A DNA stretch of 64,000 nt, taken from IMG/VR virus record IMGVR_UViG_3300025875_000005, positions 1 to 64,000 of that record, one strand, 5' to 3'. The DNA is from a virus. Positions 1 to 64,000 of the stretch are shown piece by piece. The notes below the pieces were generated by a model. That model worked only from the letters and a program-made list of their open reading frames with translations. It did no database searches and was not told where the DNA came from. The position numbers and the translations under genes were made by a program. Numbering within the stretch: position 1 is the first letter of the stretch; each line of letters opens with the position of its first letter.

Positions 1-47
1 AAGATACACCCCCCTGACCTAGTTCGTCAAGGGGTCCCTCAAAGAAA

Positions 48-335
48 CTAGCGGGCGTAACCGCCCTTGGCGAGAGTAGCCCAGAGACGGCGGGCGACCG
101 TAGGGGTCATCTCCTTGACCCAGTGGGTATCCTTCTCGGTATAGGTGACTCGAACATTCTCCGGGGTAACGAGGAAGCCGTATGCCTTGCCGTTGGCGTG
201 ACGAAGAACGTGGAAGGGGTAGTCGCACTCTGCCTCATAGGCAGGATCGACTTCGCTGCCTGCATAGCGCTCGTGAATTGCATCGTAGGCGCTCATGAAA
301 TCTTCGTGGGCAGCTTCCATCTCGTAGTAGTTCAT
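48..335 (-). CDS. hypothetical early protein
   Basis: 95 aa ORF with CCAAGGAGTG RBS (341-350) and upstream promoter. Confidence 0.7.
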   Translation of the reverse strand: MNYYEMEAAHEDFMSAYDAIHERYAGSEVDPAYEAECDYPFHVLRHANGKAYGFLVTPENVRVTYTEKDTHWVKEMTPTVARRLWATLAKGGYAR

Positions 336-430
336 TTCGCCACTCCTTGGCTTACTTCGTTTTTGCTGCCCCCCAGATATACACCCAACCTGGGGGATTC
401 GTCAAGAGACTTCTGCAATCAGTTGCCGAT

Positions 431-601
431 TTAGTTCTCCTCTCGGACGCACACCCAGAGGTTCTTCTCGGCCTTCTCCCAGATCTCTTGCCCGGTCCCC
501 TTGCCAGCCCCGAGAGCGTGGATTCCGTTGGGGTGAAGCTCGCAGCCCCGAGCAAGAATCTCTTCGGTGGTGAGGCGGGTCTCAACAGTGGGGGTCTTCA
601 T
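431..601 (-). CDS. hypothetical early protein (56 aa, MKTPTVETRL...), below the ORF-track cut-off
   Basis: CCAAGGAGTG RBS at 608-617, ATG at 601, TAA at 431-433. Confidence 0.6.
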   Translation of the reverse strand: MKTPTVETRLTTEEILARGCELHPNGIHALGAGKGTGQEIWEKAEKNLWVCVREEN

Positions 602-684
602 TGTGCCACTCCTTGGCTTGGGGCGGGGTTTCTTCCCTGCCCACGAAAAGCACTATGCTCCACCCTCTAGGGTTCGTCAAGGCC

Positions 685-1185
685 TCATTTCACTTCTTGC
701 ACTTTGGCAATCGCCTTGTAGATCCCATCCGCCACCCAACCGTCATGCCCTTCCGGCTTACACCTCTGGAAGTGATGCACCAACTCATGCGTGATTGAGG
801 AGTAGAACTCCCCGTCCCCACCCCAGTTCGAATAGGGGAGCCGGATGACAGGGTAGGCACAGGCGTACTCTCCTTGAACGTAGTTGCCAGTCTCCTTGCT
901 CACGAAGCTCCCAGTCTCGTGGTCTACGTTCACCTGAATCTGGATGACGAGCCCCCCGAGGTCGGCAATCATCTTCTCCTTGTCCCATCCAAGCTCAGAC
1001 TCGAAGGCATCAATCGAGCGGAGGAGGATCGCATCCAGCCCCTCACAGTCATTCGACCCGTTGAGCCGAGTCCGGTGAGCCGTCACGCACCCACCTTCAG
1101 GTGGAACCATCCAGGGCTTCCACTCGACTTCAGGGGAGCCGCCACAAGCGGTGAGGAGGATTATCGCCAGAGAGAGGAATCTCAT
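685..1185 (-). CDS. putative lipoprotein with HExxH zincin-like motif
   Basis: Signal peptide with lipobox LTA-C; HELVHH motif near C-terminus. Confidence 0.6.
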   Translation of the reverse strand: MRFLSLAIILLTACGGSPEVEWKPWMVPPEGGCVTAHRTRLNGSNDCEGLDAILLRSIDAFESELGWDKEKMIADLGGLVIQIQVNVDHETGSFVSKETGNYVQGEYACAYPVIRLPYSNWGGDGEFYSSITHELVHHFQRCKPEGHDGWVADGIYKAIAKVQEVK

Positions 1186-1217
1186 GCCCTGACTCTATAC
1201 CCTCCTTCCCTAGTTCG

Positions 1218-1430
1218 TCAAGGACTTTGTTTCCACCTCTCGCATTTGCACCCTGACTCGTGGCACTTGTCCAGGAAAGACCCGGTGCGAGTAGGTTGAC
1301 TGTGGGCGTCTACTCCGTGCCTGCACTCACACAGTGCAGCGGGGTCAAAGCAACAGCACTCGCATTTCAGGTCCTTGCAGACACCTGTGTGGTAGTGGTG
1401 CCCTCCATTGTGGCCGCACTTGCACATCAT
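1218..1430 (-). CDS. small Cys/His-rich zinc-binding protein
   Basis: Two CxC(G/R)H..H..C..CxC repeats. Confidence 0.5.
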   Translation of the reverse strand: MMCKCGHNGGHHYHTGVCKDLKCECCCFDPAALCECRHGVDAHSQPTRTGSFLDKCHESGCKCERWKQSP

Positions 1431-1663
1431 AGGGTGCCCACCTTTTGGAAGCGCCAGTCATGCCAGTAGGTGTCGTTCTCTTCCAGCCACACCCCAGCGG
1501 TCAGACCTTGGTTCCTCTGCACGGTATAGAGGGCCCCAAGCTTCAATTGGCGCTTGGCGAGTAGGTTCTTGGGGGAGAATTCAGCGGGCTCCACGTTGAT
1601 GCACATCAGCACGTCCCCACGCTTGAGCTTAGTCATCGGCACTCCAGATAGGGATGGGGTCAC
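1427..1663 (-). CDS. hypothetical protein
   Basis: ORF coupled to neighbours. Confidence 0.45.
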   Translation of the reverse strand: MTPSLSGVPMTKLKRGDVLMCINVEPAEFSPKNLLAKRQLKLGALYTVQRNQGLTAGVWLEENDTYWHDWRFQKVGTL

Positions 1664-2129
1664 CCTTGTCCGTGGGCTCCCAGATAGAACTCTTGAGGAC
1701 GAAGATCATCAGGGTATAGCGGCTCACGTGGGCCCATATCGTCTGCCCCTCGAAAGCCTTGATGTGTATCTCTGTGGGCTCCTTGTCAGGAATCAGGTGA
1801 AGGGTGTCACCTGCCTTGCCCCCCAGGGCAACCGTGGTGTTGGAGGTCCACTCCACCTCTGCATACTTCGCTTTGAGGTCGCACTCCAGAATTAGCGTGT
1901 CCTTTGTGTTCCTCAGAGCCCAGATCGCATTGACGTAGACCGACCCTTGAACGACTTCAATCGTCATCGTCTCTCCTAGCGTGACCTTGGTTGCTCTATG
2001 CACTGGCGGGGGCTTCTTGGGCCCCAGGCGGGTCTGGAGGTTGGAGTGATTCCTCTCGTGCCCTCTCTTGTTGGTACAGCGCCACCCGTGACGTGGGTGG
2101 ACGTATCGGCACTGGTCTGCTGAATCCAT
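1629..2129 (-). CDS. hypothetical protein (start uncertain)
   Basis: 166 aa ORF in the minus-strand gene array. Confidence 0.5.
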   Translation of the reverse strand: MDSADQCRYVHPRHGWRCTNKRGHERNHSNLQTRLGPKKPPPVHRATKVTLGETMTIEVVQGSVYVNAIWALRNTKDTLILECDLKAKYAEVEWTSNTTVALGGKAGDTLHLIPDKEPTEIHIKAFEGQTIWAHVSRYTLMIFVLKSSIWEPTDKGDPIPIWSADD

Positions 2130-2135
2130 CAGGTG

Positions 2136-2321
2136 CTAGTCCTCATTGAGGAGGCTATCAACCTGCCAGGGGTCAGTCTCATCCACCGTGTTCAACTCCC
2201 GAGCGGCCTCCTGAGCCTCTTCCTTGCGGACAAAGTACCCAGGGCGGATGACAGTGAGGGGCTTGCCGTCGAGGGGATAAATCGTCCGGTGAAGGTAGTA
2301 AACGGTATCGCTAGCGTACAT
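2136..2321 (-). CDS. small early protein (Y-x-x-RKEEA family)
   Basis: Similar to 3603..3854; start re-assigned to MYASD. Confidence 0.5.
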   Translation of the reverse strand: MYASDTVYYLHRTIYPLDGKPLTVIRPGYFVRKEEAQEAARELNTVDETDPWQVDSLLNED

Positions 2322-2629
2322 TGCGGACTCCCGTGCAACTGATTGCGGTGAGGATGCTTCGTAGGACTCGCTTGATGCTGGGCTTGGCGTTCTCTTCCTC
2401 CCGCTCCCTCTCAAGCTTGCGGCGGTAGGCCTTGTCTGCCTCGTGAATCTTCTCCCACTCTGGATAGGTCATAGGGGCTTGAAGCTGAAAGCGTAGGCAC
2501 GGGGGTAATCAATCCGGGCGACTTCAATTGCTCGGAGGTGGTCAGCCTCAGGGGTGGGCAAGCTGTAGTTACGGACCCAGCTAATCTCTGCCATGCGGGG
2601 TGCCGGTTTAAAAGTTACTCGGTAGCCTT

Positions 2630-2833
2630 TCACAACCCCTCCAATTCAGTCTCGTAGACCCACTTGCTGGCCATTGCCCACGTTGCCGGGGCGGGCATCA
2701 GTTCACAGCGAGCAATGAAGGCCTCGCACTCTTCCTTGAAAGCCTTGGGGGTCTTCTTGGCCAGTGCCACCCAGGCTGCCATGTGTTCCGCGTAGACTGC
2801 CCGGGCTTCTTCTACCGTGTATGCCTTGAACAT
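2630..2833 (-). CDS. hypothetical early protein
   Basis: CCAAGGAGTG RBS before ATG 2833; promoter at 2898. Confidence 0.6.
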   Translation of the reverse strand: MFKAYTVEEARAVYAEHMAAWVALAKKTPKAFKEECEAFIARCELMPAPATWAMASKWVYETELEGL

Positions 2834-2919
2834 TGCCCCACTCCTTGGGAAGCGACTCGCAAGCCGCAAAGACGTTCTACACCCCCTGACTACCGTTCGT
2901 CAAGGGGTATTTTGAAGGA

Positions 2920-3171
2920 CTAGATTTCCTCGAAGCGGACCGTAGGGGCCCCGATTGCAATCTTGGTCTCGCTGAGGGTCCCGAAGCCCCCCACAAGCAA
3001 CCCGCTGAACCGGTACTTGTTGGGCATCCCCTTGTTGGTGGGAATCTTGAGCTTCTCAACAACCATATCCTGAGCCTTGAAGAACGTCTCTGCCTCCACC
3101 TCAATCATCGCAACTGCCTTGCCGTATCCCCCGTGCCCGCGCGCCTTCTGGAGACAAATCGTGTGAACCAT
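2920..3171 (-). CDS. hypothetical early protein
   Basis: CCAAGGAGTG RBS before ATG 3171; promoter at 3244. Confidence 0.6.
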   Translation of the reverse strand: MVHTICLQKARGHGGYGKAVAMIEVEAETFFKAQDMVVEKLKIPTNKGMPNKYRFSGLLVGGFGTLSETKIAIGAPTVRFEEI

Positions 3172-3602
3172 TTCCCACTCCTTGGAAGGTGGCGGGGTTT
3201 CTTCCCAACCACGAAAGAGAAGATACACCCCCTCTCCCCAGTTCGTCAAGGCCCTTCTGCAATCAGTTGCGGATTTTGAGGATGACCGTCAGCTTCCCGT
3301 AGAGCGTTACTCTCGGGCCTGGACCTATACGCCCGTCCCAGAGCAGTCCCACGAGGGGGAAGTACGTCCGTGGGGGGAGGTGGAGAGTGAAGGTGCCACG
3401 ATACCCAGCCCTGTAGAGGCTGAGCATGTAGCTCTTCAAGGTCTTCTCTTCAGATCTCATTGCGGGCGGGGGCATGGGCAGGACAAAAGGCCTCTCCCTT
3501 CTTGGCCGCCCGCTCACAGGGCCTCTGAAGCCAGGGCTTGTACTTCGAATTCGTCTTCACCCAGGCTTCGCAGATGTAAACCTTCCTGTGGTCGAGCTTC
3601 AT

Positions 3603-3854
3603 TTAGATGTCTCCGTGGTCAGTGCCATAGCTCTCAGGGTAGGCAGCGTAAGCATCAGCGGGGGTGGGGGTCGGGTCCCAGGTCTTCTCCACATACCAGT
3701 GGTCAGCGCTAGGGGGGAGAGCATCGTTGAGGGCCTTAGCCGCTGCCTCAGCGCTTTCCTTGCGGTAGTAGGTCTCCTCCTTGGTCCCGATGTTCCGAGT
3801 CCCGCGCTCTTCGTCCACTTCCTCAATCATCAGGTAGTAAGCGATCCGACCCAT
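3603..3854 (-). CDS. small early protein (Y-x-RKESA family)
   Basis: CCAAGGAGTG RBS; promoter at 3910. Confidence 0.65.
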   Translation of the reverse strand: MGRIAYYLMIEEVDEERGTRNIGTKEETYYRKESAEAAAKALNDALPPSADHWYVEKTWDPTPTPADAYAAYPESYGTDHGDI

Positions 3855-3895
3855 TTGCCACTCCTTGGCTAGTTGCTGCCTCTCTCTTCTACACC

Positions 3896-4132
3896 CTACT
3901 TGAAGCGTTCGTCAAGCTCTTTCCTCTCTTGCTTGTGGCGAGCTTCCATCTCCTCTCGCTCCTTCTTGTGGAGTTGGTTCATGTACGCTCGCGCACGGGC
4001 CTCCTTGGCAACCTCTAGCAGGTCAGCGGCAAGAGCTTCTGCCGCGTCAGGGTCCATACCCTCTTCGGGCCCCGACACATAGACAGAGCCATCAGAGGAT
4101 GCTGAGGCGTAACCGTATTCTTTCTTGGTCAT
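3896..4132 (-). CDS. hypothetical coiled-coil protein
   Basis: ATGA overlap with upstream gene. Confidence 0.55.
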   Translation of the reverse strand: MTKKEYGYASASSDGSVYVSGPEEGMDPDAAEALAADLLEVAKEARARAYMNQLHKKEREEMEARHKQERKELDERFK

Positions 4133-4311
4133 TGTCCGTCCTTTATGCAGTAGATGCCGCTCTCATAGCTCTCTGCCTTCCAGCAAGTCACCTTGGCCTG
4201 TTCATCCCGGCAGCGGGAGAAGGCGTAGTCCAGTTTCACGCAAGAACCTGTCTTGCTTGCTGGTTTGGAACCACAGGCGAGGGTAAGGGCAAGTAAAAGA
4301 AAAGCCTTCAT
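4129..4311 (-). CDS. small putative lipoprotein
   Basis: MKAFLLLALTLA-C lipobox, four further Cys. Confidence 0.6.
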   Translation of the reverse strand: MKAFLLLALTLACGSKPASKTGSCVKLDYAFSRCRDEQAKVTCWKAESYESGIYCIKDGQ

Positions 4312-4336
4312 GCGTTCTCCGGTGCAATTGGTTGCG

Positions 4337-4537
4337 CTACTTCACCCAGGTATGGGTGTGTCCGTCATGCTCCCAGTGGCGAATGAGGTCGTGAGGGCTG
4401 GCAAAGTAGCACTGGCCCCTCTTCCGCCCATCCTGCTCCCAGGTGAGCGTGAACCTGAACTTGCCCTCGTGGTTGGGCTTCTCGTTAGGGCTGTCGGGGG
4501 TGATCGTGAAGTGAAGGGTCTTCTTCGTGGTTTCCAT
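4337..4537 (-). CDS. hypothetical early protein
   Basis: Directly downstream of promoter 4568. Confidence 0.55.
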   Translation of the reverse strand: METTKKTLHFTITPDSPNEKPNHEGKFRFTLTWEQDGRKRGQCYFASPHDLIRHWEHDGHTHTWVK

Positions 4538-4682
4538 GTGTCTGTTCTACACCCGTTCTCTCTAGTTCGTCAAGAACCCTGATGAACTTTCTTTGTGTGG
4601 GGGTATCCATAAGCTGAGCTTAAAAATTAGGTCCCAGTCTCGGGATTTTCTCCCTTCCCGGAATCTAGCCCCCCAAGTTTTT

Positions 4683-5051
4683 CTAATACCCGAAGGCAGG
4701 TGCCCAGCGCATCACTTCCTTCCGGGTGATGAGGTCGATCTTCTTCGTGATGGGGGCAATCGTTCCGTCAGTCATCTTGAAATTCTTGCCGCTGAAGGCC
4801 CAACTCCAGAGGTACTCAGTGAAGCCAGCCTCAATGAGGGGCTTCACATCCTTCTGGGTGAGGTGGCCCTTCTTGATAATCTCAGCGACTTCCTTGGTAG
4901 CGGGGTTGACCGCGAAGGTGATGCTGAACCCTCCAGTGGTGCCCCCCTTACGGACGTGGGCAACGATCTCCTTGGGGTTCGTGCTCTCAAGATTGTGGGT
5001 CCGGGTCTCTCGAAGTCCCTCGGTCGTCTCAATCATCATCGCGGTAGCCAT
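4683..5051 (-). CDS. hypothetical early protein
   Basis: CCAAGGAGTG RBS; promoter at 5108. Confidence 0.65.
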   Translation of the reverse strand: MATAMMIETTEGLRETRTHNLESTNPKEIVAHVRKGGTTGGFSITFAVNPATKEVAEIIKKGHLTQKDVKPLIEAGFTEYLWSWAFSGKNFKMTDGTIAPITKKIDLITRKEVMRWAPAFGY

Positions 5052-5117
5052 TTTTTCCACTCCTTGGAAAGTCCTGCCCCCCAGTTATACGCCCACTCTC
5101 TGGGGTTCGTCAAGCTC

Positions 5118-5303
5118 CTACTGATGGACTTCGATTTCTTCTATCTCGTAGTTGCCGGGAGAGTCACCGTTATCCCGCATGTGGTCCGCTTGATAGGCCA
5201 GGGCAGACTTCCTCTGGAAGAAGTAACCCAAGGTCTTCTGTTGGTAGTACCCGTTCACGTAGTTGAGCTTGTAGATAATCATGGGGTCCGCAACCAGTTG
5301 CAC
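5118..5303 (-). CDS. small early protein
   Basis: GYFFQRKSA...YEIEEIEV pattern. Confidence 0.5.
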   Translation of the reverse strand: MQLVADPMIIYKLNYVNGYYQQKTLGYFFQRKSALAYQADHMRDNGDSPGNYEIEEIEVHQ

Positions 5304-5618
5304 TCAGCTGAAGGCAGCCAGTTCCAGGTGAACGTCGCACTTCATCTTGCCAATGCGAGCCCCACACTTACACCCAGGGGCCGCACAGTCATTCTCCAGG
5401 GCAAGCCGCTCGATGCAGATAACCACGTCACCCTCAGCTTCTCCCACGAGGATACGGTTGGTCCCAGCGGCCTTGGCGAGGGCGTGGAGGTCCAGGTAGC
5501 TCACCACATATCCCTTGGGGGCGTAGATCTCGACCACGTTCTTGTGGGGGAACCGCTTGTAGGTGGTACCGGGGAGGGTATTGCGAACGAGGGCTTCAAA
5601 GGCGCTGTAGGTAGTCAT
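5304..5618 (-). CDS. hypothetical early protein with C-terminal Cys cluster
   Basis: CCAAGGAG RBS; promoter at 5682. Confidence 0.6.
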   Translation of the reverse strand: MTTYSAFEALVRNTLPGTTYKRFPHKNVVEIYAPKGYVVSYLDLHALAKAAGTNRILVGEAEGDVVICIERLALENDCAAPGCKCGARIGKMKCDVHLELAAFS

Positions 5619-5749
5619 TTGAGTCTCCTTGGGTTGGTTCTCGCCAACCACGAAAAGGACTATGCCCCTCCTTCTTTAGTTCGTCAAGCCTGTTTATTTG
5701 AGGGGGCTGATTATTATGGGGGTTTGTGGGTGGACCTACGACTAGAGCG

Positions 5750-6031
5750 TTAGGGCTTCCTCTTGGTGCAGATAGTCTCCGTACAGGCATGGGTAGGTGA
5801 GACGTACCAGCTGATGCAATAGCCTTGGGGGTTGTAGAAGGTGCAGGTCTGATGGCCCCCGCACATGGCTGGTACTTCCTTCTCTTCGATGCATGGATGG
5901 AAGATGGCTCTGTGGATGAGGTAGATGGTTGCCAGGACTACCAGAGCCCCCAGCCCAAGCATGACTACTTCATCCGCATGGAAGCCTCTCTTGAGAGAGC
6001 CTCCATAGCTATAGACGTTTGGTTCTTTCAT
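5750..6031 (-). CDS. membrane-anchored Cys-rich protein
   Basis: One hydrophobic helix and six Cys; RBS and promoter 6084. Confidence 0.6.
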   Translation of the reverse strand: MKEPNVYSYGGSLKRGFHADEVVMLGLGALVVLATIYLIHRAIFHPCIEEKEVPAMCGGHQTCTFYNPQGYCISWYVSPTHACTETICTKRKP

Positions 6032-6097
6032 TGGCCCCACTCCTTGGGTTGGCCCCTCATAGATACACCCTCTTTCGAGGGTTCGTCAAGGGGCTTC

Positions 6098-6268
6098 TTA
6101 AACTACTTCGTCGGCTTCCCTGATGAGGGTAATCATCAGGTCGTAGCGGTCGGGTTGGTCCTCATCCCATTGAAGAGGGAGCCCACAGGTAGGGCACAAC
6201 CAGCATCCCTGCTGATCGACATCTACCTGCCCGCATTCCCAGCAAGGCCTGTCGGTCCTGAAGTCCAT
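6098..6268 (-). CDS. small zinc-ribbon protein
   Basis: CWEC...CPTC. Confidence 0.45.
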   Translation of the reverse strand: MDFRTDRPCWECGQVDVDQQGCWLCPTCGLPLQWDEDQPDRYDLMITLIREADEVV

Positions 6269-6907
6269 AGGACCCACATTTTGCAACCAATTGCGGGATG
6301 AGTCAAAACGGTTTGCCGGGGAGTCTGCCCTGGAGGTAGCGCGCAACCTGCCGCTTCTTCTCCGGGCTCATCTCATCCCAGGCTGCCCCCTTGGGTTGTG
6401 GCTTCTGAGCCACCTTCTTCTCCTTGGGGGTGCTGAAATTCGAGGTCGCGTCGTCTTTCCATGACTTGGCCATGGGGAGAAGATTGTCCCCTCCCTATGG
6501 TATGGCGTCAAGAGAGATAACGACGATTCTCTGGGGTTTTAGGCCTACTCTTACTCACCCGCACTGCCTTGTTGATGCGATGCCCCCGGTAAGCTGCATG
6601 GATGACCAGGGCAATGGTCGCGTGGAGGATGAGAAGGGTGATGAAGCCTTCGGGGCTGGCCATGAAAGACTTGAACATTAGTCCATCCAGTAAGAGAGGT
6701 CTTGGTTGTCGTCTTTGAAGAGGAAGCTGAGCCCCACAGAAAACAGGGTCAGCGTTGCCATCCCGATACCCATCAGAAGCTCTGGCGATTCCCACATAAT
6801 CGTCCCCCTCGTTCAGAGGGACACGATAGCCCAGAAGAGGATGGCTGCTCCTACAAGGGGGATAATGATTGGCCAGCCAAATGTGTGAAACAGGGCAAAT
6901 AGAAACA

Positions 6908-7159
6908 TCAGCCCCGCGACGGCGCGGATACTTCTGGCGATCCACTTCTGCACTCTCTTAGCTCTCCCAGGAAGTACGGGTGAAGGGTGACGAGACACTC
7001 CAGTGCCTCCGCAAAGTTGGCACCTACTCCCAGCGTTCCCTGACGTGGGGATAGGATGACTACTGTTTTGAGCGCATAGCCCGCTGGGCTTGGAAGAGCG
7101 TGACTCGTCCCTGGGAACTTCTTCAGGTACAGCGCTAAGTCTCGCCATGTGATGGTCAC
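6908..7159 (-). CDS. hypothetical protein
   Basis: GTGA overlap with dut. Confidence 0.45.
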   Translation of the reverse strand: MTITWRDLALYLKKFPGTSHALPSPAGYALKTVVILSPRQGTLGVGANFAEALECLVTLHPYFLGELRECRSGSPEVSAPSRG

Positions 7160-7728
7160 TTGCCTGAGCTTCCAAAAGAGCCAGAGCCCCGCACGGTCAC
7201 GTCATCAACGGTCCCCTCTTCCACGTAGAGGTCAGAGGAGTCATTGAGGACAAGCATCTGAGCGATGCGCTGGCCCTTCTCAATCGTCACAGCGCTCTCC
7301 CCCAGGTTATGCACGGCCAGGAAGATCTCGCCCCGATAGTCATTGTCCACGACACCCACGATGTGGAGGCGATTGATGGTCGCAGACGAGCGTGCCCTGA
7401 TGTCCCCGAACATCCCAGCGGGAAGCTTGCAGCGGAGGCCCGTGGGCACCTTGGCGGTCGCCTTGGGCATGATGGTGATGGTGTCCCCCAGGTAGAAGTC
7501 GAACCCTGCCGCGTGAGCACTACCACGGGTGGGGAGCTTCACATCGGGGTAGCGTCCGGTCTTCTCAACTTTGATCACAGAATCCCTCCATGGCTGGTCA
7601 CTGGCTAGATACTCGTCCATCTGATTCGACGCACATTCAACGAGGTCACGGCACTCCTTGACCCACTTCTTGCCCACTGCAATCAGCTGCACGTCTCGGT
7701 GTTCTTTCTTGCAGTGGACGCATTTCAT
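7156..7728 (-). CDS. dut: trimeric dUTPase with N-terminal Cys-containing extension
   Basis: AGFDF, ARSS, GVVDNDYRGEI, RIAQ, RGSGSFGSSG motifs I-V. Confidence 0.93.
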   Translation of the reverse strand: MKCVHCKKEHRDVQLIAVGKKWVKECRDLVECASNQMDEYLASDQPWRDSVIKVEKTGRYPDVKLPTRGSAHAAGFDFYLGDTITIMPKATAKVPTGLRCKLPAGMFGDIRARSSATINRLHIVGVVDNDYRGEIFLAVHNLGESAVTIEKGQRIAQMLVLNDSSDLYVEEGTVDDVTVRGSGSFGSSGK

Positions 7729-8378
7729 TTTGCTAGCCTTTGCAGTAGGTCAGTGACAACTGACCATATTGTAGCCTCCACGTGGTCAATTGTCTGTGTA
7801 CCATCCACCATGACCCAGTGACTGCTCGCTGGCCCCCGCTCAAGGGTTGATACCCGGTCGTAGGCGTTCCTTGCCTGCTGCATGGCCCCCCGCTGATTCT
7901 CGTAGCGGTCGGTCCTCCCGCGTGCCCCTTGCCTTGCCAGAGCCGTATCCACGTCGATATCCACGTAGAGGGTCAGGTCAGGCTGGGGGAACCCATGTCC
8001 CAGCATTCGCATATGGTCGAAGCCCAGCCCATCAACGCCCGACCCATAGGCAACGCCAGAGCCCCAGTACCTATCGAGCACCAGGATCTTGCGATGGTTC
8101 TCGGAGAAGTCCTTGAGCATGGCCATGTGCTCAAGTCGATTGGCCACCATGGCGCACTGGAAGCCCAGCGCATCATCAGGGGCAACCAGGGAGGTCGGGT
8201 CCGTCTCCACAAGCTCAACCTGCTTATGCAGCCACTTCTCAATCAGCTTGCCGATGGGGGTAGCGTAGTCAGGGAACTTCTGGAAGGTCGTGGGGTGGAA
8301 CATCTTCAGGCGAGTAACGAGCCGCTCTGCCTGCGTGCTCTTGCCGCTGCCGTCGATGCCCTCTAGCGCGATAATCAT
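7725..8378 (-). CDS. tmk: thymidylate kinase
   Basis: EGIDGSGKST P-loop, DRY motif, PDLTLYVD. Confidence 0.93.
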   Translation of the reverse strand: MIIALEGIDGSGKSTQAERLVTRLKMFHPTTFQKFPDYATPIGKLIEKWLHKQVELVETDPTSLVAPDDALGFQCAMVANRLEHMAMLKDFSENHRKILVLDRYWGSGVAYGSGVDGLGFDHMRMLGHGFPQPDLTLYVDIDVDTALARQGARGRTDRYENQRGAMQQARNAYDRVSTLERGPASSHWVMVDGTQTIDHVEATIWSVVTDLLQRLAK

Positions 8379-8731
8379 TGGGCCCTTCCCAGGAGTGTAT
8401 TGAGGACGCGAGTCCAGAATGAAGGCAGGTTCAAGGAGCTATCTCCGAGCGTGGGCACAGGCAGGTTCTTGATGGCCACGGCATAGGGCTCGTTGAGCAC
8501 TTCCATCCGGTACTGAAGGAGGATCACAGCGGGGAGCTTATAGTGCCCCAGTAGCTCACCCCAGGTGAATGAACGAAGCTCTTCAGGGTCTGCGTAATAC
8601 TTGGTGGTGGTAGCCTTGCCTTCAACATGCTCCACCGTCTTGGAGACGCTCAACGCTTTCATCGGGCCTTCTTTAGGAAGTAGTAAATTTGGGCCTGAGG
8701 GGTAGTCAGGCGCGGGAAGAATCTCGGGCAT
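8375..8731 (-). CDS. hypothetical protein
   Basis: ORF coupled to tmk. Confidence 0.5.
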   Translation of the reverse strand: MPEILPAPDYPSGPNLLLPKEGPMKALSVSKTVEHVEGKATTTKYYADPEELRSFTWGELLGHYKLPAVILLQYRMEVLNEPYAVAIKNLPVPTLGDSSLNLPSFWTRVLNTLLGRAQ

Positions 8732-8747
8732 TCAATGGGGACAAGGC

Positions 8748-8784
8748 AAAAGCACGTAGGCCCGTTTGAAGTCGGGTCTGACGT
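8748..8784 (-). terminator. putative intrinsic terminator
   Basis: Imperfect hairpin ACGTCAGACCCG-loop-CGGGCCTACGT followed by GCTTTTG. Confidence 0.4.
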
Positions 8785-8850
8785 AGAACTGAGTCTGCAC
8801 TCAGTTGCAGAAGGCTTCTTCATAAACCTCCCACTCCTTGGGCTAAATAG

Positions 8851-9048
8851 CTAGTTCTGGAACTTCTCGTACCTTGCCGCTTCAGCCAAATCAAGGTCAA
8901 TCGAGAGCACAACGTGGGCTTCGGTCGGGTCCAGCATGGGACCCAGGTGCTCCGTACAGGAATGGAACTCTAGCCCCTCATCTTCCTCGGGGTAGATGAC
9001 CCAATCAGCCAGACACCCACACTCCAGGAAGGCGCACGTTGGAAGCAT
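8851..9048 (-). CDS. small Cys/His protein
   Basis: CxxxxC...CxxH; follows TAGACA promoter variant at 9080. Confidence 0.5.
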   Translation of the reverse strand: MLPTCAFLECGCLADWVIYPEEDEGLEFHSCTEHLGPMLDPTEAHVVLSIDLDLAEAARYEKFQN

Positions 9049-9286
9049 GGCCCTTAGTATGCCTTCCCGGTCGCAGTGTTGTCTAGTTAGCCCCTATTTT
9101 CAGGGGGTACCTTGTAGGTTAAGAGCGGACCCAACGATAGGCAGCCCGAGTCCAGAGCACAGGCATGAGCACACGGCCAGTCAAGGTGATTTGAAGTGAG
9201 ATCTTGCCGCTCTCCTCAATCCAACGAAAGCAATGCTGATCCAGCCAGAACTTCTTGAACATTCATGCCCCTGCCGTCAATAGCTG

Positions 9287-11098
9287 TTAACTACCCTTGC
9301 CCCGCTCATTGTCCTGCACGAGTCCGGACACAGAATGGGCTTGCATCAGCGGTACGTCATGCTGAGCCCACGTCTCTCGGCGCATCGTAAGGTTCTTGAC
9401 CACTCCCGCGAGTGCGTCAGCAATGTCTTTGCTGCCTCTGGGGGGGTGATCGATCTTCCCACGCTTGAAGTCCCTCTCAAGCGACCCCAACTCCTTTAGC
9501 ACCTTGGCGTGAGTAGGTGCAACGATGCGTTTATCATACAACGCTTGCTTCAGGAGGTCGTAGGGAACCATGGAGGTGTCCACAGACTCGTGGCCTACCG
9601 TGAACCCATGGCTCTTGAGAATCTGTAGGGAGTCGGCTGACTGATAGCTGTCCATCGAAATCCACTTGATGGGCAGACCCATGTCCCGAAGCTTGTAGAG
9701 AATCTGGCGGATGGTAGCGAAGTCGATTTCACCCTTCATGCCCTTGGGGGGAACGATTTCCATGAAGCCGTCAATCTCAATGACCGGGAGCTTCTCAATC
9801 GAGTCCCCTCGCTTGATCTCCTTGAACCGGGGTACATGCCCAATGCAGATGCCCGCGCTGTCTGATGTGAGCCCCAGGTCGAGGTGACACCAGCGGGGAT
9901 ACTGGTTGTTCCGGGCAAGGAGAGGCCTCCTGACGTGCGGCCTCCCTACCTGAAAGTCCACAGCCTCTTCAATGAAGATCGATTGCCTGAGGCCAAAGTT
10001 GGCCACCACATCGGCACGCCGAGGAAGGTAGGGATGGATGGCAAGGGTGCTCTTACCAGCCACGTCCCGGAGGGCGCGCGTGATGTCGTTGATGAACTCT
10101 TGATGGTGCTCAATGGGGATTGCATCAATCAAATGACGGTCTTCCTCGGGAAGCTCTTCGCTCTTGTTGAGGATGCGGGGCTGCCTCGCACCATCGCCAA
10201 TGAAGACGTTGAACTTCTCCCCCGAGTAATGCCCCGGCTTCACGTCCCACATCCGTTTGTCGTAGACGTAGATGCGGGGGTTGACCTTGGCTTCCTCCTC
10301 CTTCTTGTCAGTGAACTGGCCCGGGGTACGACGGGAGGACACGATACAGAGCCGCCCAGGGAGCCTCCCAAGCTTCTGGAAGCGTGACTTACGACGGGCG
10401 GCAATGGAGTTGTAGAGGGCAGTAGCTTGGTCGTAGGCCTGACCATCCGCCATCTTCGAATTCTCCACCGTGCTCATGAAGTTGACTTCCTCCAGCACGC
10501 CCCCGATGACGTTCTTGCCGATGGCTGCCGTCTCAAGGCCTGATACCGGGATGACGTAGACCCGGTTAGGGAAGATGAGTTGACTGGTCACTTCCTTGTC
10601 ATGGGGGAACTTCTCTTGGAAGTAGGGGCTCTTCTCCACCATGGCCTTGAAGCGGTCGTAGTCACCCTCCTTGGCTAGTTTTGCATTGATGGCCTGGAAG
10701 ATGATGACAATCTCAGAGGCAGGGTCCAGGTCGAAATACTTCTGGGGGTCAGCCATGCAGCTGAGCAAGTACAGCTGGTAAATCTGCACGTAGAGGGCAA
10801 GCGTGGACTTGCCTGAGCCGATGCCTCCCGTGGCAATCACTTCGTCGTACTCACCATCACAAATCTCCGTAGCGGCATCCATGACCGTTGGGTACAGGAG
10901 CCCCTTGGAGTCCAGGTAATAGTCAGACTCGACAAAGGTTCTGAAGTCTACCGGGATGTGCTTGTACTTGGTGAGGGCCTTGGTATCTCCCTTGAGAGCA
11001 TCCGTGAGCACAGCCAGGAACTGCTTACGACACTCGGGGGGTACAGTCTCAAGCTTGGCTTGAATCGTCGTCTTCATCAGATTCATTGATGTCTCCAA
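9287..11098 (-). CDS. terL: terminase large subunit
   Basis: Walker A GGIGSGKST, Walker B VLEEVN, RNase H-like nuclease HLDLG ... DHP..GSKDIADA. Confidence 0.88.
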   Translation of the reverse strand: METSMNLMKTTIQAKLETVPPECRKQFLAVLTDALKGDTKALTKYKHIPVDFRTFVESDYYLDSKGLLYPTVMDAATEICDGEYDEVIATGGIGSGKSTLALYVQIYQLYLLSCMADPQKYFDLDPASEIVIIFQAINAKLAKEGDYDRFKAMVEKSPYFQEKFPHDKEVTSQLIFPNRVYVIPVSGLETAAIGKNVIGGVLEEVNFMSTVENSKMADGQAYDQATALYNSIAARRKSRFQKLGRLPGRLCIVSSRRTPGQFTDKKEEEAKVNPRIYVYDKRMWDVKPGHYSGEKFNVFIGDGARQPRILNKSEELPEEDRHLIDAIPIEHHQEFINDITRALRDVAGKSTLAIHPYLPRRADVVANFGLRQSIFIEEAVDFQVGRPHVRRPLLARNNQYPRWCHLDLGLTSDSAGICIGHVPRFKEIKRGDSIEKLPVIEIDGFMEIVPPKGMKGEIDFATIRQILYKLRDMGLPIKWISMDSYQSADSLQILKSHGFTVGHESVDTSMVPYDLLKQALYDKRIVAPTHAKVLKELGSLERDFKRGKIDHPPRGSKDIADALAGVVKNLTMRRETWAQHDVPLMQAHSVSGLVQDNERGKGS

Positions 11099-11786
11099 GC
11101 GAGGCCACGATATCGAGCATTACCTGCTGAGCCTTGCCCCCTGAGTAAAGCTCTTTCTGCGAGGTTCCTGACTCCAGGTGGGTCGAGATTTCCACCTTGC
11201 GTTTGATCTTGATGGCCCCCGTCCTCACCAGGAGATTCACCTTCTCAGACTCAATGGCTTTGAGGGTATTGATGGCTGCAATGAGGTCTGCCCGGTCTTC
11301 CTTCTGGTTACCCAGGGCCGCAATCAGTTGCAGAGATCGGTTGCTCGCGAACTCCAGCTTATCGAAAGCCTGAGCCACCATGCCCACCACCCCAACCTCC
11401 CCCAGGGCGTCCACACTGGCCTCAAGGTGCATCCTCTTGAGCTTGGTATAGGTGGCAGTGGAGACACAGAGAACTCGGCACACGAGGTCCATCGGGGCCC
11501 CCATGTAGAGGAGCCTTCCGAAGTCTTGCCGGAGGTCAGGGTCGTTGATGTCTACCGCGTCTGCGTTCGTGCGGGACTTGATGGCCCCCGAGGCAATGAG
11601 CTTGTTGATGGACTCCTTGATGTCCACGCGCTCCCGCTCACGCTCCCGGCTCATCAGCCTGGAGTCTTCCTTGTTGCCGCTGGGGGTCGTCTTGGGGCTC
11701 GTGAAGGAGAGGGGCTTGCCATCCACCTCACTCGCCTTCTTGATTTCGATCTCATCTTCCTGAGACTCCGGAGGGGTTGGTTCCAT
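11049..11786 (-). CDS. probable terminase small subunit
   Basis: Immediately upstream of terL; HTH-like segment plus helical region; start re-assigned to MEPTPP. Confidence 0.55.
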   Translation of the reverse strand: MEPTPPESQEDEIEIKKASEVDGKPLSFTSPKTTPSGNKEDSRLMSRERERERVDIKESINKLIASGAIKSRTNADAVDINDPDLRQDFGRLLYMGAPMDLVCRVLCVSTATYTKLKRMHLEASVDALGEVGVVGMVAQAFDKLEFASNRSLQLIAALGNQKEDRADLIAAINTLKAIESEKVNLLVRTGAIKIKRKVEISTHLESGTSQKELYSGGKAQQVMLDIVASLGDINESDEDDDSSQA

Positions 11787-12055
11787 TAGCGTACCCTGAT
11801 GCCTTTGTCCTGGAAGAGCTTGATGAGGAAGAGAAGCATCCCATGGACAGTGCCCTCCAGATGGCCCGGGGGAGCCACAGAGACAATCTCCAGGTTCTGC
11901 TTGGTGAGGCCCTTCTTGAGAGCCTTGCGAATGGAAATCTCGGTGATGTACCCGGCCACCCCGCAATGGGAGCACTTGGTAAATCCGTGGTGCTTCCCAC
12001 CTATCTTGTAGGTGGATGTTGCTGCTCCATGTAGGAGCTTTGGGGTCTGAATCAT
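11786..12055 (-). CDS. hypothetical protein
   Basis: TAATG coupling to terS-like gene. Confidence 0.45.
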   Translation of the reverse strand: MIQTPKLLHGAATSTYKIGGKHHGFTKCSHCGVAGYITEISIRKALKKGLTKQNLEIVSVAPPGHLEGTVHGMLLFLIKLFQDKGIRVR

Positions 12056-12125
12056 GGCCCCCTGATACTATCCCGAGGGCCCACAGACCTACAACTAGAG
12101 CGCTTCAGTGCAACCAGTTGCACTC

Positions 12126-12530
12126 TTAAACGACGTTGAAGCCTTTGCAGTCACACCTGGGCACTTTGCACTTCCAGCTGTATTTGACGGCTGCTTCCGT
12201 GTGAACGACCTTCTCATGCCCGCAATGGCAAAACTCCTTGGGCTTGAGGTCTTCAGTCTTCCAGCCCTTCTCCCGCTTGGGGCTCGGGAGGTTGGAGACT
12301 TCCGGTGGCCCCACCAGCGTCATAGGAGAGGCAGGGAGAAGCTTGCATTGGCTGGCCATGGCTTGAAGCATGGTCCCGGCTTCCTCCCCCTCATCAATGA
12401 CCACGAGAAACATCACTCCCGTGTTGGCTAGGTACGCCCCCAGAATGCAGCACAAAGGCTTGCGAACGTCGCTGGTGACCAGCACTTGCTTACCGATTAG
12501 CCGCTCTACACCTACAATTGATGGCGTCAT
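12126..12530 (-). CDS. hypothetical protein with C-terminal CxCGH..H..C..CxC zinc finger
   Basis: Motif visible in translation. Confidence 0.55.
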   Translation of the reverse strand: MTPSIVGVERLIGKQVLVTSDVRKPLCCILGAYLANTGVMFLVVIDEGEEAGTMLQAMASQCKLLPASPMTLVGPPEVSNLPSPKREKGWKTEDLKPKEFCHCGHEKVVHTEAAVKYSWKCKVPRCDCKGFNVV

Positions 12531-12733
12531 TTGTCTTTCGTTGAGAGAATCTTCTCAAGCTCGTCTGCTGCATCAAAGAACAGCTGCCCGACCTTCCGGG
12601 CTTGGTCTACTGATAGGTAAGCATGGATGCTCCCCTTGAGGTTGGGGACGCTTCCAGCGAAGTGAATGACTCCCGCCCTTGCCACAGCGAGGTCAAAGGT
12701 AGCCGCGCCTACCCTCATCAATTTCTGGAACAT
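12527..12733 (-). CDS. hypothetical protein
   Basis: Coupled ORF. Confidence 0.5.
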   Translation of the reverse strand: MFQKLMRVGAATFDLAVARAGVIHFAGSVPNLKGSIHAYLSVDQARKVGQLFFDAADELEKILSTKDK

Positions 12734-13188
12734 CAGTCCATCATAAGGTACGCCTCGAACATCTCGAAGGCCCGGTCTACGTGGGCTTGAGTAAGACCTT
12801 CTTCAAAGCTAGTCCTAATGCCCCATTGGGGATGATGGGCATGGGCGTCGGCATCATCGTCCAGGATAAGGAAGGGACCATGGTAGTTGTTGGTCTCCAT
12901 CCAGGCGTCAATCTCATTGGCCCTGAAACCTGAGAGTCTCCGGGGAGTCTTACCGATGATCCCCCCTTCAAAGCCTCGTGATTGGAGAACAGCCAAGAGA
13001 TTGTCCATCCGCCACAGGATGCGCCACGTGGAAGAGATAACGACCTTGGCCCCCGTGAATCGGAGGATCTTGTTGAGGAGAGCTACCTTCTCAGGGTCGA
13101 TCCCATAGCACCCACGGATGCGATCCACGGTCGTCTTGCAGTTGAGAACACCGTCGATGTCGAGGAAGATAATGGGTCCGACAATCAT
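12733..13188 (-). CDS. HAD-superfamily hydrolase (Swiss-army-knife RNA-repair-like HAD)
   Basis: FLDIDGVLN, VISSTWR, R..EI..W, ILDD, GLT motifs. Confidence 0.85.
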   Translation of the reverse strand: MIVGPIIFLDIDGVLNCKTTVDRIRGCYGIDPEKVALLNKILRFTGAKVVISSTWRILWRMDNLLAVLQSRGFEGGIIGKTPRRLSGFRANEIDAWMETNNYHGPFLILDDDADAHAHHPQWGIRTSFEEGLTQAHVDRAFEMFEAYLMMD

Positions 13189-13215
13189 TGCGGCCACTCC
13201 TTGGCTGGTATGGAC

Positions 13216-13245
13216 CTTATACCCCTACTGTCTTGCGTTCGTCAA
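13216..13245 (-). promoter_or_regulatory. sigma70-like promoter of the early family
   Basis: TTGACG-AAC...GGGG-TATAAG followed by CCAAGGAGTG RBS. Confidence 0.65.
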
Positions 13246-13432
13246 CGAGAAACTTGGCGGGTCCGAAAGCGCGCAAAGGTGCCCTGAAGCTTGATGCACT
13301 TGTGGCAAGTCACCTCAGCGGGAAACATGGTCATCTTCGCACCCTTGGCCAGAGGTGCCCCACAGAGGCCTTCTGAGAAGTCAGGCACGTCCGGGTGAAG
13401 TCTATGCAGGTTCTTCCGAGGAACAGAGTCAG

Positions 13433-13621
13433 TCACTTGTCACCACAGGAAAAGGGCTTGGCCTCCTCCCGACATCGAAGGAAGGCAGCCGCGTTGCAGG
13501 AGTAGATTGCTCGCTCTGAGGTAGCTCGAAGGAGGCAGGCTTCCTTCTCCTCCCGGATGTAATTCCTCTGCACTTGAGTGCAGGAAATCAGGAGTAGGAA
13601 TCCGAGAGGAAAGGTCTTCAT
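13433..13621 (-). CDS. small putative lipoprotein
   Basis: MKTFPLGFLLLIS-C lipobox-like, four further Cys. Confidence 0.5.
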   Translation of the reverse strand: MKTFPLGFLLLISCTQVQRNYIREEKEACLLRATSERAIYSCNAAAFLRCREEAKPFSCGDK

Positions 13622-14073
13622 GGCTTGTCCTTGAGCTTGGCGTCCAAGTCCACGATATAGGCCTCTCGCTGGGCAAGCAATTTGCCCATGGCAGCTAGTT
13701 CAGCCTTCAGCCGTTCCACGTCGTCCCGACTGCCCTCGCGCTCGTCATGGTAGCGCTCTGCCCTCGCCTTCTGATGGTCCCGGTCAATGGTCATGTTGTC
13801 CAAGTCAACCATGAGCTTGGTCACCTGAGGGTTCCGGTACTCGGCCACCTCGTAGGCATTGCGGAGGATGCCAATCAGGTCAGACAGGGAGCCCTTGGCG
13901 TCATCATCAAACCATGCTCGGGCCTCATCCACTTCCTTCTTGAGTAGGTCGTAGATTGCCCCCGGCACCATGCACTCAGGGCAGGGACCACTCAAGTGGG
14001 TAATGGAGTTGGAGGGGAAGGGTACGGGGCTCTGATGGAAGTAGCCCCGCCCCATGCACAGGGTGCAAATCAT
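13618..14073 (-). CDS. hypothetical protein, CxxCxGxG zinc finger plus coiled coil
   Basis: CTLCMGRG...CPEC. Confidence 0.55.
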   Translation of the reverse strand: MICTLCMGRGYFHQSPVPFPSNSITHLSGPCPECMVPGAIYDLLKKEVDEARAWFDDDAKGSLSDLIGILRNAYEVAEYRNPQVTKLMVDLDNMTIDRDHQKARAERYHDEREGSRDDVERLKAELAAMGKLLAQREAYIVDLDAKLKDKP

Positions 14074-14279
14074 TTGGCGAGCATGGCCCGGATGGCTGCG
14101 TCCTTGGCCTCCAACAGCTTGCGAAGGGCAACGGTCCTCTCGGGGTTGCGGGGAATCAGCTGGACAATGCTCTGGGCAAGCTCAGCAAACGCCTTGCTCG
14201 CATCCTGAAGATGAGGGGGCAGGTGCGCGTAGGTGAAGAACTGCATGATGTGCTCATTCCACTGGTCGGGATCGGTCAT
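14070..14279 (-). CDS. small helical-hairpin protein, possibly Acb2/Tad1-like
   Basis: FxYxHLPxxLQ..S..F.ELA...ERTVALRKLLEAKDAAIRA pattern. Confidence 0.55.
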   Translation of the reverse strand: MTDPDQWNEHIMQFFTYAHLPPHLQDASKAFAELAQSIVQLIPRNPERTVALRKLLEAKDAAIRAMLAK

Positions 14280-14280
14280 G

Positions 14281-14694
14281 TCATTTTCCTTTCAACATCT
14301 GTTGCAGATAGGGGGTAGAGGCAATGCATTCGTCAGTGTGGGCGGGGAGGCACTCCCAGCACAGAGGACAGGGCAGGTTGTTACCGTAGATGGGTACAGG
14401 AAGAGCCGCTCTCAAAGACCCATGGAAGGCTTTGATGGCCTCCTTGAGTCTCTGCTCTTCCTTAGCCCCCACAACCATCTCTTCGTGAGCCTTGAGGGTT
14501 GCTCGCTTCCACTTCTCCCGGTCACTCCGGAGGTCTGCAACTGATTGCGCTTTGAAGACCATAGCCTCCTTGAAGAGTCGCAGGTCTTCCCGAGTATGGA
14601 GGAGGTCTGCTTCCAGGCAGGCTCTGCACGCTTTGGGACCATGAGGACAGGTCACGCCTTCTCCTCGGCAAGTACACGACGAGTCCAGGCACAA
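14281..14694 (-). CDS. hypothetical Cys-rich/coiled-coil protein
   Basis: ORF in contiguous array. Confidence 0.5.
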   Translation of the reverse strand: MCLDSSCTCRGEGVTCPHGPKACRACLEADLLHTREDLRLFKEAMVFKAQSVADLRSDREKWKRATLKAHEEMVVGAKEEQRLKEAIKAFHGSLRAALPVPIYGNNLPCPLCWECLPAHTDECIASTPYLQQMLKGK

Positions 14695-14936
14695 GCACCT
14701 GTGCAGGTGCTCGTATCATCGGTCATGTTGTCACAGGTAAAGACGTGCTTGGTCTTGGGGTTCACGTGAAGTTCTAGTGCGTATCTGGCATCCCTAAGCT
14801 GCTCTGCCAATTCCCAATTGGCTTTCAGCCCTTGCTTCACTGTGGCGTGATACTCGGCTTTGAGGTCAGGATACTGGCACAGGTGCTCATTATCGAAGTG
14901 TCCCAGGCACCCGCACGGCATGATGTCGCCACTCAT
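14652..14936 (-). CDS. hypothetical protein
   Basis: ORF in contiguous array. Confidence 0.5.
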   Translation of the reverse strand: MSGDIMPCGCLGHFDNEHLCQYPDLKAEYHATVKQGLKANWELAEQLRDARYALELHVNPKTKHVFTCDNMTDDTSTCTGACAWTRRVLAEEKA

Positions 14937-15367
14937 TCCTCGCCCTTAGCGTGTTTCACGGTGTCCCAGATGGCAGCGATTGCGGTATCTCGTCGAGGGC
15001 CTGCCCAGCCCTTCACCCGGCACTCAGCCACGTAAGTAGTAGTGGGCCCGTAGAAGCCTACAATTCCGTAGCCGGAGGGCAGGACAGGCTCCCCAGTAGC
15101 CTTGGAAATGATCTCTGCGTGCTCTTGCATCCATAGGGGGTACTTAAGGAAGCCCATGCTCACCATGGCATTGGTGTTACGGGCTGCATCCTTCAGAGCC
15201 GCCAGGGCATCCTTAAGCTGGGTCTCTGCTCGGATGGCTCTCTCCCGGATGGATTCAATGTACCGGACGCGATCCTCTTCCAGGTGCCGTTCAGCGTTCG
15301 TTGGGTTCAGGGGCATCATCAGGCTTGTCCTCCTTGAGGGCGTTACGGGCTGATTCGAAGTAATCAT
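14933..15367 (-). CDS. hypothetical protein (start probably downstream at MMPL)
   Basis: ORF in contiguous array. Confidence 0.5.
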   Translation of the reverse strand: MITSNQPVTPSRRTSLMMPLNPTNAERHLEEDRVRYIESIRERAIRAETQLKDALAALKDAARNTNAMVSMGFLKYPLWMQEHAEIISKATGEPVLPSGYGIVGFYGPTTTYVAECRVKGWAGPRRDTAIAAIWDTVKHAKGEE

Positions 15368-15992
15368 CGTACTTGGGATTCGTCAGGTCTCGCTTACCGA
15401 TTTCAATGATGCCAGTGAGGGCGTCATGGGCTCGCTGGAGACGTTCAATCTCCCGGGCCTGGGTATTGGCAATGTGGATGAAGGGCTTGGTGTTTTCCTT
15501 GAACCGGTCAAACCGGTCGTTGAGGTCAGCAAGCTCAGCTACTAGGTCCCGGATAACGTCAGCGATGGGTCTGCCGATGACCCGGTGGCCCTTAGCGGCC
15601 TCTACACAGTCTCCCCAATACTTGAGCCATTCATCTTCCATGGCTTTCAGGGAACCATTCTCTTCTTCCAGATGCTTGATCTTGGCCGTCTGCTTTACAA
15701 GGGTCTCCCTTAGATTGACCAGCTGGACTTCCAGGTGAGTACGACTGCAATCCTTGAGGTTGTAGAAGATGGGGTTGCCTTGCCCATCCAGGGGCCCCGC
15801 TCGTAGGCGCTCATTCTCAGCCTTCAGGGCTGCTACCTGCTCCTTGAGTCGGACGAGCCCCTCTCTCATGTGGTTCTCTTCGAACACGGAACAGGAGCAC
15901 TCAGGGCGCGTACACCCGGTACCGTGCTCCTTGGGTGCATGGGTCCCGTAGCGATGGCCACAGAGGCACTGTCTATCCAGGAGATCACTCAT
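15291..15992 (-). CDS. zinc-finger plus coiled-coil protein
   Basis: N-terminal CLCGH..H..C..CSC; heptad repeats. Confidence 0.6.
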   Translation of the reverse strand: MSDLLDRQCLCGHRYGTHAPKEHGTGCTRPECSCSVFEENHMREGLVRLKEQVAALKAENERLRAGPLDGQGNPIFYNLKDCSRTHLEVQLVNLRETLVKQTAKIKHLEEENGSLKAMEDEWLKYWGDCVEAAKGHRVIGRPIADVIRDLVAELADLNDRFDRFKENTKPFIHIANTQAREIERLQRAHDALTGIIEIGKRDLTNPKYDDYFESARNALKEDKPDDAPEPNER

Positions 15993-16216
15993 TTGTCACC
16001 GGCCTTGGGATTCTGCTTCTCCCATTGAGAGGCAGCTTGCTCCAAGAGAATCTCAATCACGGGGGAGAGCTTTTTGTAGCCTGACACCCGCATGATGTGC
16101 TCAAGGCGAGCCACCAACTCAGCGTTGAGGTAGACGGATTTGCTCACACCCTCTTTGGGTGGGGGAATCGAGATAGCTAGGTCGTCAGACACTGTGCCCT
16201 CCATGGCAGCCTGCAA
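15989..16216 (-). CDS. ribbon-helix-helix DNA-binding protein (likely start GTG ~16191)
   Basis: SKSVYL strand, NAELVARLEHIM helix, G turn, LSPVIEILLEQA helix. Confidence 0.65.
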   Translation of the reverse strand: MQAAMEGTVSDDLAISIPPPKEGVSKSVYLNAELVARLEHIMRVSGYKKLSPVIEILLEQAASQWEKQNPKAGDK

Positions 16217-16237
16217 CTGAGTGCAGAATCTTGAGAG

Positions 16238-16267
16238 ACCCTACACCCAGAGGTTCTAGTTCGTCAA
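16238..16267 (-). promoter_or_regulatory. sigma70-like promoter upstream of the RHH gene, with a palindrome copy (16212-16225) in the leader
   Basis: TTGACG-18 bp-TAGGGT. Confidence 0.65.
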
Positions 16268-16268
16268 G

Positions 16269-16544
16269 CTAGTATTCGTTCGTGCAGACCAACTGCCCCG
16301 GATACTTGTCGGCAAACTCCTGCCAAGTCATGGTCTCGTCGGGCTCTCCCACCTCTTCACCGAGGACCACCTGATCCTCCAGCATGTCCTCGGGAGAAAA
16401 CTGGGCCCACCCATCATCCCCCCAGGCGTCACCATTCTCTTCCGTGATGTCGAGACCCGTGGCTGCCTCGTACTTCTCTTTCAGTTCCTGAAAAGAGGTC
16501 GCAGACCACCACTCCACACCATTCGTCCAGATCCAGTTCTTCAT
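16269..16544 (-). CDS. acidic hypothetical protein
   Basis: CCAAGGAGTG RBS. Confidence 0.6.
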   Translation of the reverse strand: MKNWIWTNGVEWWSATSFQELKEKYEAATGLDITEENGDAWGDDGWAQFSPEDMLEDQVVLGEEVGEPDETMTWQEFADKYPGQLVCTNEY

Positions 16545-16560
16545 TTTGACCACTCCTTGG

Positions 16561-17013
16561 TTATGTGGTTCCGAGGTACTGCTTCCAGCTTACCCAGCCC
16601 TTGGCCGTCAGGAAACCCCACTCCCGATTAGTGGGCCCCATGAAGACCAGCATCCAGACCGGCTTAGACACCTCCAACCTTCTGGGTTGGGTGCTCTTCC
16701 GAAACAAGACCGTTGGAGCGCTCTGGTAGCGGCAAGGTCCAACGATGTGCTCTGGCCCCCAGCTGTCTACTGCCGTCATCGTTTGGAGGTTACAGAGGCA
16801 GCCAGGGACGTGCTCGATATAGGCCCCCCGGAAGATGAGGGAGAGGGAGCTATAGGGCAGGTCATGGAAGTCTGGGTCAGGGTCTGAGAGAAGGATCTTC
16901 TGGAGCCTGATGCCGAACCATGGGCAGAAGATGAGCCACCGGAGAACGTGAACCGCGAAGTTGCCGTTCTTCCGCCCGTAGATGTGACTTCTACCGAAGA
17001 ACCAACGTCGCAT
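16561..17013 (-). CDS. cupin-like phage protein (D-x-D..HD(H/L)P..S.I..G.Y.E family)
   Basis: DPDPDFHDLPYSSLSLIFRGAYIE and REWGF..KGWV.W motifs. Confidence 0.55.
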   Translation of the reverse strand: MRRWFFGRSHIYGRKNGNFAVHVLRWLIFCPWFGIRLQKILLSDPDPDFHDLPYSSLSLIFRGAYIEHVPGCLCNLQTMTAVDSWGPEHIVGPCRYQSAPTVLFRKSTQPRRLEVSKPVWMLVFMGPTNREWGFLTAKGWVSWKQYLGTT

Positions 17014-17016
17014 CTC

Positions 17017-17358
17017 TCAGTTCATCTTACTGACAGGTGGGTGAATCAGTGGAAGCTCTGACCCCCGTGGAGGCCCATCCTCAATCCAGGCTTCCGACTG
17101 TCCTAGCGTGTCGTTGACCATGCCGAACACCGACCCCCATGGAATACCACAAGGGAAGGGGTTCCCGCCAAAGTAGATGGTCGCTTTGATGCCCCAATCA
17201 CTCACTTCCATGGGGGCCTTCCACGAAAAGTCGAGGCCCAGATAGGGCAGCTGCTTAACCCTCTCCGGAACCTGGACCCCAGCCCTACCCGGAACGAAGA
17301 ACACGCGAGTGTCTCCATTCCTCAGGAAGGCCTCCATCACTGACCGCTTGATGTTCAC
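17017..17358 (-). CDS. SspB-like ClpXP adaptor
   Basis: GVQVP...LDFS...V...GIKATIYFGG.PF...IPWGSVFGM pattern. Confidence 0.65.
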   Translation of the reverse strand: MNIKRSVMEAFLRNGDTRVFFVPGRAGVQVPERVKQLPYLGLDFSWKAPMEVSDWGIKATIYFGGNPFPCGIPWGSVFGMVNDTLGQSEAWIEDGPPRGSELPLIHPPVSKMN

Positions 17359-17585
17359 GCGGCTTGGTCCTCAACCAGCGTCAGAGTGATCTCACCCTCA
17401 AGAAGCTTGGCCATCTTCGCAGCGTAGGCCTTGTTCTCGGCTGCCTGATTGAGGCGCTGACTCCGCGCGTAGAACTCCTCAATCATCGGGGCCTGAACGC
17501 GGAGGTCACTCTTCAGAAGATCCTTCTTGGGCTTCTCGCTCACAGAGGCTCCTTCGCTGGGTACTGGTTTAAGGGTAGCACGCAA
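17355..17585 (-). CDS. hypothetical protein ending ...EDQAA
   Basis: GTGA overlap with sspB-like gene. Confidence 0.45.
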   Translation of the reverse strand: MRATLKPVPSEGASVSEKPKKDLLKSDLRVQAPMIEEFYARSQRLNQAAENKAYAAKMAKLLEGEITLTLVEDQAA

Positions 17586-17828
17586 TCAAGTGCAGAGGGA
17601 GCGAAGCTCCGTGTGGCAGTCACGGCAAATGACGGTCACAGAGCCCTGAGGAGTGACGAACACGGGGTTGCCGCATTCGTTGTCACACTCAGGAAGGTTC
17701 TTTTTCTTCTCTTCCTGGACCTTCGCTCGCCACTTGTTCCGGGCAAGGAGGTTCTGAGAAAAGAACAGGTCATAATTGTGTTGGGACTTGTCAGCGTCAT
17801 CAGCCATGACTACCTCTTGCTCAAGCAA
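17586..17828 (-). CDS. small C4 zinc-finger protein (DksA/TraR-like layout)
   Basis: MADDADKSQ N-terminus, CxxxC...CRDC. Confidence 0.5.
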   Translation of the reverse strand: MLEQEVVMADDADKSQHNYDLFFSQNLLARNKWRAKVQEEKKKNLPECDNECGNPVFVTPQGSVTVICRDCHTELRSLCT

Positions 17829-17855
17829 GGTGGGGGCCTTGCCCAGGGGGATTTT

Positions 17856-18359
17856 TTAGGTCAGTGCCAGCTGGAAGTGCGGCCCGTCAGCGAGAGGGCC
17901 CTTCCGCTTGGTATGGGGGTTCTGGAGCTTCCACCGGAGGACGTAGGACGCCATCTCATCCTCAAGATCGTTCTTGAGAAGGTGAAGAGGCTTGTCCCAG
18001 ACCCCGCCCCAGATGATGCCAATCTGAAGCTCAATGGCTGCCTTCCGCATGGCCTCAGCCATGGGATAGACGTGGCCCCAGTGCCAGCTGTATTCCTTGT
18101 CACCGTCTCCGTCCGTGTCCAGGTAGGGAGCAAGGTCTACAGCGCGCGCCAGCCCATCCTTGTCCGGCAGATGAAGGGAGTTGAGGGTGTTTGACGCCCC
18201 CGAGGCCAGAAGAACCTTCTGCCGTGCGAGAGTGCGAACTCCCTCCGTCACGCCAAAGTCGATTTCCGAAACCTCGATTGCCCGCTGAACCACACGGACA
18301 AGAGGATGCCGGACGTACACCAACTTGGCTTTGCTGCTTGAACCCAGGGCAAAAGGCAT
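17856..18359 (-). CDS. endolysin, M15 family L-Ala-D-Glu peptidase
   Basis: EGVRT..RQ, S.H, AVDL, WGG.W, DGPHFQL. Confidence 0.88.
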   Translation of the reverse strand: MPFALGSSSKAKLVYVRHPLVRVVQRAIEVSEIDFGVTEGVRTLARQKVLLASGASNTLNSLHLPDKDGLARAVDLAPYLDTDGDGDKEYSWHWGHVYPMAEAMRKAAIELQIGIIWGGVWDKPLHLLKNDLEDEMASYVLRWKLQNPHTKRKGPLADGPHFQLALT

Positions 18360-18460
18360 GGTGCCTCCGTTAACTGGAGGGCACACTATCCGTATTTCAA
18401 ATCTGAAAGCAAATTCCAGGATAAGCAGTGTACGTCTTTATCCTGCAACCAGTTGCGGTC

Positions 18461-18742
18461 CTACCTCCAAAATGGCTGGTACTGCTCTGTGTCTCGGGTC
18501 ACCTTGGACTTGAACTCACCCTTGCCATCCATGCGCTTGAGCAAGATGGTGGCAGTTGCGGCGTTGTACTCCAGCACCTGGAACGTCCTGCCATTGGTTC
18601 GATGCACCATCATCAGGGTCTGTCCCCTACGCGCTGGGAGGGCCCACAGTGCAGCAACCATGGAGGTCTCTGAGGCAGGTACCTTGGGAGCTTTGGAGGC
18701 CTTGAGTGCTTCTTGAGCCTTGGCACTGAGCTTCACAGCCAT
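18461..18742 (-). CDS. small basic protein
   Basis: CCAAGGAGTG RBS; K-rich N-terminus, beta-rich C-terminus. Confidence 0.6.
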   Translation of the reverse strand: MAVKLSAKAQEALKASKAPKVPASETSMVAALWALPARRGQTLMMVHRTNGRTFQVLEYNAATATILLKRMDGKGEFKSKVTRDTEQYQPFWR

Positions 18743-18764
18743 GCGTACCCACTCCTTGGGTTGT

Positions 18765-19600
18765 ACTTCAGAAAGAACACCCCGGTCCTAAGTTGCGGTC
18801 GCCCCTATCAGCCATACTTCGCGATTCTCCGTGAAGGTAAAGGTTAGATAGAAGAGTCTTATGAACCGAAGTGCGGTGAAATTTGGAACCGTGTCGGGAG
18901 CATGGTCCCGATACCCCGTACAGATCTGACAATCGGATTGGGGCACCCAAAATGGGCACGGTTGCGGGAAACCCTACCTACGCAAAGTTGTAAAGACAAC
19001 AAGGACTGAGTGCAGGAGTCGAACCTGCTTTGCTCCACCCCGGTAACGATCCGGCTCTCCCCATTGGTATGGGTTATGGCACCTGCCACCCGATGGTGCT
19101 GCTTGGGTCCCGTTGAGCGGCGCCGCCTACTAGGGAACCTTGCTGAGGGCTTCCGAGCCCCCCTACTCAGTCAAAAGGTGCCTGTCGCGGGCGGGACGAT
19201 ACCCCACAGGCTCTGGTAGTTCAGGAAGGAAATAGCTGGCCGCCAACCTTCCATCTAACGGACACCCACCAGTTGTCCGGTCCTACAGTGGGGAAGGAGG
19301 GAATCGAACCCCCTTGACCTAAATCGCTCGGGTTACAGCCGAGTGCCAAGTCCGTAAGGCGGCTTCCCCAAATATGCCCCCGCCCGCTGGGGCCACACGG
19401 TAGAGGTCTCATGCCTCTACTCTGCCCGACCCGTGTCCCCCGTCGGGAACCTTAGTTTCAGACTTCTTGATATCCGGGCTCTTTTACAGGTAGTGCCCCC
19501 GGCGCGCTGGGTGACACCGTTTAGGCTTGTAAGGGTTTTCTTGAAGGCTCCCCCAAGCGCAGGAGGCCCCGAGTACCAGGGCCCCCGGCTCGCTACAACC
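18765..19600 (-). ncRNA. candidate large structured ncRNA with embedded tRNA
   Basis: ~840 bp with no credible ORF in a gene-dense genome; more than a dozen hairpins, pseudoknot, multi-way junctions, pairing across the tRNA. Confidence 0.6.
19289..19369 (-). tRNA. tRNA-Tyr(GTA)
   Basis: Acceptor GGGGAAG/CTTCCCC+A, anticodon arm CTCGG-CTGTAAC-CCGAG, long variable arm, T-arm GGGGG-TTCGATT-CCCTC; C at position 8; CCA not encoded. Confidence 0.85.
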
Positions 19601-20422
19601 TTAGGCCTGTGCTTCCTGGGGAGCCGCTTCCTCAGCCACAGGAGCGGTATCCAGGGTCAGAGTCATCGTCGGGAAGGCCTTCTCGAAGACGCCTAGCACT
19701 GCCTCAATGCCCATGTTGGTGAAGATGGAGGTGAGGTCCGTAGGGTCAACCTTGGCGGTCGGAATCGAACCCGAGAGGACGCCCGCTGCCATGTGCTCAA
19801 GGGCAACGTTGTCGTGGGGGGTTCCAGTCTCAGCCTTAATCTTGCTGAGGGCGCTCTGGATGGTCTCCACTTGGTCAGCGTGACACTTGAACTTGAGCGT
19901 GGTCGAGTCGGTAGTGGTGCTCTCCTTCTCCTCACTCGCACCAGCACCCTTGAGCATGGCCTTAAGCTCAAGAACCGTGCAAGCCTCAGCCTTGGCGACC
20001 CACTCATCAACGTTGTCGAGGGTGAGGTGCTTGGCAAGCTCCTTCAGCTTGGTCCAGCCGAGGTGGCCAACCTTCTCCCAGGGAATCTGGTTCTTGACGA
20101 GGTTGGTGTAGATGTCCATCAGGTAGCGGGCCTTGCGCTCTTCAAACCCGTACTTGCTCTTCACGAAGTGCGCGAGGCTCTCATAGCCCTCGTACCAGCC
20201 CTGGTCGTTAATGACCGTCAGGAGGCCCCCGAGGCGGAAGTAGTTCCCCTCGATATCCTCCACAAGGCGATCCGCCTGACTGAGAACCTGAGCCTTCTGG
20301 AGGTTTTCGATCTCGGCAGCCACGTCGAGAATCACGTCCCCGGTACCCTTGTTCTTGGCCTTGCTCTTCGTCTTGGTTGCGGTAACGGTCTCTTCAGCGG
20401 CAACAGCGGTTTCTTCAGTCAT
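19601..20422 (-). CDS. putative DNA-binding protein (DUF3102-like pattern)
   Basis: YFRLGGLL..I..GY.S...F....GF..RKARYLM.IY..GWTKLKEL; own promoter at 20473-20502. Confidence 0.55.
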   Translation of the reverse strand: MTEETAVAAEETVTATKTKSKAKNKGTGDVILDVAAEIENLQKAQVLSQADRLVEDIEGNYFRLGGLLTVINDQGWYEGYESLAHFVKSKYGFEERKARYLMDIYTNLVKNQIPWEKVGHLGWTKLKELAKHLTLDNVDEWVAKAEACTVLELKAMLKGAGASEEKESTTTDSTTLKFKCHADQVETIQSALSKIKAETGTPHDNVALEHMAAGVLSGSIPTAKVDPTDLTSIFTNMGIEAVLGVFEKAFPTMTLTLDTAPVAEEAAPQEAQA

Positions 20423-20506
20423 TGGGGTCTCACTCCTTGAGGGTTGAACATCTCTTCTTGCTGACAGGGAGGAAGATACATCCAACCCTTCTAGTTTGTC
20501 AAGCGC

Positions 20507-21211
20507 CTACTTTGCGACCGCTGCGTCTTTCTTCGCAGGGGAGGCCTTTTTTGCCACATTCTTGGCCTTGGGCGCAATGGCCTTGGTCGAGATAACGTCC
20601 GTCACGGTCTGTGCAGAGACCGGCTGAGCCTTCTGGAAGGGGGAGGGACCCGTCTTCTTCGGGGGAGCCGTGAAGAACCCTTCAGGGTAGCTGGTCTTGA
20701 GGAACCCCAGGTGCTCATCCATGAGGGTGGCAACCGGCGCACCATAGAGGGCCCACTGAAGCTGGTACACGTCCGCGAGGATGCCCTCGATGGACTTGAT
20801 GATGGTCGCCTCATCCAGGTTGTTGCCCTGATGGGCAGCGTAGTAACCCTCCAGGAGGTGATTGGAGGCAGCATCCAGGTCCGTCAGGAGGCTCGTGGGA
20901 GTCGCCTGGACCTTGACCTTGCGCTGGCTGGAAGGCACCTTGACCTTGAGAAGCTTGGCCGCGTTGACCGCATGGTGAAGGATGCATCCCATGCTCTCCT
21001 TGGCATTCGCCTTCACCTGAGGCGTCAGCTGGAACCCAAGGATGTAGGGGCGCATGGCCTCCATCAGATTGCCGGTCTCATAGCGGACCCCGATGATGGA
21101 CTCCATCAGGTTCACGGTCTTGGCCTTGCGGAGGACGTTGCGAACGCCCGTCTTGATGGTCTTCGGCTCAAGCGTCTTGGTCACTACCCGTCGAAACTCA
21201 TTCGTCTTCAT
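20507..21211 (-). CDS. degenerate MazG-like (all-alpha NTP pyrophosphohydrolase fold) protein with K/A-rich tail
   Basis: M..NEF..V.KT, G..YETGNL, ESMGC in place of EELGD, LK.SYPEGF. Confidence 0.45.
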   Translation of the reverse strand: MKTNEFRRVVTKTLEPKTIKTGVRNVLRKAKTVNLMESIIGVRYETGNLMEAMRPYILGFQLTPQVKANAKESMGCILHHAVNAAKLLKVKVPSSQRKVKVQATPTSLLTDLDAASNHLLEGYYAAHQGNNLDEATIIKSIEGILADVYQLQWALYGAPVATLMDEHLGFLKTSYPEGFFTAPPKKTGPSPFQKAQPVSAQTVTDVISTKAIAPKAKNVAKKASPAKKDAAVAK

Positions 21212-21746
21212 GGAATTTAACCCCGTTTAGTATGGGGGAGGAATCTCCCCGTTGATGTGCCTGCCCCATGCGAGCCAGGGCATATGCTTCCATCACGTCT
21301 TCCTTCTTGAACGTGACGTTCCAGCGATTCTGGACTGCCTTCCACATCTCCGGCTTCTTTGCCTTGCCTGAGCCTGTGGTGAATTTCTTGAGACTAAGCG
21401 GAGGAATGTCCCACCATTTGAATCCCCCGCTATCTAGTCGATCCGTTATCAGAACTCTCAATTGGGAGAGGATGACCAGTGTGAACTGGTTTCCGTATGC
21501 CAGCCCTTCAATGTAGACCCTCTCGGGCTTGAAGGTGTTTGCGACGAACAGGATGCGATCCGCAATCAGTTGCAGCCTCAGGAGGCCTTTTACGTCTTTG
21601 AAATTGACCCACTCTTCATGGAGTGAGGTATCCCCCTGTAATACAACTACGCCTGACTTGGTGCTTGGGTCTACCCCCATGATTATCGGGGGCGGTGCTT
21701 GGTAGGTTGCTTCCTTACTCAGCGAGGCCTTGCGGATGATCGGCAT
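21198..21746 (-). CDS. RuvC-like Holliday junction resolvase
   Basis: MGVDPS..SG, VYIEG, LKKFTTGSGKAKK, EDVMEAY. Confidence 0.85.
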   Translation of the reverse strand: MPIIRKASLSKEATYQAPPPIIMGVDPSTKSGVVVLQGDTSLHEEWVNFKDVKGLLRLQLIADRILFVANTFKPERVYIEGLAYGNQFTLVILSQLRVLITDRLDSGGFKWWDIPPLSLKKFTTGSGKAKKPEMWKAVQNRWNVTFKKEDVMEAYALARMGQAHQRGDSSPILNGVKFHEDE

Positions 21747-21749
21747 TTG

Positions 21750-22664
21750 TCATTTCCCGGCAGAAATAGCAACCGCTGGAAGGTCAGGCAAGGGTGATGC
21801 TGGGTATTTGCCAGAGAAACATGGCTGAAGTACAGAACAGGACTTTGCAGTCGGGCTATATGAGGTTGGGCAGATTCCAGGAGGGATGATTCCCTTCTTT
21901 CTAAACACTGCCACCTTGGCCGCAAGGGAGAGTGCAGGCTTCAAAGCCTCCTCATCCCGGACCACATCGAACTCCTTGAAGGGCAAGATCTCGTCACCAT
22001 AGTCGGGATGCTTCTTGCCCCCGCTCTTGGCGATGTAGATGACCTTGGCAAGCTGGGTGTCGAATCGATGCTTCTCCGGATGCTCGCTGTCCTCAATCAG
22101 CCTCATGTAGAGGTTGGTCCGGATGCGATGCTCTGCCAGAGGGGCCGCCAGGGCTGCGAACTGGTCCTTGTCCATGGTCTTGATCTCCACCATGGTCAGC
22201 TTGGGCGCTCCCAGGTCGAGGAACACGTCAATGCCCCCGCTGAACTGGTACTTGGGATGGTGGAACCGGACTTCAATGTATTCCCAGTTATGCTTGCACT
22301 TGAAGGGAGCGATTAGCTCATTCGGCTTCTTGCACAGGTCTTGGGCCATTCCACAGCTACGGCATCTCCAGTTGCCCCATGAGAGATTCCCCAGCCACTT
22401 CTCCCGGAGGAGAGTAGCCAGGGTGTCCCCCATATCGAAGATGACTCTGAGGTAGGGCGCGATGTATTCCTTCTTGCGCTCCCCCTTGGTGAGGTCCAGT
22501 AGAGCTACCTCCCGAGGGCAGAAGGTCTCCTTGGTGATGTCAGAAGCGTGAATGAACTCGTGACTCCGGGCCTTCACCTCGCCCCCCAGATTCTCTCTGA
22601 GGGAGTTGATGATGGTCTTCTTCGGGGCCAGGGACTCTTTCACCGCGTCAACAAGGAAGCTCAT
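21750..22664 (-). CDS. PD-(D/E)xK exonuclease, Cas4/AddB-like with Cys cluster
   Basis: HASD..CPR, GGIDV, VEIKT, C-terminal C..C..C. Confidence 0.75.
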   Translation of the reverse strand: MSFLVDAVKESLAPKKTIINSLRENLGGEVKARSHEFIHASDITKETFCPREVALLDLTKGERKKEYIAPYLRVIFDMGDTLATLLREKWLGNLSWGNWRCRSCGMAQDLCKKPNELIAPFKCKHNWEYIEVRFHHPKYQFSGGIDVFLDLGAPKLTMVEIKTMDKDQFAALAAPLAEHRIRTNLYMRLIEDSEHPEKHRFDTQLAKVIYIAKSGGKKHPDYGDEILPFKEFDVVRDEEALKPALSLAAKVAVFRKKGIIPPGICPTSYSPTAKSCSVLQPCFSGKYPASPLPDLPAVAISAGK

Positions 22665-22665
22665 G

Positions 22666-23043
22666 CTACTCCTCAGGGTTCGTTAGCTCTTGGAAGAGGT
22701 ATTTGGGCACCATGACCCACTCCCCATGGAGCTTAGGCTTTCCCTCAGGTGTAACAAAGGACACTGACAAAGCTGGGTTGCTCTGCGTGGTCAGGGCCTC
22801 GTGAGCGATCTTCACCAGCCATCCAAGGTCCAGACTCATGCTCGCATGGATGGTGCTCTTGCACTCTAGCCGGTACTTGGTCTTGCCACGCTTGAAGGTG
22901 GCGTCCCCCTTGGCCCCTGCAAGGGCACCAGACGCTGGAGTGAGACGAGCGGACAAAGACTTGGCCACTCGCTTCTCCGATGCACTACCGTGCCCGCTAG
23001 AGCCCTTCTTGGCCACACGTTCAAGGAAGGGGTTCTTGCTCAT
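22666..23043 (-). CDS. Holliday-junction-resolvase-like PD-(D/E)xK endonuclease
   Basis: E..VA....TPASGA...KGD...LECKST. Confidence 0.7.
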   Translation of the reverse strand: MSKNPFLERVAKKGSSGHGSASEKRVAKSLSARLTPASGALAGAKGDATFKRGKTKYRLECKSTIHASMSLDLGWLVKIAHEALTTQSNPALSVSFVTPEGKPKLHGEWVMVPKYLFQELTNPEE

Positions 23044-23048
23044 GGGGT

Positions 23049-24197
23049 CTAGGTCTTGTCAGCGACCATGAGGGTTGAGCCCGCAACTGATTGCACTACC
23101 AGCTGCTGGCACTTGACCCTGAAGAGGGGGTCACAGAAATACTGCTCCTTGATGGGCACCAGGGTCTTATACGTCTCTCCAAACAGCGTCCAGCCCGCAC
23201 CAGTATTGACCAGCGTGCCCATAGTCTTGAGGTGGTTGGAAACCGTTGTCCAGGAGTCTGTGTCGCCCACGTCGAGATCCCCGACCGGCACCATGGCCAT
23301 GTCGTACTCGAACGATGCTGAGTTGATGGGCACCTTGGACTTCTTCACGGTCACAGAGGTGTTCTTGTAGACCGGCTTATCCGGGTGAACGGTCTTATCA
23401 GCCACGTTCTTGCCCGTCATGCGAACCGTTAGGGAGGACAGGAACTTCATGGTCTCCCCACCCGGCATGGTCTCCGGGTCCCCGAACATCACGCCAATCT
23501 TGAAGCGCCGCTGGTTGATGAGGATGAGGGCAGGGTAGTGGCCCTTCCGGCTCTCCTCTCCAAGCGCGATAGCTGCCTTGTTGCACATGCGCTTGACCAG
23601 GATCGGGGAGGTCCCCACATCAGCCTTGTCCGCGCTGGCCTCCACTTCCCGAGTCGAGACCATCACGGCAATCGAGTCCACGACACAGAGGGCAAGGTCA
23701 GACGCACGCATGACGGCATCCACCATGTCCACAGCCTCTTCACCATTGAGGGGCTTGAGGAGAATCAGGGCCTCAGTATCCACGCCCATCTGGGCTGCCC
23801 AGAACGGGTCAAAGGTGCCTTCCAGGTCCACGAATGCGCACTTGTTGCAGTGCTCGGGGAAAGCCTTCTGGATGTGAGCAATGGCCTTGAGGCAGAGGTT
23901 GGTCTTGCCGGAGGACTCCACCCCGAACACGATGGACATACGCCCCTGAGGGAAGCCCCCACCCGTGGCGAAGTCGAACTCAAAGACGCCGGTAGGGATG
24001 CGCTCCACCTTGGGGACTTGGTTGCCCTTGAGGACAGAGCCTTCACCCTTCTCCTTCTGGATGGCCTTGAGGATGGTGGAGAGAGGCGTGCCCCCGGTAG
24101 GGGCAGGCTTCTTGGTCTCAGGTATGGCTTCGGGAGCTTCGGGCTTCGTATCGGTCTTCAGCACTGATTCAGCACCCTTCCCAAACTTGAGCGGCAT
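23049..24197 (-). CDS. recA: RecA/UvsX-like recombinase
   Basis: TGGGFPQGR, GVESSGKT, FVDLEG, VVDSIA, INQ.R.KIGVMFG.PET.PGG. Confidence 0.92.
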   Translation of the reverse strand: MPLKFGKGAESVLKTDTKPEAPEAIPETKKPAPTGGTPLSTILKAIQKEKGEGSVLKGNQVPKVERIPTGVFEFDFATGGGFPQGRMSIVFGVESSGKTNLCLKAIAHIQKAFPEHCNKCAFVDLEGTFDPFWAAQMGVDTEALILLKPLNGEEAVDMVDAVMRASDLALCVVDSIAVMVSTREVEASADKADVGTSPILVKRMCNKAAIALGEESRKGHYPALILINQRRFKIGVMFGDPETMPGGETMKFLSSLTVRMTGKNVADKTVHPDKPVYKNTSVTVKKSKVPINSASFEYDMAMVPVGDLDVGDTDSWTTVSNHLKTMGTLVNTGAGWTLFGETYKTLVPIKEQYFCDPLFRVKCQQLVVQSVAGSTLMVADKT

Positions 24198-24201
24198 AGT
24201 C

Positions 24202-24582
24202 CTACGCACCCTTCTTGGCTTTTTGCGCGTCCTTGGTTTCCTTGGCGATACGTTCCGACACCCAATCGAGACCATGGGCGTAGGCGTCGTTCAAGGTTTC
24301 CTGCGTACAGGGGAGGGTGATGGCCACATGGATGCGAGCGGACTCGTAGTTACCCAGGTTGACCACTCGCTCCCCGCCTACCGTCACCCGCACCAGCTTG
24401 TCAGCTGGGATGGGCGGGACCTTCTCATCAACTTGCTCTTCCATGGTAGGGGTCTGCCCCTTGTACTGGACTGCCACGGTCTTGGTTCCCCCCGGGGCCT
24501 CGGTCTCCAGATGGTCAACGTAGGGGCTCTTGGGGGTCAACTTAGGCCCCAGAGTAACGGGAAGCTTGTTGATGATGGGCAT
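24202..24582 (-). CDS. conserved phage hypothetical protein
   Basis: VNLGNYESARI motif. Confidence 0.6.
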   Translation of the reverse strand: MPIINKLPVTLGPKLTPKSPYVDHLETEAPGGTKTVAVQYKGQTPTMEEQVDEKVPPIPADKLVRVTVGGERVVNLGNYESARIHVAITLPCTQETLNDAYAHGLDWVSERIAKETKDAQKAKKGA

Positions 24583-24586
24583 GGAT

Positions 24587-25015
24587 TCAGGTCCAGTTTG
24601 CGAAGGTGAGGGCAATGAGGTTCTCAAGCTCAGGCTTCTTGACGGCAGGAAGCTTGAACCCGTTGTCACGGAAGAACTTGGCAACTGATTGCAGAAGCTT
24701 TAGCTGGCCTTCTGTGAAGTAGAGTTTGGGTCCGAAGGGGTAGGGGCTTGGGTAAATCTCCTTCTCCCTCCAGCCTCGTAGGACAGCCGTTGACACCCCC
24801 AGGGCCTCTGCCACGTCCGAATGGGTCAGCGTGTACTGGGGAGGCAGCGGGGCCTTCTTAGCCCGACGTTTCTCCCGGGCTGCTGCTGCCCGTTGCTGGG
24901 CCGCCGCTCGGTAAGCCTCATCAGTCTGGTACTTGGCCTTGCGCTTCTCCAGCACCGTATTCTTGTGCTCTTCATACCACTCTTTGTAGGACTTCGTTCC
25001 CTTTGTTTCGCTCAT
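24587..25015 (-). CDS. MerR/excisionase-like HTH protein
   Basis: DVAEALGVSTAVLRGW...YFTE.Q. Confidence 0.65.
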   Translation of the reverse strand: MSETKGTKSYKEWYEEHKNTVLEKRKAKYQTDEAYRAAAQQRAAAAREKRRAKKAPLPPQYTLTHSDVAEALGVSTAVLRGWREKEIYPSPYPFGPKLYFTEGQLKLLQSVAKFFRDNGFKLPAVKKPELENLIALTFANWT

Positions 25016-26322
25016 AATCTCACCATTTCTGAACCGATTTCGAAGTATTGCTGCTGCCTCTTATGGAAGAACCCTTTGAAGATGGACCCTGAATCAAGAA
25101 GGTCTAGGCAGACCGGTTTGCGCTTGCCCTCCTTCATTCTTAGGATGCGTCCCAGAGGTTGCTTAATATTGGACCGGGGGGTCGCCATGACCAGGGAGTC
25201 CCAGGCAGGGAAGTCAGTACCCTCCGAGCACATCCCGTAGGTCGCGAACACGATCCGCTTGTTGCCATTGAACTTGAGGGTCTTCTTGTTCTCCCCGATG
25301 TAGAAGCCCATCTCTTCCCCCGGAAGGCTAAGGGTCCCACAGAGCACCTGGAGCTTCTTGAGGTGTTCCACGATGTCACTCATGACAACGATGGTGCGGC
25401 CCTTGGCGTAGGCGTCGTGAACGAACTGAACGATGCGCATGTTCCGCTCAATGTCCTGGGACATGGCCTTGTAGACGCCCATCATCTGACCGGGCTTCAC
25501 GCTGCCTGCCATCCAAGCTGGGATCTTCCAACCGGTCTCCTGGATGAGAACCTTGGGGCTCATGGGGACAGAGGTCCCCTGCACCATCACGGGACCAATA
25601 TGAGCCGCAAGAACAGGTGTCTTGCCATCGCTTCGCTTGGGGGTAGCACTGAGACCCAGACGGTGTTTGGCGGGAAAGAGAGTGCAAGCCTGACTGAAGG
25701 TCTCAGCTGCCATCCGATGCGTCTCGTCAAAGATGATGAGACCAAAGGAGTTGAAGAACTCGGAGTCGTACTTTCCGGGGCGGGTGACTGACTGCACCAT
25801 GGACAGGACAAAGCGCTTCCCCTTGTAGTCAAGCTTGTCAGCCTGAGCGATGCCAATCTGGTCAGGAGGGACACCCACGAGGTTGATGAGAGTCTCGCGC
25901 CATGAGTCCATCAGGTCCTGCTTGGTCATGAGGATGAGGGTCGTCTGACCCAATCGTCCAGCGATGGCACATCCGAGATACGTCTTCCCGAACCCAGTCG
26001 GGGCCTCAAGGATATGGTCTACGCCTTCACGAAGGAGGAAGACGGACTTGGCGATGCACTCCGCTTGCTCTTCAGAGCGCGGGGGCTTCCTGCACTCAAT
26101 TGCGGGAACGGGCCTGCTGATCCGGAAGTCCTTACCCAGGTGGGTGACCAGCCTCCGAGGCACTAGAAGCTCATCCCCGTTGCGGATGCTCATGGAGACT
26201 TCATCCCCGTAGGTGGAGACGAACTTCAAGGAGGCCTCCATACCCGCCGAATACGGGAAGTGAGCCACGGCATCAGTCTTCAGAGGAATCTGGTCAATCG
26301 AGATCAAAGCGAACCACTCCAT
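25012..26322 (-). CDS. SF2 DExH helicase (UvsW/XPB-like)
   Basis: APTGFGKT, DETH, LSAT, EGTD, Q..GRILR. Confidence 0.92.
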   Translation of the reverse strand: MEWFALISIDQIPLKTDAVAHFPYSAGMEASLKFVSTYGDEVSMSIRNGDELLVPRRLVTHLGKDFRISRPVPAIECRKPPRSEEQAECIAKSVFLLREGVDHILEAPTGFGKTYLGCAIAGRLGQTTLILMTKQDLMDSWRETLINLVGVPPDQIGIAQADKLDYKGKRFVLSMVQSVTRPGKYDSEFFNSFGLIIFDETHRMAAETFSQACTLFPAKHRLGLSATPKRSDGKTPVLAAHIGPVMVQGTSVPMSPKVLIQETGWKIPAWMAGSVKPGQMMGVYKAMSQDIERNMRIVQFVHDAYAKGRTIVVMSDIVEHLKKLQVLCGTLSLPGEEMGFYIGENKKTLKFNGNKRIVFATYGMCSEGTDFPAWDSLVMATPRSNIKQPLGRILRMKEGKRKPVCLDLLDSGSIFKGFFHKRQQQYFEIGSEMVRL

Positions 26323-26404
26323 TGGTTGGTACAGCCTGAGGGAGGGGCCCGTGGTTCCGGTTTCCCTAGAACTCCTAGAACCCCATCCCTCAGTAAATCA
26401 GGTG

Positions 26405-27181
26405 CTAAAGGTGCGAGTCGTAGTCGTCAGAGGCAGCGGCCTGAGGGGCAGACATTCCGCCTCCCATCCCACCCATGGCAACGGGAGCCCCGAAGCCCAG
26501 CGCGCGAAGCTCATCCCCGGTACGGAAGACAAGCTCCTTGGCATAGTCGAGGGGGGCAAAGAGGCTTTCCGTCACCTCAGCACCATCCTTCTTGTAGGTG
26601 CGGACATACTTCTTGGCCGCCTCTGCCGGGTCCACCTTGTGCTGGAAGTCGAATGCCGACCCCACGGAAGCGTCCTTGGACGTTGCCCGGGTCGTATCGA
26701 CAATCCATCCCGTCAGCCCGCCGCGCTTCATGGCGTAGGACTGGAGGATGTCCATGGTCCGGGGCTTGGCCACGAACAGCTTGCGGGTGAAGGGCAGGAT
26801 GTTCCCTGCCTTGGTCGTGTAGGGCACGAGGTCCAGAACCGAGAACACTGACACGAGCGCGGGCTTATCCTTGCCCTCGCAGATGGGACAGCGGTCCTTG
26901 TTCTGAGGGGCAGACTGCTCAGGGCAGATATAGTTACCCCAGTTACCCTGATGCATGACCGTGTGCTCGTAGAACCGAAGGGGGGTCAGCTTGTTTCCCG
27001 CCTTGGGGTTGAGCGCACCATCAAGGAACAGAATCTGTCCGTTGGTAGGGGAGCTACCGGTCACCTTCAGACCGTACCGGAATGCCTTACCCTGCTCTGC
27101 CTGACGAGCCTCAGCGGCCTTCTTCTCCCGCTGTGCAAGCTCTTCGGACTCTTCCCCCGTCTTCATCCATGAAACTGACAT
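26405..27181 (-). CDS. single-stranded DNA-binding protein (gp32-like)
   Basis: H..C..CPIC Zn site, acidic C-terminus DDYDSHL, position between primase and helicase. Confidence 0.65.
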   Translation of the reverse strand: MSVSWMKTGEESEELAQREKKAAEARQAEQGKAFRYGLKVTGSSPTNGQILFLDGALNPKAGNKLTPLRFYEHTVMHQGNWGNYICPEQSAPQNKDRCPICEGKDKPALVSVFSVLDLVPYTTKAGNILPFTRKLFVAKPRTMDILQSYAMKRGGLTGWIVDTTRATSKDASVGSAFDFQHKVDPAEAAKKYVRTYKKDGAEVTESLFAPLDYAKELVFRTGDELRALGFGAPVAMGGMGGGMSAPQAAASDDYDSHL

Positions 27182-27259
27182 TTTGCTTCCTTTATGTTGA
27201 TTTTCATCAACGTTGGTTGGGTGTAGCCTGCTGATTCTAACTCTCACTACTCTAGTTTG

Positions 27260-28267
27260 TCAACCTGGATTAAGTATCTCCTTGAAGGTTTCTTGCAGCA
27301 TCTCCAGGGTCAACTTCCCCGGGTCCTTGGCCGATTCGGGGTACATCAGGCGCCCCAACCGGGTCTTCTTGTAGAGGTACTTGCTGAAATGAGAGTAGGA
27401 CTCCTCTCCCGTCTTGTCATGGTCAAGCATGGTCAAGACAGCATCCACGGACTGGAGCTTGGTCAGCTTCTCCACTGAAGCCTTGGCCGTCAGCCCCGCC
27501 ACACAGTGAGGGTAGACCCTGAGGACGTTCAAGCAGTCGAACTGACCTTCCACAACCACGAGAGGGAGGCCTGCATCCATGGAGCTTTCGAGAGCCCGCT
27601 CGTTGTACCAAATCAACTCGGTGTTGTTCACCTTGTCCGGGCCCCAGCTGTAGTCGTGATGGCCGTACTTCTGAGCCTTGTCCAGAGCCCGCCCTCTGGC
27701 CCCCGCCAGCTTGCCCCCCATGGTCCTGAAGGGGGCGACGATCATGTCCTTCTTGGCGTCGTAGTGAAGCTCCATGGCGGTAGCCACCTGAGGGTCTACC
27801 GGCTGACTCTCGTTGATGGTGACCCGACCCGTCTCCAGGTACCACTTGCCCCGAGGGTTCTGATCCCAGGGCACGAACTGCTCAAGGAACCATTCCGGCC
27901 ACTCGATGAAGGCCTTGGACTTGGGGGAGAACTCCTGGAACTCCGGGAGAGATTCGATCTCCGATTCCAGACCCTCCAGAAGCTCCCAGGCAAGCTTGAG
28001 ATTGAACCGCCCCTCATAGTGGGGGAAGTTAGGGAGGTGCATCTCAATCTCTTGCAGGAGGGCACTGAGACGCCCTGAGCGGCAAGTAAAGCAATGGAAG
28101 CCACCCGTCTCCATGTTGACCGCGAAGGAGGGCCGCGAGTCCTTACCCGTCTTGTGGGTTGCGAAGGCCAGAGGACACTGCCCCCGCAACCATGTGCCAT
28201 TCTCTTCCGGGTCATGGATGGCCAGGGCAGAGAGGAACTTCCGAACTGATTCTTTTTTCACGCCCAC
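27260..28267 (-). CDS. DNA primase (Zn finger plus TOPRIM)
   Basis: CPL..H..PSF..CFTC; VVVEGQFD; DHD; KDPG. Confidence 0.9.
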   Translation of the reverse strand: MGVKKESVRKFLSALAIHDPEENGTWLRGQCPLAFATHKTGKDSRPSFAVNMETGGFHCFTCRSGRLSALLQEIEMHLPNFPHYEGRFNLKLAWELLEGLESEIESLPEFQEFSPKSKAFIEWPEWFLEQFVPWDQNPRGKWYLETGRVTINESQPVDPQVATAMELHYDAKKDMIVAPFRTMGGKLAGARGRALDKAQKYGHHDYSWGPDKVNNTELIWYNERALESSMDAGLPLVVVEGQFDCLNVLRVYPHCVAGLTAKASVEKLTKLQSVDAVLTMLDHDKTGEESYSHFSKYLYKKTRLGRLMYPESAKDPGKLTLEMLQETFKEILNPG

Positions 28268-28283
28268 TCCTTGGGATTTGAGA

Positions 28284-28487
28284 CTAGGGGTTCAGCGCCT
28301 TCGGTACTCCAGTGCAGACCACTCGAAGGTTAGGGATGAGGGAGAAGCTGAATCCTCGGTGCTTGCTGTAGCTCTCTTGGGCCTGAAACCCTGCTTGGAC
28401 GCAAGTCTCGTAGGTCTCGTACTTACCGACCACTACGCTGCCAATACCGGAATCGCCAACGAGGAACAGAGCAAGGAGGAAGATCAC
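28284..28487 (-). CDS. small secreted/membrane protein
   Basis: Hydrophobic N-terminus, two Cys. Confidence 0.45.
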   Translation of the reverse strand: MIFLLALFLVGDSGIGSVVVGKYETYETCVQAGFQAQESYSKHRGFSFSLIPNLRVVCTGVPKALNP

Positions 28488-28704
28488 GCGGCCTGCCTTC
28501 TGAGATTACGGTACTGAAAGGTCCCCCACTTCTCTTTGCATCGGGGACAGGTAGGGCGTTCTTCATGGTCTACCACAGTAACCGAGACCTTGGACTGACC
28601 ACATGCAACGAACGGCTTGGAAGCGTCGAAATGGGAGGTATGGGTCTTCATAGTCCTTGGGGTTGGAGGTATCGAAAAGACTACCCCCACCCTTCTACGT
28701 TTGT

Positions 28705-29193
28705 CTATGCGTCCTTCGAACGAATTGACTTAAGCGAGCGTGCGCCCTCAACGTTTCCGATGAAAGCCTTCTGCTCTGCCTCGCTCATGTACTTGTCCAC
28801 AGCGGAAAGCGGGATCTTGATGAAGTCGAGAAGGTTCTCGTAGCCTCCGACCAGAGTCTTCATCTTCCCAATCAGACCATGGAGGTCAGTCACCTCACGG
28901 GAGGTCTTGCGGGGCCCGAACTCCACCACACCTGTGGAGCCCTTGAGAGTGACCGGCTGAGTGCCACTGAACCGGGTGTCATCCTCCGCAACTGATTGCA
29001 GAAACTTCTTCAACTCATCCTTGCGCTTGATGAGGGGGGCAACCTCTGCAAGCTGGGCGTCCAGGGTGGCAATCTCATCTACGGCTGCCATCTCATCACT
29101 GGTGAGAATGCTCTTGGTCTTGGCCTTGGTTGCCACCTGTGCGACGGATTCAACGGCCTGGGTCTTGAGAGGGGACTTGAACTTAATCGGCAT
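28705..29193 (-). CDS. hypothetical protein
   Basis: AAGGAGTG RBS; 162 aa. Confidence 0.65.
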   Translation of the reverse strand: MPIKFKSPLKTQAVESVAQVATKAKTKSILTSDEMAAVDEIATLDAQLAEVAPLIKRKDELKKFLQSVAEDDTRFSGTQPVTLKGSTGVVEFGPRKTSREVTDLHGLIGKMKTLVGGYENLLDFIKIPLSAVDKYMSEAEQKAFIGNVEGARSLKSIRSKDA

Positions 29194-29223
29194 TTTGCAC
29201 TCCTTGCGTGTTGGTAGGGTGAA

Positions 29224-30063
29224 TCAGATACGGGGGTCCGACCATCCGGGGGTCAACTGGCCGAAGATGAGGACAACCTCAGCGGTCTTGCCGGTGTTGC
29301 CAATCTCGAAGGTCAGGAAGTAGCGAACGTTGTAGCCAGTGTCAGGGGTGGGGTAGATGTAATCCTGCTTCACGTAGTCGTAGAGGGTGTTGCTGATGGG
29401 GCATCGAATCTCGTTCTCCTGGGTCTCGCAGGTGGGAGGGAAGATGTCCCCCAGCACCGTACCAATGGCCTCTACCTTGACCAGATGAAGGGGATACTCC
29501 TCTTCCATGGGAACCTTGTTGTCGTTCACATCAAAAGCCGTGAGCCAGAGGTCGTTGTAGTTGAAGGCCTCATGGAGAGGGGTGACCCACTTGTTGGTAG
29601 TGAGCGTAAAGTAGGCCGGAGGGCCCTTGGTAGCATCCGCCTCAATTCGTTCGAAGACGATGGGCTCCCCGGTCGTCTGGTCAATGGCACGGACTTCCAG
29701 AGCCTGGGTCCCCATCTCGTTACCGAGGGTCCAGATTTCCTTGGCGCTGCCCTCTCCCTCGACCAGGGCCGATCCTGCGAAGACGCTGCCCCCGCCCTTT
29801 ACCACCACGAAGTTGACCAGCACCTTGCCGTCCGTGCTTCGGAGGGCATTGGGAACGTCCTGCATGACGGCTGCTGCCACTCGGATGTCACTCCCGATGG
29901 GAGCGCTCTGCCGGTCCTGCGAGACCGTGAGCGAGTAGCGAGCTACCCCAGGCTTGGGGGTGACGATATCCGGGGGGTCCCCCACGAGGGGCGTAATCTC
30001 CGGAGCATCCGGACCACCACAACCAACGAGAGCTACCAGGGCTGCTACGAGAAACTTGTTCAT
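29224..30063 (-). CDS. lipoprotein with Ig-like (Big-1-like) domain
   Basis: LVG-C lipobox; VNFVVVKGGGSV...G.A...WTLG...Q.LE pattern; own promoter at ~30096-30125. Confidence 0.7.
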   Translation of the reverse strand: MNKFLVAALVALVGCGGPDAPEITPLVGDPPDIVTPKPGVARYSLTVSQDRQSAPIGSDIRVAAAVMQDVPNALRSTDGKVLVNFVVVKGGGSVFAGSALVEGEGSAKEIWTLGNEMGTQALEVRAIDQTTGEPIVFERIEADATKGPPAYFTLTTNKWVTPLHEAFNYNDLWLTAFDVNDNKVPMEEEYPLHLVKVEAIGTVLGDIFPPTCETQENEIRCPISNTLYDYVKQDYIYPTPDTGYNVRYFLTFEIGNTGKTAEVVLIFGQLTPGWSDPRI

Positions 30064-30134
30064 TTTGGGCTTCCTTTTGAGTGATTCCTACTTGCCCAAC
30101 ATACCCTCACTCAAGAGTTTGTCAAGAACCTGGA

Positions 30135-30169
30135 TATAAAAAAGCCCCCGAGGATGAGGTCAGGGGCTT
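30135..30169 (-). terminator. intrinsic terminator after DnaB
   Basis: AAGCCCCTGA-loop-TCGGGGGCTT followed by TTTT. Confidence 0.75.
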
Positions 30170-30180
30170 GGACTGCGCGC

Positions 30181-31476
30181 CTAGATGAAGGAGAGGTCTT
30201 CCAGAGCCTCCACCGGCTTACCCTCAATATCTGCATCCACCTGGGTAAAGTCCATGGCCATGAAGTCCCACTTGATAGAAAAGTCCCCGGACTCTCCGTT
30301 GCGCCCCTTGTGAAGCTGAAGGATGCGCTTTTGCATGGTCTCAACCCCCTCATCCTTCTGGATGCCGATAACGATGGAGGAAATCATGCCGATGTTGTCC
30401 GTGAAGCCGATGTCCTCCAAACCGGGCTTCTCTCCCTTTGCGGGACCCTTCCCTTTCTGGACTGCCTGACGGTTGAACTGCCAGGAGCAAAAAGTGATGG
30501 CGTCTGCTCGCGTCGTGGCCTGCTTGATGAGGTTGACGTTGAGGGCCACAGACTCAAAGCGATTCAGCCGCTCATTAGGATGGCTGAGCATGTACGCGCC
30601 ATCGATGAAGATGACCTTACACTTGAGGTTCGAAGCCAGGGCATAGATGGATTCGACCGTCGCGGCAAGGTTCGCATCAACGATGTAGAACTTCGCTTCC
30701 TCCTTACCCATGGCCTCCATGCCTGCCATGAAGAACTCAGTCGTCTGGGTGGAGAAGGCTGAGCCCTTCAGCTGTCCGACGCTCGTACCAGCGTACATGG
30801 CTGCCACACGCTGGGAGATATCCAGGGCGCTCATCTCCATCGAAATGAAGAGCACGTTCTGCTTGTGGACTCGCCAGTTGTGGAGGGCGCAATAGAGCAT
30901 CTGATAGCTCTTGCCCATGGCGGGGCGACCCACGAAGCTCACCATGTTGCCCGGACCCACGCCTCCCTTGGTATCCATGTAGGGCCACCCGAAGTAAGCG
31001 GGGGGTGTCCCTGACAGGTTGGCGTTGTAGTAGTTCTGGATGACAAGCTCAGGAACATCCTTGGCTGCATCAAGCACTGCTACCCGGTACTGCTGAGCCG
31101 TCAACTCATTGACTGCCTTCTGAAGGATCGCCAGGGCCTCAGCGGTAGCCTTCTTGTCCTTGGTCAGGAGAGTCTGAGCATCGAGATTCGCCTGATTGAT
31201 GAGATTGTAGGCACTGCGTTCTTCAATCAGCTTCAGGTAGTAGGCGCTGGGCTCATGGATATCGAGAGCCTTCACTTCGGGGAACTGGGACTCCAGCGTC
31301 TCTAGGGCAGGTACCTGCTGATACTGACTGTAGTGCTGATGGAAGAACTCGAAAATCTCCTTTTCCTTGTCCCCCTTGAAGAGAGAGTCAGAGAGCTTCG
31401 CTTTGAAATATCCATAGTGGTTCTGTTCCGACGCAAAGCTTCGGAGGACTTTTGCCCCGAGCAAGTAAGCTGACAT
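30181..31476 (-). CDS. DnaB-like replicative helicase
   Basis: GRPAMGKS, FISMEM, FIDGAY, QFNR, KGRNG. Confidence 0.9.
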   Translation of the reverse strand: MSAYLLGAKVLRSFASEQNHYGYFKAKLSDSLFKGDKEKEIFEFFHQHYSQYQQVPALETLESQFPEVKALDIHEPSAYYLKLIEERSAYNLINQANLDAQTLLTKDKKATAEALAILQKAVNELTAQQYRVAVLDAAKDVPELVIQNYYNANLSGTPPAYFGWPYMDTKGGVGPGNMVSFVGRPAMGKSYQMLYCALHNWRVHKQNVLFISMEMSALDISQRVAAMYAGTSVGQLKGSAFSTQTTEFFMAGMEAMGKEEAKFYIVDANLAATVESIYALASNLKCKVIFIDGAYMLSHPNERLNRFESVALNVNLIKQATTRADAITFCSWQFNRQAVQKGKGPAKGEKPGLEDIGFTDNIGMISSIVIGIQKDEGVETMQKRILQLHKGRNGESGDFSIKWDFMAMDFTQVDADIEGKPVEALEDLSFI

Positions 31477-31491
31477 TGGGGGATGCTCCGC

Positions 31492-32031
31492 TTAGGAATT
31501 GCTGATGGTGTAGTGGGCCTTGAAGTGCTGGACAAAGCTATTGCCGTACTCCTTGCCCATGGCTTCTAGGTCTTCCACATAGGCGACCACAGGCTTGCTT
31601 GATGCCAGTCTGTCCAAGAGCACGTCGTAAATAATCTGGGCCTTCCAGCTGGGAAGGCTCTTGCCGCCCTGTCGAACGTAAAGGTTCGGGATGAACATGA
31701 TGGAGGGATCGGGGATCTCCACCTTGTCATCATGAGCATCAACGATGGTGTTGACGGTCACAAGCCGAGCGTCCTTGAAGTTACGGATGAGGGCTGCCGC
31801 CATGCTCATCATCTTCACCTCAGGCACCACCATGTGGTTGCCCGTGAGGAGGAGATTACGGCCTTGCTTCTTGTTCACGTTGAAGTGACGAAGCCAGTCA
31901 AGCTCCACAGTAGAGCAATACTGGGTGGCTGACTGCCAGAGCATGTTCTGTGGGATGTTAGCCGTCCGGCAGACGTTGGAAATGTCTGCGATGATCCGGC
32001 TGTGGGTCGCTGCGTCGAGCATCTCATTCAC
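31492..32031 (-). CDS. DnaC/IstB-like helicase loader, degenerate
   Basis: Lies between initiator and DnaB; ANIP, LLLTG, IYDVLLDR..KP patterns; P-loop GKT absent. Confidence 0.55.
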   Translation of the reverse strand: MNEMLDAATHSRIIADISNVCRTANIPQNMLWQSATQYCSTVELDWLRHFNVNKKQGRNLLLTGNHMVVPEVKMMSMAAALIRNFKDARLVTVNTIVDAHDDKVEIPDPSIMFIPNLYVRQGGKSLPSWKAQIIYDVLLDRLASSKPVVAYVEDLEAMGKEYGNSFVQHFKAHYTISNS

Positions 32032-33310
32032 CTTTGGCCTTAGACGCCTTCACCTTCGCCCAAGCCGCAAGAAATTCTTCTTTGGAAACCGGCGCATCCC
32101 CCGACGTGACCGGTTTTTCGGGAGCAAGCTGCTTACTCGCTTGCCCGTTGCCAATGGGGGCAGAGACGGATTTCCCCCCCTCCATGGCCTTCTTCGGTTC
32201 TGCAACCAGTTGCACTACAGGCTTGTCCATCAGTCTTACAAGCACGTCATGGTACTGAAGTACGAAACCGATCACTGGGTCGTCAGGGGTGTGCTTGAGC
32301 CCCTTGGCCTGCCCTGCCTCGAAGGCAAACCGTCCCCAGTGAGTGACTGCAAACTCCAACGCGGGGCCCGTCTTCTCCCCAAGTGCCTTCTGGAGCAACT
32401 TCAACTGACCCTTATCCTTACCGGTAAGGGCCTTCTGAAACTCCCCCTTCTTTTCTCCCACCTTTCGGGTCCAGAGGGAAGCAAGGCCCATCACACCAAG
32501 GTCGCCTGTTTGCTTACCCGCTTGCTTGGCTGCCAGTGCCTTCAAGACTTCAGACGCGCTTGCCATGGGTTCCACTCCTTGGATGGGTGCTACCTGCTGA
32601 GTCGTGATGGCTTGGGCTGTAGGGATTTGTCCTACCCCTGGGCTTTTCCCTACTGCTAGCAAGGATGGCTTACCTTGCTGGCTGTTGCTGTCTTCAGAAA
32701 AAATTTGGGTAGTTGCAGAGGGGCGAAGCCCCGATGCCAAGTAATCTCTGTCTGTAGTTTCTGAAGGTAGTCTCTGTAATGAAGTTTTAGATGAAACCAC
32801 GATATGCATCTTGTGGTTTCCACCATTTGACCTAGTTGATTCCATCGAAATCGGTTTTGGGGTTTTCCCCTTTCGGGGGACCTTCTTCGGGGGGTCAGCA
32901 AGGGCTGCCAGGACCTTCTCAGCATGGAAGAAAATGTGGGTCGTTACCTTCCCCTGGAACAGGTGTACTTCAGTGCTGATGAAGCCGAGAGCTTCCAGCG
33001 TCTCCATGGCTGCCCGTCGTTGCCATTCTCCCAGCCCAGTCTCCTCACACATCTCTTCCCGGCTCTTCGCAAGGCACGGACGCCCATCAACCTCCACCTT
33101 CAGCTTGCTAGCCCCAGAGCCCGTAGGAAGGTTCCAGTACACGATCTGGCTAAGGAGAACCCCAGCGGCCACAGAGCCTGAGATCGTCGCGTAGACGGGC
33201 GCGTAGGCCACCTTGGTAAGCGAGTCATGGACTGCCTTCAGCATCTTCGACATTGACGCCCCGTAGACTGCTTGGCCGATTATCAGAGCCCCTTGCTGAG
33301 AAGTAGCCAA
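32024..33310 (-). CDS. replication initiator (N-terminal winged HTH)
   Basis: AGVLLSQIVYW...KSREEMCEETGL..WQRRAA..LEALGFI. Confidence 0.75.
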   Translation of the reverse strand: MATSQQGALIIGQAVYGASMSKMLKAVHDSLTKVAYAPVYATISGSVAAGVLLSQIVYWNLPTGSGASKLKVEVDGRPCLAKSREEMCEETGLGEWQRRAAMETLEALGFISTEVHLFQGKVTTHIFFHAEKVLAALADPPKKVPRKGKTPKPISMESTRSNGGNHKMHIVVSSKTSLQRLPSETTDRDYLASGLRPSATTQIFSEDSNSQQGKPSLLAVGKSPGVGQIPTAQAITTQQVAPIQGVEPMASASEVLKALAAKQAGKQTGDLGVMGLASLWTRKVGEKKGEFQKALTGKDKGQLKLLQKALGEKTGPALEFAVTHWGRFAFEAGQAKGLKHTPDDPVIGFVLQYHDVLVRLMDKPVVQLVAEPKKAMEGGKSVSAPIGNGQASKQLAPEKPVTSGDAPVSKEEFLAAWAKVKASKAKGE

Positions 33311-33336
33311 GGGGCCTACAAATACTTACTCAGTGT

Positions 33337-33981
33337 TCAGTAGCTGTCGGAGTCTTCGTCTTCTGACGAGTCATCCTCAGAGGAGTCATTCTCGTCAGTG
33401 CTCTCGTCATCGTTGTCGTAAAGAGAGGCCAGAATGCCTGAAACAGCCTTCTTTTCGTCATCGTCGAACTTCACATCTAGCGAGAAGAGGTCACAATCGC
33501 CAGCCTCGATCTCTTCATCGGGGAGGGGGATATAAGCAGAGATTACGTCCGCGAGGTAGGCGTCATCCTTGACCTTGGCCCCCGCTGAGGCACAGAGACC
33601 CTTCACCCAGTCTCGAAGGTCGGCCATGGTGTTCTGCCGGGTCCACGCCTGAGCAATCTGCTGGGCACTCACGTGAGCGCTCACCTTGAGGAACGGGAAG
33701 AAGGTCTTGGAGAGCATGAGGCGCTCCCCACCACCACGAACCTTGAGGGGAGGTGCGAAGGAATCCGGCTCCCCGCCTACCTGGGAAAAGCGGCAAGCCA
33801 CATGGATGACCGGACCCACCTTGGTCATCCTGGTCTGAAGCTGAACGCACAGATAGAGCTTCGCATCTCCCTTCCCGCCAATGTACGTGTAGTACCGCCC
33901 GGTTCCGGGGATGACTGCCCCCGGCTCCATTGCGTTGAAGTGATTGACGAACTCTTCTGAGGACTTGAATCGATTTGCCAT
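33337..33981 (-). CDS. hypothetical protein with acidic tail
   Basis: CCAAGGAGTG RBS; promoter with -35 at 34042. Confidence 0.7.
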   Translation of the reverse strand: MANRFKSSEEFVNHFNAMEPGAVIPGTGRYYTYIGGKGDAKLYLCVQLQTRMTKVGPVIHVACRFSQVGGEPDSFAPPLKVRGGGERLMLSKTFFPFLKVSAHVSAQQIAQAWTRQNTMADLRDWVKGLCASAGAKVKDDAYLADVISAYIPLPDEEIEAGDCDLFSLDVKFDDDEKKAVSGILASLYDNDDESTDENDSSEDDSSEDEDSDSY

Positions 33982-34043
33982 GGGCCCACTCCTTGGGTGA
34001 CTGCGTTGATGAATCTGGTTCTACACCTTCCGGATAGAGTTTG

Positions 34044-35225
34044 TCAAGCCCATCCGTTTTTCTTGATTTCGTTGTAGACCACCTCAGCAACCTCAGAATG
34101 GGACACCCGACCATCCGCTTTGGTGTTGACGCATCCGGCAACTGATTGCGCCAGGACGCTCAGCACCTTGACCGTGGGCTCATCTCCCATGACCGAGGTG
34201 TAGACCTTGTGGGCAAAGAGCTTGGCGCTAATCATCTCCAGCTGGGGAATCTGGAAGACGGCATCTACCCGTCCCTTGCGGTAAAGCTCTGGGGGGATGG
34301 CGCTCTTGTCGTTGGTCGTCATGACCACGAAGACCCGAGACTGATGCTCTGCGAGCCACCAGAGAAGCTGGGAGAGGATGCGAGAGGTCGTGCCCCCACC
34401 ATCGCTGCCCCCGCTGAAGATCTTCTCCACCTCATCAATGAGGAGGACGCATGGTGACTCTCGGTCTACCAGGGAGAGGATCTTGGCAATCTTTCCCTCA
34501 GAGACTCCGATGTATTTGTCCAGGCTGCTAGAGACATCCATCCGGTAGAGGGGAACCCCAAGCTCATTGGCGATGGCCTTCGCACCCATAGACTTGCCTA
34601 CTCCAGGAGGGCCCTCAAGCATCACGCCACGTGGAACAAGCTTGGCGTGGACTGCCTTGTGGAAGAAGCTCTTGTTGAGGTCCATCCATGCCTTGAACTT
34701 GTCCGGCCACACGTAGAAGTCATAGGAGGTGTCTTCCAGGTGAAGGCCCTGGGAGCTTCCATAGAGGCTTGAGCGGGTGCGACGGACTTCCATGGGGAGG
34801 GCGTTGCCCGCCCGTGCCTCAGTCAGCATCAGGATTTCCTGGACTGCCTTGATGGAGAGACCCCTCAAGACAAGTGCCAGAGCGGGAATGTCTGCCGGAG
34901 GGATAACCTCCTCCAGGGTAGCAATCAGGAGGGGCTCAGGGATGGGCAGGACCCCGGCGTCAAAGATGAGGTCACTTCTCTCGGAGGCGTTCACACAGAC
35001 CAGCACTCCATTGGTCTCACGAAGGTGGACGTAGAGGTCGGGGGTTACAGTCTCTTCTTCCTGGGTCCAGTAGAGGAATCCTCCGATGGGGTTCTTCTGT
35101 GCCTTGGGAAGCCGGATGACCTTCTTCCCCCCGTTGTAGTGCGCAAGCACTGACTCCAGATTCACTAGATCATCGGTGGAGACCCCGATAATCGGCATTC
35201 GCGCCTTCAGCGCTAACTCGAACAT
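34044..35225 (-). CDS. AAA+ ATPase (Ycf46-like)
   Basis: GPPGVGKS, LLIDEVEK, PPELYRKGRVD. Confidence 0.85.
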   Translation of the reverse strand: MFELALKARMPIIGVSTDDLVNLESVLAHYNGGKKVIRLPKAQKNPIGGFLYWTQEEETVTPDLYVHLRETNGVLVCVNASERSDLIFDAGVLPIPEPLLIATLEEVIPPADIPALALVLRGLSIKAVQEILMLTEARAGNALPMEVRRTRSSLYGSSQGLHLEDTSYDFYVWPDKFKAWMDLNKSFFHKAVHAKLVPRGVMLEGPPGVGKSMGAKAIANELGVPLYRMDVSSSLDKYIGVSEGKIAKILSLVDRESPCVLLIDEVEKIFSGGSDGGGTTSRILSQLLWWLAEHQSRVFVVMTTNDKSAIPPELYRKGRVDAVFQIPQLEMISAKLFAHKVYTSVMGDEPTVKVLSVLAQSVAGCVNTKADGRVSHSEVAEVVYNEIKKNGWA

Positions 35226-35302
35226 GCACCCACTCCATTGATTGACGAACTGGAGTGAAGGTACATGCCTCCGCAACTGATTGCAAGGATGCCGCTACCC
35301 TT

Positions 35303-35710
35303 TTACGGGTTGGAGGGCCGCGCCGTGACCACCAGCGTCCGCTTCTCCACTGCCGTCTTAAGCTCGTTGATGGCGTTCACAATCTGATTCACGTCCCTGT
35401 CCGTCCGGATGGCCATGATGTGGGTCGTGTCGATCTTCGACTCCATCTGTCCCATCTTCTCCTGTAGGGCCTTCTTACCCTCGTTAGCCTCCGTGACATG
35501 CATCTTGAGAAGCTCTTGAGTGAAGTCCGCTCGGTTACGCGAATCGACGTGAGCGGTCACTGCCCCAACGAGGGCGCTGGCTATTGCCAGGAAGAGTCCC
35601 AGATCTTTGAACGATACGTTCATGGTGAACCCCTGGGCCCATTGTGATAGAGCCAACAGCGGAACTTTACCCGACTTGCGATTCAATTCCAAAGTTGCCA
35701 TAGCTGTCAC
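35303..35710 (-). CDS. membrane protein with coiled coil, holin-like candidate (start probably 35623)
   Basis: One TM helix plus coiled coil at end of tail module. Confidence 0.4.
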   Translation of the reverse strand: MTAMATLELNRKSGKVPLLALSQWAQGFTMNVSFKDLGLFLAIASALVGAVTAHVDSRNRADFTQELLKMHVTEANEGKKALQEKMGQMESKIDTTHIMAIRTDRDVNQIVNAINELKTAVEKRTLVVTARPSNP

Positions 35711-36264
35711 CCACTGAGTCCCATTGCTTCCTCGAAGGTAATCGCGAGGATGAAGTCACGGAAGGCCTCCCAGCTGTCAGAGGGGATGAGCTTCTTATCG
35801 AGAGCATTGGTAATCCACTCTCGAATGAGACCGTCCCCGCGCTGGATGAGCCAAGGCCTCCCAGACCGAACCTGAAGCCCTTCATCGTTGATGATGGGTG
35901 AGGCCCGGAACTCCAGCATCTTCGTCTCGAACTCTGACACCACCTGCTCGAAGCTCGCTGACTTGTGGCTCTGAAGCCACTGGAGCATATAGACCTTGCC
36001 CGCGTAGCGCTCATCAAAGGCAGCCTTCTCCACGCTGGAGAACTTGCCCCAGTCATCCGACGCCACGCTGCCCGAATCCTCCAGCTTGCGAAGCTCAGTC
36101 TCAAGCTCCTGCTTCTGCATGGTCGAGTCTTGGTTTACTCGGGAGAGACTGGATGCAAGGACAGTTGAGGCACTGATCTGCCCATTGATGCGAGCAATCT
36201 GGGTCCGGAGGTCGCGGATGCGCGCCTCCTTGGCATTCACTGCGTAGATTTCGTCAGGGGTCAT
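35707..36264 (-). CDS. hypothetical protein (tail-fibre associated)
   Basis: AAGGAG RBS, follows fibre gene. Confidence 0.6.
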   Translation of the reverse strand: MTPDEIYAVNAKEARIRDLRTQIARINGQISASTVLASSLSRVNQDSTMQKQELETELRKLEDSGSVASDDWGKFSSVEKAAFDERYAGKVYMLQWLQSHKSASFEQVVSEFETKMLEFRASPIINDEGLQVRSGRPWLIQRGDGLIREWITNALDKKLIPSDSWEAFRDFILAITFEEAMGLSG

Positions 36265-36274
36265 GAGCTACTCC

Positions 36275-39200
36275 TTAGGTGCGGGGCTTCAGATTGTGGG
36301 ACAGGATGCCCTTGTTCATATAGGTATGGGCACCAGGGACAGTGATTTTCATCACAGGGCCTCTGTCCAAGGGAGCGACTCGGAGCACCGTACCGGGGGT
36401 GAGACCAGCAAGGCTGTCTCCCGCGCGAAGGTCTTCCATCTTGGACCACCCGCCATGGGCAACCAGGAACAGGTGATTCTTGGCCGCCGTGATGACCCGA
36501 CCATCCGTGAGCAACAGGCGTGACCGGTCGTTCTCATGGAGGCCTGAATAGGTCACGGTATGGGCACCCTTCTCCCCCGTGGTCTCGTGCATGGTGTAGA
36601 CCTTCATGCCTTTGCGCACGTCTCCAGCTGCGATCTCTTCTCCATTGGAGAGAAGGATGGGCTCCCAGGGAGCAAGGCAGATGCCCGGGTCACCTGACCC
36701 GCCACCCGTTGAACCACCCGGGACGCCACCAAATCGTCCGGCGTTACCCTGGGGGAAGTCAACGTAGTGACCGCTGGTGCAAAGGAACCACTTGGTGTCG
36801 CTGACCCCGTAAACGTTCATGACGTTCACGCGCATGTCCCAGAACTGGGCGCTGCCCCCTGCAAAGGCAGAGCGCACCTGCAATCCAAGGTACGTGTATT
36901 GGAAGGTGTGGTTGGTGACGTTCCAGCCAAAGCCTTCCGGCTCAAAGTACGTCCGATCATTCAACGGAAGAAAGTAATCGTACTGGGCGATGTACTGGCT
37001 TGTGGCTCCGTTACCCAGGTAGAGCACGATATGGGCATGGCGTAGCCCGTCCAAGTTGTCATTCAACTGGACAGGAACGACGTTGAGCCTCCAAGTGCAG
37101 ACGCTCATGGAAGGAGCGCTGCTCAGGAACTGAGCCGTGGATTGAATCCTGATTTGGGCAAGGTTGGGGGCCCCGCCTCGAATCCCAGGATCGTTGTTCC
37201 CCCGGTAGAAGACTCGGTTGCTTGCCCCGGGCCCGCCGAGTGCCTGGATGACCCGAAACCAGGGGTCCGTCATGATGAAGCTGCCAACCTGGAGATTGCT
37301 GGAGGCAACCTTCAAGGAAGTCCCTTGATGGTCAAGCTTGGCCCCTGCCATGGGGTTTCCAAAGCCATCCTCGTAATAGTTGGTCGTCTGAAGGGTGTTG
37401 GCCGCCAGAAGGTCAAAGGTGACCATCTTCCTCAGCTGCATCGCATCCAGCCAGACGTAGAGGCCAGCGTTGCTGCTCTGGTTGGTTGCCCGGAACGACA
37501 CCCGCACGAACACCGCGCTTCCGGGAGCCGTGGGCTTGAGGGTTCTCTCTGCGTAACCGGTACCGCTGGTCACAGCTACTGAGGGCTCGGTAAGGAGAGC
37601 CTTGTCTTTGTCGTAGAAGGAAACCACGAAGTAATTCGTGTAGTTCATCCCAGAACTGGACTTGGACCACCCTGCGAAGAAGTATTGCTGCCCCGGAACC
37701 GTCTCAATGTAGTCCGTGAGGGGGACATCGATGATGGAACCCGTGAGGCCAGAGACCGGGACCCTTCGGCACCAGTTGCCCTCCTTGGAGTTGGTGGGAT
37801 CGTTGCTCAGGTACGCACCCTCAGGGAGGGTCCCGAGAGCAGACTGACCCGCCTCGCAGTAGCCATTGGGGATGAGGTTCTCAGCGGGGGGTACCAGGAA
37901 CCTGGAAGTGCTGAGGCTTTTCTCTCGCACGTCTGCGTTACCAACAGTGTCCGTGCCCTTCTGGAAGTTGTTCTTGCTGGCGAACCGGGTCGTGATCTTC
38001 GCGATGCCCGACTCACAGCGAACCTTTGCAACGATGCAATCGTTGACGTTGGACGTGAAGGGCTGGTCAAACGGGAAGTTGACTCCGTTGGAGTAGTACC
38101 AGCCTCCAGACCGGAACTGGACTGCCACGAAATACTTGTAGGCAATGGAGGGGAGTCCGGAGAATCGACCCGAGGAACTGCCCACGAACATGATGTAGCA
38201 CTCGGAACCATTGAGGTCCGAGGTGTTGAAGGGCGTCCGGGTCATCACGCCACTGGGGCTGATGTAGCTCGTACCAGCGGGGGTGACGAAGGTACCAGAG
38301 CCCCAGCTGAGGTCTTGTCCGGCAGTCTCCGTGAGGTCGTTGGGCCAGTTACCACCCTGAGCCACGTTGGTCAGGAGCGCCTTGTCCTCTTCAGCCGCGA
38401 AGTTGAGGAAGGCGTTGGTGTTGTCCACGTACCAGCTGCCCGTAGAGTAGTCGCCTACCTCAAGGAAGATCTGGCAGAAGAGCGCATTGGCGGGAGCGAC
38501 CATGGACCCGTAGGAAGGCTCGTAGCCGCTCCCTGGGAAGACCTTGTTGCCGTAAGAGGAGGAGATTACCCCCCCGGTGCTGTTGAGCCACCTGATGCCC
38601 ATGCGGGCGTAGCCATTGCCACTGGTCGCTCGAAGGTACCCACGGATGGTGACTGCCTGCCCCATGGCCACAGGGGTGACAGCTGAGTTGACCAGCACAT
38701 CCAGGGCAGGGCCGCCGCTCTTGCGAGCTACCCACTCCCCAGACATGGCATTGTCATCCTTGATGATGGTCCAGCCCGTGGTGGAGGGCTTGATCCACTT
38801 GGTGTCCCCCGCCTCGAACTTCGGATTGCTGATGGGGGTAGCGGTCACCTCGGTCGAGACATCCGCACCATCGGCCACAGCCTTGGCTTTGACCCATCCG
38901 ATTCCGGTGTTGGTCGTGGCGCTTACCCAGGCAGAGACTCCACCCCGGTAGTTCACTGCCCGGACTCGGTACCAGTAGACTCGACCATCCGTCACAGCGT
39001 CGTGGTGGGAGGTTCCCTTGGTTCTGCCGATAGGAGCATAAGCCCCAGGGGTCGTACCAGTTGCAGAGGTCGCATTGGAGTTGGGAGCCCGCTCAACCTC
39101 GAACTCCACCCCGGAAGGGATGGCTTCTGTGATGGTCCAGGAGATATCCACCCCATCAGCCACTCCCAGGATGCGGGGTTGGTCGGGGGTGATGAGAACA

Positions 39201-39415
39201 ATGGCTGCCCCATTGAGAGTGTAGACCTGGGAAGCCCAGACCGAACTCATACCCGTAGTCGTCACACTTCGGGCTTCAACGATGTACTGCTGCCCAGCGA
39301 CAACTCCCTTCTTCAGAGAAAGGGAAGACGCATTGGGAGCCACTCGCACGTACTCCCAAGCACCACCATTTCCTGAGAGACGGTATCGGATTTCGATGTA
39401 GGCAATCGCAGACAT
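36275..39415 (-). CDS. tail fibre/tip protein: FnIII plus CBM-like domains plus C-terminal Hint domain
   Basis: YWYRVRAVN FnIII; NPKFE and NLIPNG jelly-roll starts; CL...H.F...SHN Hint motifs. Confidence 0.8.
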   Translation of the reverse strand: MSAIAYIEIRYRLSGNGGAWEYVRVAPNASSLSLKKGVVAGQQYIVEARSVTTTGMSSVWASQVYTLNGAAIVLITPDQPRILGVADGVDISWTITEAIPSGVEFEVERAPNSNATSATGTTPGAYAPIGRTKGTSHHDAVTDGRVYWYRVRAVNYRGGVSAWVSATTNTGIGWVKAKAVADGADVSTEVTATPISNPKFEAGDTKWIKPSTTGWTIIKDDNAMSGEWVARKSGGPALDVLVNSAVTPVAMGQAVTIRGYLRATSGNGYARMGIRWLNSTGGVISSSYGNKVFPGSGYEPSYGSMVAPANALFCQIFLEVGDYSTGSWYVDNTNAFLNFAAEEDKALLTNVAQGGNWPNDLTETAGQDLSWGSGTFVTPAGTSYISPSGVMTRTPFNTSDLNGSECYIMFVGSSSGRFSGLPSIAYKYFVAVQFRSGGWYYSNGVNFPFDQPFTSNVNDCIVAKVRCESGIAKITTRFASKNNFQKGTDTVGNADVREKSLSTSRFLVPPAENLIPNGYCEAGQSALGTLPEGAYLSNDPTNSKEGNWCRRVPVSGLTGSIIDVPLTDYIETVPGQQYFFAGWSKSSSGMNYTNYFVVSFYDKDKALLTEPSVAVTSGTGYAERTLKPTAPGSAVFVRVSFRATNQSSNAGLYVWLDAMQLRKMVTFDLLAANTLQTTNYYEDGFGNPMAGAKLDHQGTSLKVASSNLQVGSFIMTDPWFRVIQALGGPGASNRVFYRGNNDPGIRGGAPNLAQIRIQSTAQFLSSAPSMSVCTWRLNVVPVQLNDNLDGLRHAHIVLYLGNGATSQYIAQYDYFLPLNDRTYFEPEGFGWNVTNHTFQYTYLGLQVRSAFAGGSAQFWDMRVNVMNVYGVSDTKWFLCTSGHYVDFPQGNAGRFGGVPGGSTGGGSGDPGICLAPWEPILLSNGEEIAAGDVRKGMKVYTMHETTGEKGAHTVTYSGLHENDRSRLLLTDGRVITAAKNHLFLVAHGGWSKMEDLRAGDSLAGLTPGTVLRVAPLDRGPVMKITVPGAHTYMNKGILSHNLKPRT

Positions 39416-39425
39416 CCACTACTCC

Positions 39426-42400
39426 TTAGGGCATCATATCTCTGCCGGTTTTACGATCCGCGATGATTCGGGTGCGTTCCTGGAACGTGATTGGGATGCG
39501 CGGAGAACTCGTTCCCCCGTCATCCACCTCATCCGGGACTTCCGTCCGCAAGCCTATCACGAGCATCGGGGGTTCAGGAGGGGTCTCCCATATCTTCCCG
39601 GTAATCTCGCTCACAAAGGGAGGGATGGGGCCCGAGTCAGCATCATGCACAGCGGGCGCTGCATCCACTGCCGTGATGGTGGCAGTCATATCCGAGCCCG
39701 GGGCAATCTTCGTGATGATGAGGCTGACGGACTCTTGACCCGCCTCTCCGAACATCACAAGGTCGTTAATCTCCGTGTCGATGGGCGCGGAGAGGCTCCA
39801 GGTGTACTGGTCAGGGATCGGCTCCACTTCTTGGGAGAGGTTCTTAAGCTCTGCAAGTGAGGCCTGCTCGGGGTAGTAGTAGACGCCCTTAATCCACCCG
39901 GAGAAGTTGCGATTGCTGAACTTGGAGCCACCGATGGTGAGGTCTCCCCAGGCTGCCCGCTGGTAGGTCGCTGACCCCGAGACCACCCCATTGATAGCCA
40001 GTGCCATGGTCGTAGCCCCGAAGCCGATGGCCGCCTTGTAGGGCTTGTAAAGCTGGAGGGCACCCAGGTTGGGTTTGCAATCAGTTGCGCTCCTACCGCT
40101 GAGGGCGTAGCCGTTCACTCCGTCATCGGTCACCTTCAACTCCAGGGACCAATCCTCTGTAGGGCTGCTCAAGGTAAGGACTGGCTTCTCTGCTGCGAAG
40201 CCTGCCGGTACCCAGTCAACCAGGATGGTGCCCTCAGAGAAGTCTTGCCCGGAAGCGGTCTCAGAGAAGGAGAAGAGATCCGTGGGGCGGGTGACATGGG
40301 CAATCGTGGTGTTGATGAGAGAGGTCATGAACTGACCGTTCTCCAGCTGCACACCCCAGAGCCCAAAGGAGAAGTCCGTGGTGAAGGTTTCAGGGAACTC
40401 TCCCTGCCAGTTGCCACTTCCCGAGGCGAAGTTAGGACCCTGCTGCATACCGATGGCCATCAGGGTAGGCGCTGTCTCGGTGTTGAAAGAGATTCGAATG
40501 CGGTACCACCCAAGGCCCGCTTCCTCGAAGGCCCCGTCCAGGAAGGTCATTCCGTTACCCGTCACCTTACTGGTGATGGTCTGGGCGTACATATCGATGA
40601 CGGTCGCGAAGTAACTCGAACCGGTACTGATCTCAGCGTTGAAGTATCGGCCCTTCCGATTCTTCAGGTAGAAGCTCAAGGTCTTGTTGCCCGTACCCAC
40701 GCCGGTCAACTCATTCACACACTGGAAGCTGCCCATGGCGATAGGGTCAGGGGCAACCAGAGTCCCCGTCTTCATGTGGTCGGGGGCATCCAGGGTGAGG
40801 TCCAGCATGTCCACGTCCTGTGCAGACCATGCGGTATCGATAGGATTCGACCACCGGACGAAGTTGGTGGCAGAGGGCTCCATGAGGAGACCCAGGAACC
40901 GCCCATCCATGGAGTAGTCGTACCGGGGTTCGTGGGGAGCCGCGAGCTTCAGCTGGCCATGGGTATCCCGGTAGTAAGCGTAGGCATTGCGGGAGAACGT
41001 GCCCCCAGACCGGCTGATGAAATTCTTGGACTGGATGGGGACCACCGTGCTCGTACCATTGGAGCGTCGGATACGGGCGTTCTTCGGGGCCAGCGAGAGG
41101 ATGTCGATTTCCTCATCCACCTTCAGGACAGGAGGGGTTGCAGAGGTCGTGTCATGGGTGATGCGCCCATAGCCACTGCCCCACCTGGGAACGTCGTGAG
41201 CGACCTTCACGAGGTCTCCACGCTGGCAGACCAGATGCTCCATATCCGTCTTCCAGACGTACTCATTCTGGCGAAGGCGAGCATTGGCCATGTGGTAGCG
41301 GGCGAGCCTCCAAGCAGCATGGGGATGGGTGACGCCGCGTAACTCCAGGGTCTCCAGCTTCGTGGCCGTGGCCACCGTGTAGCCGTCATCCGCCACGAGC
41401 ATCTCGTCCTGCTGCCAGTTAGCATCCGGGTTGATGAACCGGACTCGGAGACCATGGATGGTGTCTGCGAAGCCTCGGGACCCGCCAAAATCCCAGCTGT
41501 TTCGGGGGGTGAAGTGCTGTACCGGCACGGTTTGCGGCTTGTCCTGAACGACGCTGTAGAGCCCATCCTTGACCGCGAAGGTGGCTCGGCCTGCCGCACA
41601 GATATCTGCAATCAGTTGCGCTAGCGTGGTCTCCCCATCTACTACCGTGCTGTAGCCAAAACCCTTGGCCGTACAGAAGTTTGCCCAGTTGAGAATGGCG
41701 TCGAAATCAATGCGATTCGGCTCCAAGAGCCGAGCATTGGCAGGGCACTCCGTCAGGAGCCAGTAGAGAATCCATGCGGGATTGGTGCTGGCCTGACGAA
41801 TGAAAGTAGTGCCATTCCAGACCGGGATGATCTGCTTGAGACGGCAGCTGAACTGTCCCAGGCTCCCGTTGACCTGCTCGGAAGCCCTCACCTTCATGGC
41901 GAACTTGGTCGTGGAAGTGAGGCTGGGCTTTGAACGCTTGAAGTAGCGTGCGCTCACAAGGATGAGGTCATCTACGCGAGCGCCCTGCAAGCTATCGACG
42001 TTGAAGATACCCCCACGATTGATAACCCTCACCTCGTAGATACCGGGGGTAGGGAAATTCCAGTTGATAGCTGACCGACGAGCCCCACGATTCTTGCTGA
42101 TCGTGTTCATCTGGTTGAAAGAGGTCCACTGGACCGTCACATCCCCAGTGAGATTGGCGTAAGCCGTCATCTCCAACCGTGGATTGAGCCACGCGGAATC
42201 CCCTACTCTCCGGTAGTGGATTTCGAGAATGTTGCCGGTCTCAATCATTTTATTGTCTGAAGTAAGAGCGAACAAACCGCTTGGCCAGGAGAACTCCAGG
42301 GCCAGACCGCTTGTATCAATAGCGGTCGTGATAATCGTTGTAGTCAGGATTCTGACGAGAGCGTTATCCGGCTGGGCAGGGTTTTGCGTGGGAGTGATAT

Positions 42401-43229
42401 CAATATTCAGACCTACCTCTTCCACGTCATTCGTGTAGAGGTAGGTGTTTCCAGCGCTGATTTCGTAGTCCAGACCATCAATGGAAGAGAGATCCATCTC
42501 TCCGATACGCATCTCGGAAACCTGAAGGTCTCCGTATCCAAGGTCGTAGAGGCAGCGAATGAACTGGTTTGACCCGCTCGATTCGGAGTAGAAGTTAGCT
42601 GCCAGGGTGGGAAAGAGGACGAAATCCCCAATCACGCAAGGAATGGAGCCGTAGAGGTTTGCTCGATTGCCGCCACCCGTGACCGCATAGATGCGAGCCA
42701 TCTCCCCAGGCATACCGTCCCCATTGCCCTTGGGCATGGTCGGCTTGATGAAGGCCTTGATGGCGAGGTTACCGACCACGCTGATGGCGGTACCTGCCAG
42801 GGCTCCCAGGATGGGGTACCCAGCTGCTGCAAGACCACCTGACGCTACAGTCGCTGCAACCATCACGACAATCGTGAGGATGAGCGTCATGTTCTTGGCT
42901 GCCCGCTCACTCTTGCCGGGGTAGCCTGACACCTCAATGGTCGTACCGGCCTTGGGGCGGACGTAGGCCCACATATTGGCTGGAACCGTGACCCCATTCA
43001 CCCGCACGTCAATGCGGAGGGGGTCCAAGTCTCCAAGGATCTCGGAGAGGGTCCCACCTTCTGAGATTGCGGAGGAGAAGATGGTGTCAGGCTTGAGGAC
43101 GTGGGGCCTGCCCCGGAGGAAGATGGCCTTGTCAGGGATGACAACCTCTGCACTCAGTTGCAGAGATTCAGAGGAGGGATCTGTGTCGATAGATGCCCTC
43201 GACTCTTCGTTTCCATTTCGGTCGGTCAT
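39426..43229 (-). CDS. central tail tip / host-specificity protein (lambda gpI+gpJ-like) with lectin-like insertion
   Basis: N-terminal ubiquitin-like gpI-like region, NRA.LYGSIP, TNPAWI, FTPRNSW.F, GDLVKVAHD. Confidence 0.85.
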   Translation of the reverse strand: MTDRNGNEESRASIDTDPSSESLQLSAEVVIPDKAIFLRGRPHVLKPDTIFSSAISEGGTLSEILGDLDPLRIDVRVNGVTVPANMWAYVRPKAGTTIEVSGYPGKSERAAKNMTLILTIVVMVAATVASGGLAAAGYPILGALAGTAISVVGNLAIKAFIKPTMPKGNGDGMPGEMARIYAVTGGGNRANLYGSIPCVIGDFVLFPTLAANFYSESSGSNQFIRCLYDLGYGDLQVSEMRIGEMDLSSIDGLDYEISAGNTYLYTNDVEEVGLNIDITPTQNPAQPDNALVRILTTTIITTAIDTSGLALEFSWPSGLFALTSDNKMIETGNILEIHYRRVGDSAWLNPRLEMTAYANLTGDVTVQWTSFNQMNTISKNRGARRSAINWNFPTPGIYEVRVINRGGIFNVDSLQGARVDDLILVSARYFKRSKPSLTSTTKFAMKVRASEQVNGSLGQFSCRLKQIIPVWNGTTFIRQASTNPAWILYWLLTECPANARLLEPNRIDFDAILNWANFCTAKGFGYSTVVDGETTLAQLIADICAAGRATFAVKDGLYSVVQDKPQTVPVQHFTPRNSWDFGGSRGFADTIHGLRVRFINPDANWQQDEMLVADDGYTVATATKLETLELRGVTHPHAAWRLARYHMANARLRQNEYVWKTDMEHLVCQRGDLVKVAHDVPRWGSGYGRITHDTTSATPPVLKVDEEIDILSLAPKNARIRRSNGTSTVVPIQSKNFISRSGGTFSRNAYAYYRDTHGQLKLAAPHEPRYDYSMDGRFLGLLMEPSATNFVRWSNPIDTAWSAQDVDMLDLTLDAPDHMKTGTLVAPDPIAMGSFQCVNELTGVGTGNKTLSFYLKNRKGRYFNAEISTGSSYFATVIDMYAQTITSKVTGNGMTFLDGAFEEAGLGWYRIRISFNTETAPTLMAIGMQQGPNFASGSGNWQGEFPETFTTDFSFGLWGVQLENGQFMTSLINTTIAHVTRPTDLFSFSETASGQDFSEGTILVDWVPAGFAAEKPVLTLSSPTEDWSLELKVTDDGVNGYALSGRSATDCKPNLGALQLYKPYKAAIGFGATTMALAINGVVSGSATYQRAAWGDLTIGGSKFSNRNFSGWIKGVYYYPEQASLAELKNLSQEVEPIPDQYTWSLSAPIDTEINDLVMFGEAGQESVSLIITKIAPGSDMTATITAVDAAPAVHDADSGPIPPFVSEITGKIWETPPEPPMLVIGLRTEVPDEVDDGGTSSPRIPITFQERTRIIADRKTGRDMMP

Positions 43230-43575
43230 AGCTCTCGATACAGCTTCCGGGGTTTGGTACACAATGGAGCATATACCCGGGGGCCACAACCATTCCACAG
43301 TGCATGGGCTTCCCGGCAATGGCGATGATGATGAGGTCTCCTGCCTGTGGAGAAGCTGTGGATAACCACGTGCCAGGGAGGCCCCCCTTGATTGCCTGGG
43401 GGACGCTCACTGTATCGTCCGTATCCGAGTAGTTGGACCCGAAGTCCGGGGTATCGATTCCATAGTGCTGCTTGAGGATGAACCTGACCAAGCCCCAGCA
43501 ATCTAGCCCCTCAAGATCCCGACCATGGTCCTTGAAGGGTAGGCCTACGTAACTCGCTACCCAGTCAGGAATCAT
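43168..43575 (-). CDS. NlpC/P60 tail-tip protein (gpK-like)
   Basis: YVGLPF..GR..GLDCWGL...HCG...MLH. Confidence 0.9.
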   Translation of the reverse strand: MIPDWVASYVGLPFKDHGRDLEGLDCWGLVRFILKQHYGIDTPDFGSNYSDTDDTVSVPQAIKGGLPGTWLSTASPQAGDLIIIAIAGKPMHCGMVVAPGYMLHCVPNPGSCIESYDRPKWKRRVEGIYRHRSLL

Positions 43576-44054
43576 GCTTTGAAGAGCCCGGGTGAGTTGG
43601 CAGGGGTGTACTTACCCTTGGGGAAGACCATGTTGAGGATGTCATCCTCGAAGCCCAACGTCGCCTGCACTGACTGGGCGTTATACATGGCGCTCAGCAT
43701 GTAGAACTCGAAGGGCCCTGCCTCCACCGTGTTGGGGGAAGAGGCAAGGACCACATCCATCACGATCTTCACCCGTCCTGTGAGGTTCCGGATGGCATCC
43801 GTGATGCTCCTGTCCACGTTGTCCACAGTGAGGTTGACCTGTGGAACCACGTCAGGAGCGTCCTCTGGAAGGCTTAGCTCGAAGAAGCTGGCCTTGAAGG
43901 TCCCCTCATGGCGTTCCACATCCCGGTTGTTCTGAACGACCAGGAGGGGCTCGTCAAAGGAGGGGTGCTCAAGGCGCAAGCACATGAGGAAAATCTCCTC
44001 AGTCTCTTGCGCAAACATTGCCCTGAACGCTGGAATCGAGAGGTTGCGACTCAT
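43572..44054 (-). CDS. DUF1833-like minor tail protein (gpL analogue)
   Basis: L.HPSF, FELSLP, LTVDNVDR, YTP..SPGLF. Confidence 0.8.
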   Translation of the reverse strand: MSRNLSIPAFRAMFAQETEEIFLMCLRLEHPSFDEPLLVVQNNRDVERHEGTFKASFFELSLPEDAPDVVPQVNLTVDNVDRSITDAIRNLTGRVKIVMDVVLASSPNTVEAGPFEFYMLSAMYNAQSVQATLGFEDDILNMVFPKGKYTPANSPGLFKA

Positions 44055-47000
44055 GCGGTCTCCAATTCAACGGTCACTGCCCACCATCCGTTGCCCTCAT
44101 AGCCCGCCAGATAGGTCATCTGGGGAGGGCCAGCGAACCGGTACTTGCACGGCAGACCCGTGCGAAGGTCAATCCACCGGAAGGGCATCACTTCCTGGAT
44201 GATATTCCAGTAGAAATGCTGGAAGATGTCCAGTTGGTCCTGCTTCAACTCCAGCTGGAAGGAGAGCTTCTCGTAGCGACCCGTGAAGCGCCGCCGCACC
44301 TTGCCAGGGCCCGTCTCCGTGGAAGACCGGATGGAGTTGTCAGCGGGGGCGTAGACCGGCTTGGAAGCCGCGTAGGGGGCAGGGAGTCCCGTAGGCCAGA
44401 AGGCGTACTGGATTTGGTAGAGCGGAGCCGTGGGGACAGTCGGGTCCGGGGGGTCAACCGGATCTTCAGGGTCAACAGGAGGCTCATCCGGAGGATCAAC
44501 CGGGTCACCACCACCTCCACCAGGAGTAACCGTGAAGACTCGGGGGTCGCTGTTGTAGACGTTGAAGTTGGAGTGAAAGACCGTCTGCTCAACGTTGATA
44601 TCCTGGGAGCGGTAGAAACCGAGCTTCCAGTACGCGATCCCATCCGTGTCCAGGTTGTTGTGGAAGCGCTTGGGAACGACGTTGACCCCGTTGACCCAAA
44701 GCTCCACGAAGCCCACTGCCATGTTCTGCGACCACTTGATGTGAAGGAGGTAGTGGTCCCAGAAACCAGGGCGGATGGTCTTGGTCCAGAACTTCGCCTG
44801 GGAGGGGTCAGCCGTCTTATCGTAGACCCCGTTCATCACAGAGAAGGCGATGGTGGAGCCGTTGACGATGAAGGAAATCATCGGCCCGCCATTCCCGAGG
44901 TCCAGCGTCTGGTGAGCTTGGCTGAAGACGTGCCACTTGCTGTGGGTCTGGTAGTCGGGAGCGAACTTCGTAGCCCAGCTAATCCAAACCTCGTCTCCCT
45001 CGTAGAACCACCCCTGACCCGTGCTGCCACCCAGAGCGCCACTGCTCTTCGCTACGACTTCAGCGCGCGTGCCTCCAGAGTGAAGATCGAATTGCTTGGG
45101 GCTCGCCTTGAGGCCTCGGGTTGCCTGAGCGTTGTAAAACTCGTTCTTCACCAGGACAAGACGGTCGTTCACTCCATCCGGGAGAATCTGGATGTTGGTA
45201 TCCGCGATCCCGTCACCATTGGCATCCACCCGAAGTTGGTCACCGAACTGGGCGTTCCACTGGGAGAAGTCCAGGGAGGAGAAGTCACCCTTCCAGCGGA
45301 GCTTCCCCGTGTGCTCAGCGGGGTAGACGATTCGGGTCTGCACATCCCGGCTGTCAGCCTTGGGGGTGACGCTGGTGATGCCGTTCACACCCGTGGGGGT
45401 GATGACGCAATTCCAGCTGTTCGCGTCCGGAAGGGCAGCCCGGAGGACGTTCGCCAGGGCAACCGTGTTAGCTCCATCCACGATGGAGCCCGCCCCCACT
45501 CCAGGCAGGGTCTGGGATGCTCCCGTGGGATTGGTCGCCACAATCGTGACAGTGCTGGGAGTGAGGTTCTTGGTGGGGAGTCCGCCCGTCTCAGAGGTCC
45601 CGAACATCCAGATAAAGGGACCCTGATTGACCATCATTGCCTTGGGGTACACGTCAGTGATTCGCGTGTCCGGGACAAGGAGGTAGCCCACGCCTACTGC
45701 ATCCGTTGCGGGGGTATTGACTTGGACGTACCCACCACCGAGGTCAACCACTGAGCACTGGGCTGTGACGTTCGTGCCCGCCGAGTCTCTGGCGTACCGG
45801 TACTCACTGGAGAAGGCGAGCTTGCCCACGTAGGGAGAACCATCCGCCTTGGTAAAGCGGACCACCTTGCTACCCGTGGGAAGGGTGGCAGGGGGTTCAA
45901 TCTCCGTCCCAGTCTCGCGAGGGTCGGAGTTATAGACGTTGAACCCTGCGTGGAAGACCGTCTGATTCACGTTGACGGACTGGTCACGGTAGAAGCCCAA
46001 CTTCCAGTAACAAGCCACATCCAGCATGGTCCGGCTCATCCGGAGGGGGACGACTTCCACCCCATTGACGATCAGATGAACGAAGCCAACTGCCGCGTTG
46101 TTGCTCCACTTGATGTGAAGGAGGAAATGGTTCCAGAAGCCCGGACGAATGGTCGTAGTCCAGAAACGAGCTTCCGAGCTTGAATTGATGCTGTCGTAGT
46201 AGTCCGGCATGACCACGAAACAGACCTTGTTCGTGTCATTGATGGTGAAGGCAATCGGAGGGCTGCCAGTGCCACCAATCTGGTGTGCCTGGGAGAAGAC
46301 GTGCCACTTAGAACTAAGCTCGAAGTCCGGTGAGAACTTGGTAGCCCAGCTGACCCAAACTTCATCTCCCTCGTAGAAGTAGGTGTCTCCCGGGGCGTTA
46401 TCCGGGTTGACCTTCTTGGCCGTCAACTCAGCGCGCGTGCCTCCGGAATGCACGTCCCCATACTTGGGATGGGCAAGGAGACCGTAGGGGGTCTGGTAGC
46501 TGTAGGTCTCGTGCTTGACCAGGAGAAGACGGTCATCGATGTTGTCCGGGAGGATGCTGGTGTCGGCACTACCATTGCCGAACTGCTTGCGTCCCCACTG
46601 GCTGAAGTCCTTGGTCCTGAAATCTCCTGACCAGGAGAGTTTCGTCTCAGCTGCCGGGGGGTAGATGATGCGTGCCCGAACATCCCGACTATCCGACTTG
46701 GGGAAGAGCTTGTTCGTCCCTACGGGCGTGACCTTCCATGCCCAGCTACTCCGGGTCGGAAGGGTAGCCCTTACCACCGTGAAGAGGTTGGTGGCAGAGG
46801 AGGAAGCCCCGTTCTTGATGCTGCCTGCCGGGGTAACGACAAAGGTGTTCTCTGCTCCCCCGAGGTCATTGCCCGTGATGGTGAGCATTGAGGGGGTGAT
46901 GGAAACGTTAGGGAGCCCGTTGTCGTTGGTGGAGCCGTAGATCCAGGAGAAGGGCCCGAAGCTCACCATCAATGCTTTGGGGGTGATGTCACTGATGCCC

Positions 47001-47842
47001 GTGGAAGGCATGACCAGCACGCCCACGCCTGTGTACTCGTTCCAGGGGGCTGTCACCTCAACGTAGCCACCACCGAGGTCCGTGAGGACGCACTCAGCAA
47101 GAACGTCCTGACCCTCAGTATTCGTGGAGCCGTCAGTGTTCTTCGTGAGGATGCTGTTGCGGGCGTACTTGTAGGAACTCGTGAAGGTGATGGCCCCGGT
47201 ATAGGGGTTGCCATCTGCCTTCGTGAACCGGACGATCTTGCTGGCGTACTGGGGCTTCGTAGCCGGGAGGAACTCCAGATGGTCCGGGAGAGCTACCGGA
47301 GGGAGAGCCGCAACCAGATTATGGGTGCCTCCCCGGGGATAGACCTGATTCGTACCCGTGGAGGTAACGGTATAGGTCCAGCTGGTGTTGTCGGGAAGGG
47401 CTGCCCGGAGAACCGAGAAGAGCACGGTACCAGCTGCATCCACGATGGAGCCACCACCCACGGCAGTGAGCGAGGGGTTGGCTCCCGTGGTGTTGTTTGT
47501 GGCCGAAATCATGGCCGCGCTGGGCCCGATGCTCACGTTGGGGAGGGCGTTGGCCTCCGTAGACCCGTACATCCAGAAGGCAGGGCCATCAGAGACGAAC
47601 TGGGCCCGGGGCTTGATGTCCGTGTTGGAGGTATCCGGAACCACCAAGTAGCCCACTCCCACGGTGTCCGTGGAAGGGACCGTCACCTCAACGTTGCCCC
47701 CGCCCTTATCTACGGCAGAGCATTGGGTGATGACGTTGTTCCCGTTGCTGTCTCGACCATAGCGGTAACTGGTCGAAAAGGTGATGGCCCCCGTGTAAGG
47801 CGAGCCATCCAGCTTCGTGAACGTGATTGTCTTTTTACCCAC
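44051..47842 (-). CDS. distal tail (gpM-like) protein fused to two polysaccharide-lyase-like domains and three novel repeats
   Basis: C-terminal WP..LP...IRS.TETGPGKVRRRFT..PFRW.D; two RAE(L/V)..Q.H..YWKLGFYR domains. Confidence 0.75.
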   Translation of the reverse strand: MGKKTITFTKLDGSPYTGAITFSTSYRYGRDSNGNNVITQCSAVDKGGGNVEVTVPSTDTVGVGYLVVPDTSNTDIKPRAQFVSDGPAFWMYGSTEANALPNVSIGPSAAMISATNNTTGANPSLTAVGGGSIVDAAGTVLFSVLRAALPDNTSWTYTVTSTGTNQVYPRGGTHNLVAALPPVALPDHLEFLPATKPQYASKIVRFTKADGNPYTGAITFTSSYKYARNSILTKNTDGSTNTEGQDVLAECVLTDLGGGYVEVTAPWNEYTGVGVLVMPSTGISDITPKALMVSFGPFSWIYGSTNDNGLPNVSITPSMLTITGNDLGGAENTFVVTPAGSIKNGASSSATNLFTVVRATLPTRSSWAWKVTPVGTNKLFPKSDSRDVRARIIYPPAAETKLSWSGDFRTKDFSQWGRKQFGNGSADTSILPDNIDDRLLLVKHETYSYQTPYGLLAHPKYGDVHSGGTRAELTAKKVNPDNAPGDTYFYEGDEVWVSWATKFSPDFELSSKWHVFSQAHQIGGTGSPPIAFTINDTNKVCFVVMPDYYDSINSSSEARFWTTTIRPGFWNHFLLHIKWSNNAAVGFVHLIVNGVEVVPLRMSRTMLDVACYWKLGFYRDQSVNVNQTVFHAGFNVYNSDPRETGTEIEPPATLPTGSKVVRFTKADGSPYVGKLAFSSEYRYARDSAGTNVTAQCSVVDLGGGYVQVNTPATDAVGVGYLLVPDTRITDVYPKAMMVNQGPFIWMFGTSETGGLPTKNLTPSTVTIVATNPTGASQTLPGVGAGSIVDGANTVALANVLRAALPDANSWNCVITPTGVNGITSVTPKADSRDVQTRIVYPAEHTGKLRWKGDFSSLDFSQWNAQFGDQLRVDANGDGIADTNIQILPDGVNDRLVLVKNEFYNAQATRGLKASPKQFDLHSGGTRAEVVAKSSGALGGSTGQGWFYEGDEVWISWATKFAPDYQTHSKWHVFSQAHQTLDLGNGGPMISFIVNGSTIAFSVMNGVYDKTADPSQAKFWTKTIRPGFWDHYLLHIKWSQNMAVGFVELWVNGVNVVPKRFHNNLDTDGIAYWKLGFYRSQDINVEQTVFHSNFNVYNSDPRVFTVTPGGGGGDPVDPPDEPPVDPEDPVDPPDPTVPTAPLYQIQYAFWPTGLPAPYAASKPVYAPADNSIRSSTETGPGKVRRRFTGRYEKLSFQLELKQDQLDIFQHFYWNIIQEVMPFRWIDLRTGLPCKYRFAGPPQMTYLAGYEGNGWWAVTVELETA

Positions 47843-47891
47843 GGGGTACCCTCACCTGATTTCTGCAACTGGTTGCACTCGGAGCCTACCA

Positions 47892-50800
47892 TTAACCTCG
47901 GTTGGAGCCCTTACGAGAGACGCCGAAAGTCTGGGAAACGGCCTGTCCAACGGCTCCTCCCTTGCGGATGTCTCCGGCGACCCGACCGATGATGATGTCG
48001 ATGATCTCCGTACCGTCAGAACCCTTGCGACGTTCCTGGGTAGCTTCCTGCCCAGAATTGTTGATGACGTTCACCTGAGTACCGCCACCACTCGCGTCAA
48101 CCATACCACCGCTTGCGAAGTTGCGGCGACCTGCACGAGGGGCCTGTCGAAGCCCATTGATGTTGTCGAAGAAGCCCTTGCCGTACCGGTCCACTGCCGC
48201 TGCCCGGATGACGTACTCACCATTGGAGAGGCGAGCGGCAATGCTGTCCGAGGTAGCGGTACCGGGGCCAGAAACATGGCCACCGCTAGCATACCCATTG
48301 GGGTTGATCCGGTTGTTAGGAACGTACTTCCCACTGATGTGGGGGGACTTGTTGATATTGGGTCCCGAATTCATCAAGTACCCCATACCCGCGCTGGCCA
48401 GCATACCGATAAGCTCAATCAGCTTGGCCGCTGCCAATTCAGCCGCCATCTTCTGAACCATCTCAGCAAACGAAGCCCCAATCTGCTTGAACTTCGCCAT
48501 GAGGGGGCTGAAGGCCTTAGTCATCTCATCCACGCGCTTCTTGTACTCCTCCGTACCCTTCTCAAGGCCTGCTGCCTTCACCTGCTTGAGGAACTCCGCA
48601 TCTCCAGACTGGAGACCCTTGAGGGAGAGAACTGCCTCCAGGGTACGACGCTCTTCCTCCAACTTGCGTTCAATGTCTTCCCGATTCTTCTCCACCAATT
48701 CAGCGGTAGAGCCGCTGTCCATGATCTTTGAGAGACCCTCACCCGCGAAGGTCTGGATGTTTCGCTGGGCCTGGATGGCGAACTGAGAGAGGGCAGACTC
48801 TGACTGCTTGGTCTCACGGGCGAGCTTCTTGTGCTTCTCCGTGATCTCGTCCAGGAAGCGCTGGTACTCCATGCTGCTGAGGCCTTTACCCGTCTCCTTG
48901 GCCTTCTTCTGAAGCTCTTCCAGCTGCTTCACCTCAGCCGCAAAGGCCTTGGCAAGGGGGTCCGTCCGGGTGTCCCGAGCCTCACCCATGAACTCGTTGA
49001 TGTCATCGCGAGCTTCCTTCTGCTTCTTCTTAACCTCCTCTTCCTTGGCCTTCTTCTTTGCCGCTGCTAGCTTGATAGTCGCTTCAATAGCCTCATCAAT
49101 GCGCTGATTGACGATAGCAATGGCCTCAGCCTCACCCTTGGCGAGACGCTGGCCTTCCTGCACCCGGGCATTCACCTCAGAGCGCTTCTGTTCAAGGGTC
49201 GCCAGGGCTGCATTCAATTCCCGGACTTCATCAGGGACACCCTCAGCTTCTGCGTTCTTGTCCGTAATGCTGCCTTCAAGGCCCTCAGCATCTTTCTGGA
49301 GCTTGGCAAGGCGAGCCGCGTCCTCAGCCCGACGCTTCTCAGCGGCAGCCCGGACCTTTGCAGCGGCTTCCTTCTTCTTCATAAGCTCTTCGTGGAGCTT
49401 TTCAGAAGCAATACGGGCGTCATATCGCTCGGTAAGGTCCGCGACGAGTTTGGATTCCTTTGCAATGGAGGCAGCCAAGCCCTTAGTGATGCCCTCGATT
49501 TGAACCTTGTTCCGGATGTAGAGGTCATCCTGCTCATTCAGACCCGTCATCTGGTCTTTGAGCTTGAGAATGTCGTCAGCCGCCCTCTGCCTCAGGACAG
49601 TGATGGCATTCTCAGCCTTGATCTGAGCTTCTCTGACCTGCAACTGACGCTCTTCCACCAGTTCATCGATGTCCGTTTTGTTGCCCGTGACCTTGCGGTT
49701 CGATTTTTCAATCTTGGCAAGGGCAGCTGTCTGCTCATTGAGCTTGGTGTAAGTCTCACCCGTCTTGCCCATGGTCTCCAGCTGTTGACGGTCAAGGTCC
49801 AGAATCTGCTGCTTCTGGTTTGCCTCAATCTTGGTCTGCTGAACGCGATCCAGGGCAATCTTGAGACGCTTCTCTTCAGCCACGATCTCCCGAGTTACAT
49901 CGCTAAGCTCAATGTTGGAGTCAATTCCAATGGGCCGACCATCCTTGAGGATGTCAGCACGCTTTGCTCGAAGCTCAGCCAACCGCTTGGAAGCGTCTGC
50001 GTACTCCTTCTCCACAGCATCCGTCTGTGACTTGGCGCTACTGATTGCGCCTTCAATATCGGCACCCTGAGCCGCCTTGAGCTTCTCCAGGGCCTCCGTG
50101 AGGGATTCAGTCTTGTCCTCAAGCTCAGTCGTGGCTGTGGCAAGGTAGTAGATCCCTGCCCCTGCCGCGAGGAAGACCGCTGGCCATCCGCCAATCAGGG
50201 CGAAGAGACCCTTGCCCACCTTGGAGAGAAGCCCGCCTGCCGTAGCCGCAAGGCTGACACCCTTGCTCATGGCGGTAGAGGCCACTGCTGCCTCAGCACT
50301 GGCAGCTGCCACAGCCTGGGAGGAAGCCGTAGCAGCCAAGTTGGCCGCCGCACCCTCACGGACTGCGATGTTCAGGGCCTTCTGGGCTGCAAGGCGCTCA
50401 ATCTCGATTGCAGCAAGACGCTCTTCAGCCTTGGTAAGCCCAACCGTGGAGGTCATGAGGCCACGACGTGCCTGGAGACCCCGGACTTCCTCTGCTGCCA
50501 TCTTCTGCTTCTCAAGCACCAGTGTGAGGCTTGCTGCTGCCTCTTGACGAGTCACAGCCAGAGAAGCGGCCTTCACTTCAGCCTCAGCTGCTGCTGCCTT
50601 GGCTGAATTCAGGGTGGCCTCGGTGAGGGCAACCTTGGCCGTGCGTGCTTCCAGCGTAACCCCAAGCTCAGCCCCCAGCCCCGCCACAGCCTTGGCGGTA
50701 GCCTCGTAGGCCTTGTTGGCAGCCATGCCGAACCCAACCAGGGCCGCCCCACCCAGACCGATGGTGGAGACGAATGGGGCGATGTCCTTGCCTGACTCTG

Positions 50801-51950
50801 CGATGGTGTTCAGAAGCTTTCCAAGCTCGCCAATGCCCTTGGCTGCTGCTTCTTCGAAGATGCCACCGGAGAGGGCGCTTTTGAGTCGGAAGAGAGAGGT
50901 CTCCAGCCGACCAATGCTTGCGTTGATACCCTCTGAGGCAGCCGCTACGTCCTCCTGCTTGAACGTTCCACGAAGGGCCCCAGCGATCTGAGGGGCATAC
51001 TTCTTCACGTCAAGGAGACCCTTCTCCAGCTGCTCCTGGAAGTTGAAGGTCGGGTCATCCTTGTTGGCCGCCTTCACGAGGTCGCGGAAATTCTCGTAGG
51101 CACCCGGGATGGCTTGGTCAAGCTGGAGCTTCAAGTCCTGGGTACGAACCACGCCCGCACCCATGATTTGCTCAAGGGCGTACATCGCTCGGCCTGCCCT
51201 CTGGGTATCCAGATGGAAGACCGTGATGGCTTCAGACGCCGCACGGAAGATGTCATGGCTCTCGGTCGTGGTCAGGTTCGCCGTCTTGGCAGACACGGCA
51301 AAGCCCGCGTAGGCCTGAGCGGTCTGACCGAGAGAGACACCCAACCGGTCCGAGAGGCCTGCAACGAACTCAAGCTCCTTAGCCGCGCCTGCCTGGGAAC
51401 CGGCTGCTGCCTGGAGGGTGAAGTTGATTTGCTGGACCTGCTTCTGGGTATCAATGAGGTCCATCGTTGTGCTCTTCAGAGCACTGAAGGCAAGGAAGCC
51501 TCCCGCGAAGGTCTTCACCTGATTCATCGTTGCAGAGAGGGAGGCAAGCTGTGCCTCAAGCGCAGAGGTATCCGCCGCTGCCTTCACTGCCTCTTTGCCC
51601 ACTGCCTGAAGGGCAGGAGCGGCCTTGGAAGCCGAGATCTCCGCCATGCTGATCTTGGCCTGCCCCGCGCTGGTCGCGAGCCTCTGGAGGCCAGCCACAG
51701 CCCTTCCAGCGTCGTTCCCCATCTTGGAGAAGAGGTCACCCGGATTGACCTTCTGAAGGTCGTTGAGGGAGGTCTTAACTACGTTGACCTGCTGCCCCAG
51801 AGCATCAATTCCAGAGACTGCCCCCTTGGAGCTTGAGGTCAGATCTGCAAAGAGCTTGTCGAAATCCTTGCGGGCGTCGTTGATAGCGGCCTTGGCCTGC
51901 CCGTTCTCAACCGTCAGGCGAATCTTCACATCTGGATTTTTTCCGGACAT
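47892..51950 (-). CDS. tape measure protein
   Basis: ~1350 aa Ala-rich coiled coil; N-terminal tape-measure motif; GGHVSGPGTATSDSI.ARLSNGEYV. Confidence 0.92.
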   Translation of the reverse strand: MSGKNPDVKIRLTVENGQAKAAINDARKDFDKLFADLTSSSKGAVSGIDALGQQVNVVKTSLNDLQKVNPGDLFSKMGNDAGRAVAGLQRLATSAGQAKISMAEISASKAAPALQAVGKEAVKAAADTSALEAQLASLSATMNQVKTFAGGFLAFSALKSTTMDLIDTQKQVQQINFTLQAAAGSQAGAAKELEFVAGLSDRLGVSLGQTAQAYAGFAVSAKTANLTTTESHDIFRAASEAITVFHLDTQRAGRAMYALEQIMGAGVVRTQDLKLQLDQAIPGAYENFRDLVKAANKDDPTFNFQEQLEKGLLDVKKYAPQIAGALRGTFKQEDVAAASEGINASIGRLETSLFRLKSALSGGIFEEAAAKGIGELGKLLNTIAESGKDIAPFVSTIGLGGAALVGFGMAANKAYEATAKAVAGLGAELGVTLEARTAKVALTEATLNSAKAAAAEAEVKAASLAVTRQEAAASLTLVLEKQKMAAEEVRGLQARRGLMTSTVGLTKAEERLAAIEIERLAAQKALNIAVREGAAANLAATASSQAVAAASAEAAVASTAMSKGVSLAATAGGLLSKVGKGLFALIGGWPAVFLAAGAGIYYLATATTELEDKTESLTEALEKLKAAQGADIEGAISSAKSQTDAVEKEYADASKRLAELRAKRADILKDGRPIGIDSNIELSDVTREIVAEEKRLKIALDRVQQTKIEANQKQQILDLDRQQLETMGKTGETYTKLNEQTAALAKIEKSNRKVTGNKTDIDELVEERQLQVREAQIKAENAITVLRQRAADDILKLKDQMTGLNEQDDLYIRNKVQIEGITKGLAASIAKESKLVADLTERYDARIASEKLHEELMKKKEAAAKVRAAAEKRRAEDAARLAKLQKDAEGLEGSITDKNAEAEGVPDEVRELNAALATLEQKRSEVNARVQEGQRLAKGEAEAIAIVNQRIDEAIEATIKLAAAKKKAKEEEVKKKQKEARDDINEFMGEARDTRTDPLAKAFAAEVKQLEELQKKAKETGKGLSSMEYQRFLDEITEKHKKLARETKQSESALSQFAIQAQRNIQTFAGEGLSKIMDSGSTAELVEKNREDIERKLEEERRTLEAVLSLKGLQSGDAEFLKQVKAAGLEKGTEEYKKRVDEMTKAFSPLMAKFKQIGASFAEMVQKMAAELAAAKLIELIGMLASAGMGYLMNSGPNINKSPHISGKYVPNNRINPNGYASGGHVSGPGTATSDSIAARLSNGEYVIRAAAVDRYGKGFFDNINGLRQAPRAGRRNFASGGMVDASGGGTQVNVINNSGQEATQERRKGSDGTEIIDIIIGRVAGDIRKGGAVGQAVSQTFGVSRKGSNRG

Positions 51951-51966
51951 AGCGCTCCCTTGACCG

Positions 51967-52005
51967 AAAAATAACACCCTTCCAGCCTATGTAGCTAGAA
52001 GGGTG
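51967..52005 (-). terminator. intrinsic terminator/attenuator before tape measure gene
   Basis: CACCCTTCTAGC-loop-GCTGGAAGGGTG followed by TTATTTTT. Confidence 0.7.
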
Positions 52006-52009
52006 CGGG

Positions 52010-52692
52010 TTAATCGGAATGGAGCGCCTTCTGAAACTCCTTGAATGACTTGTCTTTTGCGTGGGCCGCTACCCGAAGGAGGATCAGGGTGGAGTGAGCT
52101 TCCTCTCTGTGAAGCCCCTCTATGGCCTTCAAGAACAAAATCACTTGGCGGTAGGTGTACCCTCCGATGTCGCTGATGCTGTGTCCGTTTTGGATGAGAC
52201 GTTGGACAGAGAGACTCCAGCCTTGTCCAGCGTTCGTGCGAGGGCGACCAGCACGCTGGCTTGCGCTCTTCCGAGGGCTTTGGGAAGAGTCAGGAAGAAA
52301 AAATCGGCATTCACCACAAGCACCTTGGTGACTACCGCCGCGAACTCCTCAAACTGAAGTTCGTCCAGCTTCTCTGGAGTGCAACCAGTTGCAACCGCCA
52401 TGGCCTCGTAGAAGAGCTTCTGGTCGGACCCCATCAAGGCAGTGAGGTTGAGGTCTCCCGTCTTCTCCATGGATGCCTGGAAAGAGGGCCAGAACTTCTC
52501 TGCGAGCGGGATAAAGACCTTCAGCTGCCTCATGACCATGGGCCCGATGTGGATGGGGCCCTGGGAGGTATGCAGCGTTTCAGGGTCAGAACCGAAGATC
52601 TCCAAGCCATCCTCAGGGCGAGGCCCCCCCGATTCCTTGGGGGGACCATCCTTGAGTCGTTCCGCTTCCTCTTGCGAGATCTTCTCAGCCAT
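52010..52692 (-). CDS. tail assembly chaperone gpG (52141-52692) and gpGT via -1 frameshift (to 52010)
   Basis: Between tube and TMP; slippery T TTT TTC at 52297-52303; open -1 frame encoding W..LIQNGH..DI.GYT..Q..LFL. Confidence 0.75.
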
Positions 52693-52714
52693 TAGGAACT
52701 ACTCCTGCTGCGTA

Positions 52715-53470
52715 TTACGTGGGGATGATGATACGACCGAAGCCACCGAGTGCTGCGTCGGCCTGCTTGGTTGCATCGTACAGCGCTTCCGCCTCAAGCG
52801 TAAAGGAGGCGATTTCATCCGTCAACGCGCCGAAGTCCGAAATGGGGTCAAGGACCACCTTGTAAAGCTCGATCAAAACCGGCTTGTTGCCATCCGCCGT
52901 GTTCAGACCCTCGAAGCGCAGCCACCGCTCCTTGGACGCCTGCTGGAACATGGTCACGTTGGCGTAACCACCGTAGGTGTAGCTGACCTTGAACGGCTGC
53001 ACGAAGGCACCCGGATTCACGATCTGGAGCGACCCGTGGTCAGCCGAGGACACCACGTAGTTGGTGCCCGCCACGAGGGTTGCAGGGGTTGCCGCCGAGT
53101 CCTTGACCACCACAGCCGAGACCTTCGTGTGGTTCAGGCGAACGTAGTCACCCGTCGCGAGAGTCGTGGGGAGAACTTCGTCCACAACCGAAGCGCCCGT
53201 CACAGCCGCGTTGTTTCCATAGAACGCCATGGAAAGGTTGGCAGCGGTGAAGTCCTCAAGCGCCATGCTGAGGGTCATCTGCTTGGAGGTCTGGATGGTC
53301 GCGTCAACGAGACGCTGGCCAGACGTGGCCTCTCGGTGCTCAAGCTTCTCCACCGCGAGACCGAGGTTAAGGGACGGCACGTTACCCAGGAACTTGAAAG
53401 CTCCCGGCTTGCCCGTCACGGAATCACGCTCTGCAACAAACACCCTGCCCTGACCAGAATAGTAGCTCAT
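52715..53470 (-). CDS. major tail tube protein
   Basis: YYSGQGRV, LGNV..L, RFEGLNTADG.PVLIELY. Confidence 0.85.
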   Translation of the reverse strand: MSYYSGQGRVFVAERDSVTGKPGAFKFLGNVPSLNLGLAVEKLEHREATSGQRLVDATIQTSKQMTLSMALEDFTAANLSMAFYGNNAAVTGASVVDEVLPTTLATGDYVRLNHTKVSAVVVKDSAATPATLVAGTNYVVSSADHGSLQIVNPGAFVQPFKVSYTYGGYANVTMFQQASKERWLRFEGLNTADGNKPVLIELYKVVLDPISDFGALTDEIASFTLEAEALYDATKQADAALGGFGRIIIPT

Positions 53471-53545
53471 GGATTTGTCTCCTTGCTGCTTGGTTATTGG
53501 AGGCCAATTCGCACTGGCCTACTCATTGGTTGATGGGGGTTGGAA

Positions 53546-53836
53546 TTACTTGTTGAAGTAGGTGACCAGGAGCTTCTTGGTGGCAGTCGTTCCACCGATC
53601 CGGATGACGCCCGCCGCGTGAACCACAGCCGACCCGCTGTAGGCCCCGAAGTCAGAGATATTGAGGACCGAGACCAGATGGGCAGTGGCCAGAAGACCAG
53701 GGACAGCGATGTCCGCCCCGCCCGCCGCGCCATCCACCACCACCTGCTTCAGACCCTGAAGCTCCTTGACTGCCGTAACGAGATCCTTGCCACCTGCGCC
53801 ACCGGGACCAACAAGCTTCAGATTCTTAAGAGCCAT
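53546..53836 (-). CDS. small virion protein
   Basis: Gly/Ala-rich, GGAGG RBS, structural operon. Confidence 0.55.
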   Translation of the reverse strand: MALKNLKLVGPGGAGGKDLVTAVKELQGLKQVVVDGAAGGADIAVPGLLATAHLVSVLNISDFGAYSGSAVVHAAGVIRIGGTTATKKLLVTYFNK

Positions 53837-53899
53837 GACATACCTCCAAAAGGGAAATCTTCAGATGAGTCGCATTGTAACGGAAGCCGTGCTTCAGAC

Positions 53900-54358
53900 C
53901 TAGAGGCCCTGAGTCAATAGGACCGGCAAAGTCCATCGCTGCATCCAAACTACCACACCTTTCTTGGACATAGCGGGGGTCTCCAGAACGAACTCCCATT
54001 TATGCATGGAGGGTCCCTGGGTATCCCGGAGTGTATTCCGGATCTTATCCATGAGGGCAAGTGCCTCGGTCTTGATGGTATCCAGCTGCATTGGGATCAC
54101 ATCGGACTGGTCCTTGAAGATGAGGACCACGTTGATGGAGAGCTTGGCAGAGAGGCCATTGCGTCCAGAGGTCTTGCCCGCTTCCCCCGCGCTTCTCATG
54201 CCCTCGTAGATGACTCCTACGGCAGGAAAGGGGAAAAGCCCGGAGAAAGCAGTCAATTCATCATCCGAAAGGATGTAGAAGCTCTTGCCGCTCAACTCCG
54301 CAACTGATTGCAGCTTGGTAACGACGCTCTTGACTGCATCTTCAGCGATATTGGCCAT
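53900..54358 (-). CDS. tail terminator/completion protein
   Basis: PAVGVIY motif, position before tube gene. Confidence 0.6.
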   Translation of the reverse strand: MANIAEDAVKSVVTKLQSVAELSGKSFYILSDDELTAFSGLFPFPAVGVIYEGMRSAGEAGKTSGRNGLSAKLSINVVLIFKDQSDVIPMQLDTIKTEALALMDKIRNTLRDTQGPSMHKWEFVLETPAMSKKGVVVWMQRWTLPVLLTQGL

Positions 54359-54366
54359 GGAGGTCT

Positions 54367-54795
54367 TCAGCCCAGTAGACGGGCGATTCTTGCGTAAATG
54401 ATGCGTTCAACCATCTCAACGTCTTCCTCATTGATACCCATGTACTCGCGGCGCACCTGCCCCTCGGTCCCGTAGTTGTGCTCGTAGGCATACTCTACGT
54501 TGGTGGCAATGAACCGCTCATCCGTACCCTGCCCCGCAAGCTGGATGGAATGAAAGAGCTTGCCGGTATCGAACAGGGTTCCTCCACCCCGCCCCTCTGC
54601 TGCCCTCCGCATGGCTGCGAAGGAGGGAATCCAGGGTGTCCCATCGGCAGAGACTTGCTGGAGGAACCGGGATCGAATCTGAGAGAGGAGATAGGAGGCA
54701 GCCTCATCCAGGATGTGATTCACCTCGAAGGATTTCTCCAGGCTATCAAGCGCCTTGGAGAGGTCTATGTCCCCGCCGATTTCAATGACGAGCAT
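54367..54795 (-). CDS. virion morphogenesis / tail completion protein (Mu gpG-like)
   Basis: RF....DG.PW, L.DTG.L..SI, TNVEYA..HNYG, R.YMG. Confidence 0.85.
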   Translation of the reverse strand: MLVIEIGGDIDLSKALDSLEKSFEVNHILDEAASYLLSQIRSRFLQQVSADGTPWIPSFAAMRRAAEGRGGGTLFDTGKLFHSIQLAGQGTDERFIATNVEYAYEHNYGTEGQVRREYMGINEEDVEMVERIIYARIARLLG

Positions 54796-55388
54796 TAGAA
54801 GATGGGCTCAAGGCTAAAGCCCATTCGTCTCCGGTAGGGGGTGAGGACTGCCATCGCATGGGCCGCTGCGTAGTTGGAGGTCTCCTGAGCGGACCCCTTG
54901 TCCTTGGCCTTGATGGGCTGACTCACATGGAAGATCGCCGGGACGTATCCCAGGATGGCCTCCTTCAGAGGCTCGGGAACATCCTCTCCCGTGTCAAAGC
55001 CTGCGTCGTAGACCACCCGAACGTGGGAACCCTTGTAGGAGGCAGGGACGAAGACAAAGCCCCGGTCATAGTCGAACTGGGCCCCCAGAACCGGCTCCCC
55101 CACTTCATCCGTGCTCCCGCTGTGCGTCACAACCGGGGCAGTGTCTCGTCGAACGAAACCGTTCTTGAGCCTCAGGCGAAACATCCCATCCGGAATGATG
55201 TCCCCGGTCTTGGTCTCATCCAGGAGATAGACATGGGTATAAACGCCCCGCTCAAAGACGGTATCCAACTCAGAAGCAACCCTCAGATGCGCTGCCTTCA
55301 CGGCAGAATTGATGGCAGGAAGGGCAGCGGCAATTGAGCCAATGACCATCCGGCTTTCTACTTCCTGCGTGGTAACGAGCATCAGCAT
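54795..55388 (-). CDS. head-tail adaptor (gp6/gp15-like)
   Basis: V.Y.AGF...VPEPLKEAI, L.PYRR. Confidence 0.7.
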   Translation of the reverse strand: MLMLVTTQEVESRMVIGSIAAALPAINSAVKAAHLRVASELDTVFERGVYTHVYLLDETKTGDIIPDGMFRLRLKNGFVRRDTAPVVTHSGSTDEVGEPVLGAQFDYDRGFVFVPASYKGSHVRVVYDAGFDTGEDVPEPLKEAILGYVPAIFHVSQPIKAKDKGSAQETSNYAAAHAMAVLTPYRRRMGFSLEPIF

Positions 55389-55430
55389 GGCATCTCTCCT
55401 GAGGGTTGCTTCTGGCGTCAGTCTACCGGA

Positions 55431-55871
55431 TTAGACTTCAGCCGTATCGCCATCCAGACCCAATTCCGCCTCTTCCTCAGGGGTCGTGAGGCTGATGGAC
55501 TTGGGGTTCTCATTCAGAGGAACCTGGGTGCCCACGGGGGTCGGGGCAGGGGCTCCCTTGAAGGCTGCCCAATGCTGCTCATCCGTCACCTCGCGCTTCA
55601 CCTTCTCCTGGAAGGGTCGGAAGGCAGTGACACCATCCACATTGACCTTGAGGAACTGAAGAGCCTCATCCTTCGTGCAGCTGTACTTGATGCCCTCGAC
55701 GTAGACCACGCCCTGAAACCAGAGGCGCTTGAGGGGAGGGGCAAGCTCAATGGTCATCTGGGCAGGCTTTGCCTCGACCTTGGGCTTGGCGTCTGCCTTG
55801 GCGTCAACCGAGGGGGCAGGCTTGGTGGGGAGAACAGACTTCACGTCGGGGTTGGCAGTCTTGATGGTCAT
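55431..55871 (-). CDS. hypothetical protein
   Basis: CCAAGGAGTG RBS. Confidence 0.6.
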   Translation of the reverse strand: MTIKTANPDVKSVLPTKPAPSVDAKADAKPKVEAKPAQMTIELAPPLKRLWFQGVVYVEGIKYSCTKDEALQFLKVNVDGVTAFRPFQEKVKREVTDEQHWAAFKGAPAPTPVGTQVPLNENPKSISLTTPEEEAELGLDGDTAEV

Positions 55872-55940
55872 GCACACTCCTTGGGTATGAACTACCTGCA
55901 CTCAATTGCAGAATGCGACTCTAACCTAAGCACTAAGCAC

Positions 55941-55973
55941 AAAAAAAGAGGGCCCCCGATTAAGGAGGCCCTC
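55941..55973 (-). terminator. intrinsic terminator after major capsid gene
   Basis: GAGGGCCTCC-loop-GGGGGCCCTC followed by T7. Confidence 0.85.
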
Positions 55974-56014
55974 CGAGAGGCGTAGACGGGGGGAACTACG
56001 CCCACTCTGACAAC

Positions 56015-56953
56015 TTAGAGCGCGATGCCAGTGGTCTTCACTGCCGCGAGGGTCTCTTCAACCTGAAGAGCAACGCGCGTGGTGAGGACAACGATGAACT
56101 GGCGGCGGGTGATGTCCTTGTCGAACTCAAGGGTGATGTCGCGCTGGATTCCGAAGATCAGGTTCTTCGGGTTGGTGAAGAGAGCCGAGGCAGGGTCGAT
56201 CATCGCCGCGCCCTCAACCGTGGACCCGAAGACGCGCAGGGGAAGGTTACCCTGCACCATCGAGTCACCGAGGCTCGTCGCACGCTCGCCGTACTGGTCA
56301 CGAAGCTCAGTCTCGTTATCAACCGAGACGAAGTGCTTCATGGCGTTACGGTCGCGGAGGTAGCGGTCGGGCATCGCCTTCACAGCCGCCTTCACGAGGT
56401 CCTTGGTGAAGACCGCGCCGCCAGCCGCAACCGCGTTGGAGACACAGAGCTTCAGCCAGCCGTTCATGGTCGCGAGGTAAGCGTCACCCGAAGCCGTGTC
56501 ACCCTGGAGAGCAAGCTCCTCAAGGTCACGAGCCGCGCGCTGACCCAGGAGGTCAACAATCGTCGCGTGGATGCCACCGGCACCCTCCGTGGGCTTGCCG
56601 TCGATGCGCCCGCCCTCGATGTTGTCCTCAAGGACAGAGTACGGGATGCGAAGCTCAGCGATGAACTCCTTGGTGTTCAGCACGACCTGACCGAGGTCGG
56701 GCTTCACGCGGTCACCAGCCGAGAGCGCCGTGTCCTCAACTGCCGGACGAAGCACGCGCGAGCCGAAACCGATCTTGTTGATCTTCATCTCCGGGCCCGT
56801 CATGAAGACCGTGCGGACCTGGGGGATGATGGTCGGGGAGTCCATCAGGTTCTTGAGGAACCGGTTGGTCTGCTGGGGGTTGAGCTTGCCTGCCGTCGCG
56901 AGATCGGCAAGAGCCATGTCAGCCTTCTGGATGATTTCCTGATTAGAACTCAT
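56015..56953 (-). CDS. major capsid protein (HK97 fold)
   Basis: GKLNPQQ..RF, LEDNIEG, DLEEL...GD, NGWLK, TNPKNLIFG. Confidence 0.9.
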   Translation of the reverse strand: MSSNQEIIQKADMALADLATAGKLNPQQTNRFLKNLMDSPTIIPQVRTVFMTGPEMKINKIGFGSRVLRPAVEDTALSAGDRVKPDLGQVVLNTKEFIAELRIPYSVLEDNIEGGRIDGKPTEGAGGIHATIVDLLGQRAARDLEELALQGDTASGDAYLATMNGWLKLCVSNAVAAGGAVFTKDLVKAAVKAMPDRYLRDRNAMKHFVSVDNETELRDQYGERATSLGDSMVQGNLPLRVFGSTVEGAAMIDPASALFTNPKNLIFGIQRDITLEFDKDITRRQFIVVLTTRVALQVEETLAAVKTTGIAL

Positions 56954-57012
56954 TTGCCGTCTCCTGAATCGTAAACATGGGGGGCTTTTTATTAGCCCCG
57001 ATATAGAAAGTT

Positions 57013-58359
57013 TTAGCTGTTCTTCTTGTTGCGAGCAACACGTGAGCCCATCAGAGCGCTGTCGTAATAGCCCGTTCCGAACTCGGAACCTTCATCTGCC
57101 TTAGAAACCGCGACCTTAGACGAAGGGTCCCCAATCGGTGCAGGAGCGATGACAGTGCTCTTGACCACCTTCTGGGTTGCATCCGCCTTCTGGACAGCCT
57201 CAGAGACCTGGGTCTTGAGGGTGCTGTTCTCGGTCACCAGGGCCTCAATCTTCTCTCCCTGGGACTTCTGGATGGTCGTGATCTCCGACATCTGACCGCT
57301 GAGCTTGGTGAGCATCTCCAGCACGGGGTCCGGGAGGGCCTCTTCCTTCTTCACAGGGGCCTTCTTCGCCTTCTCCTCATCCGTCTCTTCCTTCACGAAC
57401 GGGGGAGCCTTGCCCTCCTCAGCAACCGGGGCCTCAGTCGTAGGAGCAACCTCCTCCTTGGCCTTCTCCTCTTCCTTCTTCTTGGCTGCCTTCTCCACGG
57501 ACTCCGGGACAGGGGTCTCCGAGGTGATGGCCTCATGCACAGAGGGCGCAGGAGCGTCAGCGGGGGTCTCGACAACCACCACATCAGAGGTCGGGGCAGT
57601 CGCAACCACCTCAACAACCTTCTCTTCGGTCTTCTCAGTGTCGCTCATGACGGTCTCTTCCTTCTTGATGGTTTCGCAATTGGTTGCAGAGGGGGTTGCA
57701 GTCTTGTAAGCCATCTCCCCCAGCTGGGCATTGGCGTAGAATGCCTTGCCCGGGATAGAAGCAACAAGACCCATGACGTGGGCAGTAAAGTCCGCGAGGT
57801 GCCCTTCTGCTGCGAGCTTGGCCTCTTCGAAGGAGGTAGCCGCGTAGACGGACTGGTCAATCACAGAGCGAAGGGCGCTGGAAGCCGCGTAGAAGCCCTC
57901 GGTGTAAGCAGTCGCCCCGAGCTTCTCCGAGAAGGTAGAAAGCTTCTGGCTCCAGGGCTCGAAACCCTTCATGACCACCACCATCTGGTCAGACAGACGA
58001 ACGACGTGACCCTCTTCCGGGGCCTCGCCCTGAGCGAACATGACCGTACCGTCCGCGTTCTCCGTCATGGTATCGACCGAGAAGCCAGCCTTCTTGATGA
58101 CTTCCTTGACTGCATCCAAGTCCGCCGTCTTGTGGACGATAACCGCCCCAACCGAAGGGGCAGCGGGAGCCTCAGGTGCGGTGCTCTCGCCCTTGAGGAT
58201 CTTGGAGAGGAAGCTACGGGGGTTGGTCAAGTCAATCATAGGGGCTCCTTCAGCGGTTTTCTGGATGCGAAAAGGGATCTGGTTCGCAGAACGCGAGACC
58301 AGGGACACAAAATGTGCCTGGGGATCAAGAAGCTTCTTCATCCGAACCTTGATCTTCAT
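57013..58359 (-). CDS. capsid scaffold-like protein
   Basis: N-terminal VSLV.R.AN..PF, E/K/A/P-rich, coiled coil, between protease and MCP. Confidence 0.7.
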   Translation of the reverse strand: MKIKVRMKKLLDPQAHFVSLVSRSANQIPFRIQKTAEGAPMIDLTNPRSFLSKILKGESTAPEAPAAPSVGAVIVHKTADLDAVKEVIKKAGFSVDTMTENADGTVMFAQGEAPEEGHVVRLSDQMVVVMKGFEPWSQKLSTFSEKLGATAYTEGFYAASSALRSVIDQSVYAATSFEEAKLAAEGHLADFTAHVMGLVASIPGKAFYANAQLGEMAYKTATPSATNCETIKKEETVMSDTEKTEEKVVEVVATAPTSDVVVVETPADAPAPSVHEAITSETPVPESVEKAAKKKEEEKAKEEVAPTTEAPVAEEGKAPPFVKEETDEEKAKKAPVKKEEALPDPVLEMLTKLSGQMSEITTIQKSQGEKIEALVTENSTLKTQVSEAVQKADATQKVVKSTVIAPAPIGDPSSKVAVSKADEGSEFGTGYYDSALMGSRVARNKKNS

Positions 58360-58404
58360 GGAGAACTCCGGGTCACGATGTTTGGGAGAGTAACAGAAAG
58401 TGAA

Positions 58405-59031
58405 TCAACCTTCGGTGATGGAGAGGTTGTCCACGGAAGAGAAACGGTGTCTGTGGCCCTTGGCCACCTCTGTCACAGTGCCCGTCACGATGCGATGGTT
58501 GTGACCGTCCACGTAATCGGTCTGGCCTCCGAGGAACTTCCCGTCTTCTCCGAACTTGGCCGTGAAGACGTGGGAGTGACCCTGAACAATGGAGGTGGGG
58601 CCCGTAAGCTCATCCGGGATCTCAATCTCCACCTCTTGTTCTTGCTTGATGACCAGGGCCTCCACAGAGAAGCCGTTAAGCTCGCCCTTCTTCACCTTCT
58701 CCCAGAGGGCATCATCATCCACGTGGACGCCCACGACCCAGCTGCCTGGGATGAAGGTCGCGTCATCATCACGAGCGATGAAGCTCTCCACCACATGAAC
58801 GCCGGGGGTCAGGACGTTCTCATGCTGGGTATCCACTGAGGCAAGCTTCAACTCGCGCATGAAGTTGTAGGCCATCTTTCGAATGGCCTCGGCATCCATG
58901 TACTCGCCATGCACATCCGGCTTGAGGGGGGAATACACCTCCCCGTAGACCATCCGCTGTTCTTCATCGGCCTTCTGGATTTTGACGGGTTCCATGTGAA
59001 CAAGGGTACTTGACTTGTTCTGACCTGCCAA
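58405..59031 (-). CDS. XkdF-like prohead serine protease
   Basis: KADEEQRMVYGEVY.P..D.HG, DTQH, VESFIA, GSWV, WEKVKKGELNGFSVE. Confidence 0.88.
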   Translation of the reverse strand: MAGQNKSSTLVHMEPVKIQKADEEQRMVYGEVYSPLKPDVHGEYMDAEAIRKMAYNFMRELKLASVDTQHENVLTPGVHVVESFIARDDDATFIPGSWVVGVHVDDDALWEKVKKGELNGFSVEALVIKQEQEVEIEIPDELTGPTSIVQGHSHVFTAKFGEDGKFLGGQTDYVDGHNHRIVTGTVTEVAKGHRHRFSSVDNLSITEG

Positions 59032-59037
59032 GTTGCC

Positions 59038-59070
59038 AAAAAGAAAGGGCCCGGTGATTAGCCGGACCCT
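59038..59070 (-). terminator. intrinsic terminator after ARH gene
   Basis: AGGGTCCGG-loop-CCGGGCCCT followed by TTCTTTTT. Confidence 0.75.
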
Positions 59071-59097
59071 CGGAACTCTGCAATCAGTTGCGCTGAC

Positions 59098-60030
59098 TTA
59101 CACAGCCGCCACGTAGTCAATCACGGGCTGGATATCGACCACAGCCTTGAGGTCAGGGATATCAATGGGGAAAAGGTGGGCTGCAAGGCCTCCCGCCATG
59201 GAACCCACGGTATCCGAGTCCCCCACGATGTGGATTGCATCCTTGGCCGCCTGCAACCAGGAGGTAGCCCCCATGACTGACCGGAGGGCAATCGCCACTG
59301 CCTCCTCAGCTACCCATGCCTGAGCCTGCATCCGGGTCTGATAGAACTTGGCGTCGTTCTCCTTGGTGTGCTTGGTGAAGGCATCGATGTTGACGCCCTC
59401 AGCCACCATGCACATCCGCGCCCTCCCCATTGCCTCCTCCAGATTGGGGGAACGGGTGAGGAAGAAGTGCAGGAGAGACCAGTAGACCGACCCCTGCCAA
59501 GCAAAGTGATGGTCGTGGGTGAGTTGTGCGTCAATCACTGCCGTATCGATGACCCAGGCAGGGCCCATGTCCCAGACAGCCCCCAGGATACCGATGGGAG
59601 CGCATCGCATCACTGTGCCATTGCCCTTGGAGGTGTTCGTGGACCGCTTACCCTGACGGCAGATGGCCGCCATGGAGCCCATGCAGGTGTTACCCGGGGC
59701 CCGCCGCTGCCACATCTCATGGTACCCAAGGACACCCTCATCGTACATGGCGTTCGGGGTATTGGTCTGGGTCGTGTACCAGCGGCAGTACCCGCGAGAA
59801 ATCTCCTGCCTCAGGGACTTCTTGTTCCCGCCGTCAGCCTTCCAGAGCTTCAGGCTTTCGGTGAGGAAGAGCATCATCTGGGTATCGTCGGAAGCGTGGG
59901 CCTCCGTGTCAGTCAGAACCCTCATCCAGGATTCAGCGGATGGGACGCCCCCGAACTCCAGGGGCTCTCCCAATGCATCTCCGTAAGCCGTGCCCATCAG
60001 AATCTGCTTCAGCACTCCATTGCCGTCCAT
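59098..60030 (-). CDS. ADP-ribosylglycohydrolase (DraG/ARH family)
   Basis: GDALG.PLEF, SDDTQM, GNG.VMR.AP, TH, GDSDT.GSMAG. Confidence 0.92.
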   Translation of the reverse strand: MDGNGVLKQILMGTAYGDALGEPLEFGGVPSAESWMRVLTDTEAHASDDTQMMLFLTESLKLWKADGGNKKSLRQEISRGYCRWYTTQTNTPNAMYDEGVLGYHEMWQRRAPGNTCMGSMAAICRQGKRSTNTSKGNGTVMRCAPIGILGAVWDMGPAWVIDTAVIDAQLTHDHHFAWQGSVYWSLLHFFLTRSPNLEEAMGRARMCMVAEGVNIDAFTKHTKENDAKFYQTRMQAQAWVAEEAVAIALRSVMGATSWLQAAKDAIHIVGDSDTVGSMAGGLAAHLFPIDIPDLKAVVDIQPVIDYVAAV

Positions 60031-60035
60031 CTGAG

Positions 60036-60293
60036 TTACTTTCTGAGGCCGTCCAGGCGCTCTTGAGGGGTTACTTCCTTGGGGACTGCCTCGTACTGGA
60101 TACCGTGGTCGCCCTCTACGGGCTCCATGTGCTTGTTCTCCCCATCCAAGATGGCCTCGGGGATTCGGTCCGTAAAGGCATTGCACTGGCTGAGGGACGC
60201 CCACCTGTGGACGCACGTCTGGCAGCTGCTCTTGAGGATGGTCGCCGCCTCCCCCACAAACTTCGATTCATCGTCGTGATTTTGATCGAACAT
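60036..60293 (-). CDS. small Cys/His protein, ART-associated
   Basis: CxxC.H..C.AF..IP..I..G...H..P..GD.GIQYE. Confidence 0.7.
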   Translation of the reverse strand: MFDQNHDDESKFVGEAATILKSSCQTCVHRWASLSQCNAFTDRIPEAILDGENKHMEPVEGDHGIQYEAVPKEVTPQERLDGLRK

Positions 60294-60310
60294 GGCCAAT
60301 CCTTAAGAGA

Positions 60311-60340
60311 AGTCCTACCCCAACTACATTAGTTTGTCAA
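60311..60340 (-). promoter_or_regulatory. internal promoter overlapping the ART stop codon
   Basis: TTGACA-AACTA...GGGG-TAGGAC(T); weak -10. Confidence 0.5.
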
Positions 60341-61218
60341 ATCAAATCTACGCTCATGATGTGCCGGGTGTAGGTCCCGCTACCCTCGTGGCGGTAACCC
60401 GTGATCTTGTAGCGGGAGTTACGGGGCAGGAGAAGCTCAGACTCGGAGGAGTGATGGGTCCGCTCCTTGTCCTGACCAAGGTAGGCCCCCTTCGCTCCCT
60501 TCTTGACGTTGATCTCCAGCATCACACGCCCCTGCTTCATGAAGCCCCCAGCAACCTCCTTGTCGATGGAGGTAGAGCCGTAGGACTTATCCTTGAACTC
60601 GGTCCCGACCAGCTTCTCGAAGAAGTCAGGCTTGGCCACATCATACTTGTCGAGTCCCCACACCCGCTGGGTCATGGCCCGGTAGGCAACCACGTTGTCA
60701 GGGACTTCCATCTTGTCCAGGGCCTTGTCCAGGGCCTTAACAGAGGCATCCATGCCCTTCTTGGTATGGGGCTGTTGAATCTTCTCGTAGGTAGGGGTGG
60801 GATTCACATGCTCGTTGAGCCGCTTGGAGAAGGAACCCGTGTACGTAACGATATCCCGACGCTCCTTGGGGGTAAGGCTGTCCCACTGCTTCTGGGTAGC
60901 ATCCCGCATGAGGGTATCGCCCACCCCGAGACTGGTCTCGACCGTGGTGCCGTAGACATCGTACTTCTTGTACGGGGGTGGCTCATGGGCCTTCTTGTAG
61001 GCCTCAGATGCCTTTACCTCTGCGAGGTACTCAGCCTTGTCTCGGTCATTGAGCTTCTTGAACTTGCCCCCCCACGAAACTGAATGGGCACCCGGCTTAC
61101 TGGTAAACCGGCCATTCTTGTCGTGGTAGGGGTTAAGCTTCAGGATCTTCGCGTATTCGGGAGGGGACACAGGCAACCTCGAAAGGGACGTGTCCCCTGA
61201 CTTTACGGGGCTCTGCAA
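60337..61218 (-). CDS. ADP-ribosyltransferase, VIP2/C3-like R-S-E clade (start may be GTG 61170)
   Basis: YT...LN, VAYRAM, YGSTS, KGAKGAY, SESELLLPRNSRYKI. Confidence 0.9.
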   Translation of the reverse strand: MQSPVKSGDTSLSRLPVSPPEYAKILKLNPYHDKNGRFTSKPGAHSVSWGGKFKKLNDRDKAEYLAEVKASEAYKKAHEPPPYKKYDVYGTTVETSLGVGDTLMRDATQKQWDSLTPKERRDIVTYTGSFSKRLNEHVNPTPTYEKIQQPHTKKGMDASVKALDKALDKMEVPDNVVAYRAMTQRVWGLDKYDVAKPDFFEKLVGTEFKDKSYGSTSIDKEVAGGFMKQGRVMLEINVKKGAKGAYLGQDKERTHHSSESELLLPRNSRYKITGYRHEGSGTYTRHIMSVDLI

Positions 61219-61234
61219 CTGAGTGCAATTCGAC

Positions 61235-61423
61235 TCAAGCCTTACTCTTCAACCACTCCGCATAGCCCTTCTTCATCGTCGGGTCATTCGGAAAGGCCTC
61301 TTCTGGCTTCAGCTTCAGGTTGTGCGCGTCGTGGTACTCGGTCTCCGGGGGCAGCTTGCCAAGCTTGTCCCATTCGGGTTCGTTCTCCCACGCTTCGGGA
61401 GGAAACCCCTTCTTCGTAGTCAT
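61235..61423 (-). CDS. small protein downstream of the zeta-like kinase
   Basis: GAGGTG RBS; own promoter. Confidence 0.6.
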   Translation of the reverse strand: MTTKKGFPPEAWENEPEWDKLGKLPPETEYHDAHNLKLKPEEAFPNDPTMKKGYAEWLKSKA

Positions 61424-61458
61424 AACCCACCTCTTTCTATCCCCTCAGGGACAACTAC

Positions 61459-61488
61459 AATTTACCCCAAACTACCCTAGTTTGTCAA
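61459..61488 (-). promoter_or_regulatory. internal sigma70-like promoter after the zeta-like gene
   Basis: TTGACA-18 bp-TAAATT. Confidence 0.65.
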
Positions 61489-61491
61489 GGA

Positions 61492-62466
61492 TTACTTCTT
61501 CTTGGAGCGCTGGATAAGGACTGGAGAGGCCCCGGAGTTGTCGTAAGCAGACCACTTACTGAAGAGGGGCTTCATCTTGTCGAAGTTGGCCTCGTTGTTC
61601 TTGTTGCCCAGAACCACATCCACGGGAACCAAGCGACCACGCTTGCCCTCACGACCAAGGTAGCGACCCACAGCGCGCTTTGCAGCCTCCTGACGGGGCA
61701 GGTGCATGTAGTGACCCTGAACGTCGTAGCCCTTGGCAGAGAACTGCTTGATGGTCCCAATCATTGAGTCGGACCGGAGGGTGCCGTCAATGACCACGTT
61801 GAGCTTGCGGCGCATCGCCATGGCCTGCACCCGGTCAAGGATGTAGCTGGACTCCTGATGGACCTGAGCGGCATTCCAGCCCTGATACGGGGGGCGAAGG
61901 AGGCCCTTGATGTGGTCAGAGTCCAGGACCATGTGCTTGTCCCCGTCGAACTCCTTGATCTTTCCGTTGGTGAAGGAGGACTTGCCGGAACCACCCCGAC
62001 CACCCAGGACCACCATGGAGGGCTTCTCTCCAGGGGCAGGGGTCGCCTTCTTCACGTCATCCACGTTGAAGATGGAGGCAAGGATCTTGTCATGCAGCGC
62101 CATGCGCTCTGCCGTGTAGACGGTCTCTGCCGGACCTTCCTTGGTGTAGAGCTTGTCGGACCCGTCGAGACCATTGGTCTCCTTGATCTTGTCCGCAATC
62201 TCCTTGCGCTCTGCCTCGGAGAACTTGGAGAGGATGGAGTCAGGGGTGACGTTTGGGTCATCCTTGCTCTTGGCGTAGTCAGCAAGGCTCCCCTTATGAG
62301 GCCCCTCCACGTCCCCGTCATGGCTTCCACCGGTACCACCACTCCCTGCTGAGTCCCCGCCCCCACGACCATTGGCAGGGGCAAACTTGCCGTCCTTGGC
62401 GTGGTAGGGGTTGAACTTGGTGACAACCTCGGCACCCTTCAGAATCTTGGAGTAGTTCTTGGTCAC
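61492..62466 (-). CDS. zeta-toxin-like P-loop kinase with N-terminal extension
   Basis: GGRGGSGKS, DSDHIK, HQESS, VIDGTL, RA..R...GRLVP, YDNSG. Confidence 0.85.
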   Translation of the reverse strand: MTKNYSKILKGAEVVTKFNPYHAKDGKFAPANGRGGGDSAGSGGTGGSHDGDVEGPHKGSLADYAKSKDDPNVTPDSILSKFSEAERKEIADKIKETNGLDGSDKLYTKEGPAETVYTAERMALHDKILASIFNVDDVKKATPAPGEKPSMVVLGGRGGSGKSSFTNGKIKEFDGDKHMVLDSDHIKGLLRPPYQGWNAAQVHQESSYILDRVQAMAMRRKLNVVIDGTLRSDSMIGTIKQFSAKGYDVQGHYMHLPRQEAAKRAVGRYLGREGKRGRLVPVDVVLGNKNNEANFDKMKPLFSKWSAYDNSGASPVLIQRSKKK

Positions 62467-62491
62467 GTTAGCCTCTGCAATTGGTTGCGCT

Positions 62492-62674
62492 CTACTTGGA
62501 GCGGGGCATCCCAGGATACAGAGAGTACACCTCTTCCAGGGTCATATTGAAGCTCTTGAGGAGGAGGTTCTTCACCTCTTCTCGTAGCTCTTTGGAGACT
62601 GGGCCCTTGAAGATGGTGTCCAGGGCTTGGGAAGCGTCCCCATCCTCTACCCGCGTGTTCTTGATTGGCTTCAT
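62492..62674 (-). CDS. small protein downstream of the MuF-like gene
   Basis: ATGA overlap with MuF stop (MKPIKN...). Confidence 0.5.
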   Translation of the reverse strand: MKPIKNTRVEDGDASQALDTIFKGPVSKELREEVKNLLLKSFNMTLEEVYSLYPGMPRSK

Positions 62675-63999
62675 GGGAATGCCGCGAAGAAGACTTCCAT
62701 GACTGCTGCATCCTCGATATCCAGAAGCATTTGGATGCTCCACTTGGCCAGTAGTTGGTCGCCATATGGCAAGAACGCGAGGGCATAGATGCCCTTGGGG
62801 TTGTTCATGTCCAGGATGGCGTTGAGGTTCTGCTGTTCAGTCGGGTCAGAGGGCCAGTGCTTCGCAAGCTCCCCACCCTCCTTCAGAGCTTCCTCGATGT
62901 TCGTCTGGATCTTGATCCACTCCTCCTGATTGGCAGGGACAAAGCCCATCTTGGCGTAGTTGTAGACGCCTGAGCGACCACCCGCCTTGACCACGTAGGA
63001 GTCAGCCTCAAGGAGCTTCGCAAGCTCCACACTCCTCTTCAGGTGCCCTTCCAGAAATCCGGTAGTAGCTCCCGGGCTTGCTCCAATCTCCAGGTAGTTT
63101 CCGTAAAGGGTCTTGCTGAAGTTGTCGTAGACCACCTGCATCTCGACCTGTGAAGTCGGTCCCGCGAGGGGGCCGCTCACCTTGAGCTTGATGGTGTCCT
63201 CATCCCCAATGCCCACCCTCATCTCAAAGGGGGCCTTGGGCTTGATCAAGTCATCGGGAGAGAGGCCCGTGAGCTTGGAGGCAACGGCTGCCGGGGGCTG
63301 GCCAATGGTGCTGTTCCAGAGGTCCAGTTGCTTGGGCGTGATGTTGACCCCGATGGCATCGAACTCCTTGGGGGTCTGGGGCGTCAGGACCCTCTGCTGC
63401 TCCATCTCCTTGCGGGGCTCCCCGATGACCTTCCGACCAGCCACGGCACAGAGCGTCCTGCACAAGGGATGAAAGGGAGGGATGTGGTAGCCCAGTGCGG
63501 TCAAGTCAGCGGCAGACATCTCCCGGAGGGACTTGATGGTCTTGGCGTCCTGCTTGGGCCATGGATGGAGGTTCTTCACGGTCTCAGCATCCTGAGCCTG
63601 GAGAATCCTGTTGATGCTTGAGCGGGCGTCCTCCACCTCGAAGGTCTTCCCATGGGCCACGTAGCGGCAGTAGTGGGAGGTTCGTCCATCCAGGACAGCC
63701 GTGAGTCGGTACTGGGTGACTCCACGGACATCTGCCTCAGCCGTGAAGCCCCACACAGCCAGTCGGGAGCTATGGAGGCTGGAAATCAGCTGGAGGCGAG
63801 CATCTGCATCGCTCTTGAATGACACGAACTCCTTCACGTATCGCTGGCCTTGGTAGAACGTGTCAGCCTTCTTGACCATCTCGGGGTACTGACGGGCTGC
63901 AATCAGTTGCGCCAGGGAGGTATAGGCTGCCTGGAAGGCTGAGACTTCCACATCCCTGAGAAGGGCATCCGCTGCCTGTCCCAGGAGAATCTCGTAGCT
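62671..63999 (-). CDS. MuF/SPP1 gp7-like minor head protein with C-terminal extension (5' truncated by window)
   Basis: AVLDGRTS..CR, PPFHPLCRT; frame open to window edge. Confidence 0.85.
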   Translation of the reverse strand, partial: SYEILLGQAADALLRDVEVSAFQAAYTSLAQLIAARQYPEMVKKADTFYQGQRYVKEFVSFKSDADARLQLISSLHSSRLAVWGFTAEADVRGVTQYRLTAVLDGRTSHYCRYVAHGKTFEVEDARSSINRILQAQDAETVKNLHPWPKQDAKTIKSLREMSAADLTALGYHIPPFHPLCRTLCAVAGRKVIGEPRKEMEQQRVLTPQTPKEFDAIGVNITPKQLDLWNSTIGQPPAAVASKLTGLSPDDLIKPKAPFEMRVGIGDEDTIKLKVSGPLAGPTSQVEMQVVYDNFSKTLYGNYLEIGASPGATTGFLEGHLKRSVELAKLLEADSYVVKAGGRSGVYNYAKMGFVPANQEEWIKIQTNIEEALKEGGELAKHWPSDPTEQQNLNAILDMNNPKGIYALAFLPYGDQLLAKWSIQMLLDIEDAAVMEVFFAAFP

Positions 64000-64000
64000 C

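Follow-up and report, generated by a model that had tools for sequence, protein, structure and literature searches.

An evenly spaced TGCAA-N4-TTGCA lattice shared by phages of seven host genera, with a ParB/KorB-like protein as its candidate reader

The stoperators of Cluster A mycobacteriophages, recognized by L5 gp71, are repressor sites of 13-14 bp. Two to three dozen of them are spread across the genome of a temperate phage, most in narrow intergenic gaps by stop or start codons, and they bring about whole-genome silencing. Plasmid RK2 carries about a dozen operators for KorB, which, like ParB, has a CTP-binding clamp domain that lets it slide off a single loading site; Noc retains this CTPase domain together with a membrane-targeting helix. 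KorB and its OB operators have been described for the IncP plasmid RK2 (PMC11790492; domain-operator structure PDB 1r71), and Noc sites of the Bacillus subtilis chromosome together with ParB-parS in PMC7383237. Cluster O mycobacteriophages carry more than 30 copies of a 17-bp dyad repeat, TGTTCGG-N3-CCGAACA, with an invariant inverted repeat and a variable centre, about one third of them within genes (PMC4351075). These repeats, also compared with stoperators, have no meaningful orientation, lie mostly off promoters and are of unknown function; their authors predict a dimeric DNA-binding protein, but neither propose a specific binder nor report conservation across host genera (PMC4351075).

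The window analyzed here is the first 64 kb (64,000 nucleotides) of a 96,898-bp viral record (IMG/VR IMGVR_UViG_3300025875_000005) with a 127-bp terminal repeat. The strict 14-mer YGCAMYYRRKTGCR occurs in it 31 times, compared with 0.01 expected from 100 dinucleotide shuffles, and three further copies (414, 24680 and 34137) are changed in only one flanking base. The resulting total of about 34 agrees with the "about 35" of an earlier note made from this sequence alone. That note took the window for the whole genome, which is wrong, as the lattice runs on past it and the full genome holds 52 copies of the invariant core, TGCAA-N4-TTGCA. The site DNA has also been written as TGCAATCAATTGCA. The lattice sites of the window, to which no strand is assigned, are:

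414-427: relaxed flank TGCAATCAGTTGCC, intergenic, -35 box 15-17 nt downstream of the centre
2334-2347: within small ORF
3258-3271: intergenic, -35 box 15 nt downstream of the centre
4323-4336: intergenic, stop codon +2 nt
5289-5302: intergenic, stop codon +3 nt
6282-6295: intergenic
8796-8809: within weak small ORF
11319-11332: within 245-aa gene adjoining TerL, peptide QLIA
12109-12122: intergenic, stop codon +5 nt
13569-13582: within small ORF, both half-sites GCACT
14536-14549: close to the 5' end of a 93-aa ORF
16212-16225: intergenic, -35 box about 49 nt upstream of the site
17581-17594: gene edge
18444-18457: intergenic, stop codon +5 nt
21561-21574: within RuvC-like gene, identical codon position in DLP5
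23082-23095: within RecA/UvsX-like gene, stop 34 nt further on
24680-24693: relaxed flank, within MerR-like gene
26091-26104: within SF2 helicase gene, identical codon position in DLP5
28987-29000: within 162-aa gene, identical codon position in DLP5
32201-32214: within O-like initiator candidate (409 aa)
34137-34150: relaxed flank, within AAA ATPase gene
35272-35285: intergenic
40076-40089: within 1267-aa tail gene, first of three
41607-41620: same gene, second of three
43149-43162: same gene, third of three
47864-47877: intergenic, separating the two largest tail genes
52380-52393: within 183-aa gene of the tail region
54299-54312: within 152-aa gene, codons 15-18, identical codon position in DLP5
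55897-55910: intergenic, directly 3' of the major capsid gene, DLP5 counterpart in place
57675-57688: within 448-aa scaffold-like gene
59079-59092: intergenic; stop codon, site, terminator-like hairpin, then protease gene downstream; DLP5 counterpart
61214-61227: intergenic
62476-62489: intergenic, stop codon +4 nt
63898-63911: within MuF-like gene, DLP5 site at most 10 nt off the matching position

The spacing is over-dispersed, as had been claimed: the coefficient of variation (CV) of the gaps is 0.51, compared with 0.98 for random positions, and 20,000 simulations produced no equally even arrangement (P<5e-5). The reported minimum gap of 790 bp holds for the window (343 bp genome-wide), and the three longest gaps (35273-40077, 43150-47865 and 47865-52381; 4.5-4.8 kb each) lie where the earlier note had placed them, each across a large tail gene.

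The site, previously described as a palindrome, has symmetric arms but is a near-palindrome overall. CA or TG stands at the centre of 51 of the 52 copies, and the two halves of one site are usually unlike, the half-site variants GCAAC, GCAAT and GCACT combining freely across all copies. On the sense strand, 28 centres read TG and 23 CA, which bears out the orientation-free reading. The flanking pair 0/13 is Watson-Crick in just 15/52 copies and a C-A mismatch in 20/52, while pair 4/9 is broken in 12/52. These compensation-free changes weigh against a transcript hairpin acting as terminator, processing site or stabilizer, a function that could be suggested by the location of almost all genes on one strand and of many sites directly past stop codons. 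The arms would leave a loop of just 2-4 nt, orientation is unbiased relative to transcription, and terminator-like hairpins follow 7/20 intergenic sites versus 24/135 other gene ends, with no clear association. An RNA hairpin at the sites was ruled out by the missing covariation across the 52 copies, and an RNA element is extremely improbable. The lack of both hairpin covariation and orientation bias therefore points to a site in duplex DNA read by a symmetric binder.

About 20 of the 52 sites are intergenic, whereas intergenic DNA makes up 9% of the genome, and 15 of these 20 lie within 12 nt past a stop codon; the intergenic enrichment is 3- to 8-fold and was present in 9/9 genomes analyzed. 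The emphasis previously laid on sites inside genes understates this enrichment. The in-gene sites number 30, compared with 2.2 (maximum 6) under synonymous-codon shuffling. All of the recurring peptides listed earlier (QSVA, QLIA/QLVA and ATxC, in differing frames) were found. Because synonymous shuffles lose most of the sites and site positions are conserved, the proposal that selection acts on the DNA is supported. The earlier interpretation thus stands in part: DNA-level selection and an orientation-free site hold, while the equation of window and genome does not.

An even lattice with the same core is present in at least 10 cultured phages, at a spacing of about 2-4 kb. Their hosts belong to seven genera (Stenotrophomonas, Vibrio, Rhodobacter, Rhizobium, Aeromonas, Pseudomonas and Agrobacterium), and the TGCAA/TTGCA arms are unchanged across all of them at phage GC contents of 45-61%, while the inner four bases vary with phage lineage. 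These phages have 25-55 sites per genome, 24-77% of them within genes, and evenness was found in each of nine genomes (gap CV 0.50-0.68, P<=0.007 each). In DLP5, 7/13 in-gene sites fall on the identical codon although the proteins are 35-64% identical, and three intergenic sites occupy corresponding places. The literature searched yielded no published description of such a lattice.

The lattice resembles stoperators in having dozens of short sites genome-wide, many near stop codons. Unlike stoperators, which are asymmetric and oriented with transcription, its sites are symmetric, unbiased, often within genes and regularly spaced. With Cluster O it shares more than 30 orientation-free inverted repeats with a variable centre, partly in genes and mostly away from promoters; however, the sequence is unrelated, the phage family is another, the Cluster O host is an actinobacterium, and the Cluster O repeats crowd towards one end of the genome whereas the lattice is even.

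Two host genomes contain about 4-5 motif copies outside mobile islands, near chance, while two integrase-bounded, satellite-like bacterial islands carry dense copies arranged as intergenic pairs in a promoter-like setting. The constancy of the arms across host genera and the few copies in host genomes favour, as judged from sequence comparison, a phage-encoded reader. A host LacI-family regulator, hijacked or titrated by the phage, is a very unlikely alternative that draws on sequence resemblance alone. TGCAA-N4-TTGCA resembles the LacI/PurR/CytR operator class, of which the JP1 version, TGCAAACGTTTGCA, is presumably the ideal form, and TGCAATCGATTGCA occurs at divergent promoters of a Paraburkholderia chromosomal region, resembling an ordinary operator set. 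Only the host could supply such a reader, because no LacI-type helix-turn-helix was found among the phage-encoded proteins. However, the arms stay constant over alpha-, beta- and gamma-proteobacterial hosts that have no one LacI-family regulator in common, the central CG preferred by the class is missing in most lineages, and the host counts are near chance.

The even spacing would suit a self-marking or nuclease-stop function equally well. In a Chi-like arrangement, the sites would halt or switch a phage helicase-nuclease or recombination machine, so that phage DNA, with sites in both orientations every ~2 kb, is spared or recombined and site-free host DNA is degraded. Since a palindrome is the same word on both strands, it would serve an enzyme whichever way it approached, and even spacing would limit the length lost ahead of the next site. 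The RecA-like, SF2 helicase, exonuclease, RuvC-like and second resolvase-like genes are among the group's most widely kept, near-chance host counts fit, and satellite-like islands carrying the motif would suit a need in cis. We nevertheless regard this function as unlikely: known Chi sites are recognized on a single strand, are short and lack symmetry, so that two separate half-sites would suffice, but in the lattice one arm never occurs without the other at a constant 4-bp distance, the island sites look regulatory, and no nuclease of such specificity was identified. A covalent mark, either nicks at defined sequences, known from phage T5 and phiKMV-like phages, or a base modification that a phage enzyme makes at the motif, appears improbable as well. 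The replication module is T5-like (the Summit annotation has T5 matches for polymerase and helicase), two resolvase-type nucleases are conserved, and nearly all sites of the studied genome and SIO-2 are imperfectly symmetric, which could steer action to one strand. This asymmetry has no preferred orientation, however, sites in DLP5, RcTiptonus and JP1 are largely symmetric, and the genes common to all lineages include no methyltransferase or nickase.

Three binders had been proposed, two of which fared poorly among seven relatives compared by tblastn: the RHH gene at 15989 had zero matches and the MerR-like gene at 24587 had matches in two. The third is present in every lattice lineage:

19601-20422, minus strand: candidate lattice-binding protein, 273 aa, phrog_17202 (conservation, predicted fold)

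This gene, with its own promoter at ~20502, was found in 10/10 lattice-bearing relatives tested; its homologues include gp62 of DLP3 and a protein of Summit. Profile searches matched the lattice-bearing Pseudomonas PA_L9 and Agrobacterium JP1, and gave no match in three capsid-related, lattice-free phages (0-1 sites). It belongs to a core of 11 genes common to the first eight genomes compared. The remaining core genes encode enzymes or virion parts, and a second conserved protein of obscure role resembles a gp32-type ssDNA-binding protein. Because the lattice phages have ~11 core genes in common, co-occurrence cannot single out the candidate. The predicted layout is a basic disordered N-terminus, a ParB/KorB-like helix-turn-helix (residues ~30-160) and a helical C-terminal part, and homologues have long tails rich in Ala/Lys/Pro. 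With an AlphaFold2 model (pLDDT 82), VIA-align matched ParB-parS (6s6h, Z 8.2), Spo0J (1vz0, Z 7.7), KorB-operator (1r71, Z 7.1; KorB domain also Z 6.5), SopB (Z 4.7) and VirB (Z 4.4) below an unrelated Rubisco chaperone domain (Z 9.6), scores in a range where, by the tool's own warning, common helical arrangements can produce matches. In BFVD, DUF3102 and ParB-like proteins ranked under the family's own members. As the sole family-wide core gene with a predicted sequence-specific fold, 19601-20422 is the best candidate for the gene of the lattice binder. In RcTiptonus the half-site is unchanged though the putative recognition helix is strongly altered, and no homologue was found in the two motif-dense islands.

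On balance, we favour by a modest degree a reading in which the copies, as duplex DNA, dock a phage-encoded DNA-binding protein that is symmetric and probably a dimer, likeliest the 19601-20422 product, and in which selection maintains roughly even intervals to cover the whole chromosome. Like KorB, the candidate would combine a predicted ParB-family domain with a short palindrome repeated round a mobile replicon, at promoters and distant from them. Like Noc, it would pair a ParB-family protein with a 14-16 bp palindrome at dozens of chromosome-wide sites, for a spatial property rather than single-promoter control; the Noc and ParB systems are cellular, not viral, and their site sequence is unrelated. 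Unlike on RK2, the phage sites number 25-55 rather than about a dozen, are evenly spaced and often lie within genes. KorB, moreover, is a CTP-dependent sliding clamp acting with KorA and IncC, whereas no ParB_N/CTPase domain was found in the candidate and no ParA-type partner was identified. Lacking the N-terminal clamp domain, the candidate would be unable to spread by sliding, and we propose that coverage is for this reason hard-wired, at one site per ~2 kb.

Bound dimers could draw the replicating or episomal genome together into a single nucleoprotein body. A role restricted to lysogeny is doubtful because SIO-2 is, we believe, lytic. The body could aid stable plasmid-like carriage of the prophage; phagemid carriage is documented for DLP5 and DLP3 (PMC5834331, PMC7326821), and VHS1 is extrachromosomal (PMC3148565). 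It could also organize or dampen expression, as KorB does on RK2, where inheritance is joined with global silencing, and a similar role is proposed for the phage. The nearest precedents of the lattice are the KorB operators, the Cluster O repeats and the stoperators.

A 14-bp near-palindrome recurs at even intervals through the phage genome, and its arms (GCA..TGC) are invariant in all 52 copies.

Lattice site: TGCAATCAATTGCA

The window contains 31 occurrences of the word YGCAMYYRRKTGCR (0.01 expected), and three further copies there are one flanking base off it, in line with the approximately 35 copies counted in the earlier note. Genome-wide, the 12-bp core is found 52 times and the loose frame GCA-N6-TGC 78 times in all, so that about 25 of the loose-frame copies are background. 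The over-dispersed spacing claimed for the sites was borne out, with a gap CV of 0.51 vs 0.98 at random placement and 0 of 20,000 simulations equally even. The recurring peptides named in the earlier note were likewise found, across three frames. In the codon-preserving check that it had proposed, within-gene synonymous-codon shuffling yielded 2.2 in-gene sites (maximum 6) against the 30 observed.

The 96,898-bp record carries a 127-bp exact terminal repeat, and the window is its bases 1-64000. Gene calling on the whole genome gave 158 genes, which take up 91% of the DNA; all but one (157) are on the minus strand. PHROG and Pfam assignments describe a large siphovirus gene set (TerL, portal, protease, capsid and tail genes) with a replication-recombination block composed of a DnaB-like helicase, primase, SF2 helicase, RecA/UvsX-like protein, exonuclease, RuvC-like protein and DNA polymerase I. 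The genome further encodes ribonucleotide reductase and thymidylate enzymes. Megablast found no close DNA relatives among 50,697 phage records, and an IMG/VR scan using the terminase gave no match. By polymerase, the nearest cultured phages (44-50% identity) are Stenotrophomonas DLP5, DLP3 and Summit, followed by the SIO-2-like Vibrio phages and Rhodobacter phage RcZahn. Two other repeated words were observed. A sigma-70-like promoter, cTTGACGAAC-(11-12 nt)-GGGTGTAGAAc, is present in about 35 minus-strand copies (window 30-61488 and genome 70119-96801; 35 on the sense strand vs 3 on the opposite strand), peaking in density over small early genes at 0-6 kb and 86-97 kb. The extended ribosome-binding word CCAAGGAGTGGG, with about 27 minus-strand copies in the whole genome, is the top 10-mer by count once lattice and promoters are set aside.

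The anatomy of the lattice site bears on what kind of molecule reads it. The half-sites GCAAC, GCAAT and GCACT combine freely, and 51 of 52 copies are centred on CA or TG (28 TG and 23 CA on the sense strand). Only 15 of the 52 have a Watson-Crick flanking pair 0/13, C-A being the commonest combination there, and pair 4/9 is broken in 12. Invariant arms, free half-sites, unpaired flanks and balanced centres thus do not support an RNA or single-strand hairpin. A terminator or processing site in RNA was accordingly rejected, as these pairs lack covariation and the site stands in both orientations, and an RNA element of any kind is disfavoured. We read the element as a duplex site that consists of two half-sites and lacks a functional orientation.

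Placement is biased toward gaps between genes, with approximately 38% of sites intergenic vs 9% of the DNA, and 15 of 20 intergenic sites lie at most 12 nt past a stop codon. An association with terminators was not significant (hairpins at 7 of 20 intergenic sites vs 24 of 135 other gene ends). Only four sites occupy a fixed spot, 15-17 nt upstream of the -35 box of a sigma-70-like promoter; all others are unrelated to the approximately 35 promoters, and a role as promoter element was dismissed. In the paralogous phosphatase genes at genome 70450 and 72141, a site falls at the homologous codon of each, in different frames, and the DLP5 site matches only one of the two.

The core TGCAA-N4-TTGCA forms an over-dispersed array in each of seven cultured relatives, and the inner bases vary by lineage. 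Markov controls gave 0.75-4.5 copies in these genomes, whose gap CVs are 0.50-0.68 vs approximately 0.97 (P<=0.007 each). Two further phages were assessed by count only.

Lattice copies and inner four bases in cultured relatives
Stenotrophomonas DLP5: 41 copies, TCAA
Vibrio SIO-2: 26 copies, TCAA, TTAA
Rhodobacter RcZahn: 26 copies, TCAA, TTAA
Rhodobacter RcTiptonus: 49 copies, TCGA
Rhizobium RHph_TM16: 25 copies, CATA
Aeromonas HJ05: 28 copies, CCAG, CCGG
Rhizobium L338C: 55 copies, CAGG, CAAG, CATG
Pseudomonas PA_L9: 30 copies, RCGY (count only)
Agrobacterium JP1: 33 copies, ACGT or ACAT (count only)

Five IMG/VR fragments carry about one site per 2-4 kb, and three phages that infect Gram-positive bacteria and have a related capsid protein carry 1, 0 and 0 copies. 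Intergenic enrichment is 3- to 8-fold in nine of nine genomes analysed. Individual positions are partly kept in DLP5 (protein identity 35-64%), where the same codon holds a site in 7 of 13 mappable in-gene cases (in the RuvC-like, helicase, 162-aa, 152-aa, MuF, phosphatase and PPDK-like kinase genes). Three intergenic sites also have DLP5 counterparts at matching places, one upstream of the protease, one upstream of the portal and one downstream of the capsid gene. In SIO-2 and RcZahn, no mappable in-gene site retains its position. The two arrays differ in symmetry: 27 of 38 DLP5 sites are exact TGCAAT-NN-ATTGCA, in contrast to SIO-2, where 24 of the 26 sites genome-wide within two mismatches of this word deviate at exactly one arm position, leaving one 'spoiled' half-site. 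Regular spacing, sites set within coding sequence and conservation in phages of seven host genera make the lattice stand out.

The arms are identical on hosts of three proteobacterial classes and over a GC range of 45-61%, and the proposed scan of host genomes found only a handful of copies outside mobile islands in the two genomes concerned. Together, these observations indicate that the reader should be phage-encoded and conserved. When the 158 proteins were compared by tblastn with seven relatives, 11 genes were present in all.

Genes present in all seven relatives
TerL
portal
protease
capsid
polymerase
two helicases
primase
RecA-like protein
AAA ATPase
273-aa unknown

This 273-aa protein is the candidate reader, and its Summit homologue lies at record positions 47534-48340. 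A profile of its family matches PA_L9 and JP1 (E ~1e-16) and gives no match in the three lattice-free phages. Two other widely conserved 'hypothetical' genes belong to the replication block.

Candidate reader and further genes
19601-20422, minus strand: candidate reader, 273 aa, phrog_17202
20507-21211: 234-aa gene directly upstream of the candidate reader; DLP3 homologue gp61, pI 9.0
22666-23043: phrog_2002, possible Holliday-junction resolvase family
26405-27181: 258 aa, possible gp32-like ssDNA-binding protein

The 258-aa core unknown was set aside as reader for its resemblance to gp32-type ssDNA-binding proteins, and the product of 22666-23043 looks like a resolvase. The earlier note had proposed a symmetric site for a dimeric protein, with the RHH gene at 15989, the gene at 19601 and the MerR-like gene at 24587 as candidates. 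The duplex, orientation-free site with two half-sites stands, and the RHH and MerR-like genes, which are not conserved, drop out; the observation itself is confirmed and extended, and its interpretation partly supported. In the DLP3 virion proteome, the basic gp61 was detected and gp62, the homologue of the candidate reader, was not (PMC7326821).

The candidate's sequence gave nothing useful against PDB and Pfam, and a Foldseek search of its model against PDB gave no match at E<=0.001. The AlphaFold2 model (pLDDT 82) has a helical domain at about residues 30-160 and a disordered stretch at residues 1-28. VIA-align placed it on the ParB domain bound to parS (6s6h, Z 8.2, 125 residues), Spo0J (Z 7.7), the KorB domain on its operator (1r71, Z 7.1) and KorB 8qa8 (Z 6.5), with SopB (Z 4.7) and VirB (Z 4.4) lower; by the tool's own warning, Z below 8-13 is not decisive for helical folds, and the best match was the helical domain of an unrelated Rubisco chaperone (Z 9.6). 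After the family's own members, BFVD returned DUF3102 and ParB-like proteins, and ESM Atlas the same weak leads. The best-conserved stretches are a putative helix-turn-helix, F..FV....G...RKA.YL..IY, followed by a GW(T/S)K helix, and homologues from other lineages carry extra long Ala/Lys/Pro-rich tails. Seven lineages with non-CG centres retain the Tyr of RKAxYL and the three with CG centres have lost it, weak evidence since this may reflect a single evolutionary event.

ParB_N (PF02195) is absent from the whole 96.9-kb genome at E<=1, while control genomes gave matches. No ParA-like gene was found among approximately 60 phage proteins scanned, the small genes in part, and a search of the whole genome for the LacI-type helix-turn-helix (PF00356) found nothing at E<=10.

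Mobile replicons are known to carry genome-wide arrays of dyad binding sites, and the lattice is a variant of this kind that the papers searched do not describe. An exact-word literature search of twelve motif variants found no occurrence in a phage context, the matches being primers and unrelated sequences, and the motif goes unmentioned in the DLP3 and Rhodobacter phage papers. Mechanistically, KorB acting at its RK2 operators comes closest (PMC11790492). A short palindromic site on the replicon (13-16 bp in ParB, KorB and Noc systems; here 14 bp, 52 copies) is shared, whereas the N-terminal CTP-binding, clamp-forming ParB_N of those systems was not found in the phage genome. As a phenomenon, the lattice is most like the 17-bp dyad repeat found in Cluster O mycobacteriophages, present in more than 30 copies with no known function and a predicted dimeric binder (PMC4351075). 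Both comprise more than 30 invariant inverted repeats with a variable centre, in coding and non-coding DNA and mostly off promoters, but the likeness is in kind only, as sequence and phage lineage are unrelated. Cluster A stoperators resemble the lattice in their many genome-wide copies and their enrichment in short intergenic gaps near stop codons; they are asymmetric and oriented, whereas lattice sites have symmetric arms and 28 TG vs 23 CA centres.

A symmetric reader with even coverage and basic tails, lacking a sliding domain, would be consistent with a protein coating the genome along its whole length or gathering it together. We infer this to be the most likely mechanism, and its probable uses would be carriage and a global damping of expression. 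Both DLP5 and DLP3 are temperate phages that are carried as phagemids (PMC5834331, PMC7326821), and VHS1, which is related to SIO-2, is maintained outside the chromosome (PMC3148565). The conserved recombination genes might instead be served by a Chi-like or self-marking signal, an explanation that would suit the even spacing and suits the fixed pairing of arms less well. A Chi-type signal is an asymmetric word with strand or orientation bias, whereas the arms here are palindromic and orientation bias is absent. This explanation is judged improbable. Sequence-specific nicks or base modification at the sites are judged quite improbable. A candidate site-modifying module at genome 70116-75015, consisting of a PPDK-like dikinase without its pyruvate-binding domain, two CX5R phosphatase-like proteins and a 350-aa unknown, is kept in DLP5, SIO-2, RcZahn and RHph_TM16. 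It is missing from the lattice-bearing RcTiptonus, HJ05 and L338C and was dismissed on that ground, having no tie to the lattice.

When one bacterial genome per species was scanned for exact words, the matches were mostly single and at chance level, apart from two clusters in islands packed with TGCAATYRATTGCA.

Bacterial islands carrying lattice sites
Paraburkholderia elongata 5N: contig C163, 47.3-67.2 kb, with a copy on C293; ~20 kb; 10 exact and 7 near sites
Comamonas testosteroni SWCO2: contig C10, 159-166 kb, at the contig end; 9 sites

The island sites lie mostly in gaps or weak ORFs of the gene call, some as pairs spaced by about 60 bp, and a P4-type integrase borders each region. Defence-like cargo includes an ADP-ribosylglycohydrolase, DUF4145, Sel1 and a 1441-aa NOV_C protein; what islands and phages have in common is limited to a DraG-like hydrolase and a short stretch at the N-terminus of the scaffold protein. 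As a lead, the islands may be phage satellites that copy the code of a helper. The candidate reader's profile has no match in either genome, and islands without its homologue are a caution for the reader assignment. In an ordinary-looking region of the Paraburkholderia chromosome (contig C113, 8.3-11.5 kb and 35.0 kb), TGCAATCGATTGCA stands at divergent promoters. The resemblance of this arrangement to a LacI-family operator set indicates that the motif class overlaps cellular repressor sites and would favour a host LacI-family reader, which is nevertheless unlikely, the host range being too wide.

Taken as a whole, the lattice may tentatively be read as a genome-wide 'address code', kept by a clade of 80-110 kb proteobacterial phages since before its spread over alpha-, beta- and gamma-proteobacteria. 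Its reader would be a clamp-less ParB-like protein, with coverage hard-wired in the DNA and not achieved by sliding. The integrase-bearing islands of Paraburkholderia and Comamonas, copying the code without the reader, would be satellites that use the helper's reader for induction, replication or packaging. We regard this full reading as possible rather than probable.

If the docking-site reading is true, a virus constrains its whole coding sequence to hold a regular grid of protein docking sites, and such a grid can outlast the divergence of nearly all genes around it. An unnamed core gene of a widespread phage group would gain a testable function, and the system would contrast naturally with the sliding clamps of ParB and KorB. 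TGCAA-N4-TTGCA every 2-4 kb would serve as a metagenome signature for these phages and possibly their satellites. The proposal is directly testable in cultured members, namely Stenotrophomonas DLP3, DLP5 and Summit, Vibrio SIO-2 and VHS1, the Pseudomonas Samunavirus phages, and Rhodobacter RcZahn and RcTiptonus. Some such phages are considered for therapy, and a genome-wide silencing or carriage system would bear on their lifestyle.
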